From assembly GCA_964496475.1 (NCBI GenBank), contig CAZBZS010000001.1:36512-100511 (forward strand): a stretch of 64,000 nt of DNA, in the 5' to 3' direction. The position numbers were made by a program, and so were the translations under genes. Each line of letters starts with the position of its first letter. Positions within the stretch are counted from its first letter, which is position 1. Shown piece after piece: positions 1-64,000 of the stretch. The notes below the pieces were generated by a model. That model worked only from the letters and a program-made list of their open reading frames with translations, searched no databases and was not told where the DNA came from. The DNA comes from an uncultured Chloroflexota bacterium (GTDB lineage Bacteria > Chloroflexota > UBA11872 > VXNJ01).

Positions 1-555
1 GCCAACGAAGATGCCAAGGCGGATGAGGCCCTCAATGAGATTACTGAGGAAGTCGGACTGAACCAGATCATCGGTGAAGCTGGTCAGCAGAATCGGGAGA
101 ACGAAGAAAAGCGCGATACCAAAAATCATTCCGAACGCCAGCATTCCCCACACTGCCCCTCCGGGGCCTTCCTCTGAACTGTCGGCCTCGGAGTCGTCGG
201 CGGGCGCGTCGGCAATAGGAGAAGAGGCGGCCGAGGCGTCGGTTTGTCCGCTGGATTCAGCAGACGAGGCGCCGGAGGCGTCTTCGAGGCTGATGTTGGC
301 CGAGAAGGCCAGGGTTCGCATCCCCATGGCCAGGACGTCCCAAAGAACGGCTACACCTCGCATAACGGGGACTCGCCGGAGCAAGCGGGCGACACGTCCG
401 AGGACGACGTCTTCGGTTTTGACCACGATGTGCCCCGCGGGATGCCGCACGGCGACGGCCATGCGGCGACGGCTGCGCATCATAACGCCTTCCATGACGG
501 CCTGCCCGCCGTAGGAAATCCGTTCCTCGCGGCTCTGTGGTTCGGCCGTGGCCAT
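1..555 (-). CDS. DUF1385-family protein (YqhQ-like), 3' end beyond window
   Basis: Minus-strand translation from the ATG at 555 reads MATAEPQSREERISYGGQAVMEGVMMRSRRR..., then an acidic linker and TM segment MIFGIALFFVLPILL, with no stop before position 1. The YGGQAVMEGVMMR motif is typical of DUF1385. It is absent from the ORF track because it runs off the edge. Confidence 0.6.
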   Translation of the reverse strand, partial: MATAEPQSREERISYGGQAVMEGVMMRSRRRMAVAVRHPAGHIVVKTEDVVLGRVARLLRRVPVMRGVAVLWDVLAMGMRTLAFSANISLEDASGASSAESSGQTDASAASSPIADAPADDSEADSSEEGPGGAVWGMLAFGMIFGIALFFVLPILLTSFTDDLVQSDFLSNLIEGLIRLGIFVG

Positions 556-582
556 CAGCTGAAATCTCTCAACGGATCGTTA

Positions 583-626
583 CCAAAATAGAAAAGGTCC
601 CGGCGCCGACGGGCGGACCGGGACCT
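583..626 (-). terminator. Rho-independent terminator downstream of rpmE
   Basis: 8-bp GC stem GGTCCCGG (596-603) pairs with CCGGGACC (618-625) around a 14-nt loop. On the minus-strand transcript it is followed by TTTTCTATTTTGG, immediately after the rpmE stop. Confidence 0.6.
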
Positions 627-634
627 GAACGGAG

Positions 635-997
635 TTAGGCTTCGGCGGTGGCTTCAGCAGTGGCTTTGGAAGGCGCTTCGCTAGTGACTTCCGCGGGAGT
701 GTCCGCGGGAGCCTCAGCAGTGACTTCGGTCGGAGTTTTGGCCGCCTGCTTCGCCGGCGCCTTGGCGCTCGCTTCGGCAGTTACTTCCGGGACGGTGGCC
801 TTCTTCTCGAGGCGGCGGTTGAACCGCTCGACCTGACCGGCGGTGTCCACCAAGCGCTGGGTACCGGTGAAATACGGGTGGCAATTCGAGCATATATCGA
901 CGTGCATCGCCTCGCTGGTGGAAAGCGTTACGAACGTGTTCCCACACGAGCAGGTGACGACGCAGTCCACCATCTCCGGGTGGATACCTAGCTTCAT
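635..997 (-). CDS. rpmE: 50S ribosomal protein L31 (zinc-binding type) with a long low-complexity C-terminal tail
   Basis: MKLGIHPEMVDCVVTCSCGNTF...CSNCHPYFTG is the L31 signature with CxC...CxxC. The C-terminal ~55 aa are A/E/T/P-rich EVTAEA-type repeats. Confidence 0.9.
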   Translation of the reverse strand: MKLGIHPEMVDCVVTCSCGNTFVTLSTSEAMHVDICSNCHPYFTGTQRLVDTAGQVERFNRRLEKKATVPEVTAEASAKAPAKQAAKTPTEVTAEAPADTPAEVTSEAPSKATAEATAEA

Positions 998-1077
998 CTT
1001 TTCTTCCTTTTTTCCGGGGTGTCGCTGACTGGCGAGACCTACATTTTACCACTTTCCCCACCTGTGTTTGTGAGAAA

Positions 1078-2043
1078 TCAGTCGCTTGCCTCGGACCGGG
1101 TCGCGCCGCCGGGATCCGGTTCGCCGGGGTCGGTGCGGGCGAGGATCAGCAGGATCGCAACCATCAGCACGGCCACCGCGCCCAGGGCCATCAACTTTTC
1201 CAGCTTATGGAGGTAAAGGGCGATCAGGCCGAAGCCGGCGGATACTGCGTAATACGCGAGTACGACAACCGGTTGCGGCAGACCGGCGCGCAGGAGCCGG
1301 TGGTGCAGGTGATCGGTATCCCGCCGCGAGACCGCGCCACCGGCGCGCCAACGGCGAATGACGGCCCAGGCTACGTCGAGGATCGGGATGCCAAGCACGA
1401 GCAAAGCGGTGGCGATCTTGGCGCCGCCGATGACCGCGAGGACCGCTATGGCGTACCCGAGCAGATGGGCGCCGGAGTCGCCAAGGAAGATCGAGGCACG
1501 GAAGAAATTGAAGGGAAGAAATCCCAGCGTGGCGGCGATCAAGGCGATGCCGATGGTGGCGATGACTGGCTGGCCAAGCTGGATCGAAAGCACGACCAGA
1601 ATCGCCGTGCCGATAGCGGCGACACCGGGGGCGAGCCCGTCGACGCCGTCGAGGAAATTGATCGCGTTCATCATTCCGGCCGTCCAGATGAGGGTGACCG
1701 GAACTGCTGCGAAGATGGGAAGAAAAAGAATGCCGCCGAAAGGATCGCTGACCCCGTCGATTCGGATGCCGAAGGCGATGGGGATGGCGGCCGCAACGAT
1801 CTGGCCGAGCAGTTTGTCCCGAGGGTTGAGTTCGCGGAAGTCGTCGACCAGCGCGAAGCCGACCGCCACGACGGCTCCGAGCAGCAGCCCGACCATCCGG
1901 CCGTCCAGGGGCACCGCGACGAGCACGGCGGCGGCGAAGCCCCCCAGGATCGCCACTCCGCCGAGCTGGGGCACCGGGCGGCGGTGGATGCGGCCCGGTC
2001 CCGGATGCACGAGCCAGCCGAATAGATTGGCCAGACGGCGCAC
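1078..2043 (-). CDS. Glycosyltransferase family 4 (WecA/MraY-like UDP-HexNAc:undecaprenyl-phosphate HexNAc-1-P transferase)
   Basis: Polytopic membrane protein with the NAINFLDGVDGLA and DxxHLHHRLL motifs. The real start may lie a few codons upstream at a non-ATG codon. Confidence 0.85.
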   Translation of the reverse strand: MRRLANLFGWLVHPGPGRIHRRPVPQLGGVAILGGFAAAVLVAVPLDGRMVGLLLGAVVAVGFALVDDFRELNPRDKLLGQIVAAAIPIAFGIRIDGVSDPFGGILFLPIFAAVPVTLIWTAGMMNAINFLDGVDGLAPGVAAIGTAILVVLSIQLGQPVIATIGIALIAATLGFLPFNFFRASIFLGDSGAHLLGYAIAVLAVIGGAKIATALLVLGIPILDVAWAVIRRWRAGGAVSRRDTDHLHHRLLRAGLPQPVVVLAYYAVSAGFGLIALYLHKLEKLMALGAVAVLMVAILLILARTDPGEPDPGGATRSEASD

Positions 2044-2452
2044 CAGCAGGGTCCCGACCAGACCGACAGGGAAGGCGATGGCGGCGGCGAGCCAGTTGAC
2101 GTCGCTCAGGGTTCACCTCGCAAGTGGTGGGGGCTATCGCCTAGCAGTATAGGAACAGAGGGAATATGTGACGGTGGCGGAAGATAATATTCGGCGGTGG
2201 GACCTCTGCTCGTAGATGAATGGGCCCTAGTATTCGTACTCACGCTGCTCTTGTGGTTGGTCGGCTTCTTTCGTCGGTCGATCGCAAAGGTCTGGCGAGG
2301 CGTGTTCAAGGCCCGTCCGCCGCGCTCTTCACCGCCGCGGCGGCGTCGCGGTTGGAAAAGAGCAGTCCGCAGGATAGGCGGAGAGGTGGATTTCGGCTAG
2401 ATTCTCTAAACTCTGCGCCAGACGCACAATACGGACCAGGAGACGGGCCAGA

Positions 2453-3673
2453 ATGGCAGTATTTGAAATTCCGATCCACGATCATACGGAGAAGGTCGAA
2501 TTCCCGGAGGGCTGGCAGATACATCACGCTCCGATCGCCGACGTCCCGACGCTGGGGCCGGACCAGATGCGGGCGGCCCTGGCAAATCCGATCGGTACGG
2601 AGCGACTGTCGAGCCTGGCGAAGGGCAAGGGCAACGTGGTCGTGGTCGTGGACGACAACACCCGCCCGACGCCGGCGTGGCAGTTTCTGCCGTACGTGAT
2701 TGAGGAGTTGCAGGCCGGAGGAGTGGCCGATTCCCAGATAACGATACTGGCTGGGCTGGCGCTGCACCGACCAATGACGCTGGGGGAATTCCGCCGGAAA
2801 GTTGGGCAGGCGATCGTGGACGGGTACCAGTGCTTAAACCCGTCGCCTTGGGACGATCTGGTGGATCTGGGAACGACGGATGCCGGGGTGCCGGTGAGAA
2901 TGAACGTGGACTATGTGGAAGCCGACCTGCGGGTCACCTGTGGTGGGATCATTCCCCATCCGGGGGCGGGCTTTGGGGGCGGGGCGAAGCTGACCATGCC
3001 CGGCGTTTGCAGCTACGAAACGATCTCGGATCACCACGTGACGGGCCGATTTAGCCACCAGGCAAAGCGGGGAGACGTTGAGGGGAATTCGTTCCGGGTG
3101 GAGATAGAGAACATTGCTGCGTTCTGCCCGCCGGATTTCCTGGTCAACCCGGCCCTGAATCGGGAGCTGCGGGTGGCCGGGTTGTTTTGCGGGCATTACA
3201 TCGAGGCGCATCGGGCCGGGATCGAACTGGGAAAAAAGATCTATTCAGTGGATGCCGTCCCGAACGCGGACCTGGCGGTCATCTGCGGGTCGCCGCAAGA
3301 CTCGGAGTTGGTGCAGGGGATGAAATCGCTGGCGAACGGGTTTGGTGCAATTCACAGCGTGCGGGCGGATGGCGCGGTGCTCTACACGGCGGACGCGGAA
3401 GAAGGATACGGATTTCACCAGCTACGCGAGCACGCGCGGCGTTCGAACCGGACGGAACGGAACGCTAGGCCAGAGCACTACCGCGATCGAGAGATGATTT
3501 GTTATTCGCCGAAGGTAAGCCCGGCGGAATTCAAAGAGGAAGCGCCTGAAGGCTTCACGCTGTTTCGCGATCTGGGAGACGCCATGGAGGCGCTGGCGTC
3601 GCGAGCCGGCGGCAAGAGGCCGGTCGTGAACGTCTTTCCCCAGGGGCCGATAAGCCTGTACACACCCGGGTAG
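2453..3673 (+). CDS. LarA-like (lactate racemase N-terminal domain/DUF2088) family protein
   Basis: 406 aa. Length and overall pattern of conserved His/Asp/Lys residues resemble nickel-pincer lactate-racemase-type proteins. This is a family-level call from memory only. Confidence 0.5.
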   Translation: MAVFEIPIHDHTEKVEFPEGWQIHHAPIADVPTLGPDQMRAALANPIGTERLSSLAKGKGNVVVVVDDNTRPTPAWQFLPYVIEELQAGGVADSQITILAGLALHRPMTLGEFRRKVGQAIVDGYQCLNPSPWDDLVDLGTTDAGVPVRMNVDYVEADLRVTCGGIIPHPGAGFGGGAKLTMPGVCSYETISDHHVTGRFSHQAKRGDVEGNSFRVEIENIAAFCPPDFLVNPALNRELRVAGLFCGHYIEAHRAGIELGKKIYSVDAVPNADLAVICGSPQDSELVQGMKSLANGFGAIHSVRADGAVLYTADAEEGYGFHQLREHARRSNRTERNARPEHYRDREMICYSPKVSPAEFKEEAPEGFTLFRDLGDAMEALASRAGGKRPVVNVFPQGPISLYTPG

Positions 3674-4132
3674 CGGGAACGCGCGAAAGCCGCTGCCCGG
3701 TCGGTAGAGCTTTGATTAAAATGAACCTGCCTCCCGCGATTTAGCTCACGACGATCGGTGACGGCGGAGGCGGCGTCCAGCGCTGACGGAAGCCATGTCG
3801 CCCCCAGAAGACCGGCCAGTGCCGACCTGAATTCCAGACGACCTCAAACAACGCCCGGCCAGAGTCCAGACCGGTCAGCAATGCCAATATAGCGCTTTCG
3901 TCCAAGGTCGGACAGGGCGACGGGAGCCAGCCACAATTCACCAACTAGATTCCTGCCCGTACGGCAGGTCGGTCGCTGATTGGGGCCAGGCGCATCCCGC
4001 CGATTCGGGAGACGTAAACCGTGAAAACTGTCAGCCCATCAATTTCCAGACCGCAAGCGGCGGTTTGAGCATTGCACGATTGACCCGTAGCAAGGTTTTC
4101 GGGGCGGTTGAACTCTGTTCTCCGGAAACTGG

Positions 4133-4162
4133 TTGACCCTGTATAGAGGCCAAATCTATACT
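4133..4162 (+). promoter_or_regulatory. Sigma-70-like promoter candidate for rpsU
   Basis: TTGACC (4133-4138), an 18-bp spacer, then TATACT (4157-4162), about 110 nt upstream of the rpsU start. A GC-rich structured leader follows. Confidence 0.4.
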
Positions 4163-4272
4163 TGTCTGGGATACGTGCGGTGGGCGGACGGGCCGGTAGC
4201 GGGCCAGATTCGATCAGGCCCCGTCGCGCCCGACGGGCCGAATACTGCCGCCGCCCTACCGTGGAGAAGCAT

Positions 4273-4494
4273 TTGACGGAAGTAATGTTCCGGCCGAACG
4301 AGTCGTTTGAAGCCGGTTTACGTCGATTCAATAAACGGGTCCAGCAGGACGGTGTCTTGGCGGAATCGCGACGCCGCAAGCAGTTTGAGAAGCCAAGCGT
4401 GCGTCGCAAGAAGAAGCAGGCGGCCCGCGCCCGCAAGGCCCGCCGAGCGGCAATGAAGGCCGCACGGCAGATCAACCGTGAATATGCGTTTTAA
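4273..4494 (+). CDS. rpsU: 30S ribosomal protein S21
   Basis: A TTG start gives MTEVMFRPNESFEAGLRRFNKR...EKPSVRRKKK, which aligns with the S21 consensus [21 protein letters not shown]. Alternative ATG at 4285. The ORF-track start at 4162 is an upstream extension. Confidence 0.85.
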   Translation: MTEVMFRPNESFEAGLRRFNKRVQQDGVLAESRRRKQFEKPSVRRKKKQAARARKARRAAMKAARQINREYAF

Positions 4495-4532
4495 GAGTCC
4501 CCGTCTCACCGCGTAAGCCGTAGCCACCGCCG

Positions 4533-4985
4533 ATGGGCATCGCCGAGAGCCTCTACGACGAGCTGAAGCAGGCGATGCGCGACCGGGATAAGCCCCGGAT
4601 CATCGCGCTGCGCAATATCCGCGACGGTCTGCAGAAGGCGGAGAAGGTTAAGCTCGAACCGCTTACCGAAGACGAGCTCGTCCAGAACCTCGCCCGCCAG
4701 GCCAAGCGCTGCCGCGACGCGGTCGAAGAATTCAAGCAGGCCGAACGTGCGGACATGGTCGCGAAGGAGGAGGCCGAGATGGCGCTCATCCTGAAATACC
4801 TGCCCAAGCAGGTGGGTCGAGAAGAGGTGGCGGCAGCGGCGCGAGAAATCATCGTCCGGGTGGGGGCGGAGTCGCGCTCTGATATGGGCAAGGTGATGGG
4901 GCCGCTGATGGGGCGATTCAAAGGGGCTGCGGACGGCGGCCTCGTAAGCCAGGTCGTCGGGAAGCTGCTCGACGGCGCGGAGTAG
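4533..4985 (+). CDS. GatB/YqeY domain protein
   Basis: 150 aa with a YqeY-like sequence. Sits in the classic rpsU-yqeY position. Confidence 0.8.
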   Translation: MGIAESLYDELKQAMRDRDKPRIIALRNIRDGLQKAEKVKLEPLTEDELVQNLARQAKRCRDAVEEFKQAERADMVAKEEAEMALILKYLPKQVGREEVAAAAREIIVRVGAESRSDMGKVMGPLMGRFKGAADGGLVSQVVGKLLDGAE

Positions 4986-5000
4986 GCAGTCGCGCGGCCG

Positions 5001-5441
5001 GTGGCGGTAGCCGTGGAAATCGAAATTGACCTATCGGCGGAGGAAGCCCGGGCGCTGACGAAATTGGTCGAAAACACTTGTGCGAAGACGGTGGGGTTGC
5101 ACGGTGAGGGTGACCCGGAGATGGCCTGCGTGATCGTCGACGCGGACCGGCTGCACGACCTGAATAAGAGATTCCGTGAGGTGGACAAACCCACGGACGT
5201 GCTGGCTTTTCCAGATGGCGAGGGGGCCGGGGGCGACATCGTGATCGCGCTGGACATCGCGAGCGTGCACGCTCAGGAGGCGGGCTGGTCGCGAGAGCGC
5301 GAGGTGGCTTACCTGGTCGCCCATGCGACCCTGCATCTGCTGGGTCACGATCATGACGACGACGCTGCCTACCGCCGCATGCGCCTGGCGGAGGAGCAGG
5401 TATTGGAAGCTCTGGGCTACAGGCGAACGGAGGACCATTGA
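5001..5441 (+). CDS. ybeY: Endoribonuclease YbeY (rRNA maturation factor)
   Basis: HATLHLLGHDHDDD is the HxxxHxxGxxH zinc motif of the YbeY family. 146 aa. Confidence 0.9.
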   Translation: MAVAVEIEIDLSAEEARALTKLVENTCAKTVGLHGEGDPEMACVIVDADRLHDLNKRFREVDKPTDVLAFPDGEGAGGDIVIALDIASVHAQEAGWSREREVAYLVAHATLHLLGHDHDDDAAYRRMRLAEEQVLEALGYRRTEDH

Positions 5442-6358
5442 CCGGGATGGGCCGACGATCCGAGCGCGAAGTGCGCGTGCGCTCGTACGCGAAGATCAAC
5501 CTGGGACTGGAAATCACGTCGCGGCGGGACGACGGGTACCACGAACTGGTCTCGGTGATGCAGGCGGTGAATCTGGCGGACACCTTGATTTTCATCCCGG
5601 CGGATGAGATTTCGGTGGATTCGGGTGTTGCCGGATTGAACCAGCGGGACGACTTGATCTGGAAAGCAGCGACAGCGCTGCGCGAGGCTGCCGGGGTCGG
5701 GCACGGTATCCACATCCTGTCCGAAAAAGAGCTCCCATCGCGGGCGGGGTTGGGCGGGGGAAGCTCAAATTGCGCCGCGACTCTCGTTGCGCTGAACGAG
5801 ATCTGGGAAGCCGGACTGCCAGTGGAAAAACTGGCGGAGATCGCCGCAGAGCTGGGGTCGGATCCGGCGTTCTTCATGTACGGTGGGACGGCGCTGACGC
5901 GGGGGCGAGGGGAGCTTGTGCAGCCGCTCCCGAATACTCCGCCGCGCTGGATCGTGCTGGCGAGGCCGGAGGAGTCGCTGAGCACGCCGGCGGTCTATGC
6001 CGAGTTGCGGGCGGACGAACACAGCGACGGCGCGGCGACGCTGGCGCTGGCGGCGGGACTAACGGAGGGCCGGCTGGACTACGACCTGATGCACAACAAC
6101 CTTGCTCCGGCAGCGCTGCGGCTCTGCCCGGCGATGCAGGGGGTGCTAGACGTGCTGCAGGAGTCGAGCGACTTCGCGATGGTATCGGGCAGCGGCAGCG
6201 CGTGCTTCGGTCTGTTTGCTGACCGGTCCGCAGCGCTGGAGACAATGGAGGTGTTCGAGGGTATCGGTCAATGGGTCCGGGTCTCTGAGTTTGTCCCGCG
6301 TCAATCGGTCGCGGACGCTGCGGATCACAGGTATGGCAACGAGGAAGGAGGGCGATAG
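5438..6358 (+). CDS. ispE: 4-diphosphocytidyl-2-C-methyl-D-erythritol kinase
   Basis: YAKINLGLEI start and the GHMP-kinase loop GLGGGSSNCAAT. Alternative ATG at 5447. Overlaps the ybeY stop. Confidence 0.9.
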   Translation: MTGMGRRSEREVRVRSYAKINLGLEITSRRDDGYHELVSVMQAVNLADTLIFIPADEISVDSGVAGLNQRDDLIWKAATALREAAGVGHGIHILSEKELPSRAGLGGGSSNCAATLVALNEIWEAGLPVEKLAEIAAELGSDPAFFMYGGTALTRGRGELVQPLPNTPPRWIVLARPEESLSTPAVYAELRADEHSDGAATLALAAGLTEGRLDYDLMHNNLAPAALRLCPAMQGVLDVLQESSDFAMVSGSGSACFGLFADRSAALETMEVFEGIGQWVRVSEFVPRQSVADAADHRYGNEEGGR

Positions 6359-6371
6359 AATTGACACTCGA

Positions 6372-6445
6372 TGGGGCGTCGCCAAGCGGTAAGGCACCGG
6401 CCTTTGGAGCCGGCATTCGTAGGTTCGAATCCTACCGCCCCAGCC
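6372..6445 (+). tRNA. tRNA-Gln (anticodon TTG)
   Basis: TGGGGCG acceptor pairs with CGCCCCA. D-arm GCCAAGCGGTAAGGC, anticodon stem-loop CCGGC-CTTTGGA-GCCGG, T-arm GTAGGTTCGAATCCTAC. Close to the E. coli tRNA-Gln sequence. Confidence 0.85.
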
Positions 6446-6570
6446 GGCGTCGCCGATAATCCCGCGTCGCCCATTGAATGAAGAGCGCATCGCGAGGTCG
6501 ATATCTGCGGCGGCGAAGTAAAAGCAGACGAAGGATCGCCCAGTTGAACGAGGACGGCGAAGGACCGGGC

Positions 6571-7932
6571 GTGGCGTGGGCCGCGGCGGTGATCCTGGCC
6601 GCTGGCAAAGGCACCCGTCTGAATTCCGCTCTGGCCAAGCCCCTGCACCCGGTGGCAGGGCGGCCGCTGCTGCAATTTTCGCTGGACCTGTGCGCTCAGG
6701 CCAGACTGGAACCGGTAGTTCTGGTGCACGACCCGGACGCAACGGACGTAGCCGGGCTGGCCGGGGACGGCATCACATGCGTACCCCAGCCAGCGGACGA
6801 CTACGGGACCGGACATGCGGTGAAAGCGGCGCTGGCGGGAATGGCGGAGGGCCCGGAAGCGACGGCCGTCCTTTATGCCGACACCCCTCTGTTGCGCTCC
6901 GAGACGGTGAGCGAACTAATCTCCCTCCGCGCCGGCAGCGGAGCGGCCATGGCGATACTGAGCTCGCGGTTGCACGACCCGAGCGGCTACGGGCGGATAG
7001 TGCGGAATGAATCCGGCGGGGTGACGGCGATCGTCGAATCCCATGTGGCCTCGAAGGAAGAACTACGGATCGACGAAACTAATACCGGGATCATGGTGTT
7101 TGACTCCCATTGGTTACGGGCAAACATCGGCGCGCTCAAGCCCGATCCGGAGAAGAGTGAGATCCTGCTAACGGACACCGTGGCGCTGGCCCTAACGCAG
7201 GGGAGAGCGGTGGAGTGTCTGACGCTTGCGGACCCGGCCGAGGGTATGGGCTGCGACGACCGGGCGGATCTGGCGGACGCGGAAGTGCGCCTGCGACGGC
7301 GAAAGCTGGAGGAATTAATGGCGGACGGTGTCCGCATCGAAGACCCGGCGGCGACTTACGTCGACTTGGACATCCAGATTGGGGCCGATACACGAATTCT
7401 AGCCGGTTGCCATTTGAGTGGATCGACGGTGATCGGAAGCCGCTGCGAAATCGGCCCGAACGCCCAGATCGCGGATTCGTCTATCGCGGACAGGTGCGAG
7501 GTGAACGCTTCTGTGATCAGCGGCGCTCGTGTGGCAACCGGTGCGAGCGTGGGTCCTTACGCGCATTTGCGGGCCGGCACAGTGCTTCATCACGGCGTTC
7601 ATATCGGAACCAGCAGCGAAGTGAAGAATTCGACCCTAGGAAACGGTACCATGATGGGCCACTTCGGCTACGTGGGAGACGCCGATTTGGGCGAGAACGT
7701 GAATATCGGAGCGGGTGCGGTGACCTGTAATTTCGACGGTGAGACGAAACACCGCACGATCGTTGGAGCGGGCACGTTTATCGGCAGCGGCAGCATGATC
7801 GTCGCACCGGCGAAAATCGGCAAGCGCGCATACATTGGCGCCGGTGCAGTGGTCACCCGGGACGTGGCCGACGGCGAAGTCGTGTACGGTGTGCCCGCGC
7901 GGCCGCGACCGGCGACAAGTAAGGGCGCCTGA
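6571..7932 (+). CDS. glmU: Bifunctional UDP-N-acetylglucosamine pyrophosphorylase / glucosamine-1-phosphate N-acetyltransferase
   Basis: AVILAAGKGTRL nucleotidyltransferase motif followed by left-handed beta-helix hexapeptide repeats. The ORF-track start at 6478 adds an R/K-rich extension, so the GTG at 6571 is more plausible. Confidence 0.9.
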   Translation: MAWAAAVILAAGKGTRLNSALAKPLHPVAGRPLLQFSLDLCAQARLEPVVLVHDPDATDVAGLAGDGITCVPQPADDYGTGHAVKAALAGMAEGPEATAVLYADTPLLRSETVSELISLRAGSGAAMAILSSRLHDPSGYGRIVRNESGGVTAIVESHVASKEELRIDETNTGIMVFDSHWLRANIGALKPDPEKSEILLTDTVALALTQGRAVECLTLADPAEGMGCDDRADLADAEVRLRRRKLEELMADGVRIEDPAATYVDLDIQIGADTRILAGCHLSGSTVIGSRCEIGPNAQIADSSIADRCEVNASVISGARVATGASVGPYAHLRAGTVLHHGVHIGTSSEVKNSTLGNGTMMGHFGYVGDADLGENVNIGAGAVTCNFDGETKHRTIVGAGTFIGSGSMIVAPAKIGKRAYIGAGAVVTRDVADGEVVYGVPARPRPATSKGA

Positions 7933-7950
7933 GCGGGTAGCCCGCGAATC

Positions 7951-8910
7951 GTGGGAGACAAATTGGACGGCAATCTACAGATATTCTCGGGTTCTGGCAG
8001 CGACGAGCTGGCCGGTGGCATTTGTGACGCACTGGGAATCCCACTTGGCCAGGCGCAGGTATCGCAATTTCCAAACCGGGAAACCCGCATCCAGATCGAA
8101 GAAAACGTACGCGGCCTGGACGTCTACATAGTGCAATCGATGTGCACGCCGGTTAACGATCACCTGATGCAGCTGCTGATCATGGTCGACGCGCTGCGCC
8201 GGGCTTCGGCCGACCGCATCACCGCCGTGATCCCGTACTTCGGCTATGCGCGGCAGGAGAAAAAGACCGCGGGTCGGGAGCCCATTTCGGCCAAGCTGGT
8301 GGCCAACCTGATCCAGGCCGCGGGCGCCGACCGCATAATCACTATGGACCTGCATGCTCCGGCGATCGAAGGCTTTTTCGACATTCCGGTGGATCACCTG
8401 CGCGCAGCCTCGATCCTGGTCGAGACGCTGAAGGAATTTGATATCGGATCGGAGGCGATAATCGGTTCCGCCGACGCGGGAGGCGTGGCGCGGGCCGAGG
8501 ACTTTGGCCGCCGTTTGGGAGCCGAGGACATATTCGTCAGCTTCAAGAAGCGCCACACCCCGGAGGATGTCACGCCGCTGCAACTGGTGGGAGACGTCAG
8601 CGGACGCACCGCCGTCCTGGTCGACGACATCATCTCGACGGGATCGTCACTGATGGCGGCCGCGCAGTCTCTGATGGAAAACGGCGCCGCGGAGGTGTAT
8701 GCCTGTGCCGTTCACGCCGATCTCACCGCCGGGGCCGTCCAGAACCTCCAGAACTCCATAATGAAGAGTGTCCTGGTAACCGACACAATTCCGGTCAGCG
8801 AATTCGCGAACGGCAGTAGTAAGATACGAGTGTGTACCACCGCGCCCCTGTTCGCGGAGGCTATCCGCAGAATTCACAATCACGAATCAGTCAGCGCGCT
8901 GTTCAACTGA
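7951..8910 (+). CDS. prs: Ribose-phosphate pyrophosphokinase
   Basis: LQIFSGSGSDELA, DVYIVQS and PYFGYARQEK motifs. 319 aa. In the conserved glmU-prs arrangement. Confidence 0.95.
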   Translation: MGDKLDGNLQIFSGSGSDELAGGICDALGIPLGQAQVSQFPNRETRIQIEENVRGLDVYIVQSMCTPVNDHLMQLLIMVDALRRASADRITAVIPYFGYARQEKKTAGREPISAKLVANLIQAAGADRIITMDLHAPAIEGFFDIPVDHLRAASILVETLKEFDIGSEAIIGSADAGGVARAEDFGRRLGAEDIFVSFKKRHTPEDVTPLQLVGDVSGRTAVLVDDIISTGSSLMAAAQSLMENGAAEVYACAVHADLTAGAVQNLQNSIMKSVLVTDTIPVSEFANGSSKIRVCTTAPLFAEAIRRIHNHESVSALFN

Positions 8911-8997
8911 TACCCTGCACTCCTGCATCGGTGCTGACAGCGAGCCCACCGTTGGCGCCCGACCGCGCGACGAAAACCAGGAGGTCGGTTCCTTTTC

Positions 8998-10308
8998 TTG
9001 GAACCTTCTAGTTGGGTAAGTCTGCCTGTTGTCTTGGGTTTGACTATTCTCAATATACTGATCGTGGCCTCAGAGTCGGCTCTGCTTGCGGTGCGCCCCA
9101 GTCGCATCGCTGAACTGGCCGAATCCGGGGATTTCCGTGCTGGCCGGGTCCGCCGGTTGAAGGAGAATCCCCAAAGGCTGCGAGCCACGCTGCGGGCGGT
9201 GACGTCGTTCCTGGGTTTCGCGGCGGCGGCGGTGGCGGCGGTGAACCTGGGGCCGGAATTGGCGCGGATAATTCCCAGCGATCCGCTGGCCGTTGGACTG
9301 GTGACCCTAATTGCGATTCTGGTCACGGTGGTCGGCGCCGACCTAGTTTCCCGCCGGCGCTCGGACGATCCGGAACCGCTGGCCCTCGGTGCGGCGACCC
9401 TGATCGAATGGGTGATGCGGATGGTGTCGCCGCTCACGTGGGTCCTCGGACGGCCCGGCGCGCTGTGGTCGCGGGTGGCGGGAGACGCGGGCTCCGCCGC
9501 GCCGGATACGGACTCCAACGAGGAGATCAGGTGGCTGATTCAGGAAGGGGAAAAACGAGGCGCCATCGAGGACGACGAGGCGGCGATGATTCACGGAGTC
9601 TTCGAACTGGCCAGCCGGCCGGTGCGCGCGATCATGACCGCGCGGCCCGACGTAATCTTGGTGGAATCAGGCACCCCGGCCGGGGAAGCGCTCGATCTCG
9701 CAATCAAGCACGGGTTCTCCCGCCTGCCGGTCTACCGGGACACCGTTGACACCATCCTCGGGGTGGTCTCGGTGCGTGAGATGGCCGTGGCCCTCAGGGC
9801 CGAGCACAACGGCGATACCCCCGTGGACGAGCTTATGTGGGACCCGTTATTCGTGCCGGAAACTAAGCTGAGCGGCGATCTGCTGGCGGAATTACAGGAA
9901 TTGAAGACGCACATGGCGATCGTGGTGGATGAGTACGGAGACACGGCCGGAATTGCCACACTGGAAGACATAATCGAGGAGATCGTCGGCGAGATTGCCG
10001 ACGAAACCGATATCGAGCGGCCGGGTCTGGTGCAGCTGGACCAGAACACGGCCATGGTTGACGGGCGCATGGCGCTGTCGGACCTAAACGACGAGATGGA
10101 CCTGGACATCGAGGCTGACGGGGCGGACACGGTGGGCGGGCTTGTGTTCCTGACGCTGGGCCACGTGCCCGAGGAGGGCGAAAAATTGAAGGTCGACGGG
10201 GTCAGCATCGAGGTTCTGCGGGTGGACAACACGCGCATTCGCCGGCTACGACTGGTGAGGCAGGTCGCAGCCGAGCCGGCCCCGGAACAGGTTGACGACG
10301 AAGTCTGA
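8998..10308 (+). CDS. Hemolysin-family / CNNM (DUF21-CBS-CorC_HlyC) transporter-associated protein
   Basis: N-terminal 4-TM DUF21, tandem CBS domains, C-terminal CorC_HlyC domain. Apparent TTG start overlaps a GGTTCC/GGAACC hairpin. Confidence 0.85.
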   Translation: MEPSSWVSLPVVLGLTILNILIVASESALLAVRPSRIAELAESGDFRAGRVRRLKENPQRLRATLRAVTSFLGFAAAAVAAVNLGPELARIIPSDPLAVGLVTLIAILVTVVGADLVSRRRSDDPEPLALGAATLIEWVMRMVSPLTWVLGRPGALWSRVAGDAGSAAPDTDSNEEIRWLIQEGEKRGAIEDDEAAMIHGVFELASRPVRAIMTARPDVILVESGTPAGEALDLAIKHGFSRLPVYRDTVDTILGVVSVREMAVALRAEHNGDTPVDELMWDPLFVPETKLSGDLLAELQELKTHMAIVVDEYGDTAGIATLEDIIEEIVGEIADETDIERPGLVQLDQNTAMVDGRMALSDLNDEMDLDIEADGADTVGGLVFLTLGHVPEEGEKLKVDGVSIEVLRVDNTRIRRLRLVRQVAAEPAPEQVDDEV

Positions 10309-10714
10309 TCCGCCACTGGCGGACGACAAGGTCAAGCGCCTGTTTGAGGCGGCCGAAACGGCGCGGACGCACTCATATTCGCCGTATTCGGGATTCGCCA
10401 TAGGAGCGGCGGTGCTGACCGACCGGGACGAAATCGTTCCCGGAGCGAACGTCGAGAACGCCTCCTACGGCGCGACGATCTGCGCCGAGCGGTCGGCGGT
10501 GCTGGGGGCCATGTCGCAGGGAGCCGGGAAGCCGGTGGCGGTGGCGATCGTCAGCGACGCGGAGAATCCCGCCTGGCCCTGTGGCGAATGCCTGCAGGTG
10601 CTTGTTGAATTCAGCCGAGACCTGCCGGTCTACACGCGGGGCCAAAACGGCGTCGTCGAATCGGCACGAGTTGACGAGCTGCTAACCAGGCCGTTCGACG
10701 AGGTGCCGGAGTAG
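10292..10714 (+). CDS. cdd: Cytidine deaminase
   Basis: CAERSAV and PCGECLQ zinc-binding motifs. TTG start overlaps the upstream gene by 17 nt. Confidence 0.9.
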   Translation: MTTKSDPPLADDKVKRLFEAAETARTHSYSPYSGFAIGAAVLTDRDEIVPGANVENASYGATICAERSAVLGAMSQGAGKPVAVAIVSDAENPAWPCGECLQVLVEFSRDLPVYTRGQNGVVESARVDELLTRPFDEVPE

Positions 10715-10773
10715 GGGAGTTTGCACCAAATCCAGGGCCCGTATATTCCTGGGCCAGCGGAACGGTGTCGACG

Positions 10774-10794
10774 CCGGCACCGGCGGGGTGCCGG
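10774..10794 (+). terminator. GC-rich hairpin downstream of cdd (no U-tract)
   Basis: CCGGCACC-GGCGG-GGTGCCGG, a perfect 8-bp stem. Preceded by nested CCAGG/CCTGG and GGCCC/GGGCC hairpins. Confidence 0.35.
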
Positions 10795-11045
10795 TCCGAA
10801 TCCTCGGCGGAATGTCTGACTAGGCAACATCTAGGAGGTGCAGCTCGAATTTACGGGGCATTAGCATGATCGCGGTGGTGGTGGCGGTTGGAGCAGGGGA
10901 GGATTTGATCTCCGGGAGGAGGCTTCGGGTGGGCCGCAGGACTCGTCCCCGGGGAATGTGGCGTCCGCGCCTGATCTCAACCAGCTCCCACCAGCCGTGA
11001 TCTCGACCCCAACGTCCTGCGCATCCGATTCGCATCTGTGCCTGA

Positions 11046-12108
11046 ATGTGCGCGGCAGTTCGACGCCAGCGGAGCCGTCGCCCGTTCGCGAGCCAGGGAG
11101 CATGCGATGAAGGAGCGCTTCGAATCGGGATCGCGATCGCTGTAAGCGTCTTGGTAGCAGTGGCATCGTTTAGTCCGGGTATCTCCGCGGCAACGTATTG
11201 CACGGAAGTTCAAGATCCTGAGTATGTGCTCGGATTCGCCTTCATGAAGTTGCAGCTCGGCGATACGATAGGCGATCTGCTCGAGTGCGAACACACCAAC
11301 CCCGAAAACGGAGGCACGCTCCAAACAAGATCAAGGGCCTGGCTTTCTACCGAAAAGCAACGAATACGCCCACGTTTACCGATGGATGGAATCACTGTGC
11401 CTGGACGGCGGACGGGCTGGTTACATGGACCGGCGACAGCGTAGACCCATCGGGGATCGAGGTCCCGACTCCGACTCCCGCACCGACCGCGGTGCCGACT
11501 GCGCCTCCCGCGCCGACTGCGGCGCCCACTCAGCCGCCAGCAGTCGCCACTGAGCGGACTCAGACGTTCAGCAGAAGTGGAGATCAGGTTCTCCGCGTGA
11601 CGCTGCAGGCCGGCGTGGACCTGTTCGACTTTACCCACGACGGGTCAAGGAATTTCATTGCCTGGATGCGTGGGGCGAGCGACGATCTGCTGGTCAATGA
11701 AATTGGCGGGTACCGTGGCACAACCATGGCCGGTGTTCAGGCGGGCGAATTCCTACTCGATATCCAGGCGGACGGCGCATGGACATTATCCCTGAGAGAA
11801 CTGCGGAACCAGACCCCGGTCGGCGTACCTCACACGGCCACCGGCAGCGGTGACGCGGTGTCGAGTTTCATGAGCCTGAGCGGACTGTACATTGTCACCG
11901 CGAACTACACCGGTAGCTCGAACTTCATCGTTTGGCTGTATGACTCGAACGGGCAGTGAATTGACCGAGTCTTCAACAAGATCGGCTCCTACTCAAGGGG
12001 CAACACCGTCCGTGTGAATAGCGGATCGTACGTTCTCGTGGTCAAGTCCAGTGGCGACTGGTCGATCCAGATGGAGTAACCGCGAGAGGGGGACCGTCTT
12101 CTGAGGGA
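11046..12108 (+). pseudogene. Secreted PT-linker protein with two tandem ~75-aa C-terminal repeats, disrupted by a frameshift (~11325-11335) and an in-frame TGA (11956-11958)
   Basis: Frame A: R-rich n-region SRRPF, then h-region IGIAIAVSVLVAVASF, then a Cys-containing N-domain ending ...ECEHTNPENGGTLQ. The protein-like sequence then switches to frame B (NKIKGLAFYRKATNTPTFTDGWNHCAWTADGLV...). A P/T/A linker follows (PTPTPAPTAVPTAPPAPTAAPTQPP). Repeat 1 is GDQVLRVTLQAG...AWTLSLRE. Repeat 2 is GDAVSSFMSLSG...NGQ*IDRVFNKIGSY...DWSIQME, and it continues cleanly through the TGA to a TAA at 12106-12108. Confidence 0.55.
11461..11562 (+). repeat. Low-complexity Pro/Thr/Ala codon repeat (PT-linker) inside the secreted repeat protein
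   Basis: ccgact/ccgacc/gcgccg codon iterations encoding PTPTPAPTAVPTAPPAPTAAPTQPP. Confidence 0.8.
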
Positions 12109-12110
12109 AA

Positions 12111-12983
12111 TCATCCCGCAACGGCGATGAGGGCGACGCCGGCGGCAAGGGACAGGGCGCCGAGGATTCGGGCGCGGCCGGCACGCTCTTTGAGCAGCAA
12201 GACCCCGTAAAGAGTGGCGATGAGGATGCTGGTCTCGCGGGCGGCGGAGACGTACGTGACGATGCTCCAGGTCATGGCCGTAAGCACCATCGTGTAGGCG
12301 CCGAACAGGAGGATTCCGGCGGCGATGATCCAGAGGTATTCACGACGCACTAACGAAGTGAGCCGGACGGGCTTGCGGAGGTAGTAGGGGGCCATCAGCA
12401 GGGCCGAGCCCAGCACCCATAGCCACATGTAGATCAGGGGATTGACACGGGTGACGCCCGCCTTGTCGAGGACTGAATAAATGCCGATGGTCACCCCGGT
12501 GAGAAGGGCCAGGCGAGTGCCCGGCATCGTGACCAGGGCACGAAACGGCCGGGTGAGGTCGCGGATGGTGAGGTGCTCGGTACTTAGCAGGTAGACACCG
12601 GCGATCACCAGCAGCACGCCGCCGACACCGGCGACTGTCGGGGACTCGCCAAGGACGATAAAGGCGATGATCAGGACGAAGAGCGGACCGGTGCCACGGG
12701 CGAGCGGATAGGCGACGGAGAGGTCGGTGCGAGAGAGCGCTCCGCCGAGAAACAGGAAATAGAAGACGTGGATGACGGCGGAGGCGACGATAAAGATCCA
12801 GCCCTCGCCACTGATCGGATGGCTTGGCAGCAGGATGGCAAAGGCTGGCGCGTAGCCGATGACCCCAGCGATGATGGCCAGCCAGAGGAAAGCGCCTTGA
12901 TCGCGGGAACGCTTCGCCATGTAATTCCAGCCTGAATGCAGGAAGGCGGAGCCCAGTGCCAGGGCGAGAGCCGCGAGATCCAT
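12111..12983 (-). CDS. EamA/DMT-superfamily transporter
   Basis: 290 aa, 10 predicted TM helices in a two-EamA-domain pattern. Confidence 0.8.
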   Translation of the reverse strand: MDLAALALALGSAFLHSGWNYMAKRSRDQGAFLWLAIIAGVIGYAPAFAILLPSHPISGEGWIFIVASAVIHVFYFLFLGGALSRTDLSVAYPLARGTGPLFVLIIAFIVLGESPTVAGVGGVLLVIAGVYLLSTEHLTIRDLTRPFRALVTMPGTRLALLTGVTIGIYSVLDKAGVTRVNPLIYMWLWVLGSALLMAPYYLRKPVRLTSLVRREYLWIIAAGILLFGAYTMVLTAMTWSIVTYVSAARETSILIATLYGVLLLKERAGRARILGALSLAAGVALIAVAG

Positions 12984-14284
12984 TATTCGCCGGCCGCCGG
13001 CTTGAATTCAGCGATCACCGCGTGGTGGCGTTCGCCGGATCGGTACACGAAGAGGCGGTAGGGCGTGTCTCCTCGCAGGTAGCGCTGGAGGCGGGCCGCG
13101 ATGACATCCCCGGGCTCGGGAAAGCCGCGACAACGCACGGCAACCGAGCCGGACCCGAGCTTGCGGAGCCGCTCGCCGATGGCGCGATCGGAGAACGGTA
13201 GGGCGTCGATCACCCGATAATAGCGGGCGAATGGGGTTGTGGGCGCTGTATTGCTGGCCAAAAAGGCGATTTGCTCCGCCAGGACGCCGTGCTCGATGCC
13301 AGTGGCGGCGGCGAACTCGGTGAAGAGCCCCGAACGCACCAGGGCCGGCTCGGGCTCGGCGATAAAGCGGCCCGGTTCCTGTACGGGCAGGTAGTGGCCG
13401 GGTTCGCCGGTGAGTTCGGCGCGTGGGTTGTCGGCGGCGGCGCCGGACCCAAGCACAGTAGCCCGAAGGGAAGTCGAGATGGCTTGGCCAGCCCAGATGA
13501 CGGCCTCCTTGAGTTCGCCGTCGACGGAGACGAATTCGATCTCCGCGCCGGGGAAGGCATCCCGCAGGGCCGAGAGGGAAGCGGCGGGCGCGAGCTTGAT
13601 GGTGGTTGCCGGAGCACGGCCGGCCAGATCCGAGAGGAAGTCGATGGGCGGCGAGAGCCTTTTCAGGGAGGTGCTGCGTCGGTTTTCGGAGCGACGGGAA
13701 GGGTCGGCGTATACGACGCCGAATCCGTCGAGTGAAGCGGCTTCGGCCTCCCCGGTGCGGACCTGCACGCGGCCACCCATCCGGCCGGCTTCTTCCCCGG
13801 TTTCGTCGAAGCCGGCCTCGGAGAGGTTGCGTCGCACCATATCGGCCAGGAGTGGGTCGGATTCGACAGCGACGACAGACGCGCCGGCGCGGGCGAGCGC
13901 CAGAGTATCTCCACCCATCCCGGCGCAAACCTCCAGCACTGCTCCGAACCCGGAGAGTCGTTCGGCACGATGATCGGCGGCGATGGCGCCAGAAGCCTGC
14001 TCCAGCGCGGTGCGGGTGTACCAACGGGGATGGTCGGGGCCGAACTTGCGGACCGCGGCGGCACGTCCGGCAACGAGCTCGACGACCAGTGAGACGGCAG
14101 CCACGCCGCACTTCGCCCGGATCCTTTCCACCGTATGTAGCAGCCGCTGCCCGCTCACGTCGGCAGGGCCCAGGCTCGCAAGCAGTCGCTGGCCAGCCTC
14201 ATCGGCCAGGAAGCCCACAGCTTCAATTTTCTCAGGTATCGTCAACGCGGGTTGCCGCCATAAGTAGGTGGGTTGTCGCTCCAT
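12983..14284 (-). CDS. Class I SAM-dependent methyltransferase (large, THUMP-like-associated family)
   Basis: VLEVCAGMGGDTLALARAGASVVAVESDP is a Rossmann SAM motif I. 433 aa. The overlapping plus-strand ORFs are R-rich artefacts. Confidence 0.7.
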   Translation of the reverse strand: MERQPTYLWRQPALTIPEKIEAVGFLADEAGQRLLASLGPADVSGQRLLHTVERIRAKCGVAAVSLVVELVAGRAAAVRKFGPDHPRWYTRTALEQASGAIAADHRAERLSGFGAVLEVCAGMGGDTLALARAGASVVAVESDPLLADMVRRNLSEAGFDETGEEAGRMGGRVQVRTGEAEAASLDGFGVVYADPSRRSENRRSTSLKRLSPPIDFLSDLAGRAPATTIKLAPAASLSALRDAFPGAEIEFVSVDGELKEAVIWAGQAISTSLRATVLGSGAAADNPRAELTGEPGHYLPVQEPGRFIAEPEPALVRSGLFTEFAAATGIEHGVLAEQIAFLASNTAPTTPFARYYRVIDALPFSDRAIGERLRKLGSGSVAVRCRGFPEPGDVIAARLQRYLRGDTPYRLFVYRSGERHHAVIAEFKPAAGE

Positions 14285-14327
14285 ATAATGGCTTCCAGGA
14301 AGAATACCGGAGGGGGCCGACGGAGCC

Positions 14328-15096
14328 GATGATCCTGAAGCGATCTAATGCCTACCGGGCGCGCGGGTTCGTGCTGCGCCGTCACGACCTCGGCGAAGCC
14401 GACCGAATCGTGACCCTCTACACCCGCGAGCATGGCAAACGCCGGGCAGTGGCTAAGGGCGTGCGCAAGCCGCAGAGCCGACTGGCCGGTCATATCGAAC
14501 TGTTCTCGCTCGTGGATACGTACCTTGTGGTCGGGGGGAATCTGGACGTGTTGACGCAGGCGACAGCGCTGACCACCTATCCGCAACTGGTGGCGGACCT
14601 GGAGCGATTCGCGCAGGCGTCCTGGGCGGCGGAGACGCTGGATAGATTGACTCCCGAGTCCGAGGCGGATTCGTATCTCTTTGACGTTTTCGAGATCGCG
14701 CTGGAACGGATCGCCGCAGCCGAGCGGCCGGGGCTGCATCTGCGGCAATTCGAATTGCTGGCGCTGGATCGGGCCGGTTACCGGCCGCAACTCGAACGCT
14801 GCGTCGAATGCGGGGAATCGCTGCAGGAAACGACGAACAGATTCGCGCCGCAGGCGGGCGGGGTCGTGTGCCCGAAGTGCCCTCCCGACGGATTGTCGAT
14901 TCCGTTGTCGCTGCGCACGTTGAAATCGACGCGTTGGCTCCTGGCGGCGGAGCCCGGGTCGGCGGGGAGGCTGCAGACGGACGGCGAGTTGGAAGCCGGG
15001 CTGGAAAAGCTGCTGAGGTCGTACCTGACGGCTGTAGTGGGCAGCGGGTTTCGCTCGGCGGACCTGCTGGACCGGGTGCGCTCCAACAACGTCTAG
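14328..15096 (+). CDS. recO: DNA repair protein RecO
   Basis: MILKRSNAYRARGFVLRRHDLGEADRIVTLYT is the RecO N-terminal OB fold, with a C-terminal CxxC...CxxC zinc finger (CVECG...CPKC). The ORF track's long N-terminal extension from 13606 is spurious. Confidence 0.9.
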
Positions 15097-15198
15097 AAGA
15101 GAGGCGATCGGACGGGTCGCGCGGCATTGACCGCACCGGGCATAATCTCCCGACCTGACTAATCACCCTGCGCTCCCACTCGCACCGAACAGGACTGC

Positions 15199-16539
15199 AT
15201 GGCCAAGAAAAACAACACGATGGACAAACTGGTCTCCCTGGCCAAGCGGCGCGGGTACGTGTTCCCCAGCTCCGAGATTTACGGCGGCTTCGGCAGCACC
15301 TGGGACTACGGTCCGCTCGGAGCGGAGCTGATCCGTAACATCAAGGAAGCCTGGTGGCGGGACGTAGTGCTGGCGCACGACAATGTCGTGGGGATCAACG
15401 CGTCGATCTTGATGTCGCCGGAGATTTGGAAAGCGTCGGGGCACGTAGAGCATTTCTCAGATCCGCTGGTGGAGTGCAGCAACTGCCGACGGAGATTTCG
15501 TCCGGATGATCTGGATAAGCCAGACCAGTGCCCGGTGTGCGGGAATAAGGAACTGGGGGAGTCGCGGCAGTTCAATACGATGTTCAAGACGTTCGTTGGG
15601 CCGGTCGAGGGCGAGGCGGCGGTGGCCTACCTGCGGCCAGAGACGGCGCAGGCGATTTTCGTGAATTTTAAGAACGTACAGCAGGCCGCCCGGGCGCGGC
15701 TGCCGTTTGGCATCGCTCAGATCGGAAAGGCGTTTCGTAACGAAATCACTACCGGCAACTTCCTCTTCCGCACCCGCGAATTTGAACAAATGGAGATGGA
15801 GTTCTTCGTCCAGCCCGGCGATGACGAGCGTTGGTTCGACTTCTGGGTGAAAGAGCGAATGGACTGGTTCCAACGCTACGGAATCCCGGAAGAGAAGTTG
15901 CGGCTGCGGGCGCACGATCCGGAAGAGCTGGCCCACTACTCGCGGGGTACCAGCGACATCGAGTACGAATTCCCGTTCGGCTGGAGTGAAATCGAGGGCA
16001 TCGCCCGGCGGGGAAATTACGACCTACACAAACACCAGGAGGCGTCCGGGAAGGACCTCACCTACTTCGACCAGACGGCGAACGAACACGTCCTACCCTG
16101 GGTTGTGGAGCCGTCAGTTGGAGTCGACCGCACCGCGCTGGCGTTTCTGGCCGAGGCATACGCCGAGGAGGAGATCGAGTCGGCAAAGGGCGAGATGGAG
16201 ACGCGCACCGTCCTGCGCCTTGACCCGCGCCTGGCGCCGACGAAGGTGGCGTTTTTCCCGCTGATCAAGAAAGAGCCACTACAGGAAATGGCGCACCGGC
16301 TACAGGACGATTCTAGGTTCGACTGGACAACCTTTTACGACGAGGCGGGGGCCATCGGCCGCCGTTACCGGCGGCAGGATGAAGCCGGGACGCCCTATTG
16401 CGTAACCGTGGACTTCGACTCACTGGATGACAATGCTGTCACGGTGAGAGACCGGGACACTCTGAAACAGGATCGGGTGGCGGTGGCGGAATTAACGCCC
16501 TATCTGAGGGAGAAACTCGCCTGGCGCCAGACAGGCTAA
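15199..16539 (+). CDS. glyQS: Glycine--tRNA ligase (dimeric class II type)
   Basis: LAKRRGYVFPSSEIYGG and the FRNEITTGNFLFRTREFEQMEMEFF motif 2/3 region. 446 aa. In the recO-glyS arrangement. Confidence 0.95.
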   Translation: MAKKNNTMDKLVSLAKRRGYVFPSSEIYGGFGSTWDYGPLGAELIRNIKEAWWRDVVLAHDNVVGINASILMSPEIWKASGHVEHFSDPLVECSNCRRRFRPDDLDKPDQCPVCGNKELGESRQFNTMFKTFVGPVEGEAAVAYLRPETAQAIFVNFKNVQQAARARLPFGIAQIGKAFRNEITTGNFLFRTREFEQMEMEFFVQPGDDERWFDFWVKERMDWFQRYGIPEEKLRLRAHDPEELAHYSRGTSDIEYEFPFGWSEIEGIARRGNYDLHKHQEASGKDLTYFDQTANEHVLPWVVEPSVGVDRTALAFLAEAYAEEEIESAKGEMETRTVLRLDPRLAPTKVAFFPLIKKEPLQEMAHRLQDDSRFDWTTFYDEAGAIGRRYRRQDEAGTPYCVTVDFDSLDDNAVTVRDRDTLKQDRVAVAELTPYLREKLAWRQTG

Positions 16540-16660
16540 GCCTGATTTCTGAGCCTTCGGCTGGGCTGGAACGGTGGCAGATTGGAGGCGCGCCGGCACG
16601 CTAGAAACAGTCAAGTCGGAAGCGTCGGAGAAGCTGGTGGCTTCAAAAAATAGGCTCCGC

Positions 16661-17952
<1,292 letters not shown>

Positions 17953-18045
17953 CGTGTCGCTCAGCGTAAAGATCGGCTATTTGCGCACGCAACTGCTATG
18001 CGCTAGTTTGATCGCCCCTCATAAATGAGATTTGCCGAAGAGTGA

Positions 18046-19266
18046 ATGCCGGGAGGCGCGAGCATGGCCGACGAGGTCGGTTTCACCACCATGGCCGATA
18101 TTTCCACCGACGCGGGAGACGCCCCCGAGATCGGCATCGGCATGATCGGGTACGCCTTTATGGGCAAAGCCCATTCCAACGGCTATAAGACGATTCCGAG
18201 CATGATGTTCCCGCCGCCGGCGATTCCAGCATTGAAGAGCATGGCGGGGCGAAACGGGGAGGCGGTGGCGGCGGCGGCAAGGCGATTCGGCTTTGAACGC
18301 CACACCACCGACTGGCGCGATCTGATAACCGATCCCGACATCCAGGTGCTGGATAACGGCGGTCCGAACAACCTGCACCTCGAGCCGACGATCGCGGCTG
18401 TAGAAGCCGGCAAACACGTTATTTGCGAAAAACCGCTGGGCCGTAATCCGGGCGAGTCGAAGCAGATGTGGGTGGCAGCGGAAAAGGCTGGGGTGAAGCA
18501 CATGGCCGCGTTCAACTACCGCTTCGTGCCGGCGATCATCCAGGCAAGGAAGCTGGTGAAAGAAGGGGCCATCGGCGAGGTGTTCCACTTCCGGGGCCGC
18601 TACGCGCAGGAATGGATCATCGATCCGGAGTTCCCGTTGATCTGGCGGCTGGACAAGGACGTAGCCGGGAGCGGGGTGCTGGGCGACCTTGGTTCGCACA
18701 CGCTGGACCTCGCAAGGTTCATCGTGGGAGAGATCACGGCGGTGAATGGCCGGCTGAAGACGTTCATCAAGGAACGCCCCCTTGCCGACGACACCAGTAA
18801 GAAGGGCCCCGTGACGGTCGACGACGCCTACATGGCCCTCTTGGAGTTCGAGAACGGCGCGATCGGTTCGGTGGAGGCGACCCGCTTCGCCAACGGGCGC
18901 AAGAACGGCAACATCTTCGAAATCAACGGCTCGAAGGGATCGATCGCCTACAACATGGAGTCGTTCAATGAACTTGAGGTCTACCTCGCCGACTCCGAAC
19001 CGACCGACGCGAACGGCTTTCGCAAGGTGCTCGTGTCCGAGGCGTTTCATCCCTACTGGGAAAACTGGTGGCCGCACGGGCACATGATCGGATGGGAGCA
19101 CACGTTCGTACACGAACTTCATCACTTCCTAGACTGCATCGTGAACGACAACGACGTGGCCCCGATGGGCGCGACGTTCGAAGACGGCTACAAGTGTGAC
19201 GTGCTGCTGGCGGCCATCGCGGAATCCGATGCCAACGGCGGGGCGCGGGTCGAAATCTCTTACTAG
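18046..19266 (+). CDS. Gfo/Idh/MocA-family NAD(P)-dependent oxidoreductase
   Basis: IGIGMIGYAFMGKAH Rossmann N-terminus and the EKP motif (HVICEKPLG). Alternative ATG starts at 18064 and 18091. Confidence 0.9.
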   Translation: MPGGASMADEVGFTTMADISTDAGDAPEIGIGMIGYAFMGKAHSNGYKTIPSMMFPPPAIPALKSMAGRNGEAVAAAARRFGFERHTTDWRDLITDPDIQVLDNGGPNNLHLEPTIAAVEAGKHVICEKPLGRNPGESKQMWVAAEKAGVKHMAAFNYRFVPAIIQARKLVKEGAIGEVFHFRGRYAQEWIIDPEFPLIWRLDKDVAGSGVLGDLGSHTLDLARFIVGEITAVNGRLKTFIKERPLADDTSKKGPVTVDDAYMALLEFENGAIGSVEATRFANGRKNGNIFEINGSKGSIAYNMESFNELEVYLADSEPTDANGFRKVLVSEAFHPYWENWWPHGHMIGWEHTFVHELHHFLDCIVNDNDVAPMGATFEDGYKCDVLLAAIAESDANGGARVEISY

Positions 19267-19296
19267 CAGCGCTCGGGCAGAGCGGGAGGCATTGCC

Positions 19297-20268
19297 ATGA
19301 AGATCGGTGTGTTCGCGGTTCTGATGAGCGGTCAGCCGCTGGAGCAGGTGGCCGGATATTTGAAGAGTCTTGGAGTCGGAGCCATCGAACTGGGCTGCGG
19401 CGGATATCCGGGAAACGCGCACTGCGACTCGGTCGACCTGCTGGCGAATCCTGACAAGATCGACCACCTGAATGAAGTTCTGGACAAGAATGACCTAGAG
19501 CTATCGGCTCTGAGCATGCACGGAAACCCGATCCATCCGGATAAGGAGTTCGCCGCGGAGCACGCAAAGGACCAGCAGAACGCGGTGCTGCTGGCGGAGA
19601 AGCTAGGGATCGACACCGTGGTCACCTTCTCTGGCTGTCCGGGCGACAGCCCCGGGGCGAAGTATCCGAACTGGGTGACATGCGCCTGGCCGCCCGACTA
19701 TCCCGAGATTTTGCAGTACCAGTGGGACGACGTGCTGGTGCCGTACTGGAAGGAAGCGGCGGCGTTCGCGCGAGATCATGGGGTCACGAAGATAGGGCTG
19801 GAGATGCACCCGGGCTTCTGCGTCTACAACACCGACTCGCTGCTGCGGTTGCGGGATGCCGTAGGGCCGGAGATTGGCGCCAATTACGACCCTAGCCACC
19901 TTTGGTGGCAGGGCATTGATGTGCCCAACTCAATCCGGGAGATCGGCCGGGCCGGGGCGATGCACCACTTCCACGCGAAGGACACAAAGGTGGACCCCCA
20001 AAACACCCGCCGCACCGGCGTCCTGGACACCAGGCCGTACACCGACGAAATCAACCGCTCGTGGCTCTTCCGTTCGATTGGCTACGGGCATGGAATCGAC
20101 GACTGGAAAGAGATCGTGAGCGAACTCCGGCTCATCGGTTACGACGGCGCTCTGAGCATCGAGCACGAGGACAGCCTCCTCTCCGCCAACGAAGGCCTGG
20201 AGAAGGGCATCGACGTGCTAAAGCAGGCGCTTGTCACCGAGCCCGCCGGCGAAGCGTATTGGGCCTGA
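19297..20268 (+). CDS. Sugar phosphate isomerase/epimerase (xylose-isomerase-like TIM barrel)
   Basis: 323 aa with a TIM-barrel metal-ligand pattern (E, D, H, E). Family-level call. Confidence 0.85.
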   Translation: MKIGVFAVLMSGQPLEQVAGYLKSLGVGAIELGCGGYPGNAHCDSVDLLANPDKIDHLNEVLDKNDLELSALSMHGNPIHPDKEFAAEHAKDQQNAVLLAEKLGIDTVVTFSGCPGDSPGAKYPNWVTCAWPPDYPEILQYQWDDVLVPYWKEAAAFARDHGVTKIGLEMHPGFCVYNTDSLLRLRDAVGPEIGANYDPSHLWWQGIDVPNSIREIGRAGAMHHFHAKDTKVDPQNTRRTGVLDTRPYTDEINRSWLFRSIGYGHGIDDWKEIVSELRLIGYDGALSIEHEDSLLSANEGLEKGIDVLKQALVTEPAGEAYWA

Positions 20269-20290
20269 GCCTAACCAAGACCAGAGGGGA

Positions 20291-21151
20291 ATGTCCATGG
20301 CGACTTTCAAACTTGGCTGCCACCAGATTACGTGGGGACGTGACCTAGACGGCGCCCTGCAGGACATCAGCGACTTCGGCTACCGGGGCACGGAGACCTT
20401 CGCCCTCGTGGTGGACGATTTCGCCGGACGCGAGGACGAGCTGACGGAGAAGATCAATGCCAAGGGTCTTCAACTGACAGCTCTCTACGGCGGCGGCGAC
20501 ATGCACGTGGCCGGGAAAGAGGCCGAGGTCATCGAGTACAACCTGAAGATCGCCCGCTTCCTGCAATCCATGGGCGCGGACCGCCTAGTGCTGGGGCCGG
20601 GTCGGAGACGGCCGGAGCCGGCGCCGACCGACGAGCACATGAAGACCATGGCCCGCGTCGCTGAGGAAATCGGGGAGGCCTGCCTTGACATGGGCATCGT
20701 GGCTGGCATCCATCCCCACTGGGGCACGCCCGTGCAGGAACGCGTGGACATCACCCGTATCTTTGACGCGCTTGACACCAGCGTCGTGAAGATGGTGCTG
20801 GACCCGGCGCACATCGCCAAGGCTGGGGCCGACCCGCTGGAAGTTGTTGAGACCTACAAGGACATCATCACCTACGTCCATATCAAGGACTACTCGCCGG
20901 AGCTGGACACGCCGGAGCCCGAGCAGGCGATCGGCCAGGACAACGCGCCGGAGTTGGCGTTCTTCAGCGAGCTCGGCCGCGGAATCGTGGACACGCCGGG
21001 ATTCGTGGACGAACTACGCAAGGCCGAATACGACGGCTGGCTGACCATTGAACTAGACCGCACCCAGACCACGCCGCGCGAGAGCCTGGCCGAGAACACG
21101 AAGTACCTGCAGGAAGTGATGGGATTCGACATCGGCGGCGAAAACCACTAG
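20291..21151 (+). CDS. Sugar phosphate isomerase/epimerase (xylose-isomerase-like TIM barrel)
   Basis: MSMATFKLGCHQITWG start, IolE/IolI-like. The ORF-track start at 20231 is an upstream extension. RBS-like AGAGGGGA sits before 20291. Confidence 0.85.
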   Translation: MSMATFKLGCHQITWGRDLDGALQDISDFGYRGTETFALVVDDFAGREDELTEKINAKGLQLTALYGGGDMHVAGKEAEVIEYNLKIARFLQSMGADRLVLGPGRRRPEPAPTDEHMKTMARVAEEIGEACLDMGIVAGIHPHWGTPVQERVDITRIFDALDTSVVKMVLDPAHIAKAGADPLEVVETYKDIITYVHIKDYSPELDTPEPEQAIGQDNAPELAFFSELGRGIVDTPGFVDELRKAEYDGWLTIELDRTQTTPRESLAENTKYLQEVMGFDIGGENH

Positions 21152-21187
21152 AGCGATATCCCGGGAGACCGGAGAAGTGCCAGCCAA

Positions 21188-22195
21188 ATGATCAACGTCG
21201 GAATCGTCGGCTGCGGGCGAATAATCGAAGACGGCCACGCGCCGGCCTTTCAGAAGCTGACGGATCGCTTCAACGTCGTGGCCCTGGCGGACACGACCCC
21301 GGAGCGGCGCGACGCCGTCGGCGACATGCTGAACGTTCCGGCGAACAAGCGCCTGGCCGACTGGAACGATCTGCTCGCGCTGGACGAGGTGGATATGGTG
21401 GACATGGCGCTGCCGCACTTCCTGCACCTGGAATCGGCAGTGGCGGCGGCGAAATCGGGCAAGAAGATCCTCATGGAAAAACCCATGGCTACCAGCATGG
21501 ACGAGGCCGATCAGATCATGGCGGCCATCCGGCAGAACGACGCCACCGCCTGCATCGCCCACAACTACCTCTATCGCGAGTCGGCGATGAAGGCGTTGCA
21601 GCTGATTGAAGAGGGCGTCATTGGAGAGCCGTTCTTCTTCCGGCAGGGCGCGTTCATGCCACGGCACTACGCCGGCACCGCCACCTACGACTCGGGCTGG
21701 CGGGCGAAGTCGGGCATGGCCGGCGGCGGCGCGCTGATCGACAACTCCTACCACTCTCTCTATCTCGCCGCCGCGTTCCTCGGCTCGCCAATCGCCAGCG
21801 TCTTCACGAAGATGGGCACGTTCGTGCATGACATCGACGTGGAAGACACCGTCCTGCTGTCGCTGACGCACGAAAACGGATGCTTCACCGCCATCGAAAC
21901 CGGCTGGAGCACCGGCGCCGCCGAGCCGGTCGATGAGATCCACGGCACCGAGGGCTCAATCGCCTTTCGCCGTCGGTCCCCGCACTTGCAGCTATACCGC
22001 AACGGCGAGTGGGAGGACGTCGAATGGGAGGGCGACTTCTCCTGGGGATTCGACAACCTGTTCGCCGCTTACGCCGACGCGCTGGAAGCCGGGCAGCCGC
22101 CGCCGGTCAGCTTCGAAGACGGCTACATGAATATCAAGGTTGTGATGGCAGCTTACGAGTCGGGGCGCACCGGCAATCCGGTCGATATCAGCTAG
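21188..22195 (+). CDS. Gfo/Idh/MocA-family oxidoreductase
   Basis: MINVGIVGCGRIIEDGHAPAF Rossmann start and the MEKP motif. 335 aa. Confidence 0.9.
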   Translation: MINVGIVGCGRIIEDGHAPAFQKLTDRFNVVALADTTPERRDAVGDMLNVPANKRLADWNDLLALDEVDMVDMALPHFLHLESAVAAAKSGKKILMEKPMATSMDEADQIMAAIRQNDATACIAHNYLYRESAMKALQLIEEGVIGEPFFFRQGAFMPRHYAGTATYDSGWRAKSGMAGGGALIDNSYHSLYLAAAFLGSPIASVFTKMGTFVHDIDVEDTVLLSLTHENGCFTAIETGWSTGAAEPVDEIHGTEGSIAFRRRSPHLQLYRNGEWEDVEWEGDFSWGFDNLFAAYADALEAGQPPPVSFEDGYMNIKVVMAAYESGRTGNPVDIS

Positions 22196-22752
22196 GCGGC
22201 CGGTCCCCGGCTTCCGTCTAGGCAGAGTTCTCTAAGCGGAGTTTTGGCTATTGCTTTCGCTTTGCCCGGGTGGGGCTGCCCGGTTTCAAGAAAGTGTTTC
22301 AGCTCTTCCAAATAACGGTTGCTGGCGTGATTGGCTCGCATTTTCATCAACGGCGCAAGCAGACGCATTTGACTTCCGATCTTCACGGATATGTGCGTCT
22401 TGACCATTGAGCGGTCGTCGTCGATTTCGTTCACCGATCAGCGATTCACGGCCTGCGTAAAGAAGCCGGGAAGTCCCGCGGTGGTCTGGAGCTGAAAGGA
22501 TTTCGCGTCCGGATCGAAACCCGTCAAAGTGCGCCTGATCTGACCTATCTTGAACGGGCCGACTGCCGCTATCTCCGCAACCCGCGATGCACCGATCGCC
22601 GAGGAGGTCCCCATCGATGAGGAAACGAAACCGGAAGACCACTCGCCAATATCACCAAAGTTCTCGCCGACGATCTTCCACATGACAGCCGCCGGTTTGT
22701 CGATGGTGATCTCAGCCTTGATATCCAAGATTTCCCCGTGGTCATGATTCAT
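22192..22752 (-). pseudogene. SRPBCC (START/Bet v1-like, polyketide cyclase/dehydrase family) protein interrupted by an in-frame TGA
   Basis: ORF 22438-22752 (MNHDHGEILDIKAEITIDKPAAVMWKIVGENF...FFTQAVNR) and ORF 22192-22434 (VNEIDDDRSMVKTHISVKIGSQMRLLAPLMKMRANHASNRYLEELKHFLETG) share one frame. They are separated only by a TGA (complement of 22438-22440) plus one codon. Together they form one complete ~185-aa SRPBCC fold including the C-terminal long helix. Confidence 0.6.
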
Positions 22753-22801
22753 AAATTTGAAGATCGGGCAGCTTAGCCGCCCGGCACTTGAGCGTTTCGG
22801 A

Positions 22802-24748
22802 CTAGAGCGCCTCTTTGAGGGCGGTCGCTGTGGACCGAGTCATCCCAGGCAGACTGGCGAGTTCGTCAACCCCGGCGGTGCGTATCTTCGCCATGCTGCC
22901 GTACTTGCGGATCAGGGCACGCTTGCGCTTGGGGCCGATACCGGGGATTTCGTCCAGGATCGAGCGGCGGCCTTTCTTGGTTCTGAGCTTGATGTGAAAG
23001 CTCACCGCGAAACGGTGAGCCTCGTCGCGCACCCGTTGCAGCAGGTGGAGGCCGTCGGAAGCGGCAGGCAGCACGACCGGACGCGAGCGACCCGGTAAGA
23101 AAATCTCTTCGCGCTTCTTGGCGATCGCCGCCACCGGCACGTCAGCGGCGCCTTGTTCCTGCATCGCCGCGAGAGCGGAGGAGAGCTGTCCTTTGCCGCC
23201 ATCGATCAGCACCAGGTCGGGAACGGTGAGCCATTCCTTGCTGGAGCCGGCCGTTTGCTCGGTGGCCCCGGGCAGCGCGGCACTTTCATCGAAGTCCTTC
23301 AGCGCGATGGACTCAAGCCCGGCGGTCTCAAGTTCGCCATCACCACCGGCGATCACCCGTTCGCGCATCCGCTTGAACCGGCGGCCGATGACTTCTCGCA
23401 TAGAGGCGAAATCGTCGTTCCCATGCTCGCCGCGAATCTTGAAGCGCCGGTACTTGCCCTTCTTCGCCACCCCGTCCTCGAAGACGACCATGGATGCGAC
23501 TGTGAGCGACCCCTGGATATGGGAAATGTCGTAGCACTCGATGCGGCGGGGGAGGCGGTGGAGCTCCATGGACTCGCCGATCTGGCGCAGGGCGTGACGC
23601 AAGCGGCGCTCGCTGGTGAGGAAAGCCTTGCGCTCCATTTCCAGGGTGTCCCGAGCGTTCACTTCGGCCAGCTTGACGAGCTTGCGCAACGCCCCTCGCT
23701 TCGGCGCCCGCACCTCCACCCGGCCGTCGCGCATCGAACTCAACCATTCGCTCATGACCTCCAGATCGTCGATTTCCGCCGGCAGCAACACCTGCTTCGG
23801 CACCTGTTCCGAGCGGCCGTAATACTCCCGCACGAACTCCGAAACCAGCTCGCCCATGGGTTCGTCGCCGGTGGCGGTGAGGCAAAAGGAGTTGCGGCCG
23901 ATTAGCTTTCCATTGCGAATGGTGAGCACCTGCCCGATGGCCTCACGGCCCTCTCGGGCGATGCCGATCACGTCTTGGTTGCGCCCACCCGGATCCACAA
24001 CCTTCTGCTCGGAGACAACCCGCTTCACGGCCAAGAGCCGATCGCGAAAGCTGGCGGCCGACTCGAATCGAAGCTCCGCGGAAGCCCGTTTCATCCCGGT
24101 TTCGAGCGCTTCGACGATGGGCTCATGGTGACCGTCCAGAAAGTTGACCGTCTGATCGATCACCCGGCGGTAATCCTCCACCGAGACGACGCGGATACAC
24201 GGCGCGTTGCAACGGCCGATGTCGTACTTCAGGCACGCCCGGTCCCAGACCTTGTCCATGTCCAGCCGGCAGGTGCGGTACGGGAATATGCGATTCAGCA
24301 GCTTCAGCGTCTGACGTAGTTGCTTGGCGTTCGGGTACGGGCCGAAGTAGCGGGACCCATCCTTCACAACCCGCCGCGTGGTCATGACCCGAGGGTAAGT
24401 CTCGCCAGTAGTGACCTTCAGGTAGAGGTACTGCTTATCATCCCGGAGCATGACGTTGTAGCGCGGCTGGTGGCGCTTGATGAGGTTGTTCTCGAGGATC
24501 AGCGCCTCAACCTCGGTGTCGGTGACGATGAATTCGAAATCCGCGATGCGCGCTACCAACCGTCTGGTTTTAGGATCCAGATGCCGGCGGCTGCCAAAAT
24601 ATGAGCGGACGCGATTCCGCAGCGACAGCGCCTTGCCGATGTAGATAATCTGATCGTCGGCGTCCCGCATCAAGTACACGCCAGGAGAGGCCGGCAGCGT
24701 AGCCAGCTTGCCCTCGATCAGCTCGGTGCCCGTTGATTGCTGTGTCAA
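22802..24748 (-). CDS. uvrC: Excinuclease ABC subunit C
   Basis: GIY-YIG N-terminus (PGVYLMRDADDQIIYIGKALSLRNRVRSYF), UvrBC-interaction region, RNase H-like endonuclease domain and C-terminal (HhH)2. Likely TTG start at 24748 (MTQQSTGTELIEGKL). The ORF track extends to 24874. Confidence 0.95.
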   Translation of the reverse strand: MTQQSTGTELIEGKLATLPASPGVYLMRDADDQIIYIGKALSLRNRVRSYFGSRRHLDPKTRRLVARIADFEFIVTDTEVEALILENNLIKRHQPRYNVMLRDDKQYLYLKVTTGETYPRVMTTRRVVKDGSRYFGPYPNAKQLRQTLKLLNRIFPYRTCRLDMDKVWDRACLKYDIGRCNAPCIRVVSVEDYRRVIDQTVNFLDGHHEPIVEALETGMKRASAELRFESAASFRDRLLAVKRVVSEQKVVDPGGRNQDVIGIAREGREAIGQVLTIRNGKLIGRNSFCLTATGDEPMGELVSEFVREYYGRSEQVPKQVLLPAEIDDLEVMSEWLSSMRDGRVEVRAPKRGALRKLVKLAEVNARDTLEMERKAFLTSERRLRHALRQIGESMELHRLPRRIECYDISHIQGSLTVASMVVFEDGVAKKGKYRRFKIRGEHGNDDFASMREVIGRRFKRMRERVIAGGDGELETAGLESIALKDFDESAALPGATEQTAGSSKEWLTVPDLVLIDGGKGQLSSALAAMQEQGAADVPVAAIAKKREEIFLPGRSRPVVLPAASDGLHLLQRVRDEAHRFAVSFHIKLRTKKGRRSILDEIPGIGPKRKRALIRKYGSMAKIRTAGVDELASLPGMTRSTATALKEAL

Positions 24749-24800
24749 AGTGGGTCCTCGCGGTCCATCGTTCAATTCTATTTGAAGGTGACGACTTCGC

Positions 24801-25661
24801 TTGAAGAACATCTGGCCGGGGTTTGATTTCGAATACTTCCGTGAGGCGAAGCGGACGCGTGTGGGCGTGCACAATCCGGGACTCGGGCACTGGCAGCTAT
24901 TCCTGTGCCCGGAAGTGAGCTACCGGGAGATCGCCCGGCGAATTCGGCGGACGGACGCGGATCTAAGCCTGCACCACCCGTTCATCGTGCCGTTTGAAGG
25001 TCGTGACCGACACGATTCGAGTCAGTTCCTGGACGCGGACGGGGACATGCGGGACCGGTCATTTCGCTGGCTGCAAGATTCGCTGGCGAAGGCCGTAGAG
25101 CTGGGCGCGGAGTTCGTGGTGACGCACCTGAATCACGGGGATGGCATTGATAATCTGGGCCGGGCTCGCGATCTGGCGAGGGAAGCCGCTGATCGATTCG
25201 CGAAGATGTCAGATGAAACCGGGGTGCCGATGCATGTGGAATTCTTGGGCTACCACCCGGCGTTCCACGCGCCGGAGGAATTTGTAAAGGCCCTAGCGGC
25301 TCAACCCAAAATACGCCTGTGCTTGGACAGCGGCCACCTGCACCGTTGGGGCCAAATCTACGGTGGTAATCCGTACGCGGCCGCGGCGAAACTGGCACCG
25401 CTGGTGAGCTCGCTACATCTCTGGAACATCTGTTCGATGGAGCAATACCGGGAGCGGGGCCACGTGCCGGTACACCCATCCCAGCGGGTAGAGGATGGGT
25501 ATGTGGACGTGGCGCGAATCCTGCGGGCGGTGCTGGCGGCCAATCCGGCGGCGGCGGTGATCTTCGAGCCCTCTGTGCCAGCGGGCATGACCGCCGAGTA
25601 CATCGCCGAGGGAGTGGAGTGGGTGCGCAGCTTGATTGCGGCGGCCGTAGCGGGGGCCTAG
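24801..25661 (+). CDS. TIM-barrel sugar phosphate isomerase/epimerase-family protein
   Basis: 286 aa. VVTHLNHGDG, HVEFLGYHP and LDSGHLH patterns are consistent with a xylose-isomerase-like TIM barrel. Start uncertain. Transcribed divergently from uvrC. Confidence 0.6.
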   Translation: MKNIWPGFDFEYFREAKRTRVGVHNPGLGHWQLFLCPEVSYREIARRIRRTDADLSLHHPFIVPFEGRDRHDSSQFLDADGDMRDRSFRWLQDSLAKAVELGAEFVVTHLNHGDGIDNLGRARDLAREAADRFAKMSDETGVPMHVEFLGYHPAFHAPEEFVKALAAQPKIRLCLDSGHLHRWGQIYGGNPYAAAAKLAPLVSSLHLWNICSMEQYRERGHVPVHPSQRVEDGYVDVARILRAVLAANPAAAVIFEPSVPAGMTAEYIAEGVEWVRSLIAAAVAGA

Positions 25662-25750
25662 ACTAGCCGCCGACACTGGCAGCAACAGGGAGGAAACCCG
25701 GGGCGGCCATGAGTGGAAGCGGCTGTGGCCATCGCTTAAGACCCCAACCA

Positions 25751-26872
25751 ATGATCACCTACGAACGCCTCCGCAACACACTGGTCGCGGTACTGATCGT
25801 AATCGCGGTGATCTGGATCGGGGAGTTCCTATGGAATCTGGCCGGGCACTTCTCGAGTCTGGTGTTGATCTTCTTCTTCGCCTGGCTGGTTAGTTTCGCG
25901 CTTACCCCGTTGGTCCGGCGTCTGCAGGCGGCCCGGGTGGCGACCGGCCCCGCGACCGGGATCGTCTATCTGGGCATGTTTGCCATCGCGGCCCTCGGAT
26001 CGGTATTCGTGCTGCCGGAAATGGTTGGCGATCTCGTGGGACTGGGCGGCAACGCGTCCGCATACGGTAACGACGTGCAGGTAATCGCCAACGATCTTCG
26101 CCACGCGCTCGTCAATCTGGGGTTGTCCGCGGAGACCATGGACGACGCCCTTAACGACATCGGTGCGAACTTCGCCGACGCCAGCGGGACGATCATCACC
26201 GGCGTTATTGGGGCGCTTTCCGGACTGGCAAACGCGATATTGATCGCGGCCGTGACCCTCATCGTTTCCTTCTACATGGTGCTCAATTGGGACAGCGCTT
26301 TGCGCCGCTTCACGACATCGCTGCCTGGGAACTGGGGACCGGCGGTGGCCAGCGCATCGGCACTGGCTGAATCGACGTTTTCAGCGTATCTGCGGGGTCA
26401 GGGTCTCGGCGGAGTAGTTTTCGGCGTGATCGTCGCGATCACGATGTTCGCGGCGGGGCTGGACTACATCCTGGCGATATCGGTGCTGGCCGGCCTGGCC
26501 ATGACGATCCCGTTCGTCGGCCTCGTAATCGGATTGCTGCTGCCGATTGGCGCGACTCTGCTGCAGGATCCGTCGCTCGGTTTGTGGGTGGCGATTCCAC
26601 TCGTGGCCTCACAGCAGATATTGGACAACGTCGTAATGCCGAGGCTCATGGCCTCGGCAATGGGAGTGCATCCGGTGGTGGTGATCGCCTCGATCCTGAT
26701 CGGATCGACCGCGGCGGGATTCTGGGGGGCCGTTTTCGGAGTGCCTTTCGGGGCTCTCGTCTACTTCGCGGCGACCGCTGTCTACAAACGCTTGATCAGT
26801 GCGGAAGCCCGCCGTAGCCTTCATGCGAGTTCAGCATCGCTGACAGGCCCGGTGTCAACCCGGGAGCCGTGA
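25751..26872 (+). CDS. AI-2E family transporter (PerM/UPF0118)
   Basis: About 8 TM helices with AI-2E-like conserved Gly/Pro spacing. ATG at 25751 (MITYERL). The ORF-track start at 25709 is an extension. Confidence 0.85.
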   Translation: MITYERLRNTLVAVLIVIAVIWIGEFLWNLAGHFSSLVLIFFFAWLVSFALTPLVRRLQAARVATGPATGIVYLGMFAIAALGSVFVLPEMVGDLVGLGGNASAYGNDVQVIANDLRHALVNLGLSAETMDDALNDIGANFADASGTIITGVIGALSGLANAILIAAVTLIVSFYMVLNWDSALRRFTTSLPGNWGPAVASASALAESTFSAYLRGQGLGGVVFGVIVAITMFAAGLDYILAISVLAGLAMTIPFVGLVIGLLLPIGATLLQDPSLGLWVAIPLVASQQILDNVVMPRLMASAMGVHPVVVIASILIGSTAAGFWGAVFGVPFGALVYFAATAVYKRLISAEARRSLHASSASLTGPVSTREP

Positions 26873-26944
26873 CGCGGAACTGCGGATGAACGGCCAAACG
26901 CCAGGTCTGAAGGGAAAAATCTCTGCAAAAGGACAGCGAGTAGT

Positions 26945-28684
26945 CTGAATACGCTGCTTCGGCTCCTGCGCTACCAGCGCACCCACGGGCGCCTGGTGGT
27001 GTTTTCAATCGCCGCCCTGATCCTCTCGCTAATCGTCGAGGGGGCGGCGCCCGCCGCGATCGCGGTCGCTATCAATCGCGCGCTCGACGGCGACGAAAGC
27101 GGGGCCTTACTGGCGTTCGCGCTGCTGGCGGCCGGGCTGTTTCTGGCTCGCGGCATCCTCAGCGGGGCATTCAATTTCCTCTGGCAATTCCAGTCGCGCC
27201 TGATCGACCGCGACCTGCGCGACGAGTTTTACGCACACCTGCAAAGACTTTCGTATTCGTTCTTCGACCGGGCTGAGTCAGGCGACCTGATCTCACGGGG
27301 AATATCGGATATCGAAGCCGCGCGTATGGCCGGCGGGATGGGCTTATACCGGCTGGGGGAGATTGTCGGCAAATACGCCGTAGTCCTCATCATCATGTTC
27401 AGCGTCAACGCCAGACTCGCCCTCTTCACCCTGGCGTCGACCCCGCTCATGATCGTGACGACCATCTATTTCAGCCACCAATTGCGCCGTCGCTGGGTGC
27501 GGGTACAGGCCCAGCGATCCATCATGACCAGCACCCTCACCGAGGCCCTGACCGGTGCCCGCGTGGTGAAGGCTTTCGCCCAGGAAGAGGCGGAGACGAT
27601 GAGGTTTGAACGGGCCGTCAAGGACCTCACCAATGACTTCCTGGGCGCGATCAAGCAATATTCACTGTTCCTGCCGGTCCTGGTATTCCTGTCTTCGCTC
27701 GGCACCATGGCCCTGATCTGGGTGGGCTTTTCGCTGGTAATCGACGGCGCCATCGAAATCGGGACAATCGTACAATTCAATATCTACGTCGTAATGCTCT
27801 TCGGCCCCACCCGCGCCCTCGGCGCGGTGGTGCAGCGCCTCCAGAACGGGCTCGCCGCGGCGGATCGCGTGTTCGAAATCCTGGATTTGAAGCCGGAGGT
27901 TGAGAGCCCGCTTGCAGCCAGTTCCCCCAGACGAATCGAAGGACGCGTCCGCTTCGAGCAGGTGAGCTTCCGCTACGGCCGGGGCGAGACCGTGCTGCAT
28001 GACATCAGCATCGAAATCCCGCCAGGGGCAACGGTGGGGATCATCGGACCCACCGGCTCCGGCAAGACCACCCTCGTCAACCTGATCGCCCGCTACTACG
28101 ACCCAACAGAAGGCCGGGTCACGATCGACGGGCAGGACCTTCGCGACTACGACCTGGAGTGGCTGCGGCGCAATCTGGCGACCGTGCCGCAAGATCCCTA
28201 TCTGTTCACCAACACCATGGCCAAGAACATCGCCTACGCGCGCCCGCAGTCCGATCCCGACGCCATTGCGGCGGCTGCCACCAGGGCCCAGGCGGGACGG
28301 TTCATAGACAATCTACCTGATCGCTACGAGACGATTGTAGGCGAGCGTGGTGTGGGGCTGTCGGGAGGACAGCGCCAGCGGGTCACGATTTCTCGGGCGC
28401 TGCTGATGAACGCGCCGATTCTCATCCTAGACGACTCCACCTCAAGCGTGGACACCGAGACCGAGCGCCTGATCCGCGACGCCATGCGGGAGTCGTTCGC
28501 CGGTCGAACCACGATCGTGGTCGGCCAGCGAGTGGGCAGCGTCATGGACGCTAACGAAATCCTGGTGATGGACGAGGGGCGAATAGTGGAGCGGGGAGTT
28601 CATGCCGATCTGGTCGCGGCAGGGGGGCTTTACGCGGAGATCCACCGCCTGCAATCGCCCGCCGCCACGCGGTCCGGGAGTTGA
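26945..28684 (+). CDS. ABC transporter permease/ATP-binding protein (type I exporter, half-transporter A)
   Basis: 6-TM domain then an NBD with Walker A GPTGSGKTT, signature LSGGQRQR and Walker B ILILDDSTSS. Start uncertain: the in-frame GTG at 26996 lies inside TM1 and the upstream in-frame sequence has no ATG. Confidence 0.85.
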   Translation: MNTLLRLLRYQRTHGRLVVFSIAALILSLIVEGAAPAAIAVAINRALDGDESGALLAFALLAAGLFLARGILSGAFNFLWQFQSRLIDRDLRDEFYAHLQRLSYSFFDRAESGDLISRGISDIEAARMAGGMGLYRLGEIVGKYAVVLIIMFSVNARLALFTLASTPLMIVTTIYFSHQLRRRWVRVQAQRSIMTSTLTEALTGARVVKAFAQEEAETMRFERAVKDLTNDFLGAIKQYSLFLPVLVFLSSLGTMALIWVGFSLVIDGAIEIGTIVQFNIYVVMLFGPTRALGAVVQRLQNGLAAADRVFEILDLKPEVESPLAASSPRRIEGRVRFEQVSFRYGRGETVLHDISIEIPPGATVGIIGPTGSGKTTLVNLIARYYDPTEGRVTIDGQDLRDYDLEWLRRNLATVPQDPYLFTNTMAKNIAYARPQSDPDAIAAAATRAQAGRFIDNLPDRYETIVGERGVGLSGGQRQRVTISRALLMNAPILILDDSTSSVDTETERLIRDAMRESFAGRTTIVVGQRVGSVMDANEILVMDEGRIVERGVHADLVAAGGLYAEIHRLQSPAATRSGS

Positions 28685-28688
28685 GCGC

Positions 28689-30518
28689 GTGATCCACTAT
28701 CGGCACGATATCGAGCGGGCGCGGGCTCCCTTCAACTGGTCGCTCACCACCCGGATGCTCGGCTACATCGCCAGGCGACGAAGCAATCTGGTGATCGGCG
28801 GGGCCCTGTCGCTGATCGTCGCCGGCGTCGCGCTGGTTCAGCCGATTCTGGTAATGGAGGCAATCCGTCGGGGCATCGGCGACGGCGACTTCCAGCTGCT
28901 GGCCACCCTGGGAATCCTCTACGTGCTAATCACCGCCGTCGCGAACGTGGCCATGGGGTGGGAAATTTGGCTGCTCTCCGTGGTGGGCCAAGGGGTTCTT
29001 TACGATCTGCGCACCGAATTGTTTCGCAAATTGCAGCGCCTTTCGCTCAACTACTACGACCGCACCAACAGCGGATCGATCATCTCGCGCTTCACCAGCG
29101 ACGTGAACGCGCTGAATGACATCCTGACCGAGGGCCTGGTGAGCACCATCACCGATTTCATCCTGATCCTCGGGATTTTCGTGGCGATGTTCATGCAGAG
29201 CTGGCAGTTGGGGGTGGTCACTATCCTGATTGTGCCCATCATGCTGCCGGCGGCGGCGGTGTTCCGGACCTATGCCGCTCGCTCGTATCGACTGGTGCGG
29301 GCGTTGATGTCGGAGACGAACGCGAACCTCGCCGAGAGCATCATCGGCATGAAGACGACCCAGGCATTCACCCGTGAGGAAGAGAACGCGCGCCTGTTTG
29401 GCACGGTCACGGAGAGAACGCTCCAGGCACACAAACGGGCCCGCCTCATCGGCGTGAGCATCATCCCAGCGGTGGACCTGCTGCTGGCGCTGGCCGTGGC
29501 CCTGGTGCTTATCGTGGGCGGGCGCTTGGTGGAGGTTGACGGTGACAACCGGCTGGAGGTGGTCGCCGTCGTGACGCTGTTCCTGCTGTACCTGCAGCGA
29601 CTGTTCCAACCGCTGCAGGAGCTGGGGGCGCGATTCGACTTGCTACAGGCCGCCATGGCCGCCGCCGAGCGGATATTCGGCCTCCTGGACACGCAGGTGA
29701 CGGTAACCGACCGGCCGGACGCCGCGCTGCTGGCGCCGATCGAGGGTCGGGTCCGATTCGACCAGGTCAAATTCGAATATCTTCCCGACCAGCCCGTGCT
29801 ACACGGTATCTCGTTCGACCTGGACCAGGGTAAGACCCTCGCACTGGTGGGGGCGACCGGGGCCGGTAAGACGACGATCATCAGCCTGATGTACCGCTTC
29901 TACGACGTGACCGGCGGAGCCATAACTATCGACGGAACCGACGTTCGCACCGTGACCCAACAGTCGTTGCGCTCGCAGATGGGGCTGGTGCTGCAAGACC
30001 CGTTCCTGTTCAAGGGGACGATTCGCGACAACATCGCCTACGCCCGACCGGACGCGACCCAGGCGGAGGTCGAGGAGGCCGCGAAAGTTGTGCACCTGCA
30101 CGACACCGTGATGCAGATGGACTTCGGCTACGACACCGCAGTGGCCGAGCGGGGCATCCGGCTGTCAATGGGTCAGCGGCAGCTCGTGTCGTTCGCCCGG
30201 GCCCTGCTGGCGGACCCAAAGATTCTGGTTCTCGACGAGGCGACCAGCAGCGTGGACACGCAGACCGAGGCGCTGGTACAGGGCGCGCTGGCCCGGCTGA
30301 TGGAGAACCGCACCTCGATCGTAATCGCGCACCGCCTGTCCACGGTGCGGAACGCGGACGAGATTCTGGTGCTGGAACTGGGGCGGATCATCGAGCGGGG
30401 AACGCACGAGACCCTGGTGAACGCCGGCGGGCACTACCAGCGGCTAAACGAGCTGGGGCTTTCACTATCGGACGAGGATCTGGGCGAGCGCCTTTCGGCC
30501 GGGAGTTCGAGCAGCTGA
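28689..30518 (+). CDS. ABC transporter permease/ATP-binding protein (type I exporter, half-transporter B)
   Basis: GTG 5 nt after the upstream stop gives MIHYRHDIERARAPFNW. 6-TM domain then NBD (GATGAGKTT, LSMGQRQL, LVLDEATSS). Likely forms a heterodimer with the upstream gene. Confidence 0.9.
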   Translation: MIHYRHDIERARAPFNWSLTTRMLGYIARRRSNLVIGGALSLIVAGVALVQPILVMEAIRRGIGDGDFQLLATLGILYVLITAVANVAMGWEIWLLSVVGQGVLYDLRTELFRKLQRLSLNYYDRTNSGSIISRFTSDVNALNDILTEGLVSTITDFILILGIFVAMFMQSWQLGVVTILIVPIMLPAAAVFRTYAARSYRLVRALMSETNANLAESIIGMKTTQAFTREEENARLFGTVTERTLQAHKRARLIGVSIIPAVDLLLALAVALVLIVGGRLVEVDGDNRLEVVAVVTLFLLYLQRLFQPLQELGARFDLLQAAMAAAERIFGLLDTQVTVTDRPDAALLAPIEGRVRFDQVKFEYLPDQPVLHGISFDLDQGKTLALVGATGAGKTTIISLMYRFYDVTGGAITIDGTDVRTVTQQSLRSQMGLVLQDPFLFKGTIRDNIAYARPDATQAEVEEAAKVVHLHDTVMQMDFGYDTAVAERGIRLSMGQRQLVSFARALLADPKILVLDEATSSVDTQTEALVQGALARLMENRTSIVIAHRLSTVRNADEILVLELGRIIERGTHETLVNAGGHYQRLNELGLSLSDEDLGERLSAGSSSS

Positions 30519-30812
30519 CGGGGACGCATTACCGGGGAGTTGGAGCGGCCGGGAGCCTCGCCGGATGGTGCCCGAAACACAAAAAGGGACGCTCCACCGA
30601 CGCCGGTCGCCACCAATTTGTCCCCGGGTTTACCAGGTGGGTGCCCGCGGCCGACACGAACGGCTTTCGCCGATCCCGCCACCAGCCAAGCTCCCCTATT
30701 TGAAGTGTTGGAACAAAATATTCAGGCGATTATCGAACGCGGTCGAGCGTCCTCAGCCAATTATCGCCCATGCGGCAGCGGCTGTGAAGTAACTCCCGCA
30801 ACGCCAGGACGG

Positions 30813-32612
30813 TCATTCCAATCCAGAATCCTGCCTGACAACTGGTCCGGCAACCAGCTCAAGTCCGAGTTCGGCGAGCTGCTCGGCCGTCACGGTGGAG
30901 GGGGCATCCTGGGCGAGATCACGGCCTTCCTGGGATTTGGGGAACGCCACCACTTCGCGGATGTTCTCGGTGTCACGAAGAAGCATTATCAGGCGGTCGA
31001 TGCCCGTGGCAATGCCGCCGTGAGGGGGGACGCCAAAGTCGAACGCGCGCAGCATGCCGCCAAAATTAGCCGCAATTGAGTCTTCGTCGTAGCCGAGGAG
31101 ACCGAAGACCTTGCGCTGAAGTTCGGCATCGTCGATCCGGATGCTGCCACCGCCCAGCTCGTGGCCGTTGCAGACCAGGTCGTATTGCCGGGACACGGCG
31201 GAGACCGGGTCCGTGTCCAGCAGATGCTCATCGCCGGGACGCACGCCGCAGAACGGGTTATGCGAGAACGTGAGGCGATCCTCACTCTCTACTTCCTCCA
31301 GCAGCGGAAAGTCGAGCACCCACGCAAAGGCCATCAAATCAGGATCGCACAGTCCCAGGCGATCCCCCATGTACTCGCGCAGGTTCCCGAGCGTCTGGTG
31401 GGCGACGGCGGCGGTGTCGGCTACCATGACCGCCAGATCGCCTTCCTCCAGGCCAAGAGCTTCAACCATCCGGGCGAAGCGTTCTTCGTCGAATACGTTG
31501 AGCAGCGGGCTGCGGAAGCCGTCGGGGTTGCGGGCAACGGAGATGAGACCCTTTGCGCCGAACCGGCGGGCGTACTCGACAAGCCCGTCCACTTGCTTCC
31601 GCGAATAATCAGCGCAACCAGGCAGGACGATGGCCTTCACCACCCCACCTGCGGCGACCGTGGCGTCGAAGGCACGGAAGCCGCCTCCATCAACGGCGGT
31701 GGTGACATCGATTAGGTGCATCTCGAAGCGCATATCCGGGCCGTCGGTGCCGTAGCGGTCCAGGCACTCGGCATAGGTGAGGCGGGGGAAGGGCTTGGCC
31801 AGCAACCGTTTTGGGGACAGCTCTTCGACAATGCGGATGTGCAGGCGCTCGACGAGATCCAGGATGTCGTCCTCGTCGATGAAGCTCATCTCCACGTCGA
31901 GCTGGGTGAACTCGGCGCTGCGGGACGCACGAAGATCTTCATCACGGAAGCAGCGGGCGATCTGAAAGTACTTGTCCAGCCCGGCGATCATCAGTATCTG
32001 CTTCATTTGCTGGGGCGATTGCGGAAGCGCGTAGAACATGCCCGGTTGCAACCGGCTGGGGACCAAGAAATCGCGCGCACCCTCGGGCGTGCTCTTGATC
32101 AGGACCGGAGTTTCGATGTCGAGGAATCCCTCGTCGTCGAAGAAGTTGCGCATGAGCTTGACGACCCGGTGACGCAGGATCAGGTTGTCGCGCTGGCCGG
32201 TGCGGCGCAGGTCCAGGTAGCGGTATTGGAGGCGAAGAGTCTCGTCGACCGGGGACTCTTCGTTGATATAGAAGGGCGGAGTCTCCGACTCGGAGAGCAC
32301 CTCGATTTCATCAGCGAGAACTTCGATGGCGCCGGTGGCGAGCTCTACGTTGGCGGTGCCCTCGGGGCGGATGCCTACCTCGCCGCGCACGGCGATCACA
32401 AACTCAGCCCGCAATCCCCCGGCGATGAGGTGGGCGTCCGGCGAGCGGTCGGGGTTGAATACGAACTGGGTCAGGCCATAGCGGTCGCGCAGGTCGACGA
32501 ATATTAGTCCGCCGTGGTCGCGACGGCGATGTACCCAACCGTTGAGGACGACGTGGCTTCCGGCATCCTCGGGTCGCAACTGGTCACAGGTGACCGTGCG
32601 TTTCATTCGCAT
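30813..32612 (-). CDS. aspS: Aspartate--tRNA ligase
   Basis: 599 aa. N-terminal OB fold (VVLNGWVHRRRDHGGLIFVDLRD), class II motifs, and the GAD insertion domain. Confidence 0.95.
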   Translation of the reverse strand: MRMKRTVTCDQLRPEDAGSHVVLNGWVHRRRDHGGLIFVDLRDRYGLTQFVFNPDRSPDAHLIAGGLRAEFVIAVRGEVGIRPEGTANVELATGAIEVLADEIEVLSESETPPFYINEESPVDETLRLQYRYLDLRRTGQRDNLILRHRVVKLMRNFFDDEGFLDIETPVLIKSTPEGARDFLVPSRLQPGMFYALPQSPQQMKQILMIAGLDKYFQIARCFRDEDLRASRSAEFTQLDVEMSFIDEDDILDLVERLHIRIVEELSPKRLLAKPFPRLTYAECLDRYGTDGPDMRFEMHLIDVTTAVDGGGFRAFDATVAAGGVVKAIVLPGCADYSRKQVDGLVEYARRFGAKGLISVARNPDGFRSPLLNVFDEERFARMVEALGLEEGDLAVMVADTAAVAHQTLGNLREYMGDRLGLCDPDLMAFAWVLDFPLLEEVESEDRLTFSHNPFCGVRPGDEHLLDTDPVSAVSRQYDLVCNGHELGGGSIRIDDAELQRKVFGLLGYDEDSIAANFGGMLRAFDFGVPPHGGIATGIDRLIMLLRDTENIREVVAFPKSQEGRDLAQDAPSTVTAEQLAELGLELVAGPVVRQDSGLE

Positions 32613-32683
32613 GTAAGCCGCCTCAAGTGCATCTACAAAAAAGGCCCGGAATCTCCCGGACGGTCGCAGCCGAGCGGCCCATC

Positions 32684-33310
32684 CTAGCCGTCATCGAGTT
32701 CGTCCGCGAGCGCGGCCAGGCAGAACTCGCGAAACGCACGAAAGCGACTGCCGGGCCGCATCTCGGGCTCGCACGCTTCCATCGCGGTCAGGGCTTCGTC
32801 GCCGGCGGTGAGCAAAAGACGGACTTTGAACAGGGCGTAGGCGTATTCCGGGTGTTTATCGCGGAGATAGGCGAAGATCGAGCCGGACGTGCGCTCGAAA
32901 CGGGCCGCGACCCCGGGATCGCGCACCAGGCGTTCGACCTCGCGCAGAGGGCGGGTCCAGCCTCGGCCGAGGCGATAATCAACCCGGTCCAGCAGCAGGC
33001 CGTATTCCCCGAGAATCGGGCGTATCCGTGAAGCCAATTCGTCGAAGGTCAGCGTCTTCACGTCGGTTTGCGGCCGGCCGATCTCCTCCGCCAGACCTTC
33101 CCAGTCCACCGCCACCCCCGGGTATAGCGCCTCGAATTCCAGCTTCAGCTGGCTGGTGACCAGCGGATTGGGTCCCATGTAGGCCAAGAAACGCATGCCC
33201 ACTTCATCGCCATCATCTGGCTCTTCCACCACCCACGCGACTCGGATGGTGCGCACAGAGCCATTTGGCAGCCTGCGTTCTTCCGTGCGCCAGCGCAGGT
33301 GTACCGACAC
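32684..33310 (-). CDS. Hypothetical protein (208 aa)
   Basis: Intact ORF with protein-like composition and no motif I can name confidently. Sits where rpmI-rplT would normally follow infC. Confidence 0.5.
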   Translation of the reverse strand: MSVHLRWRTEERRLPNGSVRTIRVAWVVEEPDDGDEVGMRFLAYMGPNPLVTSQLKLEFEALYPGVAVDWEGLAEEIGRPQTDVKTLTFDELASRIRPILGEYGLLLDRVDYRLGRGWTRPLREVERLVRDPGVAARFERTSGSIFAYLRDKHPEYAYALFKVRLLLTAGDEALTAMEACEPEMRPGSRFRAFREFCLAALADELDDG

Positions 33311-33378
33311 AGCTCAATACCTCCTGCCCGACTTTAGCGCCTCTCCAGCAGGCGTCCGCCGCGGGACCCGTAAATCTG

Positions 33379-33951
33379 TCAGGCCTGCTTGTCGCCCGTG
33401 GCGCCCGGTCCGGGGACGAGAATCACCGCGAACGAGAAGTTCCCCTCCTGCACGATCGGCCGCTCCACTACCGCCAGATCGGCCAGGCGCTCGACCACGG
33501 TGTTGAGGAGCTGCGCCGCCAGTTCCGGGTAAATTCGCTCGCGTCCTCGCATCCGCACCGTCGCCTTGACCTTGGCTCCCGACCTCAGAAACTTGGCCAT
33601 GCGGTTCACTTTGGTTTTGATGTCATGCTCTTCCGTGCGCGGACGGAAGCGCACTTCCTTCACGTCGCCGGCGCGCTGGTGCTTGCGGCCTTCACGCTCT
33701 TTCCGATTCTGCTCGTACTTGAACTTCCCGTAGTCCATGAGCTTGGCAACTGGCGGTCTCTGGTTTGGCGACACCTCCACCAAATCATATCCGCGCTGGC
33801 GGGCCAGACGCATCGCCTCCTCTGTGTCTATCACCCCCAGCGACGTGTTCGTTTCGTCAACCAGCAGAACCTGCCTGATGTGAATACGCTCGTTAATGCG
33901 GAGTTCCCGAGAATCCCTGCTTATTGCTCCACTCCCCGATAATCGCGACAT
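33379..33951 (-). CDS. infC: Translation initiation factor IF-3
   Basis: RINERIHIRQVLLVDETNTSLGVIDTEEAMRLARQRGYDLVEVSPNQRPPVAKLMDYGKFKYEQ is the canonical IF-3 N- and C-domain. The true start may be a non-canonical codon. Confidence 0.95.
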   Translation of the reverse strand: MSRLSGSGAISRDSRELRINERIHIRQVLLVDETNTSLGVIDTEEAMRLARQRGYDLVEVSPNQRPPVAKLMDYGKFKYEQNRKEREGRKHQRAGDVKEVRFRPRTEEHDIKTKVNRMAKFLRSGAKVKATVRMRGRERIYPELAAQLLNTVVERLADLAVVERPIVQEGNFSFAVILVPGPGATGDKQA

Positions 33952-34149
33952 CTTTTGTGCCCCTTTTAGGGCGCAGACCAGAGCGCATCGCTCGCGGTAT
34001 TCGCCAGCACATACCCCTAAAACCCGGCTTGCAATGCCCTTCTGCGTCCCACGATATCAGAAAATGTCAATGTTGCTTCCTCCACCTGTGAGTTGGTCCG
34101 GGTATACTCGCGACAACGGTGCCGGGGAGGCGCAGCTCGATAACGGGCG

Positions 34150-36603
34150 ATGGCCGCCGTCCGTCAACTATTTCAGTACCGTAGGGGCCCGCATTTGGAA
34201 GTCGCCCAGGCCAGCCTAGCGGACGGCCTTCCCCGATCCAGCAGCGCACGGGTTAGCATAGAATCGCGCCCTCCCGACCGCGATGACATCGGCAGTCTAT
34301 TTCTGCTCCTTGAGGGTGGAACCGAGCGTCTGTGCAGAGCCTTCGCCAACGTGGCCGTGCGGGCCTATTTCTCCCAGGAAACCGGGAGTCCGATCTCCGG
34401 ACTCATGCGCAGCATGAGAGTCGGATCGAGCGCCGTGGCCAGGGAAGCCAGCCCGGAAGAAGAGCATCTGGATATCGGGGCCACCGGGCTGGTCGTTCGC
34501 GGCGACGAGCTCTACATCGCCCAACTTCTCCCCTCCCAGGTCTACATTTTCCGCGATGACGAACTTAACGCCCTCCCGGAGAAGTCCGCCGTGTCGCCTT
34601 CCGAACCGGGGGGACTGCCGTTCAATAAGGACATAGAGCTTTTTCAGGCCACGCTGGAGCTGGGCGACACCATCGCGGTCACCTCCTCGGTAATCGCCCG
34701 CGCCGTTCGCCACCGGGAAATCCGGGGGCTAATCGCCCTCTACGACGCGATCACTTGCGTCAATCAGCTGGGGGCGCTGGCCGCGCAGCGCGGCGTGGTC
34801 GAAGGCGACATTCTCCTTCTCCGGTCGGTCGCCGCCGAGGAAACTGTCGGGGCAACCGAGCCAGCCCTGGAGCAGCCCTCCCTCGAGGCAACGCGACCGG
34901 CAACGCATTCGGAATATCCCGTCCCCGCTCCGCCGGCAACCCGTCCGGGCCGTGAGCCCGATTGGTCGTCCGCCACTCTGGAAACCACCATGACCGCCCA
35001 TGATCACTCTCGGAAGTCGGCCAGGCGGGCAATCCTCGACGTGGTCATCTCGATCCCGCTTCTGGTCATTTTCCTTCCTGCGATGGCCATCCGAGGATTG
35101 TTCCGGTTGCTCAGAGGCGATCCGACTCGACAAGATCCTAGGGCAGGCGGGAGATCATCACCCCCGCCCCAGACCGAGTACGAGCGGCGGCGCGCGGCGA
35201 TAGCCGCTGGGCCGGTGGATCTGGAAGATTTAAACCGCCAATTACTGAATCCATCGGGAGACGCAATTCCACGTTCGTGGCCCGACGCGCCGGTGAGCCG
35301 GAACGGGGGATTGTTCGGCGGAATTTGGCGAATTGCACGCGGCAACGACGATCCGCTAATGCGCGGTCACCGGCGCGGCGGCGGCCTCGGGGCCGGGTCG
35401 CTAATCCTGCTGTTCTCCATCGTTGTAGTCATAGCGATGTTCATCGTGCTCTTCATCCGGCGGGAGGAAGCGCCTGCCGATGCTTTGCCGGCTCAAACCA
35501 GCAGCGGTGAAACCCCGGAACTGGTAGCGCCAGAGGCCTCGGCCAACGCCGATGCCGATGCCGCCGACTCCTTCGCGCGGGCAAAATCGTTCTACGACGC
35601 GGCGTTGAAGGAAGGAGACGACTCCCAGGCCAAGGAGGCCCTTCAGGACGCGTCCAACGCCGCGAACCGGGCCGGAAGCCTGGGCTACACGATCAGCGAA
35701 GTGAATCGCCTGCTGGCGCAGATCGACGATGAACGCGATTTACGCAACAAGGTAACCCGGGTCGCCACCAGCGCCACCATCACCGAGTTCGGGGAATCCG
35801 GGGCCGGACATGCGCTTGAACAGATCGAGGTCTACCAGGACCGGCAGTACGTGATCGACGCCGTAAACGGGCAGGTCATGGAATTTACCGACCCCAAGCG
35901 CGGCCAGACGGTCCTGCGTATCGGTGAGCAGATCGGCCAGGTGGGTGTGGCCGACATAATCGCCGTGATCTCCCGAGATTTGAGCCTGTTGGTGATAGAC
36001 AGCGACTTCAACGTGTTCAGCATCGTGCCCGACCAGCGACCGCAGCAACTGCGCATCCTGGGCACCGATCAGTGGAGAGACCCCGTGGCCTTCGACAACT
36101 TCCAGAACAATTTCTACGTTCTGGACCGCATCGCCAACCGCATCCACAAATACATCCCCACGCCCGGCGGCTACGAAGTGGAGCCAAGCGACTTCTTCGA
36201 TCCGGCTGAAGAGGTCGACATCAGCACCGCGAGGGACATGGCGATCGACGGGGACATCTACATCCTGCTCGAAGACAACAGGATCCTGAAGTACCGCGCC
36301 GGCCAGCAGATGCGATTTCAGCTCGTTGGCCTGGACCGGCCGATCCAGCTGGCCTCCCGGATATTCACCAGCCAGGAGTCGGATTCTCTTTTCATCGTGG
36401 ACGAGGAAAACCGGCGCATCATCGAAGTGGACATCCGCGACGGGAACGAGGGGGTGTTCCTGCGGCAGTTCCTGTTCCGGGGAGCCGACGATTTTTTCGC
36501 CGACATCAGGGGCATCTGGGTCCGCCAGTCGGACGGCCGCCTGCTGGTGCTGGGAGCAAACTCACTGCGCCAGTTCGTCCTGCCGAAGCTCCCGGACCAG
36601 TAG
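34150..36603 (+). CDS. Large membrane protein: N-terminal degenerate PP2C-like domain, 2 TM helices, C-terminal NHL-like beta-propeller
   Basis: 817 aa. Residues ~40-260 align loosely with a PP2C fold (LFLLLEGG vs DGMGG, GATGLVVRGDELYIAQ vs GTTLxxxxxLxxAHVGDS, LELGDTIAVTSS vs GDxLLLCSDG) but most catalytic Asp residues are replaced. TM helices at about 300-325 and 405-430. The C-terminal 350 aa carry repeated hhhDxxNxRIxxY/h motifs (FYVLDRIANRIHKY, IYILLEDNRILKY, LFIVDEENRRIIEVD) typical of NHL/six-bladed propellers. Confidence 0.6.
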   Translation: MAAVRQLFQYRRGPHLEVAQASLADGLPRSSSARVSIESRPPDRDDIGSLFLLLEGGTERLCRAFANVAVRAYFSQETGSPISGLMRSMRVGSSAVAREASPEEEHLDIGATGLVVRGDELYIAQLLPSQVYIFRDDELNALPEKSAVSPSEPGGLPFNKDIELFQATLELGDTIAVTSSVIARAVRHREIRGLIALYDAITCVNQLGALAAQRGVVEGDILLLRSVAAEETVGATEPALEQPSLEATRPATHSEYPVPAPPATRPGREPDWSSATLETTMTAHDHSRKSARRAILDVVISIPLLVIFLPAMAIRGLFRLLRGDPTRQDPRAGGRSSPPPQTEYERRRAAIAAGPVDLEDLNRQLLNPSGDAIPRSWPDAPVSRNGGLFGGIWRIARGNDDPLMRGHRRGGGLGAGSLILLFSIVVVIAMFIVLFIRREEAPADALPAQTSSGETPELVAPEASANADADAADSFARAKSFYDAALKEGDDSQAKEALQDASNAANRAGSLGYTISEVNRLLAQIDDERDLRNKVTRVATSATITEFGESGAGHALEQIEVYQDRQYVIDAVNGQVMEFTDPKRGQTVLRIGEQIGQVGVADIIAVISRDLSLLVIDSDFNVFSIVPDQRPQQLRILGTDQWRDPVAFDNFQNNFYVLDRIANRIHKYIPTPGGYEVEPSDFFDPAEEVDISTARDMAIDGDIYILLEDNRILKYRAGQQMRFQLVGLDRPIQLASRIFTSQESDSLFIVDEENRRIIEVDIRDGNEGVFLRQFLFRGADDFFADIRGIWVRQSDGRLLVLGANSLRQFVLPKLPDQ

Positions 36604-36676
36604 AAGAGACCCGCTGAGCGGGCGCGGATGCTGAGCGGGCGACCACGCTGGCAAATACGACCTTTGCAGCAGGCGC

Positions 36677-36749
36677 GGAGCGGGTAGCGGGAATCGAACC
36701 CGCATTTCAACCTTGGGAAGGTCGCGTTCTGCCACTGAACCATACCCGC
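36677..36749 (-). tRNA. tRNA-Gly (anticodon CCC)
   Basis: Minus-strand GCGGGTATGGTTCAGTGGCAGAACGCGACCTTCCCAAGGTTGAAATGCGGGTTCGATTCCCGCTACCCGCTCC. Anticodon loop TTCCCAA, T-arm GCGGGTTCGATTCCCGC, 7-bp acceptor stem. Confidence 0.85.
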
Positions 36750-36879
36750 CAGCGAATCGACCCTACTGACGCTGCTGGCATAATGTCAATGAGTCAGCCC
36801 TCGGACGGCCGCGACTCGCTCCGCGGGAGTATTCATCCCGGGATGGGCCGGCGCCCCTCGTTCATCAAGGCAGGGATAG

Positions 36880-37827
36880 ATGACGGACAGTAAGTCGATC
36901 GCCGAATCGGTGATCGATAACGTCGAGCGCGTCATAGTTGGCAAGCGGGAGGCCGTCGAGAAGGTGTTGATCGCCATGGTCTCCCACGGCCATGTCCTCA
37001 TCGAAGATGTTCCCGGTGTCGGCAAAACCACCATGGCCAAGGCGTTCGCCCAGTCCATCGGCTGCGATTTCCGGCGTATTCAGTTCACCCCGGACCTGCT
37101 GCCCAGCGATATTGCCGGCGTCTCGATTTACAACCAGAAAACCGCCGAATTTGAATTCCGTCCCGGCCCGATCATGGCGCAAATAGTGCTGGCCGACGAG
37201 ATCAACCGCGCCACTCCGAAAAGCCAGTCCGCGTTGTTGGAGGCGATGGACGAGCACCAGGTCACGATCGATGGAATCACCCACAAGATGGCCGAACCGT
37301 TCCTGGTGCTGGCCACGCAAAATCCAATCGAGTACGAGGGCACCTTTCCCCTGCCCGAATCCCAGCTTGATCGGTTCTTCATGCGAATCACCCTCGGCTA
37401 CGCCGGGCGCGACCATGAACTCGAGATAATCGATTCCCAGCTCCTCGCCCACCCGATTGACAGCATCGAACAGGTCGTTGATGTCGTCGATCTCATCCAG
37501 CTGCAAGAGCAGGTCAAGAGTGTGTACGTGGACCAGCGGGTGCGCGAATACATTGTCGACGTCGTGCGCTCCACACGCGAGCACTCCGACATTTACCTGG
37601 GCGCCAGCACCCGCGCCAGCCTGGCCCTCTTCCGCGGATCACAGGCCAGCGCCAGTTTTCGCGGCCGCGACTATGTGGTCCCCGACGACGTTAAGGCTCT
37701 GGCCGGCGATGTCCTGGCCCACCGCCTGATCGTGAGTCCTGCCGCCCGAATCCGCAATCTGGACACACGGGACACTGTCGGCGAGATCCTGGACTCGATG
37801 CCAGTCCCGGGCGCCACCGCCGCATGA
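36880..37827 (+). CDS. MoxR-family AAA+ ATPase
   Basis: Walker [11 protein letters not shown], Walker [10 protein letters not shown], and the MoxR-typical C-terminal helical domain. 315 aa. Confidence 0.95.
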
Positions 37828-38357
37828 CCGCTTCGGAGATGCCAGGCGTCTGCGTCGAGGCCATCCCCGGCTGGGGCTGGTGCGGCGTCGCCGCCGGCGC
37901 CGACGGGCTCCTAGCCGCCAGCGGCGGCGTGGGCACGGAAACCGAATGCCGCCGCAAGCTCCGGGGAGCCGTCCCGCGCGACTGGATTCCGGACGATGCC
38001 ATTGCGGCCAGCGGACTGTTATTTCTCGAGGCCGCGCTCGGCGGCAAGAGTGCCGAAACCCCTGAACTCGATCTGAGAGGCACGACGTTCGAAATTGACA
38101 TCTGGCGTGCTCTCGGACGCGTGCCGCGGGGAGCCACCACGACCTATGGCGATATCGCCGCCGGCCTCGGCCTCTCAGCCGGGCACGCCCGCGCAGTCGG
38201 TCGCGCCGTGGGAGCGAATCCACTCCGGGTCATCGTCCCCTGCCACCGGGTCATCGGGCAGGACGGCTCGCTCACAGGCTACGCCGGCGGGCTGGATCTG
38301 AAGCGGAAGCTGTTGAATTCCGAGGCGTCAGCGCTAATCGGGGCAAGCCCGCGGTAA
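37824..38357 (+). CDS. ogt: Methylated-DNA--protein-cysteine methyltransferase
   Basis: Active-site [10 protein letters not shown] and an HTH ([23 protein letters not shown]). ATGA overlap with the moxR stop. Confidence 0.9.
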
Positions 38358-38407
38358 TTCAGCCAGAGGCCGGGCGAAGACGACCGACAGGGAACCCGGC
38401 GGGGCCG

Positions 38408-38743
38408 CTACTCGGCCCCGTTCCCACCGGCCCGACGCTGCGAGCGGTGCTCGTCGATATGTTCGTCCGAATAGAAGCCGGTTTCTTCACCTCGAAATAC
38501 CGTTACATAAAATTCTTCCCGGCTGGTCTCCGCCGAAATCACCAGCTGCTCGTCAATTTCGCAGACCAGATCAAGCACATCGCTTTCAGCGAAATCTTCA
38601 ACCATCATCAACGTTGCGTATGACGACTCGGCTCCATAATGAAGGTCCAGCCTTCCGATCGGCTTTCCATCCAGTCGCACCAGGAAGCCCTCGGAACTTG
38701 AAGTTCGATACTGTCGCAGGAAATTCACATTGGCCGTATTCAA
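38408..38743 (-). CDS. Hypothetical acidic protein (111 aa)
   Basis: Intact ORF with lower GC than its neighbours and no recognisable motif. Lies at the distal end of the nadB-nadC operon. Confidence 0.45.
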   Translation of the reverse strand: MNTANVNFLRQYRTSSSEGFLVRLDGKPIGRLDLHYGAESSYATLMMVEDFAESDVLDLVCEIDEQLVISAETSREEFYVTVFRGEETGFYSDEHIDEHRSQRRAGGNGAE

Positions 38744-38752
38744 GGTCGCTCC

Positions 38753-39610
38753 TCAGTCAAAATCCAGGCCGATATCGAGCGCTCTCACCGAATGGGTCAG
38801 CGACCCGATCGAAATAAAGTCGATTCCGGTTCTGGCGATCTCAGCAACATTATCCAGGGTCACGCCGCCCGAGGCCTCCAATTTCGCCCGACCCCCACAA
38901 CGCGCTACCGCCTCGCGGAGTTCCGCCCGCGACATGTTATCCAGCAGCGACCACTCCACTCCCATCGCCAGGCATTCGTCCAACTGTTCCAGCGTGTCGC
39001 ACTCCACCTGAATGCGGACCCCACCGGCCGGGACCGCGCTGCGGGCCCGTTCCACCGCCGCCCTCAACGATCCCGCCGCGCGGATGTGGTTGTCCTTGAT
39101 GAGCACCGCGTCAAAGAGACCGAAGCGATGGTTGACGCCGCCACCCAGCCTTACGGCGTATTTGTCCAGCGCCCGCAGGCCGGGGACCGTTTTGCGCGTG
39201 TCGAGAATTCGGGCTGATGTCCCCTCGACCGCCTTCACGAACTCCGCCGTGGCGGTCGCGATACCCGACATCCTCTGGAGGAAATTGAGGGCCACACGCT
39301 CCGCGGTCAGGATGGACGCGGCCCGACCACGCACGCCAGCCATCACGTCTCCTGGACTCACCACCCCACCGTCGGAAATCTTCAATTCCACTTCCACATT
39401 GCCGCCGTCAAACCGAAGTGCTGCCGCGAAAACCTTCAGGCCGGCCACCGTTCCGTGTTCCCTCGCCACCACCCTGGCCGAGATTCTTGTCGCGTCATCG
39501 ATGCAGGCAGACGTGGTCAGATCGCCGTCACCCACATCCTCGGCGAAGGCCATCGCCAGCACCCGGTCGATCATCTCCGCATCCAGTTCGTCGACACTCT
39601 GGCCCATCAT
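38753..39610 (-). CDS. nadC: Nicotinate-nucleotide pyrophosphorylase (carboxylating) / quinolinate phosphoribosyltransferase
   Basis: LDTRKTVPGLR and IKDNHI motifs, TIM-barrel C-domain. 285 aa. Confidence 0.95.
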   Translation of the reverse strand: MMGQSVDELDAEMIDRVLAMAFAEDVGDGDLTTSACIDDATRISARVVAREHGTVAGLKVFAAALRFDGGNVEVELKISDGGVVSPGDVMAGVRGRAASILTAERVALNFLQRMSGIATATAEFVKAVEGTSARILDTRKTVPGLRALDKYAVRLGGGVNHRFGLFDAVLIKDNHIRAAGSLRAAVERARSAVPAGGVRIQVECDTLEQLDECLAMGVEWSLLDNMSRAELREAVARCGGRAKLEASGGVTLDNVAEIARTGIDFISIGSLTHSVRALDIGLDFD

Positions 39611-41163
39611 GGCGCCTCCACCGTCAGCGGCGCCGGCTCATTAATCTGGCAAAAGGTCGAGCACGCCAATTCTGGATCGAGCTTCGTGAAGTCCATCCGG
39701 TAATGAGCGCCTCGACTCTCCGGCCGGCCGAGGGCGGCGTGAGCGGCGAAAAGCGCGACGAGGTTGAGGTTCGCGTCTTCCACCGCGCCTCGGTTCAAAC
39801 CGGCAAGCGTGCCCATGCCCTCCCCGAGCAGGGTCGCCGCCTCCCTTAATCGCTCGTGATCCCGCAGCATGCCCACATCCTCCCACATCAGCTCGCCTAT
39901 CTCCTCCCTCGTAATCCGGCCGGCTTCCAGATTTTGCGGGGGACCCAACTTCGTCGCCGGCATCGGGTCCGGCCACGCCGCCTCAGGCCCCATCGCGACC
40001 TCCACCACCCGGGACGCGAACACCACCGCTTCGAGGAGCGAGTTGCTAGCCAGTCGATTCGCGCCGTGGACCCCGCTATGGGCCACCTCTCCGCAGGCAT
40101 AAAGCCCGGGTACCGACGTCCGTCCCCACACATCGGTCGCAACTCCGCCGATCAGGTAATGCGCCGCTGGCGCCACCGGCACTCTATCCCGGTCCAGATC
40201 GAGCCCATGACCTCGCAAAGAACGCGCCAGTCCGGGATAACGCTCGCTGGCGACGCCCTCATCAAGCGCGGACGCATCCAGAAACACGGAACCGGGGCCG
40301 GATTCCTCCAGCCGCCACAAAATCGATCGGGACACGACATCGCGGGGAGCCAGCTCGCCGCGGTCGTCGGCGGTCAGCAGGAACCGGCGTCCGAAGCGGT
40401 CCACTATCTTGGCTCCGGCCCCTCGTAGCGCCTCCGAGAGCAACAGCGGGGGCTCACCTGGCACGTCAAGGGCCGTGGGGTGGAACTGGACGAATTCCAG
40501 ACCACTGACCAGGGCGCCAGCGCGGATAGCCGCCGCCACTCCGTCCGCCGTCGCGATCGCCGGGTTGGTTGTCCTTCTATAAAGCATCCCGGCACCACCG
40601 GTAGTCAGCACCACCCGCTCGGCCCGTATTTCCCGAAGCGTGGTCTCGCCCTCCAGCAGCGCGAGCACTCCCCGGCAGCGACCCTCCTCCATGATGAGGT
40701 CTACCACCAGCGCCTGCTCCACGAGTTCGACATCCGCCTCTCGCGCGGCCTGGGTCAACGCCGACTGAATCTCGGCGCCGGTCTCGGCCCCGGCCGCGTG
40801 CAGCACCCGGGCAACCGAGTGCGCCCCTTCCATGCCCCGCAAGAACCCGCCGTCGGCAACGTCGAATCTGACCCCGGTCTCGATCAGCCTTCTGACCGCC
40901 GCCGGACCTTCGTCCACCAGCACCCGCACCACATCTTCGTCGCAAAGCCCGGCCCCGGCGGCGATCGTGTCCCGGAAGTGCAAATCCGGGTCGTCGTCCA
41001 CCCCTGAAGCCACCGCGATTCCGCCCTGGGCATAGTAGGTGTTGGTCTCCATCAGGTCGGACTTCGTGAGCACCATCACCCGCCCATGCACCACCGCCAG
41101 CAGCGCCGTTTGCAGCCCGGCGATGCCGCTGCCCACTATCACGAAATCAAGCGTTTTGGCCAC
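39607..41163 (-). CDS. nadB: L-aspartate oxidase
   Basis: FAD-binding DFVIVGSGIAGL, YAQGGIA, and succinate-dehydrogenase/fumarate-reductase flavoprotein-like domains. 518 aa. Confidence 0.95.
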   Translation of the reverse strand: MAKTLDFVIVGSGIAGLQTALLAVVHGRVMVLTKSDLMETNTYYAQGGIAVASGVDDDPDLHFRDTIAAGAGLCDEDVVRVLVDEGPAAVRRLIETGVRFDVADGGFLRGMEGAHSVARVLHAAGAETGAEIQSALTQAAREADVELVEQALVVDLIMEEGRCRGVLALLEGETTLREIRAERVVLTTGGAGMLYRRTTNPAIATADGVAAAIRAGALVSGLEFVQFHPTALDVPGEPPLLLSEALRGAGAKIVDRFGRRFLLTADDRGELAPRDVVSRSILWRLEESGPGSVFLDASALDEGVASERYPGLARSLRGHGLDLDRDRVPVAPAAHYLIGGVATDVWGRTSVPGLYACGEVAHSGVHGANRLASNSLLEAVVFASRVVEVAMGPEAAWPDPMPATKLGPPQNLEAGRITREEIGELMWEDVGMLRDHERLREAATLLGEGMGTLAGLNRGAVEDANLNLVALFAAHAALGRPESRGAHYRMDFTKLDPELACSTFCQINEPAPLTVEAP

Positions 41164-41187
41164 TAGAGCCCTTGGTTTAACAAGGTG

Positions 41188-42288
41188 CTATCCCGACGCC
41201 CCGTGACCGAGCTGCGCCAGCACCGTCTCCGCCACATCCAGCGATCGGTCGATGTCCGCGCTATCCAGCCATCCCAGATGGCCGATCCGAAACACCGAAT
41301 TTTTGAGATGAGCCAGCCCGCCGCCAAACACGGTGTTGTGCTCACGGCGCGCGATGTCGCGGAATGCCACCGCGTCCACCTGCGGTGGGAGTCTTACCGC
41401 CGTAACCGTATCGGATGCAACTGCTGCATTCGGGAAGAGCGCCAGTCCCATGGCCCTGACCCGCTCGCGCACACGCTCGGCGGTCTCATGGTGCCGGGCG
41501 TAGACGGATTCCATACCTTCAGACTCAAACTGGCTCAGTGCCAGCCGCATTGCGTAGAACACCGGCAAAGCGGGGGTCCAGGGATATTGCCCCCGGTTGG
41601 CGGCGTCGTTCAGCGCCCCCAGATCGAAGTAAAAGCGTGGAAGTCTGGCCGACTGCTGAAATCGCCAAGCGCGCGCACTTACCGCGATCATAGCCAGCCC
41701 TGGCGGCGCCATCCACGCTTTCTGGGAGGCGCTATAGACCACGTCTATTCGCCACTCATCGGTGCGGAGGGGAATCGCCGCGGCGGAGCTCACCGCGTCC
41801 ACAACAACGAGGACATCGCGATCGCCAATGGCCACGCCAATCGCCGCCAGGTCTTCGGTGACTCCGGTGGAGGTTTCGTTGTGGGTGACAAAGAGACCGC
41901 GATGACCGCCGGCGTCCAGCCGGCCGATGATCTCCGCTGGATCGACTCCCGTCCCCCATTCCACGTCCAACACTTCAACATCAAGGCCAAAGGCGTTCGT
42001 GAGCGAGACAGCCCGGTTCGCGAACACTCCTCCACGAACCACCAGCACCCGATCTCCGGCGGAGAAGAAATTGGAGGCAGCCGCTTCCATCGCGCCGGTG
42101 CCGGAGCTGGTCAGGAGGATCACATCGCCTTCCGTGTCCAGCACCTTCATTACGCCACCCCGCACCTCCCGCAAAAGATCGGCGAATTCCTCGCCCCGGT
42201 GATTGATCATCTGACCCGCCGCCGCGATGCGGATGTCATCTGGCAGGGGGGTGGGGCCGGGAATGCGGAGATTTTCTGGGGTCATCAC
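41188..42288 (-). CDS. AGXT-family (class V) pyridoxal-phosphate aminotransferase (alanine--glyoxylate/serine--pyruvate type)
   Basis: PLP-lysine motif SASQKAWMAPPGL (SxSQK). 366 aa. First gene of the nadB-nadC operon. Confidence 0.85.
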   Translation of the reverse strand: MMTPENLRIPGPTPLPDDIRIAAAGQMINHRGEEFADLLREVRGGVMKVLDTEGDVILLTSSGTGAMEAAASNFFSAGDRVLVVRGGVFANRAVSLTNAFGLDVEVLDVEWGTGVDPAEIIGRLDAGGHRGLFVTHNETSTGVTEDLAAIGVAIGDRDVLVVVDAVSSAAAIPLRTDEWRIDVVYSASQKAWMAPPGLAMIAVSARAWRFQQSARLPRFYFDLGALNDAANRGQYPWTPALPVFYAMRLALSQFESEGMESVYARHHETAERVRERVRAMGLALFPNAAVASDTVTAVRLPPQVDAVAFRDIARREHNTVFGGGLAHLKNSVFRIGHLGWLDSADIDRSLDVAETVLAQLGHGASG

Positions 42289-42505
42289 CGTCTAAAATCC
42301 TCACACGCTCTTCGTCGTCCAGACAAGGCGCGCCAAGGCTATTGCAACACCGTCGCGGCGACAAGATGCTCCGGCAAAAGTGGGCGTTCCCACCCGGCTG
42401 GCCGATATCGCTTAGTAAAATCCGTGTTTTCCCGGGGATGCCCACCGGTAAGCGTCCTCCCGTGTGTGCCACCAACCGCCCGGATCGTCGTCAAGGAACG
42501 ATCGT

Positions 42506-43579
42506 TTGTCACTTAGAGCTCAGGCTCTCGCGGGCATCACCTTCGTCGTGGTATTCGCGATGTTCGCCGCATGTTCTCCCGGATCGTCGCCTGCCGGCGT
42601 AGCCACATCCCCGCCGCCGAGTAGCATCCCCGATTCAGATCAGGCCCATACCGAATTACCTGTTATCGAGCAGGCTGTCCAGCTTGAGTTCGAACCCGAC
42701 TGCCCTCTCACTATTCCCGAGCTGGTACGTCGCATCTCGCCTGCCGTCGTCCACATCTCCACCAAAGAAGTCACCGTGAACGCCAGCGGCCGGCCGGTGC
42801 CCGCCGGCGGGGTAGGGACCAGATTTATCATCGACGCCATCGGCCTGGTCGTCACAAACGATCATGTGATCAGCGGGGCAGCCTCCATCCGGGTGACTCT
42901 CACCGACGGCCGTGATGCCGAGGCCGAGTTGATTGGCAGCGACCCGATCTCCGACCTGGCAGTCTTGAGGATCGGTCTCACCGATCTTACGGTCGCCCCC
43001 CTTGGCCGATCCGCCGATTTGCAGGTTGGCGAAACCGTCGTGGCCATCGGTCACGCGCTAGACCTCCCCGGCGGCCCCACCGTGACCGTCGGCGTCGTCA
43101 GCGCCCTCGACCGCACCCTGACCAACGTCGGCCCCGGCGGCGCGACCCTGAGCGATCTCATTCAGACCGACGCGTCCATCAACCCCGGCAATAGCGGAGG
43201 ACCGGTCCTCGACGCCTGTGGTCGAGTCGTCGGCATCAACTCCGCCGACATCCAGGGCATCGAAAATATCGGCTTCGCCATCAGCATCGATGGCACCCGG
43301 GCAATCATTGACGAACTGATCGCCAACGGACGCATCGAACGCGGATTCCTGAGCGTCGTCAGCGCGACCGTGACCCGCGGCATAGCCCGCCGTTTCGAGC
43401 TTCCGGCCAGCGCCGGGGTATTCATCGATCGAATCTCCCCCGGGAGCGCGGCCGAGGCTGGCGGACTCCGCCCCGGAGACATGATCATCGGGCTGGCCGG
43501 CGACTCAATTGACGATCAGGGAGAACGGAGTCGGACCCTCTCACGGAAGAAAAGGGGGTCAGCGGGGGGAGGAATATAA
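42506..43579 (+). CDS. S1C (HtrA/DegP-like) trypsin-family serine protease lipoprotein with a short PDZ-like C-terminus
   Basis: TTG start gives MSLRAQALAGITFVVVFAMFAACS (lipobox-like). Catalytic triad context TNDHV...D...GNSGGPVLD. The PDZ-like GLRPGDMIIGLAGDSI region ends early. Confidence 0.85.
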   Translation: MSLRAQALAGITFVVVFAMFAACSPGSSPAGVATSPPPSSIPDSDQAHTELPVIEQAVQLEFEPDCPLTIPELVRRISPAVVHISTKEVTVNASGRPVPAGGVGTRFIIDAIGLVVTNDHVISGAASIRVTLTDGRDAEAELIGSDPISDLAVLRIGLTDLTVAPLGRSADLQVGETVVAIGHALDLPGGPTVTVGVVSALDRTLTNVGPGGATLSDLIQTDASINPGNSGGPVLDACGRVVGINSADIQGIENIGFAISIDGTRAIIDELIANGRIERGFLSVVSATVTRGIARRFELPASAGVFIDRISPGSAAEAGGLRPGDMIIGLAGDSIDDQGERSRTLSRKKRGSAGGGI

Positions 43580-43669
43580 GTCCGCGGGGACGAGGCCGGG
43601 CCATAGACGACCACGGTGGTTCTCGGCACCCGACCCGGCTAACACCAGCGCTCGCTCCCGGGAGGCACC

Positions 43670-44647
<978 letters not shown>

Positions 44648-44706
44648 TGGATTAGGAAGCCTCCGCTTGGCAGCCGTCTCGGTCTTCAATTGGACGGGCG
44701 AGGCCC

Positions 44707-45945
44707 GTGGCTAGCCTGTTCGCGGTCGGAGGGCTGCTCCTGGTGACCGCCTTTCTTACCGGCATCGGCGTGTTCTACCTGCTCTTCTACCTTGTGCTGG
44801 GAATCCATCTGCTGGGCTGGTTTTGGATTCGCACGATTCGCCGCGGTTTATCTGTCGAGCGCAACCTTCTGGACCGGGTGTTCATCGGCGAGACGATTCC
44901 GGTCACGGTAAGGGTTCACAACCGGTCGCTGCTACCGGTTCCGTGGATCAGCCTCTGGGAATCGCTGCCCCGCGAACTCTCCAGCCAGGGCGTATTGAAA
45001 CGGGTCACTTCGCTGGCGCCGCGATCCGAGACCGCCGTGGAATACGAGCTGACGGCCCGCCGTCGCGGGTACTACCCGGTGGGCCCGATCGACCTGCAAT
45101 ACGGGGATGTTTTCGGATTTCGCCAGGAGTATCTTTGGCACGAGGAGCCGACCATGGTCATCGTGTACCCCACGGTCGTTCCCATCTCCCGCCTAGGATT
45201 GCCCTCCACAACCCCGCTGGGCACCGAAAAATCGTCGCGCATCCTCTACCAGGACCCTTCCCGGGTGATTGGCGCCCGCGAGTATCAGCCCTCCGACAGC
45301 CCCCGCATGATCAACTGGAAGGTCTCGGCCGCGCGGGGAGAGCTGTTCGTCAGGCAGGTCGAACCGGCGGTGAGCCACGAGGTGTTGATCCTGCTGGATC
45401 TTAGTCCGGCCGGCTACTCGCAGCGATGGATCAATTATTCCAGCGAACTGTCGGTCACCGTCGCGGCCTCATTCGCCGCCCATCTGATCGAAAAACGCCA
45501 GTCCGTTGGCCTCGCCGTCAACGGTATCGACCAGGTCGCCACGGGCGGGCAGATGCTTTCCCCGGCGCTGGTGGACCTATTTCGGGCGGAGCGCTCGCCC
45601 TTCGTGGCCGTGGGAAGGGGCAGGCGCCACCTGATGCTGATCCTGGAACTGCTGGCGCGGGTGGGCCTGTTGACCGGAGCCGACATGCAACGTCTGCTGC
45701 ACCACGAGGCCGCCCGGTTGCCCTGGGGATCAACCCTGGTGGTAGTTACAGGTAAATCCGATCCCACCCTGTTGGCCACCCTGCAGGGCCGCCGGCGAGC
45801 CGGACACAACGTGCTGGCCGTTTTCACCGATACCGACGAGTCCCGAAACTCGGTCGCCGCCGCCCGCGCCGCCGGAATCGCCGCCCGCTCGATCACCGAT
45901 AGAGAGCAAATAGATGTCGCGCCCGGTATCGCCACAGTCTCGTAG
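44707..45945 (+). CDS. DUF58 domain protein (VWA-like MoxR partner)
   Basis: N-terminal 2-TM segment then a DUF58 core (ARRRGYYPVGPIDLQYGDVFGF...REYQPSDSPRMINWKVSAARGELFVRQ). Confidence 0.9.
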   Translation: MASLFAVGGLLLVTAFLTGIGVFYLLFYLVLGIHLLGWFWIRTIRRGLSVERNLLDRVFIGETIPVTVRVHNRSLLPVPWISLWESLPRELSSQGVLKRVTSLAPRSETAVEYELTARRRGYYPVGPIDLQYGDVFGFRQEYLWHEEPTMVIVYPTVVPISRLGLPSTTPLGTEKSSRILYQDPSRVIGAREYQPSDSPRMINWKVSAARGELFVRQVEPAVSHEVLILLDLSPAGYSQRWINYSSELSVTVAASFAAHLIEKRQSVGLAVNGIDQVATGGQMLSPALVDLFRAERSPFVAVGRGRRHLMLILELLARVGLLTGADMQRLLHHEAARLPWGSTLVVVTGKSDPTLLATLQGRRRAGHNVLAVFTDTDESRNSVAAARAAGIAARSITDREQIDVAPGIATVS

Positions 45946-47518
45946 CCGACTTACCCTCTTTCTGATCGTTACCTTCGGCTATGCCCTGGTCGCACTCGGC
46001 GTGGTATTTCTGAGTCACCAGTTCGGCCTTCCCGCCATGCGCTCAGCAGCCAGTTTCGCGGCCCTCGTTTCCAGCTTCGCAATCCGCACCTACCTGGGTT
46101 GCGTGCGGCCAAAGCGCCCATCTGACCAGATTTCCTGGCGAGACTGGTTCGTTTTCGCCCTCCCGGCCATCCTGATCGTGCGACTCACCGGTATCGTCGA
46201 CGAAGGCACCGCCGAGGAGTACGAAAACTGGTATTCCTCCCTGCACGTGATCATTCTGGACATGCCGACCTTCATCCTTCTCCTCCTCATGATCGGCACC
46301 TGGATGACCGGCGCTCTGGTCGCCGAGCAGGTTGACGCCCTTCATCCCCGCTCAATCGACGCCCGCGCTTCAGATCGATCAGATCTCGATGGGGATGCCT
46401 CAACCGGATTGGAACGCCAGAACCGGGCCGTGGCCATGATGTGGCTGGACCGCGTCGGAGCCGGCGGTGCGGGCATTCTTATCGTCTTTTCCGGCATCCT
46501 TGTTGCCGCTCCGCCATACGTCGGGGTACCGGCCGCTATCCCGGCCGGTATCGTGCTTGTCGCCCTGTTGTTCTATTTTGTAACAATTTTGTTACTGCAT
46601 AGTTACGCCAGCTTCGTTCGTCGCCAAACCAACTGGGATTTGGACCACGCTCCGCAATCACCCGGTATCGCCTCCAACTGGCTGCGTTCCACGACGTTGA
46701 TCCTTGGAGTGGGCCTCCTTCTCGTCGCCTTTCTCCCCAGATTCCCCGCGCCCGACCTGAGCGACGGAGTCAGGCCATTTGTCATCATTGGCCAGGTCGT
46801 GCTCGGAATCCTTATATTGCCTTTTGTCGCTTTTGCGTACTTATTGAAACTTTTCTTCTCATTATTCCGAGGGGACGGAGAGGGCAGCGAAACTCCGATC
46901 GCGCCCAGACCGACCGTGCCTCTTACGTCGGGAAGCGAAAGCGACTGGTTGCCGTTCTTCCAATCGGCCGCCCTCTGGTTCGTGCTGGCGCTCATGATGT
47001 ATTTGATCATTCGTCGCCTCCGCAACCGGCGGGCGCCGGTGCCGGTGCTGGAGCCGGTCCTCGTGGCGCTGGCCGCGATTTTCCTCCTACCGGGACTGCT
47101 GCTCGCCGCGATCCGCGGCTTCCTCAGTCTGGCCGGAGAGGCCGTGGTGGAGGCCGCCGGTGCCACCCGCGCCGGGTTATCCCGCCTGCGCCGACCGCTC
47201 GTCTCCCGTGGAAAAGCCGTCGAGCCCGAGCCGCTTACCAATCGAGACCGGGTCTGGCGTAGCTATCGGGCCGTTCTCCAGGCCGCCGCCGCCGCCGGCC
47301 ACGAGCGCCTTCCCGATCAGACCGCCGACGAATTCCGCTATGCTCTCGAACCGCATCTCGGGGAGACCCGCCTCAGTCTCCGTGCCATCACCGGCATTTT
47401 CGTCCGGGCCCGCTACTCAAACGCCGCGGTCGGCCATGACGGCGTCCAGCGCGCCCGCGACAGCGGCGACCGGGTCGTGCGATCTCTGCAACAATCGGAC
47501 CATGCAGGATCTGTTTGA
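45914..47518 (+). CDS. Polytopic membrane protein with C-terminal DUF4129-like domain
   Basis: About 9 TM helices, then a cytoplasmic tail ...TADEFRYALEPHLGETRLSLRAITGIFVRARYSN that resembles DUF4129, the third component of MoxR/DUF58 operons. Confidence 0.65.
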   Translation: MSRPVSPQSRSRLTLFLIVTFGYALVALGVVFLSHQFGLPAMRSAASFAALVSSFAIRTYLGCVRPKRPSDQISWRDWFVFALPAILIVRLTGIVDEGTAEEYENWYSSLHVIILDMPTFILLLLMIGTWMTGALVAEQVDALHPRSIDARASDRSDLDGDASTGLERQNRAVAMMWLDRVGAGGAGILIVFSGILVAAPPYVGVPAAIPAGIVLVALLFYFVTILLLHSYASFVRRQTNWDLDHAPQSPGIASNWLRSTTLILGVGLLLVAFLPRFPAPDLSDGVRPFVIIGQVVLGILILPFVAFAYLLKLFFSLFRGDGEGSETPIAPRPTVPLTSGSESDWLPFFQSAALWFVLALMMYLIIRRLRNRRAPVPVLEPVLVALAAIFLLPGLLLAAIRGFLSLAGEAVVEAAGATRAGLSRLRRPLVSRGKAVEPEPLTNRDRVWRSYRAVLQAAAAAGHERLPDQTADEFRYALEPHLGETRLSLRAITGIFVRARYSNAAVGHDGVQRARDSGDRVVRSLQQSDHAGSV

Positions 47519-48866
47519 CCACGCCGCCGCGGATCGCCGAGCAGCGCAGGCGCCGCTCGCCGCCCGGATGCGCCCGCTCTCGCTGGACCGGTTTCTCGGC
47601 CAGGAGCACATCGTCGGCGAGAACGCCCCGCTCGGTGCCGCGCTGCGCCATGATCGCCTCTGGTCGGTGATCCTCTGGGGGCCACCCGGCACCGGCAAGA
47701 CCACCCTCGCCACCATCGCCGCCACCATGACGGCAAGCCGTTTCATCGCCATCAGCGCCGTGACCGCTGGCGTGAAGGACATCCGCCAGGCCGTCGCCGC
47801 CGCCCGTGAGGAGCAGCGCCTCTACCAGCGCCGCACCCTGCTCTTTATAGACGAGGTGCATCGCTTCAACAAGGCCCAGCAAGATGCGCTGTTACCGCAC
47901 GTCGAGGACGGCACCGTAATTCTCTGGGGAGCGACCACGGAGAACCCGTACTTCGACGTGATCGCTCCGCTCTTGAGTCGAGTGCGAGTCCTGCAACTAG
48001 AGCCTTTGGGCATCGACGAACTGCGGCTGATCCTGGGGAACGCTCTGACCGACGCGGAAGCAGGTCTGGGATTCCTCAACCTCGCGCTGGCGGAAGACGC
48101 CTTCGACTTCATCGTCGAGCGCTGCAACGGTGACTCCCGCGTAGCGTTGAACTGGCTGGAGGCGGTGGCGGAACTGGCGCAGATCGAGGGATTCAGCGAG
48201 ATCTCCGTCGAGTCGATCGAGCGGGCGATGCTCCAACGACAGATCCAGTACGACCGCGACGCCGATCACCACTACGACACGATTTCGGCCTTCATCAAGA
48301 GCATCCGCGGTTCCGATCCGGACGGGGCTATCTTCTGGCTGGCCAAGATGGTGGAGGCCGGCGAGGCCCCCGAATTCATCGCCCGCCGGCTGCTCATCTC
48401 GGCTTCCGAAGATGTGGGCAACGCCGACCCGCAGGCGCTGCCGCTGGCGCTGGCAGCCTATCAGGCGGTGGAGCGCTTGGGGCTGCCGGAGGCGACCTTC
48501 CCGCTAGCGCAGGCCACCCTGTACCTGGCCAGCGCTCCCAAGAGCAATTCCGCCGGAACCGCCCTGTCCGTCGCCCGCCAGGCGATTAAGGGCGGTGCTG
48601 ATGTCACCGTTCCCCTGCATCTGCGCAACGAAGCCTTCTCTGCCGCAGCGGAGCTGGGCCACGGCCGGGGCTACAAATACGCCCACGACTTCCCCGGCCA
48701 TTTCGTGGAGCAGGAACACTTGCCGGAATCGGAGCGGCAGCGCCGCTTCTATCGGCCGTCTGGTACCGGGGCCGAGGTCGACGGCGCCCGTCGGCTGCGG
48801 GAGTGGTGGGGTGAGCGTTACCGCGATCCGCCCGACGACCGGGAAACGGGCGACCCGCCCCCCTGA
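47502..48866 (+). CDS. rarA: Replication-associated recombination protein A (AAA+ ATPase, MgsA/WRNIP family)
   Basis: ATG at 47502 gives MQDLFDHAAADRRAAQAPLAARMRPLSLDRFLGQEHIVGENAPL, Walker A GPPGTGKTT, and the MgsA C-terminal helical domain. The ORF-track extension to 47160 is spurious. Overlaps the upstream gene by 17 nt. Confidence 0.9.
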   Translation: MQDLFDHAAADRRAAQAPLAARMRPLSLDRFLGQEHIVGENAPLGAALRHDRLWSVILWGPPGTGKTTLATIAATMTASRFIAISAVTAGVKDIRQAVAAAREEQRLYQRRTLLFIDEVHRFNKAQQDALLPHVEDGTVILWGATTENPYFDVIAPLLSRVRVLQLEPLGIDELRLILGNALTDAEAGLGFLNLALAEDAFDFIVERCNGDSRVALNWLEAVAELAQIEGFSEISVESIERAMLQRQIQYDRDADHHYDTISAFIKSIRGSDPDGAIFWLAKMVEAGEAPEFIARRLLISASEDVGNADPQALPLALAAYQAVERLGLPEATFPLAQATLYLASAPKSNSAGTALSVARQAIKGGADVTVPLHLRNEAFSAAAELGHGRGYKYAHDFPGHFVEQEHLPESERQRRFYRPSGTGAEVDGARRLREWWGERYRDPPDDRETGDPPP

Positions 48867-48900
48867 TCAAGGCCCAGACAACCGCGGCCCATCGGGCTCT

Positions 48901-49452
48901 TCAGCGCGGCGGTCTGGCCCTCGTCTGCGCCACCGGAGTTTTGCCAAAATACCGCTTCAGAGTCGGCTTGAAGGCAGCCTGCTGGATGTGATTCATGAAG
49001 AGATCGACCTTGATGGGCCGGTCGCCCTTGCCTTCGAACCGAATCCTCCCCGGCCCCAGTCCGTACCGCGCGAATTCGTCCCACTGATAGAGCCGCCCGT
49101 TTTCAAGCGCGAAGCCCTCGGTGGTAAAGACATACCTTGTCGGCATCACCACCACCACCACGATGCCCACGAGAATGAACATCTCGCCGAGGCCATCTTC
49201 GGTGAGGCGAAGATTGGCGAGCGTCTCGGAGCCGATAATACGTCCGACCAGGAACAGATTGCTGATGCCCAGCGCGATCATCACGTACCTGCTGTGAACC
49301 AGCAGCTTTTGCATATAAGTAAGCCGCGTATCGTGTACCTGTTGGCCTGGAGGGCGGCGATTAAACGGTGCCCATACACGATTGAACATCATCGCCACCG
49401 CAAACAGTGCCACGACCAGCAAGATGAGCGAAGGAATTCTCTCGCTCGGCAT
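48901..49452 (-). CDS. Hypothetical membrane protein
   Basis: Probable start MPSERIPSLILLVVALFAVAMMF. 3-4 TM helices. Lower GC. The ORF-track extension to 49581 overlaps yebC. Confidence 0.5.
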   Translation of the reverse strand: MPSERIPSLILLVVALFAVAMMFNRVWAPFNRRPPGQQVHDTRLTYMQKLLVHSRYVMIALGISNLFLVGRIIGSETLANLRLTEDGLGEMFILVGIVVVVVMPTRYVFTTEGFALENGRLYQWDEFARYGLGPGRIRFEGKGDRPIKVDLFMNHIQQAAFKPTLKRYFGKTPVAQTRARPPR

Positions 49453-49569
49453 ACTTGACCTTTCGTGATCTGCACGGCGTTCCGCAGCCACCCACGCGAC
49501 GCGGTACAGTAGAATCCGAATAGAGAATAACCTGAGCAGCCCTCTGATCGCAGTCGCCAGGAGCGCCGT

Positions 49570-50322
49570 ATGTCCGGACACTCCAAATGGTCCACGATCA
49601 AGCGGGCCAAGGCCTCCACCGACGCCAAGCGAGGCCAGTTGTTTTCCAAGCTGGGCGGCGAAATCGCCGTCGCCGCGCGGATGGGCGGGCCTGACCTCGA
49701 ATCCAATTACCGGCTCAAGATGAGCGTGCAGCGCGCACGCGCCGCCAACATGCCCGCCTCCAACATCGACCGTGCCATCCAGCGCGGCGCCGGCGGCACG
49801 AACGAGAACGATCTATTCGAACTCACCTACGAAGGCTACGGCCCCGGCGGAGTGGCGATTTTCATTGATGTCATCACCGACAACCGCAACCGTTCCGTAG
49901 CCCAGGTCCGCAACGTGCTGGACACCTCCGGCGGCCACCTCGCCGACAGCGGCAGCGTCGCCTGGCTGTTCGAGCCTCGTGGGGAGATCAGCCTCCCGCT
50001 GGGCGACCTCGATTTCGACGACATCTTCATGGCCGCTGTCGACGCCGGCGCCGAGGACGTCGAAGAGGAAGAAGGCACCGTGTTCGTGTGGACCCGCCCG
50101 GACCGGCTCGACGCGGTGAGACAGGAGCTCGCTGGCGCGGGTATCGAGGTTGAGAAAGCGGAACTGGGTCGGCTCGCCACCTCCCCCCTCGATCTCGAAG
50201 AACGCCAGGCGGTGCAGGTGTTGCGGCTGGTCGAGAAGCTGGAAGACCTCGACGACGTGCGCAAGGTGGACACCAATCTCAATCTTGGCGAAGAAATCGT
50301 TGAAGCCTACGCCACCGCCTAG
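49570..50322 (+). CDS. YebC/PmpR-family transcriptional regulator
   Basis: MSGHSKWSTIKRAKASTDAKRGQLFSKL canonical N-terminus. 250 aa. Confidence 0.95.
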   Translation: MSGHSKWSTIKRAKASTDAKRGQLFSKLGGEIAVAARMGGPDLESNYRLKMSVQRARAANMPASNIDRAIQRGAGGTNENDLFELTYEGYGPGGVAIFIDVITDNRNRSVAQVRNVLDTSGGHLADSGSVAWLFEPRGEISLPLGDLDFDDIFMAAVDAGAEDVEEEEGTVFVWTRPDRLDAVRQELAGAGIEVEKAELGRLATSPLDLEERQAVQVLRLVEKLEDLDDVRKVDTNLNLGEEIVEAYATA

Positions 50323-50426
50323 ATGCTGAGACCGGCGCCCTACCGCCGCGATCGCCGTCGATTCCCGCCAGACGGCGGCTTTTTCACCACCGACCCCACG
50401 ACCCATCACCCGGAACGACGACGCCC

Positions 50427-51005
50427 ATGATCGCCCGCATCCAAGGTGAGGTAGTGGCCGCGGGAACCGACTGGCTCGAAATTCGCCCCGAAGGCGTAGG
50501 ACTCGTCTTGCGCGCCAGCGTGGTCGAGAGCACCGCCGGCCGCTACGCCGCCGGCGGCCAAGCCATCACCCTGCACACCCACCTGCACGCGTCCGACGAC
50601 GGGCCCGGCCTCTTCGGATTCAAATCGTCTCACGAGCTTGAGGTCTTCCGGGCACTGATCCGGGTCTCGGGCGTGGGTCCGCGGCTGGGCATCCGCGTTC
50701 TCTCGGCTCTAAGCCCCGACCGCCTGATCGCGGCCATTAACGACGAGAGTGTCAAAATCCTGCAATCGGTCTCTGGAGTGGGCGCGCGCACCGCCGGTCG
50801 CCTCGTATTGGAGCTAAAAGGAAAACTCGTGGAATCCGGAGTTGCCGCGAGTCAGCCGGCCGGATCGGAGGAGGCACTGGAGGCGCTCCTGGTGCTCGGC
50901 TACTCAAGGACCGAAGCGCTTGAGGGGATTTCTCAGGCCGTCGAACCCGACATGTCGGTGGAGAACCAGATATCGGCAGCCCTTAGAGCGCTGGCCAGTC
51001 GCTGA
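50427..51005 (+). CDS. ruvA: Holliday junction DNA helicase RuvA
   Basis: MIARIQG start, OB domain, two HhH motifs (LIRVSGVGPRLGIRVL), and C-terminal RuvB-binding domain. Confidence 0.95.
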   Translation: MIARIQGEVVAAGTDWLEIRPEGVGLVLRASVVESTAGRYAAGGQAITLHTHLHASDDGPGLFGFKSSHELEVFRALIRVSGVGPRLGIRVLSALSPDRLIAAINDESVKILQSVSGVGARTAGRLVLELKGKLVESGVAASQPAGSEEALEALLVLGYSRTEALEGISQAVEPDMSVENQISAALRALASR

Positions 51006-51023
51006 TGATTCACCGTTCGCGAC

Positions 51024-52058
51024 ATGACTGACCGCATCACCACCCCCGAGGCATCCGGGCGCGAGCTGCAACAGGACGCCGCCCTGCGGCCGCGGACTTT
51101 TGATGACGGCGATTTCATCGGTCAGGCGCAGACCAAGGAGGGCCTGCGCATCCTCATCCAGGCCGCCCGGCAGCGCGGAGAGGCCGTGGACCATGTCCTG
51201 ATCTCCGGGCCGCCCGGGCTGGGCAAGACCACCCTCGCCTACATCATCGCCCGGGAGATGAACGCCAAAATTCGCGTTACCAGCGGACCTGCGATCGAGC
51301 GTCCCGGCGACCTGGCCGCTACCCTGAACAGCCTCGCCCGTGGTGACGTTCTGTTCATCGATGAAATCCATCGTCTCGGCAAGCCGGTCGAGGAAATTTT
51401 GTACCCCGCCATGGAGGACGGTCAGCTTGATCTGGTCGTGGGGCAGGGCTCAGGCGGTGTGCGTACCTACCGCATCGGCCTCCCTCCGTTCACCCTCGTC
51501 GGTGCCACCACCCGCCTGGGGCTTCTCTCCGCTCCCCTGCGAGACCGCTTCGGCGTTATCTATCGCCTCGATTTTTACAATGAGGAAGAGTGCACCCGCA
51601 TCGTGCGCCGCTCTGCCGGCCTTCTGGATGTCGAGATGGATGAAGAGGGTTGCCTGGATATCGCCCGTCGCGCCCGCGGCACCGCCCGCGTGTGCAATCG
51701 GCTCCTGCGCCGGGTCCGCGACTATGCCCAGGTCGAAGGCGACGGCGTCATCACCGGCGCCATAGCCCACACCGCCCTGGCCACCCTGGCCGTCGACGCC
51801 CGGGGACTGGACGATATGGATCGCCGGATACTTGACACCATCGTTTCCAAGTTCGACGGCGGCCCTGTCGGGCTCTCTACCCTCGGGGCCTCATTATCCG
51901 AGGATCCCACCACCCTTGAGGACTATCACGAGCCCTACCTGCTGCAGCTCGGGTTCATCGCCCGCACCCCTAGGGGGCGCGTCGCCACCCGGCTTGCCTA
52001 CGAGCACCTGGGCCTTGAGCCCCCGGCCGCGGACCGTGGCCAGCCCGCGCTCTTTTAG
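51024..52058 (+). CDS. ruvB: Holliday junction DNA helicase RuvB
   Basis: Walker [12 protein letters not shown], Walker [11 protein letters not shown], sensor and winged-helix C-domain. Confidence 0.95.
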
Positions 52059-52061
52059 GTC

Positions 52062-52364
52062 GTGTCTGTGACCGACGCCGGGCAGAATAACCTCGCCGGG
52101 GTCCACATCTACGCCTCCGGCCGCGTGCAGGGCGTCGGCTTTCGTTACTTCGTTACCCACCGCGCCGCCGAACTTGGAATCAGCGGATTCGTGCGCAACA
52201 CTCCCGATGGGCGGGTCGAAGTTCGCGCCGAAGGGACCAAATCCGCCTTGGAAGCGCTGGAGCAGGCGGTACAATCGGGACCGCACCTGGGTTCCGTAAC
52301 GGAGTTGGATGTCCGGTGGATGGACGCCACCGGCAATTATGTTGAGTTTCGCGCCACCGCATGA
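52062..52364 (+). CDS. acyP: Acylphosphatase
   Basis: IYASGRVQGVGFRYF and GFVRNTPDGRVEV motifs. A shorter GTG start is possible. Confidence 0.85.
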   Translation: MSVTDAGQNNLAGVHIYASGRVQGVGFRYFVTHRAAELGISGFVRNTPDGRVEVRAEGTKSALEALEQAVQSGPHLGSVTELDVRWMDATGNYVEFRATA

Positions 52365-53644
52365 TGGATAGTCCTTCCAGCACCAGCGAGGCGGCTGAAG
52401 TCTTCATCCGGGCTCCCGGCTCGGGTGGGCGGGCCCAATTCCTGGCCTGGGTCGTCCTCCTCTTCTCCTTCGCCGTCTTCGTGCTGGCGGTGATCTTCCT
52501 TCCCGGTCGTATCGTCGCCGCCGTCGGCAGGCTCACCGTCGACACCCCCCTGCAGGCCGAGCCCATCGAAGGCACCGTCCTGCTCAAAGGCCCGTTCGAC
52601 ACTGCGTGGAAGCAACTTCGCGAACCGGCCGAGGCCGGGCCGGGTACCCGCTTTAGCACCGATAGCCGCTCGCGGGCCTTCCTGGAGCTCTTCAACGGGA
52701 CCACCGTCCAGCTTTACAACAACACCGAACTGGTTCACAACGAGAGCCAGCGCGGCCGCTTCGACGAGGCCAATCAGAAGGTCGTCCTCACCCTCAACCG
52801 CGGCCGTCTGGCCGTGGGAGTGGCGCATTCCACCAGCGAGCAATCTCGTCATCTGGAAATCGCCACCCCCACCGGTCGCATGCTCCTGCATGAGGGCAGC
52901 TACGTCATCGAGACCTTTCCTGACGATCGCGTCGAGATCCTCGTCCGCCGAGGCAAGGCCACGTTCTTTTCTGGCGACGATATAGCCGAAGTCGGTGCGG
53001 GCGGTCGCGGCGGCTACGGACCCGGCATGACTCCCCGTGGAGACCTGCCCACCTTGAGTCCGCTCGTCCTCGATTCGCGCCTCGCCCGCCCCCTCAATTC
53101 CAGCCCCTGGCGGGCCTTTATCGAAACTGAGTCCGGGCCCAGCGGCCGCGTCATCGAAATCGCGGTCAACGCGACGCCCGGAGACGTGCCCGGACTCAAC
53201 CGCGACTTCGGCTACCGCTTCCGCCGAATGTCCAGCACCGAGGAGATCAACCGCCACGGTGAAGCCGGGGTCACCCAGATCATCAATCGAGACATCCGCG
53301 ATCTCGCCGAACTCCACATCCGCGCTCGGGTCCGTGTGGACTACCAGGGTCTCTCCGGAGGCGGCTCCCTCGGCACCGAGTACCCGATCATGCTCAAGCT
53401 TTTCTACATCGACAGCCACGGGCAGGATCAGATCTGGTATCAAGGGTTCTACGCCCAGAACGACGATGGCTTCTCCATCTCGGGGGGCACCGAAGTGCCG
53501 GCTGGCGAGTGGGTGGCCTACGACAACCCCAACCTCCTCCAGGTGCTCAACCCGACGCCGGTTTTCATCCGCCGTATCGAGGCCCTCGGCTCGGGGTGGG
53601 ACTTTGACTCCACTGTGATCGAAGTCGTCCTGGAAGGACGCTAG
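52361..53644 (+). CDS. FecR-domain-containing single-pass membrane protein
   Basis: N-terminal TM (FLAWVVLLFSFAVFVLAVIFL) then a FecR-like beta-sandwich pattern (VQLYNNTELVH...VVLTLNRGRLAVGV...LEIATPTGRMLLHEGSYVIETFPDDRVEILVRRGKATF). The C-terminal 200 aa are of unknown function. Confidence 0.6.
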   Translation: MMDSPSSTSEAAEVFIRAPGSGGRAQFLAWVVLLFSFAVFVLAVIFLPGRIVAAVGRLTVDTPLQAEPIEGTVLLKGPFDTAWKQLREPAEAGPGTRFSTDSRSRAFLELFNGTTVQLYNNTELVHNESQRGRFDEANQKVVLTLNRGRLAVGVAHSTSEQSRHLEIATPTGRMLLHEGSYVIETFPDDRVEILVRRGKATFFSGDDIAEVGAGGRGGYGPGMTPRGDLPTLSPLVLDSRLARPLNSSPWRAFIETESGPSGRVIEIAVNATPGDVPGLNRDFGYRFRRMSSTEEINRHGEAGVTQIINRDIRDLAELHIRARVRVDYQGLSGGGSLGTEYPIMLKLFYIDSHGQDQIWYQGFYAQNDDGFSISGGTEVPAGEWVAYDNPNLLQVLNPTPVFIRRIEALGSGWDFDSTVIEVVLEGR

Positions 53645-53660
53645 ACCTATCCCCCTCCGG

Positions 53661-54032
53661 GTGACAAACGGAATCGACGCCATCGAAATCCACCGCATCC
53701 GCGGCGTCCTCGACCGACACGGCGACCGCTTCCTGCACAAGGCGATCCAGCTCGTCGTCGACGGCACGACCGGTGGTCAACACTCCGAACTCGCTGCCCG
53801 TTTCGCGGCCAAAGAGGCCATTTCCAAGGCCCTCGGCACCGGCATCCGCGGAGTCTACTGGCGCGAGATGGAGATCGTTTCCGACCCCCGCGGCAAGCCC
53901 CTGGTGGTCCTCCACGACAACGCCCTGCGCCGCGCCGAGGAACTGGGAATCCAGGACCTGGGCGTCAGCCTCACCCACAGCCAGGACTTCGCCATCGCCA
54001 GCGTGGTCGGCATCATCTCCGATCCGGACTGA
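53661..54032 (+). CDS. acpS: Holo-[acyl-carrier-protein] synthase
   Basis: GIDAIEIHRI, RFAAKEAISKALG and VSLTHSQDFAIASV motifs. 123 aa. Confidence 0.9.
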   Translation: MTNGIDAIEIHRIRGVLDRHGDRFLHKAIQLVVDGTTGGQHSELAARFAAKEAISKALGTGIRGVYWREMEIVSDPRGKPLVVLHDNALRRAEELGIQDLGVSLTHSQDFAIASVVGIISDPD

Positions 54033-54087
54033 TGCTGCGAGCCGCCGTCGGCCCCGCAGGGGTAGGCCCGTCCGGGGATAATCGGGC

Positions 54088-55614
54088 ATGAATCTTCACC
54101 ACGTCGCTGCCGTCTCCGAGATGCGTGGCCTCGAGCGCGCCGCCGCCAAGGCCGGGATCACCGAGGCCCAACTCATGGACGACGCCGGGGCGGCCATCGC
54201 CACCGAGATCATCCGCGCCACTGCTCCCCTTCCCGGTCAGAAGATCCTGATTCTGGTCGGACCCGGCAACAACGGCGGCGACGGCCTGGTGATCGCGCGA
54301 CACCTTGCTCACGCCGGCGCATCTGTGGACATCGTTCTCGCCCAGTCCCGCTCCGACGACCGCAACCTCGATCTGGCCCTGGCGGCGTGGGTCCGAGTCC
54401 ATGACTTCGCTGAAATCCGCCTGCCCCTCATTGCCCGGAACGCGGACATAATCGTCGACTGCCTGCTGGGCATCAGCAGCCGCCCGCCGCTTCGGGGAGT
54501 TCTGTTGGAGATGCTTCAGCAAACCGCCAGAGTCCGGGCTTTCCGTGTGGCGTGTGACGTGCCCACCGGCATCGACGCCGATACCGGGGTGGCTGACACC
54601 GAGGCTTTTTCAGCCGATCTGACCGTCGCCGCCGGGCCGGCCAAGCTCGGCTGCCTGACCTACCCGGCCCGCGCCGTGAGTGGCTGCATCGTCGCCACCG
54701 ATATCGGCATCCCGGCCAGCGCACTTGACGCCCTCCCCGGCCGTATGATCACCTCCGCAGCAACTTCTTCGACCCTCCCCACGCGATCGCTGGATGCTCA
54801 CAAAGGAACCTACGGCCGGGTGCTGGTGATTGCAGGCAGCGCCCGCTTCCGCGGGGCTGCCATGCTGCCCTGCGCCGGCGCGCTGCGATCCGGCGCCGGC
54901 CACGTGACTCTGGCCGCCATCGAATCGGTCGTGGCCGCCACGGCGGCGCTTACGCCCAGCGTCACTTTTGAGCCCTTACCAGAAAAACAGGGCGTCATCT
55001 CCGCGGATGCGGCCCCAAATCTGGCCGAATTCGCAAACGCGGCCGCCGCCACCGTTCTGGGGCCCGGCCTCGACCGGACCGATGGCACGAACGGACTCGT
55101 TCGCGAAATTCTCGCCGGAGCCACCGCCGGCAGCCACCTCGTCATCGACGCCGATGCCCTCAACGCGCTCGCGCCGCTAGACGGCTCGATCTCCAACTCG
55201 GGAGCGGAATGCATTCTCACGCCCCATCCGGGCGAACTGGGACGCCTGCTCGACAGCGACACCGCGACCGTCAACGCCGACCGCCTCGCCTCAGCCCGCG
55301 AAGGGGCGAGTCGCAGCGGCAGTATCCTCCTCCTTAAGGGAGGCGGCACCGTAATCGGGACTCCCGGCGGCGAATACGCCATCGCCCCCCAAATCGCCCC
55401 GGCGCTGGCCACCGCCGGGTCGGGAGACGTTCTCGCTGGGATCATCGGCTCGCTTCTGGCTCAGGGTGTGGATTCGTTTCCGGCCGCCTCAGCCGGGGTT
55501 TTGATTCACAACCGGGCGGGCATGGCGGCGGCCAAAGAAATCGGCGCCGCCGGCGCCATCGCCGAGGATTTGCCCAGGTTTATCCCCGCCATCCTCGACG
55601 ACCTGACCACCTAA
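54088..55614 (+). CDS. nnr: Bifunctional NAD(P)H-hydrate repair enzyme (YjeF-N epimerase / YjeF-C ADP-dependent dehydratase)
   Basis: N-domain ILILVGPGNNGGDGLV. C-domain GTYGRVLVIAGSARFRGAAMLPCAGALRSGAG...GSGDVLAG. 508 aa. Confidence 0.95.
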   Translation: MNLHHVAAVSEMRGLERAAAKAGITEAQLMDDAGAAIATEIIRATAPLPGQKILILVGPGNNGGDGLVIARHLAHAGASVDIVLAQSRSDDRNLDLALAAWVRVHDFAEIRLPLIARNADIIVDCLLGISSRPPLRGVLLEMLQQTARVRAFRVACDVPTGIDADTGVADTEAFSADLTVAAGPAKLGCLTYPARAVSGCIVATDIGIPASALDALPGRMITSAATSSTLPTRSLDAHKGTYGRVLVIAGSARFRGAAMLPCAGALRSGAGHVTLAAIESVVAATAALTPSVTFEPLPEKQGVISADAAPNLAEFANAAAATVLGPGLDRTDGTNGLVREILAGATAGSHLVIDADALNALAPLDGSISNSGAECILTPHPGELGRLLDSDTATVNADRLASAREGASRSGSILLLKGGGTVIGTPGGEYAIAPQIAPALATAGSGDVLAGIIGSLLAQGVDSFPAASAGVLIHNRAGMAAAKEIGAAGAIAEDLPRFIPAILDDLTT

Positions 55615-55620
55615 ACCCGG

Positions 55621-56256
55621 TCACTCTCCGCCGCGTGTTTCCCAGCCTTCGTCAACCAAGCGTTCGATCGTGTCGTTGGCGAAGCCGCGCCGCTTCAGGT
55701 AGACGCCCAGCTTCTGTCGGAAGCTGGCCCAGTCTTCACCGGCTAGCACGATGGCTCGAGCCTCCGCCAGGGGCCGCGCCACCTCCAGTTCGCCTGGATA
55801 ATCCTGAGCCAGCGCGGAGTCGATGTGATCGTCGCACAAGCCTTTTTCTCGAAGTTCTCGCCTAATCAAACAGACGCCCTTGGGCCGCAGACTGATGCGT
55901 GATCCGACCCACGCCCGGGCAAAATCCTCATCGTTCAACAGGCCCTGGATCGTGAAATCGGTCACCAGGCCGTCGATCGTGTCCGGCTCCAGATTCTCCC
56001 GCCGCAGTCGCAATCGAATTTCCTGCTCGCTCCGGGGTCTTTCCCGAAGAAAGCGCAGCGCCACCGCTCTGCCGTGCCGCCGGTCGCTCTCCTTTACGGC
56101 GGCGTCCAGTTCTTCTTCATCCACCATGGAGGTATTTCCAAAGCCGAAATCCGCAAAGACCTCCCGCCTCAGTTCCAGTCTCTCTCCGTTCGTGAATTCC
56201 ACCCGCACCCAACCCCGCCGGACCCCTTTGAAGAAGTGACCCTCTATCTCCGGCAC
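55621..56256 (-). CDS. recX: Recombination regulator RecX
   Basis: Three-helix repeats (AVALRFLRERPRSEQEIRLRLRRENLEPDTIDGLVTDFTIQGLLNDEDFARAWVGSR). No recA in the window. Confidence 0.8.
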   Translation of the reverse strand: MPEIEGHFFKGVRRGWVRVEFTNGERLELRREVFADFGFGNTSMVDEEELDAAVKESDRRHGRAVALRFLRERPRSEQEIRLRLRRENLEPDTIDGLVTDFTIQGLLNDEDFARAWVGSRISLRPKGVCLIRRELREKGLCDDHIDSALAQDYPGELEVARPLAEARAIVLAGEDWASFRQKLGVYLKRRGFANDTIERLVDEGWETRGGE

Positions 56257-56257
56257 G

Positions 56258-56890
56258 CTAGAAGCGCGACTTCTGCCACAGCACCGCCCCCACCGTCGCC
56301 ACGCTGACCATGTAGTAGAAGAGCGACCTGATCAGAAGGTCAATTATCTGTACGGGCAGTGTTCCAGCGGGCGCACGGCCGGTTAGCGGCTCAATCACAC
56401 CGCCGAACCGCAGCACCGTGATCAAAACTGTTGCTATCAAGAGCCCTTGCAGAATCGACATCGCCCCGAATGTGATCGCGCCGCTCATACCCCGCTCTCG
56501 CTCGATTCCGCCCAGTCGCGTGGCGACCAGGAACCCCACCGCCACCCCCAGAATCATCCCCCAGGTGGAGAATGGCCGGTCGAGGCTTACGTAGACCTGC
56601 ACCAGACTCAGCGCGGTAGCGATCCCGGTCACTTTCAACACCTGGCCGGCGGCGCGCGCCCGGCGCTGAATCTCTGGCGGAGGCAGTCCCAGGCACTCAA
56701 AGCAGATGTTGCCCGCGTCCCGCCTCTCCAGACAGTCGACACAGTACGACCGTTTGCAGCGAATACAGACGAGCATTGTGTCGACCGTGCAGTGAGAGCA
56801 GACGCTCATTTGCTCGCCATCATCGCCGGCCGGCGGATGCTCGTGGTCGGCCTGACCGGGCGTCAGGGCATGCCGGTGATCCTCGCTCAT
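56258..56890 (-). CDS. Membrane protein with N-terminal Cys-rich zinc-ribbon (B-box-like) domain
   Basis: CSHC...CIRC...CVDC...CFEC gives eight Cys in four CxxC pairs, then 4 TM helices. 210 aa. Confidence 0.55.
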   Translation of the reverse strand: MSEDHRHALTPGQADHEHPPAGDDGEQMSVCSHCTVDTMLVCIRCKRSYCVDCLERRDAGNICFECLGLPPPEIQRRARAAGQVLKVTGIATALSLVQVYVSLDRPFSTWGMILGVAVGFLVATRLGGIERERGMSGAITFGAMSILQGLLIATVLITVLRFGGVIEPLTGRAPAGTLPVQIIDLLIRSLFYYMVSVATVGAVLWQKSRF

Positions 56891-56917
56891 CGCCCGCCGA
56901 CCCTCTCCTGAGCCCGA

Positions 56918-57595
56918 CTACTCCCCTGATCCCCCACCGGAGCCCCGATCCTTCGAGCTGGCAAAGTAAGTCGGCCACTCGGCCATCTGCAACTCTGTGC
57001 CCGCTGCCAGACGGCGCAGATTGGGTCGGTGCTGCCAGATGATCAGCGCGGATGTCGGAATTATGAATACCAGCCCCCAAGGTGAGCGCCAGGCGCCGGT
57101 TACATAGAGGATTGTGCCCACCGCGACCGCCGCCAGCGTTCCCGCCAGCGATCCCAGTGACACATACCGCAACGCGATTACGATGGATATCGCGATCGTT
57201 CCCCCCACCAGCCCCGCCACCGGATAGATGATCAACACCGCTCCGAACGCCGTCGCCACTCCCCGTCCACCCCGAAATCCTGCGAACACCGACCAGCTAT
57301 GGCCAACCACGGCGACAACTGCGACCGCAGCCTGCACCCAGGGAGCGTCCGGCAACACGAGCCCGGCGACTAGCGTAGCCAGCATCCCCTTCAAAAAGTC
57401 AGCCGCGAACACCATCAGACCGGCCTTCCAGCCCAGTACCCTGAAGGCGTTTGTGGCCCCCATGCTCCTGCTACCGCTCTCGAAGAGGTTGACGCCGAAC
57501 GCGAATTTGCCGACCACCAGCCCGAAAGGAATGGCGCCAATCAGATATGCCGACGCGACCAAAGCCACCGCCAACAATATTTCGCCTACGGTCAC
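56918..57595 (-). CDS. plsY: Glycerol-3-phosphate acyltransferase PlsY
   Basis: GSRSMGATNAFR matches the PlsY GSGNxGATN motif. 5-TM pattern. 225 aa. Confidence 0.9.
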   Translation of the reverse strand: MTVGEILLAVALVASAYLIGAIPFGLVVGKFAFGVNLFESGSRSMGATNAFRVLGWKAGLMVFAADFLKGMLATLVAGLVLPDAPWVQAAVAVVAVVGHSWSVFAGFRGGRGVATAFGAVLIIYPVAGLVGGTIAISIVIALRYVSLGSLAGTLAAVAVGTILYVTGAWRSPWGLVFIIPTSALIIWQHRPNLRRLAAGTELQMAEWPTYFASSKDRGSGGGSGE

Positions 57596-57628
57596 CCGCC
57601 CAGCCCTTTCTGCGACTCCATAGCTCGA

Positions 57629-58963
57629 TTACTCCCCCCGGCTCCCTCGGATTACCAGCCTAACCGGAGATCCGTGGAGGCCGAATTCCTCCCTGAAGCC
57701 GTTTTCTATGTATCGCACGAAATTATACTGAATCCGGCGCGGATCGCTGAAGAACAGCGTGAACGTGGGTGGCCGAGTCCCCGTCTGCGTCGCATACCGG
57801 AACTGGGCTGGTCGACCTCCACGACTCGGAGGTGGGCGTCGCCCGATCCACCGATTCAGAAACTGATTTAACCGGCCGGTCGTAATCGTGAATTTCATAG
57901 CGTCCGCCACCTTCAGCCCGGCCGGCACGATTCGTCCCACATTTGTTCCAGCCAGAGCCGAAATTCGCAGCACCGGCACGTGCCCCACAAAGCCAAAGCG
58001 GTATTTCATGCTTTCCTCGGCGATCCGCTCCGCGTACTCGTCCCCTTCTACCAGGTCCCACTTATTCGCCAAAATCACCAGCCCCCGGAAGTTGTCCACC
58101 ACGTAACCGCCGATGTGCGCGTCCTGATCCGTGGCCCCTTCGGTCGCGTCCAGCATCAGCAGGCACACGTCCGCCCGCCGCACCGAGCTCAACGCCCGCA
58201 GCACTGCATAGCGCTCGACCCCGGGGATCACCCGTCCCCGTCGCCGAAGACCGGCGGTGTCCACCAACAGCACCTCCCGCCCGTCCACCTCTATCGTCGT
58301 ATCCACCGTGTCTCGGGTTGTCCCGGCGATCTCGCTCACCAACGCCCGCTCCTCACCGGCCAACCGGTTCAGCAGCGAGGACTTCCCAACATTCGGACGT
58401 CCCACGATTGCCAGCCGTGGAGGGGTCGACGGGTCCGGAGCTGTCGACTCCATCTCCGGTAAACGGTCAGCCACCACGTCCAGCAGGTCCGCCACTCCCA
58501 ACCCATGCTGGGCCGACACCGAATAGGGGTCGCCCAACCCCAGACGATAGAAGTCCGGCGCCTGCTGCCCGCGGGCCGGGGTGTCGCATTTGTTGACCAA
58601 CAGCAGGGCCGGTTTTGCGCCGCGCCTCACTACCGCCGCCACCGCTTCGTCCCGGTCGGTGATACCAACCAGCACATCCACGACCACCAGTAGCAGATCG
58701 GCCTCCGACAGCGCCGCCCGGGCCTGGTCCTCGGCCGCCTCCGCCAGCTCGTCCAACCCCCGGGTATTAAGCCCGGCCGTGTCCATCAGTAAGAACTCCT
58801 TCCCACCCCAGTTCACCGTCTCATACGAGCGGTCGCGGGTCGTGCCCGGCATGTCCTCCACGATGACCTGGCGCCGGCCTACGATGCGGTTGAACAGGCT
58901 CGATTTGCCGACGTTCGGTTTGCCCACCAGCGCCACAATCGGCAGATCCACATTCATTCCCAT
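57629..58963 (-). CDS. der: Ribosome-associated GTPase Der (EngA)
   Basis: Two tandem GTPase domains (GKPNVGKSSLFN and GRPNVGKSSLLN) plus a KH-like C-terminus. Confidence 0.95.
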   Translation of the reverse strand: MGMNVDLPIVALVGKPNVGKSSLFNRIVGRRQVIVEDMPGTTRDRSYETVNWGGKEFLLMDTAGLNTRGLDELAEAAEDQARAALSEADLLLVVVDVLVGITDRDEAVAAVVRRGAKPALLLVNKCDTPARGQQAPDFYRLGLGDPYSVSAQHGLGVADLLDVVADRLPEMESTAPDPSTPPRLAIVGRPNVGKSSLLNRLAGEERALVSEIAGTTRDTVDTTIEVDGREVLLVDTAGLRRRGRVIPGVERYAVLRALSSVRRADVCLLMLDATEGATDQDAHIGGYVVDNFRGLVILANKWDLVEGDEYAERIAEESMKYRFGFVGHVPVLRISALAGTNVGRIVPAGLKVADAMKFTITTGRLNQFLNRWIGRRPPPSRGGRPAQFRYATQTGTRPPTFTLFFSDPRRIQYNFVRYIENGFREEFGLHGSPVRLVIRGSRGE

Positions 58964-58997
58964 GTCCGCCGGGCGTCAGGCCGACTGGATCCGGCCA

Positions 58998-59705
58998 TCA
59001 CTCCACCACCGGACGCGCGTCCATGGGGTTTCCAGCCTCTCCGGCAAGCACTCCCAAATAGCGCTCCGGCAGCAGGCGGGCGATTCGCGAAAGCATTTCC
59101 CACGCGGCCCATTCGGCAGCCTGCTGACGGCTCATCTCTTCGGAAGGGTCCAGCCTGAAAGGCTTCCCAAATTTCAGGCAGATGCGTTTGGCCGGACCCG
59201 TCGGTAATCGCGTGATGCTGACGTGTTCACTCCCGAACAATCCCACCGGCAACACCGACACCCCGGCCTTCAGCGCCAGATAGCCGACTCCCGGCAAGGG
59301 CTCGACCAACGCATGCGTAGGGCTGCGCGTGCCCTCGGGGAATATCATCACCGAATTCCCACGCTTCAGCAGCTGGAGCGCCCGGCGCACCGCGCCGATA
59401 TCGTTGCCCCGGCGATCCACCGGGAACGCTCCCAGAAACCGCAGGCCGAAGCCGATCACGGGATAGGCGAAAAGCTCTCTTTTAACCATGAAGTTGATGT
59501 GGCCCGGGTAGGCGCGGGCGATGAATTCGGGATCGGTGAAGTTGAGATGGTTGCTGACAATCAGATAAGGGCCACGCGCGGAAACGTTTTCAAGTCCCTC
59601 CACGGTCTGCTCGTCGGTGAACATTTCCACGTAGCGACCCATCACGCCCAGGAACAGATTGTAGAAGGCGCGCCGGTAGAGCGGCCAGTCGGCCCCGCTC
59701 ATCAC
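58998..59705 (-). CDS. plsC: 1-acyl-sn-glycerol-3-phosphate acyltransferase
   Basis: HxxxxD motif VSNHLNFTDP and the FPEGTRS motif. Confidence 0.9.
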   Translation of the reverse strand: MMSGADWPLYRRAFYNLFLGVMGRYVEMFTDEQTVEGLENVSARGPYLIVSNHLNFTDPEFIARAYPGHINFMVKRELFAYPVIGFGLRFLGAFPVDRRGNDIGAVRRALQLLKRGNSVMIFPEGTRSPTHALVEPLPGVGYLALKAGVSVLPVGLFGSEHVSITRLPTGPAKRICLKFGKPFRLDPSEEMSRQQAAEWAAWEMLSRIARLLPERYLGVLAGEAGNPMDARPVVE

Positions 59706-60418
59706 ATCGCGTCGGCTGCGGCGTCAACATCCGCTGCTGGCAGCCGTCGATAGGCGTCCACGATTTGCTCCGCGACCTCTTCCGCGGTGAGATCGTCCGT
59801 ATCAATAACCAGTGCACCGTCGGGCACCCGCAGTGGGGCGGTCTCACGTCTGCTGTCGATGCGATCACGAGTTTCCATCAAGGCTAGCACCCGCTCATAG
59901 TCCGATTCGCCGTCGCCGGTCTGTTTCTCCAAGTGTTTGCGGCGCGCCCGCACCTCCACCGAGGCGTCCAGGTAAACCTTCATCTCAGCCTGCGGCCAGA
60001 CCACCGTGCCCGTGTCACGCCCGGCCACCACCACCCCCCCAGTCCGCAGCGTTTCGCGCTGTTTCGGCAGCAGAACCCGACGTACGTCCGGGTGGCGAGC
60101 CACATCCGAGACGATCTTCTCCACCGCCTGCGTGTACAGGTCTCCGTTGACCTCCTCACCGTTGACCAACACCCGCTGCCCGCTCGCACTTTCGGCGTCC
60201 GCCTGGATCTCCAATCGGAGAGCCTGCGCTGCCGTCGTGGCCAGCATCTCGTCGCCGGCGTCCAGGCCCAGGCCGGACATCACCCAGGCGACCGCCCGGT
60301 AAAAAAGGCCTGTATCCACCACAACCAGCCCAAGCTTCGATGCCAGGATTCGCGAAACCGTCGTCTTGCCCGATCCCGCCGGACCGTCCATTGTCACCAC
60401 CGGCAGCCGCAAGCGCAT
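59702..60418 (-). CDS. cmk: Cytidylate kinase
   Basis: MRLRLPVVTMDGPAGSGKTTVSRILA P-loop start. The ORF-track extension to 60520 is spurious. Confidence 0.9.
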   Translation of the reverse strand: MRLRLPVVTMDGPAGSGKTTVSRILASKLGLVVVDTGLFYRAVAWVMSGLGLDAGDEMLATTAAQALRLEIQADAESASGQRVLVNGEEVNGDLYTQAVEKIVSDVARHPDVRRVLLPKQRETLRTGGVVVAGRDTGTVVWPQAEMKVYLDASVEVRARRKHLEKQTGDGESDYERVLALMETRDRIDSRRETAPLRVPDGALVIDTDDLTAEEVAEQIVDAYRRLPAADVDAAADAM

Positions 60419-60638
60419 CGTCTCCAATTCGCACCGCCGGCCCGTTCGGCAAGGCACCCGCCCGCCGCCACAGTCGACTTTACTGGACGGAAATTTGGCC
60501 GCGCTCGCCCTCCAGCCCAACCAAATCCCATCACGGCCATCACCGCAAAAACATCAGCCAATTATACCGGCGGATGCGAGCTTTCCCGACCGGGGCCTCC
60601 GCCATTCTGCCGGGCGAGGATAAGGAAGGACGGACGGT

Positions 60639-61469
60639 TTGACGGAACGGGAGCAGGAAGGCACTGAAGGACTCAATGAGCAGGCACGCTCCGCCTGGAA
60701 CCGCAACGCCGCCTTCTGGGATCAGTGGATGGGGGACGAGGGCAACGACTTCCAACGCCTGCTGGTCTGGGAGCCGACCGAACGGATGTTGGACATTCGG
60801 CATGGCGAGCGGGTCCTTGACGTGGCCTGCGGCAACGGCAATTTTTCCCGTCGGCTCGCCGCCCGGGGGGCGCGGGTGGTCGGGATCGATTTCGCCGAAG
60901 CGATGATCGAGCGGGCGCGGTCCTATCCCGAAGTTGACCGAGGCGAAATCGCCTACGCCCTTCTCGAGGTGACAAGTCCCGAAGAGCCAGCCACGCTGAG
61001 CGGAGAGCCCTTCGACGCCGCCGTGGCCAACATGGCGCTTATGGACATCTCGGACATCGCCCCGCTGCTGGATTTCCTGGCCGAAAGTCTGCGCCCTGGC
61101 GGTCGATTCGTATTCTCCGTGAGCCATCCGCTTCTTGGAACGGTCCACACCCTGCTTCGGGAACAGATCGATGTCGATGGGGAATCGCGCGAGATGCTAT
61201 CGATCAAGATCACGGAATGCTTGGACCGCGCCCCGGAACCGGGGCACGCGATTGCCGGCCAGCCGGTGCCCTAAATCTACTTCGACCGTACGCTACAAGA
61301 TTTGCTGGGCCAATCCTTCGAAGTCGGCCTGGTGATGGACGCGCTGGAGGAACCGGTCTTCCCGAAGGAATTGTCCCCCGAAGGCGGGAGTTACGACTTG
61401 ACGGATCACTTTCGCCTGTTTCCACCGGCCCTGGTTGTCCGGGTGCGCCGACCGGACACTGGCGACTAG
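60639..61469 (+). pseudogene. Class I SAM-dependent methyltransferase interrupted by an in-frame TAA
   Basis: Motif I VLDVACGNGNFS. The ORF stops at TAA 61272-61274 (...HAIAGQPVP*). The same frame then continues IYFDRTLQDLLGQSFEVGLVMDALEEPVFPKELSPEGGSYDLTDHFRLFPPALVVRVRRPDTGD to a TAG at 61467-61469. This is the expected C-terminal segment of this methyltransferase family. Confidence 0.6.
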
Positions 61470-61529
61470 TCAGACGATGCCGACTTGCCGGCAGCAGTAG
61501 GCAGAAAGAGGCTGAGCCTCCTGAGTCTT

Positions 61530-62585
61530 CTATGCCTCGCCGGTTGCCCACGCCTTGATGAGGTGATGCGCGATGGCGATCTCGCCGGGTACGTTCAGTT
61601 CCTCATTTTCGCCGGCCAGGGCGTGGAGTACCTCCCGCCGATCGAACCAGCGAACGTCCGCCATCTCGACATCGTCGTGACGAATTTCGGTGGAGAGCGC
61701 CCCGGCGTGGCAGCCGATCATGAGGGACGAAGGAAACGGCCACGGCTGCGACGAATGGTAACGAACGTCGCCGACTTCGATCCCAGCTTCTTCCATAACC
61801 TCACGGCGGACCGCCTCCTCGATGGACTCGCCCTGGTCCACAAAGCCTGCCAGCGCCGAATACATCTTCATCTGGGAGAGTCGCCCACGAGACTGACCCA
61901 GGATGCACCGATCGCCGCTGGAGACCACCACAATCACCACCGGATCGGTGCGCGGGAAGTGCGGGGCGTCGCAGTCGAGGCATCTTCGCATTTGACCGCC
62001 GCGCTCCTGCCGCGATAGTGCACCGCAGACACCGCAATATCGATGGCGGGCATGCCAGTCGACCTGGGATCGCGCCTGCGCCAGAATGCCTGCTTCGTCC
62101 GGGGCCAGCAGCGTGGCGGCGATCCGGGCCTCTTCGAATTTCAATCCGCCGTCCAACTGCAGGCCCATGGTCGGATCGTCCAGATCGCTCACGTCAATCG
62201 CAAAGTGGGCCACGCTATCCAGCAAACCCAGAAAAATTGGGGCGGCCTTCACCGCGACTCCGTTCAGCACCTCCGCCCGCACCCAGCCCAGCGCCGGTTC
62301 GGCGCCGTCCGAGATCGGTACGTTCAGCTGCCACAGCGGCAAGAACCGGCTTTCCGGGTCTTTCGCCCGCTCCTCCAGCCAGCCGTCATCCCGGCGCTCG
62401 CGTTCGCCCCGATCCAACGGATTACCCGCGAACACATGCCCGTCCCTCAACGTCGGCCGAATCCTCTCTCTGAATGCTGCCGGTCCGCCCGATCTCGCGA
62501 TCGCCGGCCAGACCTCAAAACATCCCGGCACTCCGCCGACTGGCGACCTCCCCTTCGTTCCGGGTGAGCAAAGAATAACCGGCAT
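61530..62585 (-). CDS. nudC: NAD(+) diphosphatase (NADH pyrophosphatase)
   Basis: Zinc ribbon CGVCG...CLDC between the N-domain and a Nudix box GFVDQGESIEEAVRREVMEEAGI. Confidence 0.85.
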   Translation of the reverse strand: MPVILCSPGTKGRSPVGGVPGCFEVWPAIARSGGPAAFRERIRPTLRDGHVFAGNPLDRGERERRDDGWLEERAKDPESRFLPLWQLNVPISDGAEPALGWVRAEVLNGVAVKAAPIFLGLLDSVAHFAIDVSDLDDPTMGLQLDGGLKFEEARIAATLLAPDEAGILAQARSQVDWHARHRYCGVCGALSRQERGGQMRRCLDCDAPHFPRTDPVVIVVVSSGDRCILGQSRGRLSQMKMYSALAGFVDQGESIEEAVRREVMEEAGIEVGDVRYHSSQPWPFPSSLMIGCHAGALSTEIRHDDVEMADVRWFDRREVLHALAGENEELNVPGEIAIAHHLIKAWATGEA

Positions 62586-62632
62586 GGGACCGTGCTAGCA
62601 TCCGCGCATGTTTAAGGGGTGGTTGCCCCGAA

Positions 62633-63373
62633 ATGGTAAGAATGAACCCGAGCGCGGCGCAAATAGACCAATTTCGCGACGACGGATTTTTCCTCAGCGG
62701 ACAGCTGCTCGACCACGAGCTGCTCGACGAGATCGCCATCGATTTCGAACGCCTTCGCGCCGAAGAGGACGCCAGCGTTCGCACCGCCGGTGAACGCCGC
62801 GGCATCAGCATGGAAGGACGCAACTTCATCCCCCATATCGACGAGAAAAGCAAAGCCGGCCGGCGGCTCTGCCTCAGCGCCGAACTCGTCGAACTCGCCA
62901 TCGCCCTGATCGGACCGGACATCCGGCTTTACTGGAACCAGGCCGTGACCAAGGCTCCCCGTAGCGGAGCATCCTTTTCCTGGCACCAGGACAGCGGATA
63001 TCACCTCATTGATCCCCTCGAATACCTCACCGTCTGGGTTCCCCTCGAAGATTCAACCATCGTAAATGGCGCCATTTACGTCATTCCAGGCTCCCAGAAA
63101 TGGGGCCTGCAAGAGCACGTCATCGACCCGGACACCGGCGACAAAGTCGGCTATCGCGGCCCCGAGGAGGGCATCCCGGTAGAGGTAAAGAAAGGCGAAG
63201 CGGCCATCTTCTCGTCCATGTGCCTGCATCGCAGCGGACCAAATACCACCGACAAACCTCGCCGCGCCTACGTCGTCCAGTACTCACCCATCGACGCCGT
63301 CGATCCCGAAACCGGCGAACGCTGGGGCGGTCTCCTGGAGGTTGCCCGTAACGGCCGGGTGCTTAAAATCTGA
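62633..63373 (+). CDS. Phytanoyl-CoA dioxygenase (PhyH)-family Fe(II)/2-oxoglutarate oxygenase
   Basis: WHQDSGY (HxD) with a distal His in LHRSGPN. Alternative ATG at 62642. Confidence 0.85.
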   Translation: MVRMNPSAAQIDQFRDDGFFLSGQLLDHELLDEIAIDFERLRAEEDASVRTAGERRGISMEGRNFIPHIDEKSKAGRRLCLSAELVELAIALIGPDIRLYWNQAVTKAPRSGASFSWHQDSGYHLIDPLEYLTVWVPLEDSTIVNGAIYVIPGSQKWGLQEHVIDPDTGDKVGYRGPEEGIPVEVKKGEAAIFSSMCLHRSGPNTTDKPRRAYVVQYSPIDAVDPETGERWGGLLEVARNGRVLKI

Positions 63374-63510
63374 CCGTTCGCCGACCGGCCTCTGAACTGG
63401 CCCGTTGGCGACCAAATAGAACCGGGCGTGGCCCGGATATCCATATCCGCCGATCCCGTTCGTCTACTTAGTGAAAGGGACACCGGGTCCCGATTCCCCA
63501 AAGGAGGGAA

Positions 63511-64000
63511 ATGGCTCTGAAATCGACCGTTGCGCGCGAGACCGCCCGATTCCTCGCCAGCCGCGGCATCAAGCGCGTCTACGGCATTCCCGGAGGCGAG
63601 GTCACCCACCTGATCGACGCCCTGGAACTCGAAGGGATCGAGTTCGTCCTCACCCACCACGAGACCTTCGCTGCCCACATGGCCGATGCCGAAGCGCAGC
63701 TCGCCGGCCGGCCCGCCGTGTGCTTGTCTACCGTCGGACCCGGGGCGACCAACATCGTCAACGGCATCGCCAATTCGTTCCTGGATCGCACCCCGGTACT
63801 GGCCTTGATAGGCGAGTTCAACGATGCCGGCCGGGCCGAGTGGACCCACATGAACGTCGACCTGCTCGAGCTCTTCCGGCCGGTCTCCAAGCTGGCCGAG
63901 CGCATGTACGCCGTGAACTGTCGGGACCTCCTGGAACGCGCCTGGGATACAGCCACCGCTCCGTTGCCCGGCCCCGTGTGTATCGCCCTCTCGTCCAGCG
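63511..64000 (+). CDS. Thiamine pyrophosphate-dependent enzyme (acetolactate-synthase-like), N-terminal part; continues beyond window
   Basis: RBS AAGGAGGG precedes the ATG at 63511. VYGIPGGEV...LSTVGPGATNIVNGIANSFLDRTPVLALIG is a TPP-enzyme N-terminal pyrimidine-binding domain. Absent from the ORF track because it runs off the edge. Confidence 0.85.
   Translation, partial: MALKSTVARETARFLASRGIKRVYGIPGGEVTHLIDALELEGIEFVLTHHETFAAHMADAEAQLAGRPAVCLSTVGPGATNIVNGIANSFLDRTPVLALIGEFNDAGRAEWTHMNVDLLELFRPVSKLAERMYAVNCRDLLERAWDTATAPLPGPVCIALSSS

Follow-up and report, generated by a model that had tools for sequence, protein, structure and literature searches.

A disrupted gene between cdd and an EamA transporter gene

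In the window, the whole 64-kb stretch of DNA that was analysed, a cytidine/deoxycytidylate deaminase gene (cdd) and an EamA/DMT transporter gene converge on a 1.2-kb segment, termed here the islet, that holds an interrupted gene for what was probably an exported, multidomain protein. The features of the locus are listed below in order of position; designations such as L057 refer to contigs carrying related loci.

10292–10714, plus strand: cdd, cytidine/deoxycytidylate deaminase gene, the conserved left flank (PF00383 in L049, L050 and L057)
10770–10893, plus strand: remnant of a resident small membrane-protein gene, recognised by similarity to L057 and truncated at the left edge of the islet
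10894–12107, no strand assigned: islet, a 1.2-kb segment without counterpart in relatives whose flanks are 77–90% identical
11046–11048, plus strand: ATG 11046, in phase 0, the sole ATG, GTG or TTG start that precedes the hydrophobic core
11095–11109, plus strand: Shine–Dalgarno sequence GGGAG (11095–11099) and ATG 11107 (MKERF..), in phase 1, the probable ancestral start
11121–11189, plus strand: signal-peptide hydrophobic core and cleavage region, RIGIAIAVSVLVAVASFSPGISA, which aligns with the signal peptides of intact homologues
11190–11452, plus strand: N-domain of ~85 aa, split over phase 0 and phase 2
11325–11335, plus strand: frameshift lesion with one base missing (e.g., TCAAAG to TCAAG at 11331–11335), tblastn junction 11324–11339
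11396–11398, plus strand: TGT (Cys) in place of a nearly invariant N-domain Trp
11453–11551, plus strand: Pro/Thr/Ala-rich linker, variable in length and sequence among homologues
11552–11809, plus strand: repeat 1 (R1), a β-jelly-roll module
11810–12076, plus strand: repeat 2 (R2), a β-jelly-roll module, cut by a TGA
11957–11959, plus strand: in-frame TGA, a nonsense lesion in a variable loop of R2
12077–12079, plus strand: TAA, the ancestral stop, at the same alignment column that ends the homologues
12111–12983, minus strand: EamA/DMT transporter gene (PF00892), the conserved right flank, convergent with the pseudogene

Three-frame translation of the 11046–12108 region yields a protein-like reading that runs from ~11107 (or 11046) to the TAA at 12077–12079 and switches frame once, from phase 0 to phase 2, within 11325–11335. 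From ATG 11046, the open phase 0 reading gives in turn MCAAVRRQRSRRPFASQGACDEGALR, the hydrophobic IGIAIAVSVLVAVASFSPGISA and ATYCTEVQDPEYVLGFAFMKLQLGDTIGDLLECEHTNPENGGTLQT, supplying the signal segment and the first half of the N-domain to ~11333. Phase 2 continues with KGLAFYRKATNTPTFTDGWNHCAWTADGLVTWTGDSVDPS, the remaining part of the N-domain, followed by the linker, repeat 1 and repeat 2. The two phases join into a product of ~324 aa, and a search with this joined sequence recovered 219 relatives. Nine intact homologues of 289–346 aa align with it end to end at 37–46% identity. The full arrangement of signal peptide, N-domain, linker and two repeats occurs in eleven proteins among the matches listed, one of which carries an extra insert.

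When the intact homologues are aligned to the window by tblastn, they follow phase 0 as far as 11324–11339 and phase 2 from 11324–11336, and the phase 2 segments reach 12070–12076 uninterrupted across the TGA. Two unrelated ORFs were considered and rejected, since intact homologues match the joined product over its whole length; on this alignment the region reads as one gene. The preliminary description, made from the DNA letters alone, had proposed a single exported protein with ordered parts and one frame switch, and both the translations and the homologue alignment agree. It had placed the stop in repeat 2 at 11956 and extended the repeat to 12108; the TGA is indeed present and in frame, its position being 11957–11959, and the repeat ends at the TAA. 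A search for intact relatives, which the same description proposed, led to these end-to-end homologues, all of them intact copies without the frameshift. No intact orthologue above 46% identity was found in the databases searched, and an exact 24-mer taken from the pseudogene had no match in the JGI metagenome contigs.

Lesions in the reading frame and at the N-terminus

In the nine homologues, the LQ and GL residue pairs are separated by four residues; the window has 8 nt plus one codon in this interval, so exactly one base has been lost within 11325–11335. At the position equivalent to the TGA, the nine aligned homologues have Q, S, T, R or a gap; three more, compared visually, have K, P or D, and no Cys occurs there in any of the compared homologues. 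Residues that the family conserves have also changed. Of the 37 N-domain columns conserved to 90% or more, the pseudogene deviates at 6, where the family mean is 1.3 and only 3 of 69 members reach as many; among the replacements are Trp→Cys, Asp→Gly and Pro→Ser. In the repeats it deviates at 7 of the 38 columns conserved to 80% or more, mostly in repeat 2, against a family mean of 2.9, an excess that lies inside the family range (6 of 52 members are equally high). Judged by these replacements, constraint on the pseudogene appears to have been relaxed.

The preliminary description left two readings side by side, a decaying gene or one that is intact and mis-sequenced. If the gene were intact in the organism, both the frameshift and the TGA would be sequencing or assembly errors. 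The likeliest site of the deletion does lie in a short A run (TCAAG from TCAAAG), a context prone to indel errors, and the reading is otherwise well preserved outside the lesions. The TGA, however, is a substitution and not a homopolymer error, and a second assembly carries both lesions. Contig L049, from a Mediterranean water-column metagenome (ENA ERZ909419, run SRR5007147, project PRJNA352798), was reached via a 99%-identical EamA protein and matches window positions 9000–15200 without gaps at 99.92% identity over 6,201 bp. Only five mismatches separate the two, all at 12961–12989. Because none falls in 9000–12960 and there are no gaps, the frameshift and the TGA are identical in L049, an agreement that would weigh less if the read sets of L049 and the window overlapped, the five mismatches elsewhere marking them as different consensus sequences. 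An independent gene call on L049 reports only a 120-aa fragment that ends at the TGA. Stop-to-stop ORFs with genome-typical GC3 fill ~85% of the 64-kb window, so the two or three lesions found within 1 kb appear to be a local phenomenon. The replacement of conserved residues also speaks against error as the source of the disruption. The lesions are present in the DNA and are not an artefact of a single assembly; we consider an intact but mis-sequenced gene very improbable and retain the decaying gene, for which the shared lesions and the replaced residues both argue.

Programmed recoding offers a different way to keep the gene functional, by a −1 ribosomal frameshift at ~11330 combined with read-through of the TGA, insertion of selenocysteine or an altered genetic code. 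It would account for the protein-like reading retained on each side of both breaks, but the local sequence has none of the expected signals. No X XXY YYZ slippery site occurs at 11300–11345. The 60 nt 3′ of the TGA fold no better than shuffled sequences (−14.6 versus −12.9 ± 2.8 kcal/mol), and no SECIS-like hairpin was found after the TGA. Nor is TGA likely to be reassigned in this genome: it is the commonest stop in the window, ending 12 of 24 long ORFs, among them the neighbouring EamA gene, whose TGA-terminated product of 290 aa has the length of most close homologues. The nine aligned full-architecture homologues, moreover, have neither the frameshift nor a Cys at the TGA position. We give recoding next to no credence; with the gene read as inactivated, its sequence would no longer permit a full-length secreted product.

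The N-terminus probably holds a third lesion. No Shine–Dalgarno sequence accompanies ATG 11046, from which the leader would be 48 aa long and rich in Arg, with SRRPF in it, whereas GGGAG precedes ATG 11107. From ATG 11107, the first conserved Cys is residue 32, compared with residue 52 from ATG 11046; in 54 N-terminal-type family members, the median for this Cys is residue 31.5 (interquartile range 29–37). Starting at ATG 11107 also gives a canonical Sec-type peptide of typical length. Since ATG 11107 lies in phase 1, its use implies an extra loss of one base at ~11119–11124, which would join MKERF to RIGIAIAV; we regard this additional deletion as likely. SRRPF lies upstream of ATG 11107 and would hence be untranslated.

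The preliminary description had read SRRPF as a Tat-like motif, in which case ATG 11046 would be the true start of a Tat-exported protein with no N-terminal lesion. In favour of this, the hydrophobic core can be read in frame from ATG 11046, and the sequence S-R-R-P-F fits S/T-R-R-x-F. Tat motifs abut the hydrophobic core. Here, however, a stretch of 15 residues that includes D, E and R comes between the RR and the core, and the pseudogene leader has no S/T-R-R-x-F-L-K directly before the core. Leaders of the aligned full-architecture homologues are short and contain no twin-arginine motif, and RR adjoins the core in only 4 of the 54 N-terminal-type members. An extracellular disulfide-bonded domain, besides, needs no Tat export. 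Together with the missing Shine–Dalgarno sequence and the displaced Cys, these features make Tat export from ATG 11046 improbable, and we retain ATG 11107 as the probable ancestral start of a Sec-type signal peptide.

The variable slot between cdd and EamA

Relatives for comparison of the slot were picked via their EamA proteins. They share the gene order CNNM-cdd ... EamA-THUMP-like methyltransferase-recO and vary between cdd and EamA, as follows:

L050 and L051 (EamA 87% identical): a gene-free spacer of 388 bp
L057, a 3.3-Mb contig (EamA 90%): a 159-aa membrane protein in the slot
L052 (EamA 89%): a HicB-like gene and an unrelated 538-aa protein of unknown type in the slot
JGI contig (EamA 77%): AP-endonuclease, HicB-like and methyltransferase genes in the slot
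L054–L056 (EamA 56%): EamA adjoins the CNNM gene

Among relatives with 77–99% identical flanks, the cdd|EamA slot is thus found in no fewer than five different states. At the nucleotide level, the window and these relatives are homologous up to the cdd stop codon (10715) and again from the EamA stop codon (~12110–12115) onward. The exception between them is 10782–10890, which shares 84% identity with L057 over the sequence before its intact 159-aa gene and the 5′ end of that gene. This remnant comprises the Shine–Dalgarno sequence AGGAGG and the first ~16 codons of the resident gene, its start changed from TTG to TCG. The homology breaks that bound the islet fall at 10893/10894 and ~12108–12115, enclosing the pseudogene and ~210 bp of its own upstream sequence. 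A blastn search with the window found no homology to the islet in L050, L051, L052 or L057, where both flanks align, and the spacers of L050/L051, L052 and L057 hold no remnant of the present gene.

The GC content of the islet region is 0.598–0.607 against 0.633 for the window (2nd–5th percentile of same-size windows), and GC3 of the joined coding sequence is 0.70 compared with 0.776 ± 0.035 for 24 long ORFs. The lower-GC islet noted earlier between cdd and the transporter gene is therefore real and modest. Its suggested recent acquisition is borne out to the extent that close relatives lack the segment or have other content in its place. The truncated resident gene, the one basis for assigning a direction, suggests that the segment was inserted in this lineage and not lost or replaced in the others.

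No tRNA, integrase, transposase or flanking direct repeat was found at the islet edges in the window, and the islet matches no plasmid or phage. A 21-nt inverted repeat (10796–10816/12151–12171) was considered as a pair of terminal inverted repeats and rejected, as both arms lie in sequence shared with insert-free relatives. Accessory surroundings are seen for family members elsewhere too: IS6/IS240 transposases flank P0009, HicB-like genes flank P0003, and P0005 has small HTH/GerE genes around it. From these comparisons, the convergent cdd|EamA junction appears to be an insertion hot spot of accessory genes in Chloroflexota relatives. The locus resembles unitary pseudogenes in other bacterial insertion hot spots in its conserved flanks, its content that differs among relatives, the resident gene truncated at its boundary, its atypical GC3 and its inactivating mutations. 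It differs from marked hot spots in having no integrase, transposase, tRNA or direct repeats at the islet edges within the window.

We therefore consider it very probable that the gene in the islet is a pseudogene, an accessory gene inactivated recently, and that it occupies a variable slot where cdd and EamA converge in what is probably a marine Chloroflexota genome. The main interpretation of the preliminary description holds for the most part. In the sequence of events that we propose, a 1.2-kb segment bearing the gene would have replaced most of the resident 159-aa membrane-protein gene. The gene would later have been disabled by the one-base deletion in the N-domain (11325–11335), by the nonsense TGA in repeat 2 (11957–11959) and, probably, by a second one-base loss just 3′ of the original ATG 11107.

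Module folds and the ancestral product

Pfam, NCBIfam and PDB sequence searches with the reconstructed protein returned only sub-threshold noise, and the N-domain has no Pfam or NCBIfam model. In AlphaFold2 (AF2) models, the N-domain folds as a helix followed by a five-stranded β-meander, with a pLDDT of 90 for the model of the closest intact homologue (P0001) and of 95–98 over the domain in an N-domain-only protein (P0070). The preliminary description had counted four Cys in this domain. Mature, the pseudogene's N-domain has three, of which the family conserves two, the third being the Trp-to-Cys change at 11396–11398; the count of four arose from leader residues together with this change. 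The N-domain is almost exclusive to Chloroflexota MAGs, often in several copies per genome, and usually stands straight after the signal peptide. Its fusion partners include trypsin-like, M23 and zinc peptidases, DUF2927, PKD and SH3 domains and others, and P0057 and P0070 consist of a membrane anchor and the N-domain only.

By structure, the N-domain has a single specific neighbour, the LGFP repeats of MytA; its predicted fold, a helix with a small antiparallel sheet, can be superposed on the MytA C-terminal domain. LGFP repeats (PF08310), known from the C-terminal domain of Corynebacterium glutamicum mycoloyltransferase A/PS1 (PDB 6swz and 6sx4), are thus the nearest known system by fold. 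At the level of sequence, PF08310 has no match in the reconstructed protein at E ≤ 10. It matches 1 of 24 trimmed N-domains at E = 0.08, short of membership by the Pfam gathering score, and, with full-length sequences as the query, 4 of 67 members (best E = 8e-5); a scan of ten N-domain proteins for the place of such matches showed none. Alignment of the N-domain alignment A6 with the four LGFP repeats of MytA (6swz) by hhalign gave a probability of 1% over 7 columns, and a PDB profile search with the N-domain alignment did not recover 6swz. The N-domain would accordingly be LGFP-like in fold only, as sequence profiles give no support for kinship. Further differences concern architecture and distribution. 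The N-domain is a single five-stranded unit of ~85 aa, whereas LGFP repeats form arrays of ~54-aa units; it is usually N-terminal, right after the signal peptide; and it occurs almost only in Chloroflexota rather than in Actinomycetota. To our knowledge, Chloroflexota have no arabinogalactan.

Repeats 1 and 2 are 31% identical (BLASTP, E = 6e-12). The tandem repeats of the preliminary description are thus significantly alike, with a length of ~85 aa each instead of the ~75 aa given there, and the repeat domain that it could not place is absent from Pfam and NCBIfam. In the AF2 model of P0001, each repeat is a β-jelly-roll of a common fold. This predicted fold can be superposed on ColG s3b and suggests a likeness to the tandem collagen-binding domains (PPC superfamily, PF04151) of clostridial ColG and ColH (PDB 1nqd, 5iku, 3jqw and 5sv5). 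PF04151 has no match in the pseudogene product, and 1 of 52 repeat-family members has a PPC match (E = 3.9e-4) anywhere in the protein. A profile search with the repeats finds 7,225 clusters at 50% identity with E ≤ 1e-3 and 2,081 with E ≤ 1e-30. Proteins from Chloroflexota, Nonomuraea, Bacillus/Salipaludibacillus and Massilia carry the repeats in two to four copies, nearly always as the last part of the chain, preceded by dockerin, CWB2, PKD, DUF4352 or SH3 domains.

The signal peptide, linker and two modules suggest an exported, surface-binding protein, as the preliminary description had surmised from the architecture. We propose that the ancestral product was an exported protein of ~320 aa with a Sec-type signal peptide, which would have been cleaved after Sec export. 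The disulfide-containing, LGFP-like N-domain of ~85 aa would then hold the protein on the cell envelope, with the flexible Pro/Thr linker serving as a spacer and the tandem ~85-aa β-jelly-roll modules at the C-terminus binding a polymeric ligand. Because there is no catalytic domain, the product was most likely a surface-displayed binding or adaptor protein. Both envelope anchoring by the N-domain and ligand binding by the repeats are roles that we infer from fold and position.

These roles could also be reversed, with the C-terminal repeat pair acting as a surface-retention or sorting element and the N-domain as the ligand-binding head. The almost invariably C-terminal position of the pair behind varied passenger domains would suit such an element, and P0057 and P0070, which join the N-domain to a membrane anchor, indicate that the N-domain need not itself be one. 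There are also sub-threshold matches to T9SS sorting domains: TIGR04183 scores 16.6 bits against a cut-off of 23, the second score of the test (TIGR04183/PF18962) is 11.9 bits against a cut-off of 27, and a few repeat-family members have sub-threshold matches to Por_Secre_tail and CHU_C. We know, however, of no T9SS in Chloroflexota, Bacillota or Actinomycetota, where the repeat pair occurs. Furthermore, the N-domain has just one specific structural neighbour, and this is a cell-wall-binding repeat; the position of the N-domain beside the signal peptide, ahead of many different enzymes, is that of a shared anchoring module. A reversal is thus unlikely, though of the alternatives raised here it deserves the most weight, and we favour anchoring by the N-domain and ligand binding by the repeats.

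Taken alone, this is an ordinary variable-slot pseudogene that would have no present role for the cell. For annotation, it is better recorded as one pseudogene than as two or three hypothetical ORFs, and the comparison of relatives presents the cdd|EamA junction as a hot spot at which a marine Chloroflexota lineage exchanges accessory genes. The wider interest lies less in the dead gene than in the two uncurated module families to which it leads. The tandem jelly-roll family is large and missing from curated libraries: it has no Pfam model and comprises ~7,200 clusters at 50% identity, with members in Chloroflexota, Actinomycetota, Bacillota and Proteobacteria. As a tentative proposal, to which we give somewhat less than even weight, the N-domain may be a Chloroflexota-specific tether for exoenzymes and the C-terminal jelly-roll pair a new ligand-binding or surface-retention module. 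If so, the disulfide-stabilised, LGFP-like N-domain, which follows the signal peptides of dozens of exoenzymes, would constitute a phylum-wide envelope tether, and its binding to the envelope would provide a testable handle on how exoproteins are displayed in Chloroflexota.

Left and right flanks of the islet

Two features border the islet that lies between cdd and the transporter gene EamA:

10770-10893: remnant of a gene for a 159-aa membrane protein, comprising the Shine-Dalgarno sequence AGGAGG and ~16 codons
10796-10816 and 12151-12171: arms of a 21-nt inverted repeat, 86% complementary, one on each side of the islet

The counterpart of the remnant is intact in the relative L057, and the start codon in the window has changed from TTG to TCG. 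The 44-aa ORF at 10866-11000 is an out-of-context continuation of this gene remnant. Of the two arms of the inverted repeat, the left falls within the conserved remnant and the right within the 3′ end of EamA; the repeat probably arose by chance and does not represent mobile-element ends.

Over 6.2 kb, the window differs from the near-identical Mediterranean metagenome contig L049 at only five positions, all grouped at 12961-12989, where EamA starts and overlaps the upstream gene. L049 carries C at all five. An artefact of assembly or local variation may account for the cluster.

Mobile and addiction-type neighbours

Mobile or addiction-type genes are recurrent neighbours of family members and of the cdd|EamA slot:

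L046 (family-bearing contig), 4856-7754
L048 (family-bearing contig), 1224-4158
L052 (relative with other slot content), 4919-5185

Two IS6/IS240 transposase genes flank the homologue P0009, which appears to be truncated at its N-terminus. P0003 is adjacent to HicB-like antitoxin genes, and two relatives carry such genes inside the slot.

The N-domain within genomes

No further N-domain matches were found in the window outside the islet gene. Other features of the window include:

6372-6443 (+): tRNA gene
30587-30751 (-): 6S RNA gene, 56.7 bits
36679-36749 (-): tRNA gene
42698-43333 (+): encoded trypsin-like (S1C) protease domain

This protease domain shares ~32% identity with the protease portion of the N-domain fusion proteins P0029, P0030, P0032 and P0040. 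In individual Chloroflexota MAGs, two to four separate genes encode the N-domain (genome-contig loci L005/L009, L012-L014 and L019/L024/L034/L037), and the N-domain is therefore a multi-copy module within genomes.

What the first reader, a model, noticed from the sequence alone, without database searches (positions are those of the whole stretch)
11046..61469. Pattern: nonsense and frameshift lesions confined to accessory genes while every core gene is intact
The 64 kb window contains three in-frame stops (11956 TGA, 22438 TGA, 61272 TAA) and at least three frameshifts (about 11330, and 17083-17200 and 17643-17695 in the LVIVD gene). All fall in non-essential or surface/accessory genes (secreted repeat protein, LVIVD lipoprotein, SRPBCC, methyltransferase). 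About 45 housekeeping genes show none. Random sequencing error should not respect gene essentiality. The pattern instead suggests ongoing pseudogenisation under relaxed selection, or a consensus built from a heterogeneous population or metagenome bin. TGA is a normal stop in this genome (glmU, prs and many others end in TGA), so genetic-code reassignment is excluded.
Basis: inference. Interest (0 to 1): 0.5.

Follow-up and report, generated by a model that had tools for sequence, protein, structure and literature searches.

The report
Four decaying genes in marine Chloroflexota
The stop codons and frameshifts are real and mark four dispensable genes that are decaying in an uncultured marine Chloroflexota genome; this is ordinary gene loss, and one G-rich tract inside one of the genes looks like a sequencing or assembly artefact.

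Summary
Four genes carry five in-frame stops (TGA x3, TAA x2), three frameshifting indels and one 76-nt G-rich tract.

Full-length homologues or syntenic orthologues run straight through every lesion. The same lesions appear in two other assemblies of the same run. About 57 other genes, roughly 36 housekeeping and 22 accessory, show no stop or frameshift.

Polarised changes are GC-to-AT transitions (CGA>TGA, CAA>TAA, TGG>TGA). Three of the four genes carry at least two lesions.

- Two genes (secreted repeat protein, SRPBCC) are lineage-specific, have atypical codon usage, and sit in variable slots that are empty in a sister species.
- The LVIVD gene is intact in three relatives.
- The methyltransferase carries an independent nonsense mutation in the sister species and is intact in a third lineage.

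dN/dS stays low (0.17-0.24), so inactivation is recent. The verdict is genuine recent pseudogenes, which is ordinary biology. The G-rich tract is probably an artefact. Read-level confirmation is still missing.

The parts
11046..12079 (+). Pseudogene 1: secreted or anchored protein with an N-terminal conserved domain, a Pro/Thr linker and two copies of a ~90-aa repeat (no Pfam family)
   Evidence: Codon-usage score is 0.03-0.07 per codon against a genome mean of 0.196 +/- 0.058. The gene is absent from the sister species and from L005 and L006 at this slot.
11322..11336 (+). Lesion: 1-nt deletion (frameshift), most simply A4>A3 at 11323-11325
   Evidence: There are 17 nt where all homologues have 6 codons ('LQxTxxGL'). 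The reading frame switches here.
11957..11959 (+). Lesion: in-frame TGA in the second repeat
   Evidence: The frame continues for 39 more conserved codons to TAA at 12077. The aligned residue is Q in the two closest homologues; the other six have a gap here.
16661..17937 (-). Pseudogene 2: LVIVD-repeat lipoprotein (lipobox AVQGC)
   Evidence: Pfam LVIVD hit. Syntenic intact orthologues lie next to glyS in L005 (63% identity), L006 (51%) and the sister species (82%).
17695..17697 (-). Lesion: in-frame TGA in the Pro/Thr linker
   Evidence: The sister species has CGA (Arg) in an otherwise identical context, so this is a C>T change. L005 has R and L006 has T.
17236..17241 (-). Lesion: 1-nt deletion (frameshift)
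   Evidence: Sister reads CGC ATT ATT TCC ACA; window reads CGC ATT TTT CCA CC. Repairing it gives 'DIRIxSTRSKDLGFAEV', colinear with all orthologues.
17093..17095 (-). Lesion: in-frame TAA
   Evidence: The sister species has CAA (Gln), so this is a C>T change. L005 has CAG.
16917..16992 (-). G-rich tract (G14 C G7 CGGTC G8 CGTC G37 on the coding strand); probably a read or assembly artefact seeded on a native Gly-Gly-Gly run
   Evidence: Orthologues have only 'GGG(R)' here, 12 nt. The MEGAHIT contig ends inside the tract at 16951, the Logan contig ends at 16916, and the next MEGAHIT contig starts at 17023.
22192..22752 (-). Pseudogene 3: SRPBCC / Polyketide_cyc2 protein
   Evidence: The Pfam PF10604 match spans the stop. 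Homologues of 161-165 aa are 56% identical. Codon-usage score is 0.067 per codon, and local GC is in the lowest 1% of the window. The slot is empty in the sister species and holds other genes in L006.
22438..22440 (-). Lesion: in-frame TGA replacing a Trp present in both close homologues (TGG>TGA)
22231..22243 (-). Lesion: probable 13-nt insertion (imperfect tandem copy) that shifts the frame at the 3' end
   Evidence: Deleting it restores '...KAKAIAKNSA*', the exact C-terminus of both homologues.
60639..61469 (+). Pseudogene 4: class I SAM-dependent methyltransferase (~276 aa when intact), between cmk and nudC
   Evidence: More than 2500 homologues of ~270 aa. The syntenic orthologue is intact in a third lineage (L186, 87% aa identity) and is independently interrupted (GAA>TAA at codon 89) in the sister species in all 10 contigs shown, from at least 9 sample records (23 contigs carry the 188-aa product).
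61272..61274 (+). Lesion: in-frame TAA
   Evidence: The sister and third lineages both have CAC (His). 65 further conserved codons follow in frame.

Best explanation
The window is part of a population genome of an uncultured marine Chloroflexota. It was assembled from a Mediterranean water-column metagenome (run SRR5007147, project PRJNA352798). Four of its roughly 61 genes are genuine, recently formed pseudogenes.

Shown:
- Each gene is interrupted relative to full-length homologues.
- Three of the four carry two or more independent lesions.
- The lesions that can be polarised are GC-to-AT transitions or small indels.

Inferred mechanism: the genes stopped being needed. After a first inactivating mutation drifted or hitch-hiked to fixation, further lesions accumulated neutrally, and deletion will eventually remove them.

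The four genes have different histories.
- The secreted repeat protein and the SRPBCC protein look like lineage-specific, probably horizontally acquired genes. They sit in gene-turnover slots (cdd-EamA and GFO2-uvrC) and are now being lost.
- The LVIVD lipoprotein is an ancestral, syntenically conserved surface protein lost only in this lineage.
- The methyltransferase is dispensable across the clade, because a sister species has inactivated it independently.

Lesions are missing from housekeeping genes simply because such mutants are removed by selection.

The 76-nt G-rich tract in the LVIVD gene is most likely not biological. It looks like a sequencing or assembly artefact seeded on a native GGG-GGG-GG run.
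For: Lesions against homologues.

Reproducibility: MEGAHIT (ENA ERZ909419) and Logan assemblies of the same run carry every lesion. Most are 99.96-100% identical to the window; one MEGAHIT contig (L175) is 99.82%.

Random error is implausible.
- Only 2.8% of single-base substitutions in these ORFs create a stop. Five stops would therefore imply about 180 errors, or 0.3%.
- Seven random lesions would fall in four or fewer genes with P = 0.003.

Direction of change: CGA>TGA and CAA>TAA polarised by the sister species, and TGG>TGA by a Trp present in both close homologues.

Gene histories:
- G1 and SRPBCC are absent without remnant in the sister species, and their slots hold other genes in L005 and L006.
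- Their codon usage is atypical and local GC is low.
- The LVIVD gene is intact and syntenic in three relatives.
- The methyltransferase has an independent TAA in the sister species in all 10 contigs shown, from at least 9 sample records (23 contigs carry the 188-aa product), and is intact in a third lineage.

Timing:
- dN/dS against the sister species is 0.169 for LVIVD and 0.237 for the methyltransferase, against 0.03-0.19 for 26 neighbouring genes.
- On the window branch, the methyltransferase has 23 unique amino-acid changes and 23 unique synonymous changes. cmk, nudC and phyH pooled have 46 and 90.
- This fits recent relaxation.

A fifth case, a KamA-family gene with an in-frame TAG, lies about 4.6 kb beyond the window end.

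Recoding is excluded: TGA is the commonest normal stop, aligned residues are W, R or Q rather than Cys, and no unusual hairpin follows any TGA (z from -0.6 to +0.1).
Against: - All three assemblies come from one sequencing run. They test the assembler, not the reads, and I could not see per-site allele frequencies or coverage.
- This species was found in no other sample.
- Coverage looks thin or uneven. Contigs from two assemblers stop on the same base (61155) inside the methyltransferase gene, 117 nt before its stop, and around the G-tract.
- The methyltransferase has a single lesion. It could be a segregating allele, or less likely a consensus error.
- dN/dS is far below 1, so 'relaxed selection' is inferred mainly from the lesions themselves.
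- The window consensus is not flawless in core genes. acpS carries a 33-nt in-frame block that scores 18 bits worse than a hybrid carrying the MEGAHIT contig's version of that block.
- The class-level contrast is only modestly significant (P = 0.027).
Confidence: 0.8

Rival explanations
1. The lesions are sequencing or consensus errors in a thinly covered metagenome contig. The genes are intact in the organism.
For: - The G-rich tract at 16917-16992 and clusters of N>C or N>G changes in the MEGAHIT contigs show that this read set produces systematic errors.
- Contig breaks at 16916/16951/17023 and at 61155 suggest coverage problems in two of the four genes.
- All assemblies share one read set.
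Against: - Every lesion is identical in three assemblies made with different assemblers.
- The lesions are concentrated in four genes (P = 0.003).
- Only 2.8% of random substitutions make stops, yet outside the lesions the assemblies differ at 0.04% of sites or fewer, apart from one MEGAHIT contig (L175, about 0.18%, mostly in the acpS patch).
- The stops are C>T or G>A transitions, not the N>G/C pattern of the visible artefacts.
- The sister species shows that a real nonsense allele of the same methyltransferase is present in all 10 contigs shown, from at least 9 sample records.
Confidence: 0.07
2. The contig is a consensus or chimera of co-existing strains. The lesions belong to minority or different strains, so no single cell carries this set of dead genes.
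For: - Strain variation exists in the sample: isolated SNPs between assemblies and a divergent ~100-nt patch in acpS.
- Contig breaks fall inside two of the lesion genes.
Against: - Differences between assemblies are rare (0-0.04%; about 0.18% for MEGAHIT contig L175, mostly in the acpS patch), and none lies at a lesion.
- Several lesions lie within 150-600 nt of each other in one gene. Individual reads or read pairs would link some of them.
- G1 and SRPBCC have no intact close copy anywhere in a 5.8-billion-protein collection.
Confidence: 0.08
3. The stops or shifts are decoded rather than inactivating, through selenocysteine at TGA, stop-codon read-through or programmed frameshifting.
For: - Three of the five stops are TGA.
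- The downstream reading frames remain open and conserved.
- The methyltransferase is interrupted by a single stop in two species.
Against: - Aligned residues are Trp, Arg or Gln, never Cys.
- No unusual structure follows the TGAs.
- TGA ends 30 of 63 ordinary ORFs.
- Two stops are TAA.
- Lesion positions are not conserved in orthologues, which have sense codons.
- The frameshift sites lack a conserved slippery motif in relatives.
Confidence: 0.02
4. The G-rich tract is a real hypermutable homopolymer, a contingency locus that switches a surface lipoprotein on and off.
For: - It lies inside a surface-protein gene, at a native Gly-Gly-Gly run.
- The tract happens to keep the frame.
Against: - A G37 run plus interrupted G-runs is far beyond known bacterial phase-variable tracts (own knowledge).
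- None of the three orthologues has a tract here.
- Two assemblers cannot cross it.
- The gene is already dead from three other lesions.
Confidence: 0.03

Closest known systems
Unitary bacterial pseudogenes formed by nonsense mutations and small indels, then removed by deletion (general picture from comparative genomics, e.g. Kuo and Ochman on pseudogene turnover; own knowledge)
   Same: - Disrupted relative to intact orthologues.
- Multiple lesions per gene.
- GC-to-AT bias of the changes.
- Young age (dN/dS still low).
- The sister species has already lost two of the genes completely.
   Different: Nothing essential. The setting is an uncultured free-living marine Chloroflexota rather than a host-restricted bacterium.
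'Failed' horizontally transferred genes, the large class of prokaryotic pseudogenes with atypical composition (Liu, Harrison, Kunin and Gerstein 2004; own knowledge)
   Same: - G1 and SRPBCC have atypical codon usage and low GC.
- They occupy slots whose content differs between close relatives.
- They have no close homologue elsewhere.
   Different: The donor is unknown, so acquisition is inferred and not shown. The LVIVD gene and the methyltransferase are native genes and do not fit this class.
Selenoprotein genes (in-frame TGA plus a SECIS hairpin)
   Same: In-frame TGA with a conserved downstream frame.
   Different: Homologues have W, R or Q at the site rather than Cys or Sec. There is no hairpin signal, and two stops are TAA.
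Phase-variable contingency loci with homopolymeric tracts in surface-protein genes
   Same: A homopolymer inside a lipoprotein gene.
   Different: The tract is 76 nt, is absent from orthologues and cannot be assembled. The gene carries three other fixed lesions.
Poly-G/poly-C artefacts from low-signal Illumina read tails incorporated into assemblies (own knowledge)
   Same: - A long G-run interrupted by sporadic other bases.
- Contig ends at the tract.
- N>G/C error clusters elsewhere in assemblies of the same run.
   Different: The study reports HiSeq 4000 sequencing (PMC6040077), a four-colour instrument on which poly-G tails are less typical. The mechanism is therefore not established.

Membership tests
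Pseudogene (inactivated copy of a protein-coding gene) | Full-length, uninterrupted homologues or orthologues exist and align across the lesion | tested here: met
   - G1.
- LVIVD.
- SRPBCC.
- Methyltransferase.
Pseudogene (inactivated copy of a protein-coding gene) | The lesion truncates or shifts a conserved part of the protein | tested here: met
   - The SRPBCC stop lies inside the PF10604 match.
- The methyltransferase loses 65 conserved C-terminal residues.
- G1 is shifted inside its most conserved motif.
- LVIVD is broken three times.
Pseudogene (inactivated copy of a protein-coding gene) | The lesion is present in the DNA of the organism and is not an error | tested here: inconclusive
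   The lesions are identical in three assemblies, and their clustering and mutation spectrum argue against error. All assemblies use one read set, and I could not inspect the reads.
Pseudogene (inactivated copy of a protein-coding gene) | Relaxed selection (elevated dN/dS, several lesions) | tested here: met
   - Three of four genes have at least two lesions.
- dN/dS is 0.169 and 0.237, at or above the top of the neighbours' range of 0.03-0.19.
- The window-branch N:S ratio is 1.0 against 0.5.
- The elevation is modest, which implies recent events.
Selenoprotein gene | Cys or Sec at the aligned position in homologues | tested here: not met
   The aligned residues are W, R or T and Q.
Selenoprotein gene | SECIS-like hairpin just downstream of the TGA | tested here: not met
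   z-scores are -0.63, -0.52 and +0.10 against shuffles.
Genetic-code reassignment of TGA | TGA is not used as an ordinary terminator | tested here: not met
   30 of 63 called ORFs end in TGA.
Programmed ribosomal frameshift | The shift site and two-frame organisation are conserved in orthologues | tested here: not met
   Orthologues and homologues are in a single frame at both sites.
Phase-variable contingency locus | A homopolymer tract present in orthologues or strains, with length variation | tested here: not met
   The tract is absent from L005, L006 and the sister species. Length variation cannot be tested without reads.
Read or assembly artefact (G-rich tract only) | The tract is not reproducible across assemblers and is absent from relatives | tested here: met
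   Contigs end at 16916 and 16951 and restart at 17023. Orthologues have 12 nt there.

The most novel reading that the evidence does not exclude
The decay may not be passive. The same SAM-methyltransferase is knocked out independently in two sister species of pelagic Chloroflexota; one of these alleles is present in all 10 contigs shown, from at least 9 sample records. Five of about 70 neighbouring genes (about 7%) are broken in this lineage. Together these would indicate selection-driven gene loss, or an unusually high pseudogene load, in a free-living oceanic bacterium. That would be genome streamlining caught in the act, in a group where efficient selection is expected to leave few pseudogenes.
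Probability: 0.15. Interest if true: 0.45.

Novelty: already known. Interest (0 to 1): 0.2.

Why it matters
Mostly as quality control and annotation guidance. These four loci should be annotated as pseudogenes, not split into fragment ORFs. The G-rich tract at 16917-16992 and the acpS block at 53741-53772 should be treated as suspect sequence.

Biologically it gives a small, clean example of gene turnover in marine Chloroflexota. Two variable slots hold decaying lineage-specific genes, one ancestral surface lipoprotein is being lost, and one methyltransferase has been lost twice independently. It does not reveal a new mechanism.

Tried and rejected
- **Selenocysteine or read-through.** Rejected on aligned residues, stop usage and absence of structure.
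- **Metagenome scan with GlyRS.** The sister species was reached instead through the 90% cluster of GlyRS.
- **Apparent lesion polymorphism in the sister species.** Different lengths were called for THUMP-MTase, cdd, glmU and CNNM. This turned out to be gene-caller differences on 99.98-100% identical DNA, so I dropped it.
- **dN/dS row for nnr.** It used a wrong frame offset and should be ignored.
- **First attempt at LVIVD dN/dS.** It used a wrong start. One search has the corrected version.
- **Remnants of G1 or SRPBCC in the sister's intergenic DNA.** A sensitive blastn found none.
- **Is the sister's SRPBCC gene, in another slot, the orthologue?** No. It is 24% identical, so it is a paralogue.
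- I therefore could not extend the census far beyond the window or settle which acpS version the Logan assembly supports.
- **Literature search for poly-G artefacts on HiSeq 4000.** It returned only irrelevant 'polygenic' hits.
- **One script call.** It returned no answer and was repeated.


Full report
**Provenance and gene content**

The window has 63% G+C. I called genes with a self-trained codon-usage model and a frame-aware segmentation. This gave about 61 protein genes, two tRNAs and a 6S RNA.

Exact-protein look-ups place the same DNA in a MEGAHIT assembly (ENA ERZ909419) and a Logan assembly of run SRR5007147, project PRJNA352798. That project is a Mediterranean water-column study, sequenced on HiSeq 4000 and assembled with IDBA-UD (PMC6040077). 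The window's own proteins are also recorded from an NCBI contig of 126,660 nt.

The nearest genomes are Chloroflexota MAGs:
- L005 has 87% GlyRS identity.
- L006 has 73% GlyRS identity and lies on a 3-Mb contig.

**Checking the observation**

So is the frameshift near 11330. There, 17 nt stand where every homologue has six codons, which is most simply explained by loss of one A from the run at 11323-11325.

- The ORFs 17952-17695 and 17643-17200 are in the same frame, separated by an in-frame TGA at 17697-17695.
- The real frameshift is a single-base loss at about 17236-17241.
- A second in-frame stop, TAA at 17095-17093, follows.

Two further features were missed:
- A 76-nt G-rich tract at 16917-16992.
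- A probable 13-nt insertion at 22231-22243 in the SRPBCC gene. Removing it restores the C-terminus '...AKNSA*' shared by both homologues.

The inventory is therefore five nonsense codons, three frameshifting indels and one G-rich tract, all within four genes.

**Are the other genes intact?**

The segmentation found no other in-frame stop inside continuing coding signal, and no other same-strand frame switch without a gene boundary. Pfam scans of the remaining ORFs gave end-to-end domain matches.

About 36 of the intact genes are housekeeping. Examples are glmU, prs, glyS, aspS, infC, uvrC, ruvAB, der, plsY, plsC, cmk, nadBC, acpS, rpmE and rpsU.

About 22 intact genes are themselves accessory:
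- two GFO/IDH/MocA oxidoreductases
- three xylose-isomerase-like TIM barrels
- EamA, AI-2E, two ABC exporters, PhyH and a LarA-like protein
- several hypothetical proteins

The true contrast is therefore four decayed genes against everything else. All four falling in the accessory class has P = 0.027. The concentration of seven lesions in four or fewer genes has P = 0.003 under random placement.

**Are the lesions real relative to homologues?**

LVIVD:
- Syntenic orthologues lie immediately downstream of glyS in L005, L006 and a sister species, and run uninterrupted through all three lesions.
- With the sister as outgroup, the stops are CGA>TGA and CAA>TAA. The shift is ATTATTTCC>ATTTTTCC.

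SRPBCC:
- The TGA replaces a Trp that both close homologues have.

Methyltransferase:
- More than 2500 homologues of about 270 aa continue past the TAA for 65 conserved residues.
- Both close lineages have CAC at the stop position.

**Are they errors?**

- The MEGAHIT and Logan contigs carry every lesion. Most are 99.96-100% identical to the window; one MEGAHIT contig (L175) is 99.82%, with most of its differences in one patch in acpS.
- Only 2.8% of possible single-base substitutions in these ORFs create stops. Five stops from random error would imply an error rate of about 0.3%, about eight or more times the typical differences observed.
- The visible artefacts in this read set are N>C or N>G changes. 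The stops are C>T or G>A.
- All assemblies use one read set, however, and this species was not found in any other sample. Read-level confirmation is still missing.

**Evolutionary context**

A sister species is 83-87% identical in DNA and fully syntenic. Its contigs, from at least six samples, are 99.98-100% identical to each other, apart from one slightly divergent strain at 99.2-99.7%.

- It lacks G1 and SRPBCC altogether, and no remnant is left in the intergenic DNA.
- In L005 the G1 slot (cdd-EamA) holds a HicB-like gene and a TIM-barrel gene.
- In L006 the SRPBCC slot (GFO2-uvrC) holds two unrelated genes.
- G1 and SRPBCC score 0.03-0.07 per codon on codon usage, against 0.196 +/- 0.058 for the rest. 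They sit in the lowest 1-5% of local G+C.

These two genes are therefore lineage-specific, probably acquired, and now decaying. The LVIVD gene and the methyltransferase have native codon usage.

The sister's methyltransferase carries its own in-frame stop, GAA>TAA at codon 89, in all ten loci examined (23 contigs on record). A third lineage (L186, 87% aa identity) has it intact in the same cmk-nudC context. This is independent loss of the same gene.

**Timing**

Window against sister, dN/dS values are:

| Gene set | dN/dS |
|---|---|
| 26 neighbouring genes | 0.03-0.19 |
| LVIVD | 0.169 |
| Methyltransferase | 0.237 |

On the window branch, the methyltransferase has 23 unique amino-acid and 23 unique synonymous changes. 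cmk, nudC and phyH pooled have 46 and 90. Constraint was therefore lost recently relative to the species split (dS about 0.4-0.7). This fits the small number of lesions per gene.

**Recoding alternatives**

- TGA terminates 30 of 63 ORFs.
- Aligned residues are W, R or Q and never Cys.
- RNA folding downstream of the three TGAs is no better than for shuffled sequence.
- Orthologues are single-frame at both shift sites.

Selenocysteine, reassignment and programmed frameshifting are excluded for practical purposes.

**The G-rich tract**

Orthologues have 'GGG(R)', 12 nt, where the window has 76 nt of G-runs broken by a few other bases. The MEGAHIT contig stops inside the tract, the Logan contig stops at its edge, and the next contig restarts 30 nt beyond it.

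I read this as an artefact seeded on a native G-run. The reported instrument is four-colour, so the exact error mechanism is uncertain. The flanks are colinear with orthologues, so the join itself is probably correct.

**Caveats seen on the way**

- Contigs from both assemblers end on the same base, 61155, inside the methyltransferase gene. This suggests a local coverage minimum.
- In acpS, a core gene, the window and the MEGAHIT contig differ by a non-homologous in-frame 33-nt block. TIGR00516 scores are 84.9 bits for the window, 94.8 for MEGAHIT and 103 for a hybrid of the two. The window consensus is therefore not guaranteed correct even where frames are open.
- About 4.6 kb beyond the window end, a KamA-family radical-SAM gene carries an in-frame TAG. 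It is a fifth broken non-essential gene on the same contig.

**Verdict**

These are genuine, recent pseudogenes in dispensable genes, plus one probable artefact. It is ordinary biology and does not point to a new mechanism.

Noticed in passing
window 16917-16992: A 76-nt tract (C37 GACG C8 GACCG C7 G C14 on the + strand) lies inside the LVIVD pseudogene. Orthologues have 12 nt here, and two other assemblies of the same run break at it. It is probably a read or assembly artefact.
   Followed up: yes
window 53741-53845 (acpS, 53661-54032): The window and the MEGAHIT contig of the same run differ here. One difference is a non-homologous in-frame 33-nt block; the others are five changes to G or C. 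By TIGR00516, neither version is as canonical as a hybrid of the two (84.9, 94.8 and 103 bits). This points to strain variation or local mis-assembly in a core gene.
   Followed up: partly
L003 3315-4382 (about 4.6 kb beyond the window end, same contig): A KamA-family radical-SAM / LAM_C gene is split by an in-frame TAG ('...TPEA*KACALL...'). It is a fifth broken non-essential gene in this lineage.
   Followed up: partly
window 61155: Two MEGAHIT contigs and one Logan contig of the same run all end on this base and overlap by a single nucleotide. The position is inside the methyltransferase gene, 117 nt before its stop. It is probably a coverage minimum. How the window's assembler bridged it is unknown.
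   Followed up: partly
L177-L184 and L085-L094 (sister species): Most contigs of the sister species, from at least six samples and several projects, are 99.98-100% identical over 13-21 kb; one (L183) is 99.2-99.7%. This is a remarkably clonal, widespread population.
   Followed up: partly
L178 11504-12568; L005 11592-12620: The LVIVD orthologue varies in repeat number. The sister species has an in-frame loss of the repeat that holds the window's G-tract. L005 lacks the last repeat.
   Followed up: partly
L086 8562-9949 versus window 63374-63510: The sister species has three extra genes (YCII, an SRPBCC paralogue at 24% identity, and a hypothetical) between phyH and the TPP enzyme gene. The window has only 137 nt there, so this is a third variable slot.
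   Followed up: partly
window 30587-30751 (-): A 6S RNA (Rfam RF00013, 56.7 bits) lies downstream of aspS, between it and the ABC-transporter gene.
   Followed up: no
window 3674-4260: A 587-nt stretch upstream of rpsU has no convincing ORF and no Rfam match. It could be a leader, an unknown RNA or a fully decayed gene.
   Followed up: no
window 635-997 (-): Ribosomal protein L31 is 120 aa. The Pfam domain covers residues 1-63 and is followed by a 57-aa C-terminal extension.
   Followed up: no
L001 (window 12961-12989): The MEGAHIT contig differs from the window by five clustered changes, all to C. This is an error pattern of that assembly or read set.
   Followed up: partly

What the first reader, a model, noticed from the sequence alone, without database searches (positions are those of the whole stretch)
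34150..36603. 817-aa receptor-like protein: degenerate PP2C-like domain, two TM helices, NHL-like beta-propeller
This is a stand-alone gene between infC and tRNA-Gly. The N-terminal about 260 aa follow the PP2C phosphatase fold order, but the metal-binding aspartates of the DGMGG, GDS and SDG motifs are mostly substituted (LLLEGG, LLPSQ, TSSV). This suggests a pseudo-phosphatase or a scaffolding module. Two TM helices separate it from an approximately 350-aa domain with at least four repeats of the NHL/beta-propeller signature (hydrophobic-Y/F-V/L-L/V-D-x-x-N-x-R-I-x-x-Y). Ser/Thr kinases (PknD-type) with extracellular NHL propellers are known. A membrane-spanning PP2C-like (possibly inactive) partner with an NHL sensor is not an architecture I recognise as described, and could represent a new transmembrane signalling module.
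Basis: inference. Interest (0 to 1): 0.7.

Follow-up and report, generated by a model that had tools for sequence, protein, structure and literature searches.

The report
Membrane-anchored dead PP2C with NHL propeller
This gene from a marine Chloroflexota bacterium encodes a membrane protein with an apparently inactive PP2C phosphatase domain inside the cell and a six-bladed NHL propeller probably outside; it belongs to a large uncharacterised family seen so far only in Chloroflexota and looks like a receptor or scaffold, not an enzyme.

The parts
34183..34187 (+). Shine-Dalgarno-like AGGGG, 7 nt upstream of the likely TTG start
   Evidence: This is read directly from the sequence. AGGGG/AGAGG followed by TTG is conserved in L001, L003 and L007; the more distant L009 also starts at TTG, after GGAAGG.
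34195..36603 (+). Most likely coding sequence (802 aa plus stop). The longer ORF from ATG 34150 is probably not used.
   Evidence: The 100%-identical P0001 and nearly all relatives are 799-803 aa and start at residue 16. The upstream ATG is absent from L001.
34195..34833 (+). Cytoplasmic PP2C/PPM-fold domain (residues 16-228) with a degenerate metal site: Arg29, Ser32-Ala33-Arg34, Glu55, Pro128, Ser180 and Glu218
   Evidence: The AF2 pLDDT is about 80. Foldseek gives PstP at E 2.7e-11, plus tPphA and SpoIIE. The family profile hits tPphA at E 2.9e-22 and PstP at 2e-14.
34834..35028 (+). Disordered Pro/Ala/Glu-rich linker (residues 229-293)
   Evidence: The pLDDT is below 35 and conservation is poor.
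35029..35091 (+). Hydrophobic segment 1 (residues 294-314, AILDVVISIPLLVIFLPAMAI). It is clade-specific and contains prolines; it may be a re-entrant or kinked helix.
   Evidence: The mean hydropathy is about 2.45. The segment is present in P0001-16, P0174 and P0177 but absent from the sister clade P0019/P0187/P0191/P0195.
35092..35388 (+). Basic loop (residues 315-413) holding the conserved motif TEYERRRAAIAAGP..DLE.LNRQ (342-365) and SWPDAP/GLFGGIW
   Evidence: The segment 317-413 has a net charge of +5. Motif conservation is shown.
35389..35457 (+). Hydrophobic segment 2 (residues 414-436), the single membrane anchor shared by the whole family
   Evidence: The hydropathy peak is 3.46. Most of the full-length relatives listed have one such segment just before the C-domain.
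35458..35541 (+). Acidic Ser/Thr/Pro/Ala-rich stalk (residues 437-464)
   Evidence: The segment 438-464 has a net charge of -5 and low pLDDT.
35542..35745 (+). Three-helix unit (residues 465-532) preceding the propeller
   Evidence: In the AF2 C-domain model (pLDDT 96.3) the helices are model residues 2-27, 31-50 and 55-72, which correspond to protein residues 462-532.
35752..36600 (+). Six-bladed NHL-type beta-propeller (residues 535-817). The repeat motifs lie at 566-579, 613-625, 655-668, 703-715, 747-760 and 798-811.

Best explanation
The gene encodes a receptor-like membrane pseudophosphatase.

Shown:
- The N-terminal domain is a true PP2C/PPM homologue. Its binuclear metal site has been dismantled in the same specific way across the whole family.
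- A hydrophobic anchor follows the N-terminal domain.
- The C-terminal part is a three-helix unit plus a six-bladed NHL-type propeller.

Inferred:
- The N-domain is cytoplasmic, because there is no signal peptide.
- The universal anchor (residues 414-436) crosses the membrane once, N-in/C-out.
- The helical unit and the propeller are therefore extracytoplasmic.
- The extra hydrophobic segment (294-314) in this clade dips into or lies on the membrane without changing this topology.

Proposed mechanism, by analogy only: the propeller binds an envelope or external ligand. The state of the protein (oligomerisation or conformation) is passed through the anchor to the dead PP2C domain. That domain then works as a binding or scaffold module rather than as a hydrolase, for example by holding a phospho-Ser/Thr protein or a kinase. 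The non-catalytic PP2C domains of RssB and TAB1 act in this way.
For: PP2C homology:
- The profile of 31 N-domains hits tPphA at E 2.9e-22, PstP at 2e-14, PppA at 7.6e-14 and Stp1 at about 1e-10.
- Foldseek with the AF2 model gives PstP at E 2.7e-11.

Loss of the catalytic site across the family, counted over 126 representatives:
- The motif II Asp is Glu in 85, Asp in 17 and Gln in 11.
- The GDS Asp is Pro in 108.
- The SDG Asp is Ser, Thr or Gly; Asp occurs in only 2.
- Motif I NED reads SAR in the query.
- The replacements are themselves conserved, which argues for selection on a new role and not for decay.

Propeller:
- The AF2 pLDDT is 96.3.

Topology:
- Most relatives have a single TM immediately before the C-domain.
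- TM1 is absent from the syntenic sister clade.
- The loop before TM2 is basic (net +5) and the stalk after it is acidic (net -5).
- Short relatives consist only of a signal-anchor plus the helical unit and the propeller.

Constraint and spread:
- Relatives from other MAGs are 70-88% identical.
- There are 1157 clusters at E<=1e-10.
- All named members are from Chloroflexota.

Precedent: RssB and TAB1 are described as pseudo-PP2Cs that act as adaptors (PMC5468089). PHLPP2 is described as a PPM pseudophosphatase (PMC12002173, abstract).
Against: - No biochemical data exist, and inactivity is inferred from sequence alone.
- Two acidic positions of the metal site are partly retained: Glu55 at motif II and Glu218 at motif XI (D/E/N in about 70% of relatives). 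Arg29 sits at the phosphate-binding Arg position. Residual metal or phosphate binding, or even weak activity, is therefore not excluded.
- No kinase, FHA protein or other conserved partner is adjacent in any context examined, and none was found among the 10 larger ORFs of the window that I scanned. A signalling role thus has no genomic support.
- Topology was not run through a dedicated predictor. If both hydrophobic segments span the membrane, the two domains lie on the same side.
- The full-length AF2 model is poor outside the two domains (pLDDT 58).
Confidence: 0.55

Rival explanations
1. The protein is an envelope assembly or anchoring factor, not a signal transducer. The extracytoplasmic propeller acts as a scaffold or chaperone for cell-wall or surface components, as the propeller proteins BamB and Ycf48 do. 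The dead PP2C domain is only a cytoplasmic docking or oligomerisation module.
For: - The gene sits among housekeeping genes (infC, aspS, tsaD, PCMT, groES/EL) with no signalling partner nearby.
- One relative is followed by an M23 peptidase, and two relatives have glycosyltransferases among their neighbours.
- BamB and Ycf48 appear among the Foldseek propeller hits.
- There is one copy per locus, and the family looks like core genes of the phylum.
Against: - The best structural matches are NHL domains and the PknD sensor, not BamB (an 8-bladed propeller with TM scores of only about 0.39).
- The envelope-related neighbours are not conserved between relatives.
- A domain that only anchors would not need a conserved, specifically remodelled PP2C active-site region.
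Confidence: 0.25
2. The N-domain is still an active but atypical phosphatase or hydrolase. It would use a remodelled site built from Glu55, Glu218 and other residues, so the protein would be a PstP-like receptor phosphatase.
For: - Acidic residues persist at two of the four metal-ligand positions, and Arg29 occupies the phosphate-binding Arg position.
- JGI's automatic annotation calls one member 'PrpC'.
- Eight of 31 relatives give weak Pfam SpoIIE or PP2C hits.
Against: - The SDG Asp is absent from 124 of 126 sequences.
- The GDS Asp is Pro in 108 of 126.
- The Gly-rich DGxGG loop is lost in most relatives.
- The motif I acid is not conserved.
- From established knowledge of PPM enzymes, single substitutions of these ligands abolish activity.
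- The motif II residue itself varies (E, D, Q, N, K, T, H), which is not expected for a catalytic ligand.
Confidence: 0.12
3. In this clade the two hydrophobic segments form a transmembrane hairpin. Both the PP2C-like domain and the propeller would then be cytoplasmic, and the protein would be a membrane-tethered intracellular scaffold rather than a receptor.
For: There are two strongly hydrophobic segments of 21-23 residues, with means of 2.45 and 3.46. AF2 draws both as long helices.
Against: - This would require a short extracytoplasmic loop, but the intervening 97-residue loop is basic (net +5) and conserved, as cytoplasmic loops usually are.
- The sister clade and most relatives have only the second segment.
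- Short relatives carry the C-domain directly behind an N-terminal signal-anchor.
- Moving a conserved domain to the other compartment within one orthologous, syntenic lineage is unlikely.
Confidence: 0.08

Closest known systems
PstP (Rv0018c) of Mycobacterium tuberculosis, a membrane-anchored PPM phosphatase
   Same: Both have an N-terminal cytoplasmic PP2C-fold domain, one membrane anchor and a C-terminal extracytoplasmic domain. PstP is the best Foldseek hit (E 2.7e-11) and a strong profile hit (2e-14).
   Different: PstP has all the metal-binding aspartates and is an active phosphatase. From established knowledge, its extracellular part is not a propeller and it lies in an operon with pknA/pknB, FHA proteins and cell-wall genes. 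Here the ligands are replaced, the outer domain is an NHL propeller and no such operon exists.
PknD of M. tuberculosis, a receptor Ser/Thr kinase with an extracellular NHL propeller
   Different: The cytoplasmic module is a Hanks kinase in PknD and a degenerate PP2C here. Sequence identity in the propeller is only 15%. This protein also has an extra three-helix unit before the propeller.
RssB (E. coli), TAB1 and PHLPP2, non-catalytic PP2C/PPM domains
   Same: All have a PP2C fold with a degenerate or unused active site that serves as a protein-binding or adaptor module (PMC5468089; PMC12002173).
   Different: Those proteins are soluble, with receiver, kinase-binding or LRR/PH partner domains. 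None is membrane-anchored with an NHL propeller. RssB did not appear among the sequence hits.
tPphA (Thermosynechococcus) and SpoIIE-family bacterial PP2Cs
   Same: These are the closest sequence relatives of the N-domain: tPphA at E 2.9e-22, aligned over about 190 profile positions with all core motifs in register. SpoIIE is a Foldseek hit and gives weak Pfam matches in 8 of 31 relatives.
   Different: They are active enzymes with intact DGxGG, GDS, SDG and DN motifs. The query gives no Pfam PP2C, PP2C_2 or SpoIIE hit at all.

Membership tests
PPM/PP2C phosphatase superfamily | PP2C alpha-beta-beta-alpha fold with detectable sequence homology | tested here: met
   The family profile hits tPphA at E 2.9e-22 and PstP at 2e-14. 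Foldseek gives PstP at E 2.7e-11 with TM 0.55-0.62 relative to the targets.
PPM/PP2C phosphatase superfamily | A match to a curated model (Pfam PF00481 PP2C, PF13672 PP2C_2 or PF07228 SpoIIE) above threshold | tested here: not met
   The query gives no hit even at E<=10. Among 31 relatives, 8 give weak SpoIIE hits (best E 1.3e-5), 4 PP2C (best 1.7e-6) and 2 PP2C_2.
PPM/PP2C phosphatase superfamily (as an active enzyme) | Conserved metal-binding aspartates in motif I (ED), motif II (DGxGG), motif VIII (SDG) and motif XI (DN), plus the GDS Asp | tested here: not met
   The query has SAR, Glu55, Ser180, Glu218 and Pro128 at these positions. Across 126 sequences the SDG position is Asp in 2, the GDS position is Pro in 108, and motif II is Glu in 85.
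PPM/PP2C phosphatase superfamily (as an active enzyme) | Mn2+/Mg2+-dependent phospho-Ser/Thr hydrolysis | not testable with these tools
   This needs an enzyme assay on purified residues 16-228.
NHL-repeat beta-propeller | A six-bladed propeller whose closest structural neighbours are NHL domains | tested here: met
NHL-repeat beta-propeller | A match to the Pfam NHL repeat model PF01436 | tested here: not met
   The query gives no hit at E<=10. Relatives give only sub-threshold hits to other six-blade propeller models, DUF5128 and SGL.
NHL-repeat beta-propeller | A repeated sequence motif, one copy per blade | tested here: met
   Six copies of hydrophobic-x-[VIL]-[VIL]-D/G..N.R/x-I..Y/F occur about 46 residues apart, starting at residues 566, 613, 655, 703, 747 and 798.
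PstP-like receptor phosphatase architecture | Cytoplasmic PP2C domain, single TM, extracytoplasmic C-terminal domain | tested here: inconclusive
   The domain order is met and most relatives have one TM. The query has two hydrophobic segments, and the N-in/C-out topology is inferred from charge bias and from clade comparison only.
PknD-type receptor Ser/Thr kinase | A Hanks-type kinase domain | tested here: not met
   There is no Pkinase hit. The cytoplasmic domain is PP2C-like.
Pseudo-PP2C adaptors (RssB/TAB1 type) | A non-catalytic PP2C domain that binds a partner protein | not testable with these tools
   The degenerate site is shown. Partner binding would need pull-down or two-hybrid experiments.

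The most novel reading that the evidence does not exclude
This is the founding member, so far undescribed, of a transmembrane signalling family found so far only in Chloroflexota. An extracellular NHL propeller would control a catalytically dead PP2C domain that reads, sequesters or scaffolds phospho-Ser/Thr proteins or kinases. It would be a 'receptor pseudophosphatase', the phosphatase-side counterpart of receptor pseudokinases, conserved as a single-copy core gene across a whole bacterial phylum.
Probability: 0.3. Interest if true: 0.7.

Novelty: new variant of a known kind. Interest (0 to 1): 0.5.

Why it matters
Bacterial pseudoenzymes in Ser/Thr signalling are little explored. The known dead PP2Cs (RssB, TAB1, PHLPP) are soluble. 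A membrane-spanning, sensor-coupled dead PP2C conserved in more than 1000 sequence clusters, all so far from one phylum, would be different in three ways.

- It would show that pseudophosphatases can be the cytoplasmic output of surface receptors.
- It would provide a lineage marker for Chloroflexota, including the abundant marine groups.
- It would offer a tractable case for asking what a PP2C fold does once its metals are gone, because the replacements (Glu, Pro, Ser) are themselves conserved.

The family also fills an annotation gap. It has no Pfam or NCBIfam model and is called 'hypothetical protein' in the databases.

Tried and rejected
Searches that found nothing or failed:
- Pfam, NCBIfam and PDB-sequence searches with the single protein found nothing useful. 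Only a family profile exposed the PP2C homology.
- The full-length AF2 model from 11 close sequences was poor for the C-half (pLDDT 58). It was replaced by a C-domain model built from 41 diverse sequences (pLDDT 96.3).
- The AFDB50 fold library was unavailable, so I could not list UniProt or cultured-organism members.
- The word-index search with the N-domain profile returned no hit. Whether this dead PP2C domain occurs with other C-terminal domains is therefore unknown.
- Five literature searches found no paper on this family: three aimed at PP2C + NHL + Chloroflexi or at bacterial pseudophosphatases, and two that retrieved background on RssB and PknD.

Checks that came back negative:
- I found no paralogue in the window or in 16 related loci.
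- I found no conserved operon partner.
- The promoter and terminator scan around the gene gave nothing above chance.

Readings I rejected:
- The ATG at 34150 as the start codon.
- 'Two TM helices separate the domains' as the basis for a receptor, because two passes would put both domains on one side of the membrane.
- A PknD-like kinase partner encoded nearby.
Full report

The ORF 34150..36603 (+) exists and is 817 codons long. It is coding: GC is 45% at codon position 2 and 76% at position 3. A 100%-identical protein and 12 further close relatives (46-88% identity) are on record.

Nearly all of those relatives are 799-803 aa and begin at residue 16 of the ORF. The DNA shows why:
- The codon at 34195 is TTG, preceded by AGGGG 7 nt upstream, and this arrangement is conserved in L001, L003 and L007.
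- The more distant L009 also begins at a TTG, after GGAAGG.
- The ATG at 34150 is not conserved; L001 has AAG at that position.

The protein is therefore most likely 802 aa, encoded by 34195..36603. I keep the 817-aa numbering below.

infC lies at 33379..33951 on the minus strand and is divergent. tRNA-Gly(CCC) lies at 36677..36749 on the minus strand and is convergent. The same order recurs in related contigs: ABC transporters, aspS, a 208-aa ORF, infC, this gene, tRNA-Gly, MoxR, ogt, nadC, nadB. The organism is an uncultured marine Chloroflexota bacterium.

**2. The N-terminal domain**

The single sequence hits nothing in Pfam, NCBIfam or PDB sequences.

The AF2 model of residues 16-228 has pLDDT of about 80. 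Foldseek matches it to bacterial PP2C phosphatases: PstP at E 2.7e-11, followed by tPphA, SpoIIE, Stp1 and PppA.

A profile built from 31 diverse N-domains (A3) hits PDB sequences with these E-values:
- tPphA: 2.9e-22
- PstP: 2e-14
- PppA: 7.6e-14
- Stp1: about 1e-10

This establishes homology, not just similarity of fold.

The printed alignment puts the PP2C core motifs in register. Family 'lveglg' aligns with tPphA 'VADGMGG', 'aqvgPa' with 'AHVGDS', 'vlasse' with 'LLCSDG', and 'ggedlsaLvv' with 'GGRDNVTVVV'.

I counted residues at these columns over 126 representatives, 16 from the query's clade and 110 from elsewhere:

| PP2C position | Residues found in the family | Query |
|---|---|---|
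| Motif II Asp (DGxGG) | Glu in 85, Asp in 17, Gln in 11 | Glu55 |
| GDS Asp | Pro in 108 | Pro128 |
| SDG Asp | Ser, Thr or Gly; Asp in only 2 | Ser180 |
| Motif XI acid | Asp, Glu or Asn in about 70% | Glu218 |
| Motif I (NED) | not conserved | Ser32-Ala33-Arg34 |
| Phosphate-binding Arg (Gly+3) | Arg in 10 of 16 own-clade and 22 of 110 other sequences | Arg29 |

The degeneracy is a property of the family, and the replacements are themselves conserved. From established knowledge of PPM enzymes, loss of these ligands abolishes catalysis. The domain is very probably a pseudophosphatase. This is an inference from sequence and has not been measured.

**3. The membrane region**

There are two hydrophobic segments. 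The first spans residues 294-314 with a mean hydropathy of about 2.45 and contains two prolines. The second spans residues 414-436 with a peak of 3.46.

Two real membrane passes would put both domains on the same side, which would undercut the receptor idea. Four observations argue for one effective pass, N-in/C-out:
- Most of the full-length relatives listed have only one segment, immediately before the C-domain.
- In an alignment of the middle region, the first segment is present in the query clade (P0001-16, P0174, P0177). It is absent from the syntenic sister clade (P0019, P0187, P0191, P0195). The second segment aligns throughout.
- The 97-residue loop between the segments is basic (net +5) and carries a conserved motif, TEYERRRAAIAAGP..DLE.LNRQ. 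The stalk after the second segment is acidic (net -5).
- Several short relatives (P0036, P0051, P0148) consist of an N-terminal signal-anchor followed directly by the helical unit and the propeller.

The most economical reading is that the first segment is a re-entrant or interfacial helix. This is an inference; no dedicated topology predictor was available.

**4. The C-terminal domain**

I modelled residues 461-817 with 41 diverse sequences. The model has pLDDT 96.3 and pTM 0.92. It shows three helices (residues 462-532) followed by 24-25 strands arranged as six four-stranded blades.

- Foldseek gives the Brat NHL domain at E 6.9e-11 with TM 0.73, then NHL-2.
- Six copies of the NHL-like motif start at residues 566, 613, 655, 703, 747 and 798.
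- Pfam's NHL model does not match the query. Relatives give only sub-threshold hits to other six-blade models.

**5. The family**

An exhaustive HMMER scan of 1.84 billion cluster representatives gave the following counts:
- 3813 proteins at E<=1e-3
- 1157 at E<=1e-10
- 45 at E<=1e-30

Most of the best 150 are 650-850 aa and match in two stretches, and 126 of the 162 proteins held at that point carry the N-domain. Every member for which a source gives a name is from Chloroflexota or Anaerolineae. All are called 'hypothetical protein', apart from one automatic JGI label, 'PrpC'.

There is one copy per locus, with no paralogue in the window or in 16 related loci.

Gene context is not conserved beyond the query clade and its sister. 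The neighbours are infC/aspS, PCMT and tsaD, PCMT and an M23 peptidase, thioredoxin and HNH, a glycosyltransferase, or CBS and M20. No kinase, FHA protein or active PP2C is adjacent. The 10 larger ORFs of the window that I scanned are housekeeping genes such as uvrC, glmU-like, der and nnr.

**6. Mechanism**

What is shown is the architecture: dead PP2C, anchor, helical unit, NHL propeller. What is inferred is the N-in/C-out topology and the lack of catalysis.

The mechanism I propose rests on analogy. PstP has the same layout and PknD the same sensor. RssB and TAB1 are PP2C folds used as adaptors without catalysis (PMC5468089), and PHLPP2 is a PPM pseudophosphatase (PMC12002173). On that basis, an extracytoplasmic ligand-binding propeller would be coupled to a cytoplasmic binding or scaffold domain.

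The rivals are:
- an envelope assembly or anchoring factor with no signalling role (0.25);
- an atypical but active phosphatase (0.12);
- a hairpin topology with both domains in the cytoplasm (0.08).

**7. Novelty and verdict**

Every component is a known kind, and membrane-anchored PP2Cs and NHL-sensor kinases are both known. The combination is what appears new: a specifically remodelled, catalytically degenerate PP2C domain joined to this sensor, and spread across many Chloroflexota lineages. I found no curated model and no paper describing it, within the limits of those searches.

I class it as a new variant of a known kind and score interest at 0.5. It is a solid, well-defined uncharacterised family worth an experimental look. 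No function has been demonstrated, and it bears on no long-standing open question.

Noticed in passing
window 32684..33310 (-): A 208-aa ORF lies between aspS and infC. It has no Pfam hit but is conserved in the same position in relatives: L001 and L003 (208 aa), L009 (206 aa) and L015 (213 aa). It is another uncharacterised gene conserved in this lineage.
   Followed up: partly
window 38408..38743 (-): A 111-aa ORF lies between ogt and nadC. No Pfam hit is on record for its counterparts, which are syntenic in L001 and L003.
   Followed up: no
window 36880..37827 (+) and 43670..47518 (+): There are two MoxR-type AAA+ ATPase genes. The second is followed by a 412-aa ORF, whose counterpart in L003 has a DUF58 domain, and by a DUF4129 protein at 45914..47518. 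This is the usual MoxR-DUF58 cluster.
   Followed up: partly
window 34150 versus 34195: The ATG that opens the 817-codon ORF is not conserved; L001 has AAG there. The likely start is the TTG at 34195, with an AGGGG Shine-Dalgarno 7 nt upstream.
   Followed up: yes
relatives P0036, P0051 and P0148 (380-400 aa): These short family members have only an N-terminal signal-anchor, the helical unit and the propeller, with no PP2C-like domain. They may be real stand-alone forms or split or truncated gene calls.
   Followed up: partly
L014 6574..9222 (+): An 882-aa gene with no Pfam hit lies directly downstream of the family member P0039. It is not a paralogue of the family.
   Followed up: partly
window residues 342-392 of the protein (nt 35173..35325): A highly conserved cytoplasmic-loop motif, TEYERRRAAIAAGP.DLEDLNRQ ... 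SWPDAP ... GLFGGIW, is found in the closest two-segment relatives down to 46% identity (P0011-P0013, P0177) but not in P0014-P0016 or P0174. Its role is unknown.
   Followed up: no

Follow-up and report, generated by a model that had tools for sequence, protein, structure and literature searches.

The DNA analysed here, a stretch of 64,000 nucleotides from an uncultured Chloroflexota bacterium (the window), encodes on its forward strand a MoxR AAA+ ATPase of the Pfam AAA_3 type that lacks an adjacent partner (moxR1, 36880-37827, 315 aa; an ORF check found it intact at exactly these coordinates) and, directly 3' of it, an O6-alkylguanine-DNA methyltransferase (ogt, 37824-38357, 177 aa, active site PCHR with Cys140). 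The stop and start codons overlap by 4 nt at 37824-37827 (+): the ATG of ogt (37824-37826) lies over the TGA of moxR1 (37825-37827), in the context GCCGC-ATGA-CCGC. The pair is bounded upstream by a tRNA-Gly(CCC) gene on the opposite strand (36677-36749, -) and downstream by a convergent gene of 111 aa without a Pfam family (P111, 38408-38743, -), beyond which lie nadC and then nadB on the minus strand. Given the opposite-strand tRNA and the convergent gene, the moxR1-ogt unit comprises two genes only. An earlier note on this DNA had described both the overlap and an operon made of moxR and ogt alone, with no DUF58 or VWA gene, and these descriptions hold.

A sigma-70-like promoter match (TCGACC-16 nt-CATAAT, with TG) is found at 36757-36784 (+), 96 nt before the start of moxR1; the scan gave two matches against 0.4 expected in shuffled sequences, and a consensus match of this kind is not in itself evidence of function. 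The earlier note had raised the matter of an independent promoter for ogt, and a sigma-70 consensus scan (a weak instrument) found no promoter-like site on the plus strand between the upstream match and the ogt start. A weak consensus scan likewise found no terminator-like hairpin between moxR1 and ogt, inspection by eye of the 20 nt preceding the start codon of ogt showed nothing resembling a Shine-Dalgarno sequence, and an Rfam scan of positions 36400 to 38800 returned the tRNA only.

MoxR1 matches the Pfam families AAA_3 (2.6e-65, over the full 131-position profile) and AAA_lid_2 (5.1e-22), the MoxR domain pair. It has the Walker A (GVGKT at 46) and Walker B (LADEINR at 104) motifs, as well as ATQNP (at 145) and GASTRA (at 241), which are presumably its sensor motifs. 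In the alignment, none of the residues conserved in DUF58-partnered MoxRs is lost in MoxR1. The domain pair and all nucleotide-binding motifs are shared with the MoxRs of moxR-DUF58-transglutaminase operons (the bifidobacterial PFNA cluster aaa-atp/duf58/tgm, mycobacterial MoxR1), and MoxR1 is 50-65% identical to MoxRs encoded in operons of this type. It differs from them in its context, where ogt comes next and DUF58/VWA and transglutaminase genes are missing, and in a C-terminal patch of the orphan clade (residues 288-297). This patch (A288, I291, D295 and R297, i.e., A..I...D.R) is found in the orphan MoxRs, ogt-linked and solo (n = 17), and not in the partnered ones; residues 281-300 (~37720-37779) have a conservation of 0.85 in orphan MoxRs against 0.50 in partnered MoxRs. 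Either shared descent within the clade or a surface that takes the place of the DUF58 contact could explain the patch.

The gene is under strong purifying selection. Against the 87%-identical orthologue its dN is 0.087 with saturated dS, and across comparisons dN is 0.09-0.26 and dN/dS ~0.04-0.17, with dS (1.3-2.1) saturated in each. Given this selection and the intact motifs, we rejected the view of moxR1 as a relic in decay that is retained as a mere leader for ogt. Membership of the MoxR-VWA-beta-propeller ternary system was also rejected, because the match to bpMoxR (PF20030) is weak (33 bits, compared with 219 for AAA_3) and no VWA gene is adjacent. Our best reading is that MoxR1 is a predicted functional, partner-less MoxR from a Chloroflexota MoxR lineage that is mostly partner-less.

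The product of ogt matches PF01035 (3.9e-30) and the NCBIfam model TIGR00589 'ogt' (1.1e-27). Across 14 MoxR-linked Ogts, residues Y108, R123, N132, P139, C140, H141, R142 and E167 are invariant; we take the Tyr, Arg, Asn, His and Glu among them to be the equivalents of the catalytic and DNA-binding residues of human MGMT. The protein is not an Ada, since it has only 177 aa and the match to the Ada model covers only the C-terminal 88 residues of that model, at a score below the cut-off, nor is it an alkyltransferase-like (ATL) protein, since the active-site cysteine is present and invariant. The N-terminal domain has no match to Pfam Methyltransf_1N, and it aligns with that of a relative (the Ogt of locus L036) that itself matches PF02870 at 7e-6; in the Ogts encoded directly after moxR this domain is divergent and has a W-G/D-W-C motif. 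The window protein thus resembles Escherichia coli Ogt and human MGMT in its PF01035 domain, its PCHR site and its conserved Tyr/Arg/Asn/His/Glu, and differs from them in its N-terminus and in the coupling of its gene to that of a MoxR ATPase. The best reading of its sequence is an ordinary suicide alkyltransferase, predicted to be catalytically complete. Its non-synonymous evolution is ~3-4 times faster than that of moxR1. A search of the window for another ogt, a YabN-like gene or a SRAP gene found none.

The second MoxR locus of the window, six kb from moxR1-ogt, is organised as the earlier note had described it (43670-47518): moxR2 (43670-44647, +) is followed by a DUF58 gene (44707-45945, +) and by the gene of a DUF4129 protein (45914-47518, +). 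MoxR1 and MoxR2 are paralogues with 53% identity. No other DUF58-type partner was found in the window, and it is conceivable that the DUF58 protein of this locus partners MoxR1 in trans. The DUF4129 protein of the window has no Transglut_core match; both domains are present in the counterparts of 730-1000 aa that we scanned in other Chloroflexota and at the Allobacillus locus L090.

We surveyed the genomic context of MoxR1 relatives by scanning one genome per species with MoxR1, which gave 80 loci that were annotated by tblastn and with an Ogt HMM built from the matches; 77 of them had enough downstream sequence to be judged. The gene following moxR is DUF58 in 68 of the 77 loci, and in one more DUF58 comes after a two-gene insertion. 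This total of 69/77 bears out the claim that MoxR almost always has a DUF58/VWA neighbour. In the remaining loci, moxR is followed directly by ogt (7/77; hereafter type A) or stands alone (1/77). In one Dehalococcoidia locus (L027, 6940-8723), whose sequence stops before the place where an ogt might follow, two ORFs, one of them encoding an AAA_21 (AbiEii-like) ATPase, lie between moxR and DUF58-transglutaminase.

On each of the contigs that encode relatives of MoxR1 with 87%, 75% and 72% identity, ogt lies directly 3' of moxR, and the survey added seven further species with this arrangement (L013, L014, L015, L016, L019, L054 and L080; MoxR identity down to 66%, Ogt identity down to 36-42%). 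The moxR-ogt pair is thus present in about ten species-level lineages of Chloroflexota, with MoxRs 66-91% identical, and the adjacency is neither sporadic nor unique to this genome, the two outcomes that the earlier note had regarded as damaging. All these loci also retain nadC and moxR2-DUF58, and usually aspS, infC and the gene of an 817-aa protein (P817). Since the whole neighbourhood is syntenic, the adjacency of moxR and ogt is no better conserved than its surroundings and by itself says little.

The stop and start codons of the two genes overlap or are 3 nt apart in 8 of 11 junctions: there is an NTGA overlap in the window (ATGA), in L002 and L013 (TTGA) and in L008 (GTGA), and a 3-nt spacer (TGA-CCG-ATG) in L016, L054, L019 and L080. 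The other three, L014, L015 and L005, have gaps of 44-179 nt; in the 179-nt gap of L005, promoter and terminator scans of the plus strand came up empty.

A metagenome scan from the side of ogt, with the universal PCHRV pattern, retrieved generic Ogt loci rather than close relatives, and we used it as a background control. Among the matches listed, MoxR was absent from the neighbourhood of ogt in all 80 unrelated loci, 38 of which were at least 6 kb long. From these sequences, the link to moxR appears specific to these Chloroflexota and not a general property of ogt.

In the lineage with 72% identity (L008, L009 and L010), a SRAP gene (6128-6820) lies directly upstream of moxR1-ogt, and in L010 a fragment with a DNA_alkylation domain is found nearby (9938-10234). 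SRAP is an abasic-site/SOS-response peptidase family. These neighbours may be a small DNA-damage theme or a coincidence.

Genes for Ogt are also found at the end of complete MoxR operons. Eight Chloroflexota species, mostly labelled Dehalococcoidia, have moxR, DUF58, transglutaminase and ogt in this order on one strand (L018, L035, L036, L041, L043, L047, L048 and L051). The third gene encodes a protein of 850-1000 aa with Transglut_core and DUF4129 domains, and its stop codon overlaps the ogt start, or lies within 2 nt of it, in 5 of the 8 loci. The genes 3' of ogt differ from one such locus to another, e.g., a transposase (L036), a convergent dehydrogenase (L041) or a convergent OB-fold protein (L048), which indicates that ogt in these genomes is part of the moxR operon rather than of the neighbourhood downstream. 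A terminal ogt followed by unrelated genes is the pattern expected when a small gene has been added to the end of an operon. These clusters resemble the unit of the window in that their leading MoxR is of the same broad clade and that ogt comes last, on the same strand and often overlapping; they differ from it in having the two middle genes, and the window Ogt falls outside the group that their Ogts form in a neighbour-joining (NJ) tree.

Other relatives of moxR1 lack ogt altogether. The locus L173 has a moxR 69% identical to moxR1, followed by the convergent P111, nadC, nadB and then moxR2-DUF58, i.e., the flanks of the window with no ogt, and further solo MoxR relatives occur in L011/L012, L174, L175, L176 and L017. 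The closest relatives of MoxR1 outside the ogt-linked clade are solo Chloroflexota MoxRs of 65-69% identity, which like MoxR1 have no DUF58 neighbour and, unlike it, no ogt. The positional orthologue without ogt and the solo relatives show that ogt is dispensable for moxR1, as an optional 3' passenger.

Several solo moxR genes have another neighbour on their 5' side: a gene for a tetrapyrrole-methylase/MazG fusion lies upstream on the same strand in L173 (5274-7004), L174 (2218-3687), L011 (5292-6761) and L012 (1687-3156), and one for MazG only in L175 (5548-6759). In L173 its stop codon overlaps the moxR start by 4 nt. Methylase/MazG, also a nucleotide-sanitising type of enzyme, thus recurs, like ogt, as a neighbour of orphan MoxR genes in these loci; no homologue was found in the window.

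Taken together, we give a probability of roughly 60% to the reading that moxR1 and ogt are co-transcribed and translationally coupled, that ogt relies on the promoter of moxR1, and that the pair has been inherited vertically within one Chloroflexota clade. As judged from the sequence, the two genes would be transcribed as one unit from a promoter upstream of moxR1, and the translation of ogt would be coupled to the termination of moxR1 through the ATGA overlap. Here ogt would ride last behind a moxR promoter, as it seems to do elsewhere behind complete moxR-DUF58-transglutaminase operons, and the pair would then have been kept by descent within the clade. The coupling would be a matter of expression, with MoxR1 presumably not acting on Ogt. 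This reading draws on the 4-nt overlap, on the bounded unit whose only promoter-like site on the plus strand lies upstream of moxR1, on the lack of a terminator-like site between the genes and on the relaxation of the coupling to gaps of 44-179 nt in the sub-clade of L005, L014 and L015. What speaks against simple hitch-hiking is that ogt is linked to moxR-led operons in two architectures whose Ogts do not group together (0/100 bootstraps). If the linkage was gained independently, chance becomes an unlikely cause and selection for the linkage is implied; by rough inference, among a few thousand genes a randomly placed ogt would rarely end up directly beside a given operon on the same strand.

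How the pair arose is a separate matter, for which we considered two origins: either a four-gene operon lost its DUF58 and transglutaminase genes, or ogt arrived beside a moxR that was already solo. The first, in which moxR1-ogt is the remnant of moxR-DUF58-transglutaminase-ogt and an internal deletion of the middle genes fused the ends into the overlap, is compatible with expression coupling, and we regard it as possible but doubtful. The existence of the four-gene form in eight species counts in its favour, and one of these loci, L018, encodes the four-gene MoxR closest to MoxR1 (65% identity) and an Ogt 36% identical to that of the window, close to the 38% of the most distant type A Ogt. 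The trees were built by NJ on distances. In the MoxR tree, the ogt-adjacent proteins form one clade beside the solo clade, and L018 and L017 come next, an order that fits a deletion of DUF58-transglutaminase followed by a loss of ogt in the solo clade. But the bootstraps of these nodes are low (51 for type A, 28 for type A plus solo and 6 with L018 and L017 added), and the nodes that would polarise gain and loss of ogt are too poorly supported to be used. The Ogt tree, built with 74 unrelated Ogts, goes against the deletion: the Ogts of four-gene operons, that of L018 included, form a clade (86/100), which type A never joins (0/100). This tree is not decisive either, because Ogt is short and fast-evolving and the N-terminal domain of type A is unusual. 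Two further observations stand against a deletion, namely that no lineage has a remnant of DUF58 or transglutaminase between moxR1 and ogt, and that the regions downstream of the four-gene loci are not syntenic with the window. The ogt-linked MoxRs of both architectures occupy three places in the NJ tree, and from these topologies we estimate between one and three independent linkages of moxR and ogt.

The earlier note had suggested that the ATPase assists the turnover or loading of alkylated Ogt, and had offered operon compaction as the alternative. A functional partnership could take two forms: the ATPase, alone or with DUF58-transglutaminase, might remodel, load or clear alkylated Ogt, or both proteins might belong to one stress response that needs a fixed stoichiometry, hence the coupling. 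We consider this unlikely. There is something to be said for it: two architectures place ogt with moxR operons (15/77 species-representative loci), the junctions are tight (at most 3 nt or overlapping) in 8/11 type A loci and in 5/8 transglutaminase-ogt loci, a single origin finds no support in the Ogt tree, MoxR is absent from those unrelated ogt loci among the matches listed that span 6 kb or more (0/38) and the SRAP gene upstream of the pair in one lineage is another DNA-damage gene. Two papers characterise MoxR proteins of this type as chaperones that act in stress tolerance (PMC11432383, PMC11834572). On the other side, positional orthologues of moxR1 without ogt exist, the coupling is relaxed in one sub-clade and the four-gene form couples ogt to the transglutaminase gene, not to moxR. 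MoxR1 shows no conserved surface specific to ogt: compared with solo and partnered MoxRs, the only residues specific to the ogt clade are 305 and 315, at the extreme C-terminus. The evidence is all positional. A full-text search found no paper connecting MoxR with O6-methylguanine or methylated-DNA methyltransferases, and the sole co-occurrence was in an essentiality screen, which by its title and abstract we judged to be unrelated.

Direct support for ATPase-assisted turnover or loading was thus not gained, given the syntenic neighbourhood, the solo relatives with the ogt-less L173 and the lack of ogt-specific residues, and compaction of the operon is the better fit of the two. Since complete moxR-DUF58-transglutaminase operons of other Chloroflexota likewise end in ogt, the association of ogt with moxR is recurrent, which keeps the functional idea alive at low probability. 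In its more specific version, Ogt of these Chloroflexota would be a genuine client or partner of MoxR, with the ATPase (with or without DUF58-transglutaminase) recognising alkylated, inactivated Ogt and unfolding or clearing it, or tying the alkylation response to the MoxR stress module, and ogt would have been captured by moxR operons more than once; this we hold to be slightly less likely still, and a true partnership of MoxR and Ogt is improbable in either version. Finally, it is very unlikely that moxR1 and ogt are merely neighbours, with a promoter for ogt inside moxR1 and an overlap of no consequence for expression: one sub-clade does have 44-179 nt between the genes, and promoters of Chloroflexota may deviate from the sigma-70 consensus scanned, but the scans found no promoter-like site before ogt and no terminator-like site after moxR1, no Shine-Dalgarno-like run was seen in the 20 nt before the ogt ATG, and the NTGA or TGA-N3-ATG junction was kept in 8/11 lineages despite saturated synonymous change.

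The components of this locus belong to known families, and the moxR-ogt operon arrangement is, as far as we found, undescribed. If the link is one of expression only, the pair is a tidy case in which a small repair gene rides on another operon. The survey also suggests that a sizeable lineage of Chloroflexota MoxRs functions with no DUF58/VWA adaptor encoded next to it, a point worth knowing when the function of a MoxR is assigned from gene context. To our knowledge, little has been established about what MoxRs of this type act on or about what becomes of alkylated Ogt in bacteria; a functional link, if true, would provide a concrete client for such MoxRs and bear on how bacteria handle a dead, alkylated suicide repair protein.

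Some observations concern the genes around the pair. P817 (34150-36603, +) has no Pfam or NCBIfam match; it is found near moxR1 in the ogt-linked clade at 27-70% identity, and its gene is inverted in L005 and L014. We rejected it as a partner of moxR1 in cis, because it has no family, the opposite-strand tRNA lies between the two genes and other genes take its place in the solo orthologues. P111 is acidic, has no NCBIfam family either and adjoins nadC in L002, L008, L013 and L173. Homologues of P111 lie ~4.5-5 kb downstream of Limnocylindria-type moxR-DUF58-transglutaminase operons (L023, L026, L046 and L050); as a synteny anchor between these operons and the window it was dismissed as a weak argument, since two unrelated genes intervene. 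The near-identical moxR-DUF58 loci L023, L024, L025 and L026 are labelled Bathyarchaeia archaeon, Actinomycetota, Chloroflexi and Limnocylindria, respectively, and these conflicting labels are probably due to mis-binned or mislabelled metagenome-assembled genomes.

Long spurious ORFs are common in high-GC DNA, and the window probably contains one at 41185-42516 (+; 443 aa, no Pfam match), which overlaps an ORF at 41188-42288 (-); in the identical contig L001, a class V aminotransferase is encoded there on the minus strand. An HtrA-like protease with Trypsin_2 and PDZ domains (371 aa) is encoded at 42464-43579 of the window. In the 87%-identical L002, L003 and L004 it is represented by two genes, of 126 and 148 aa (12540-13470), a split that could reflect a frameshift, a pseudogene or an assembly error.
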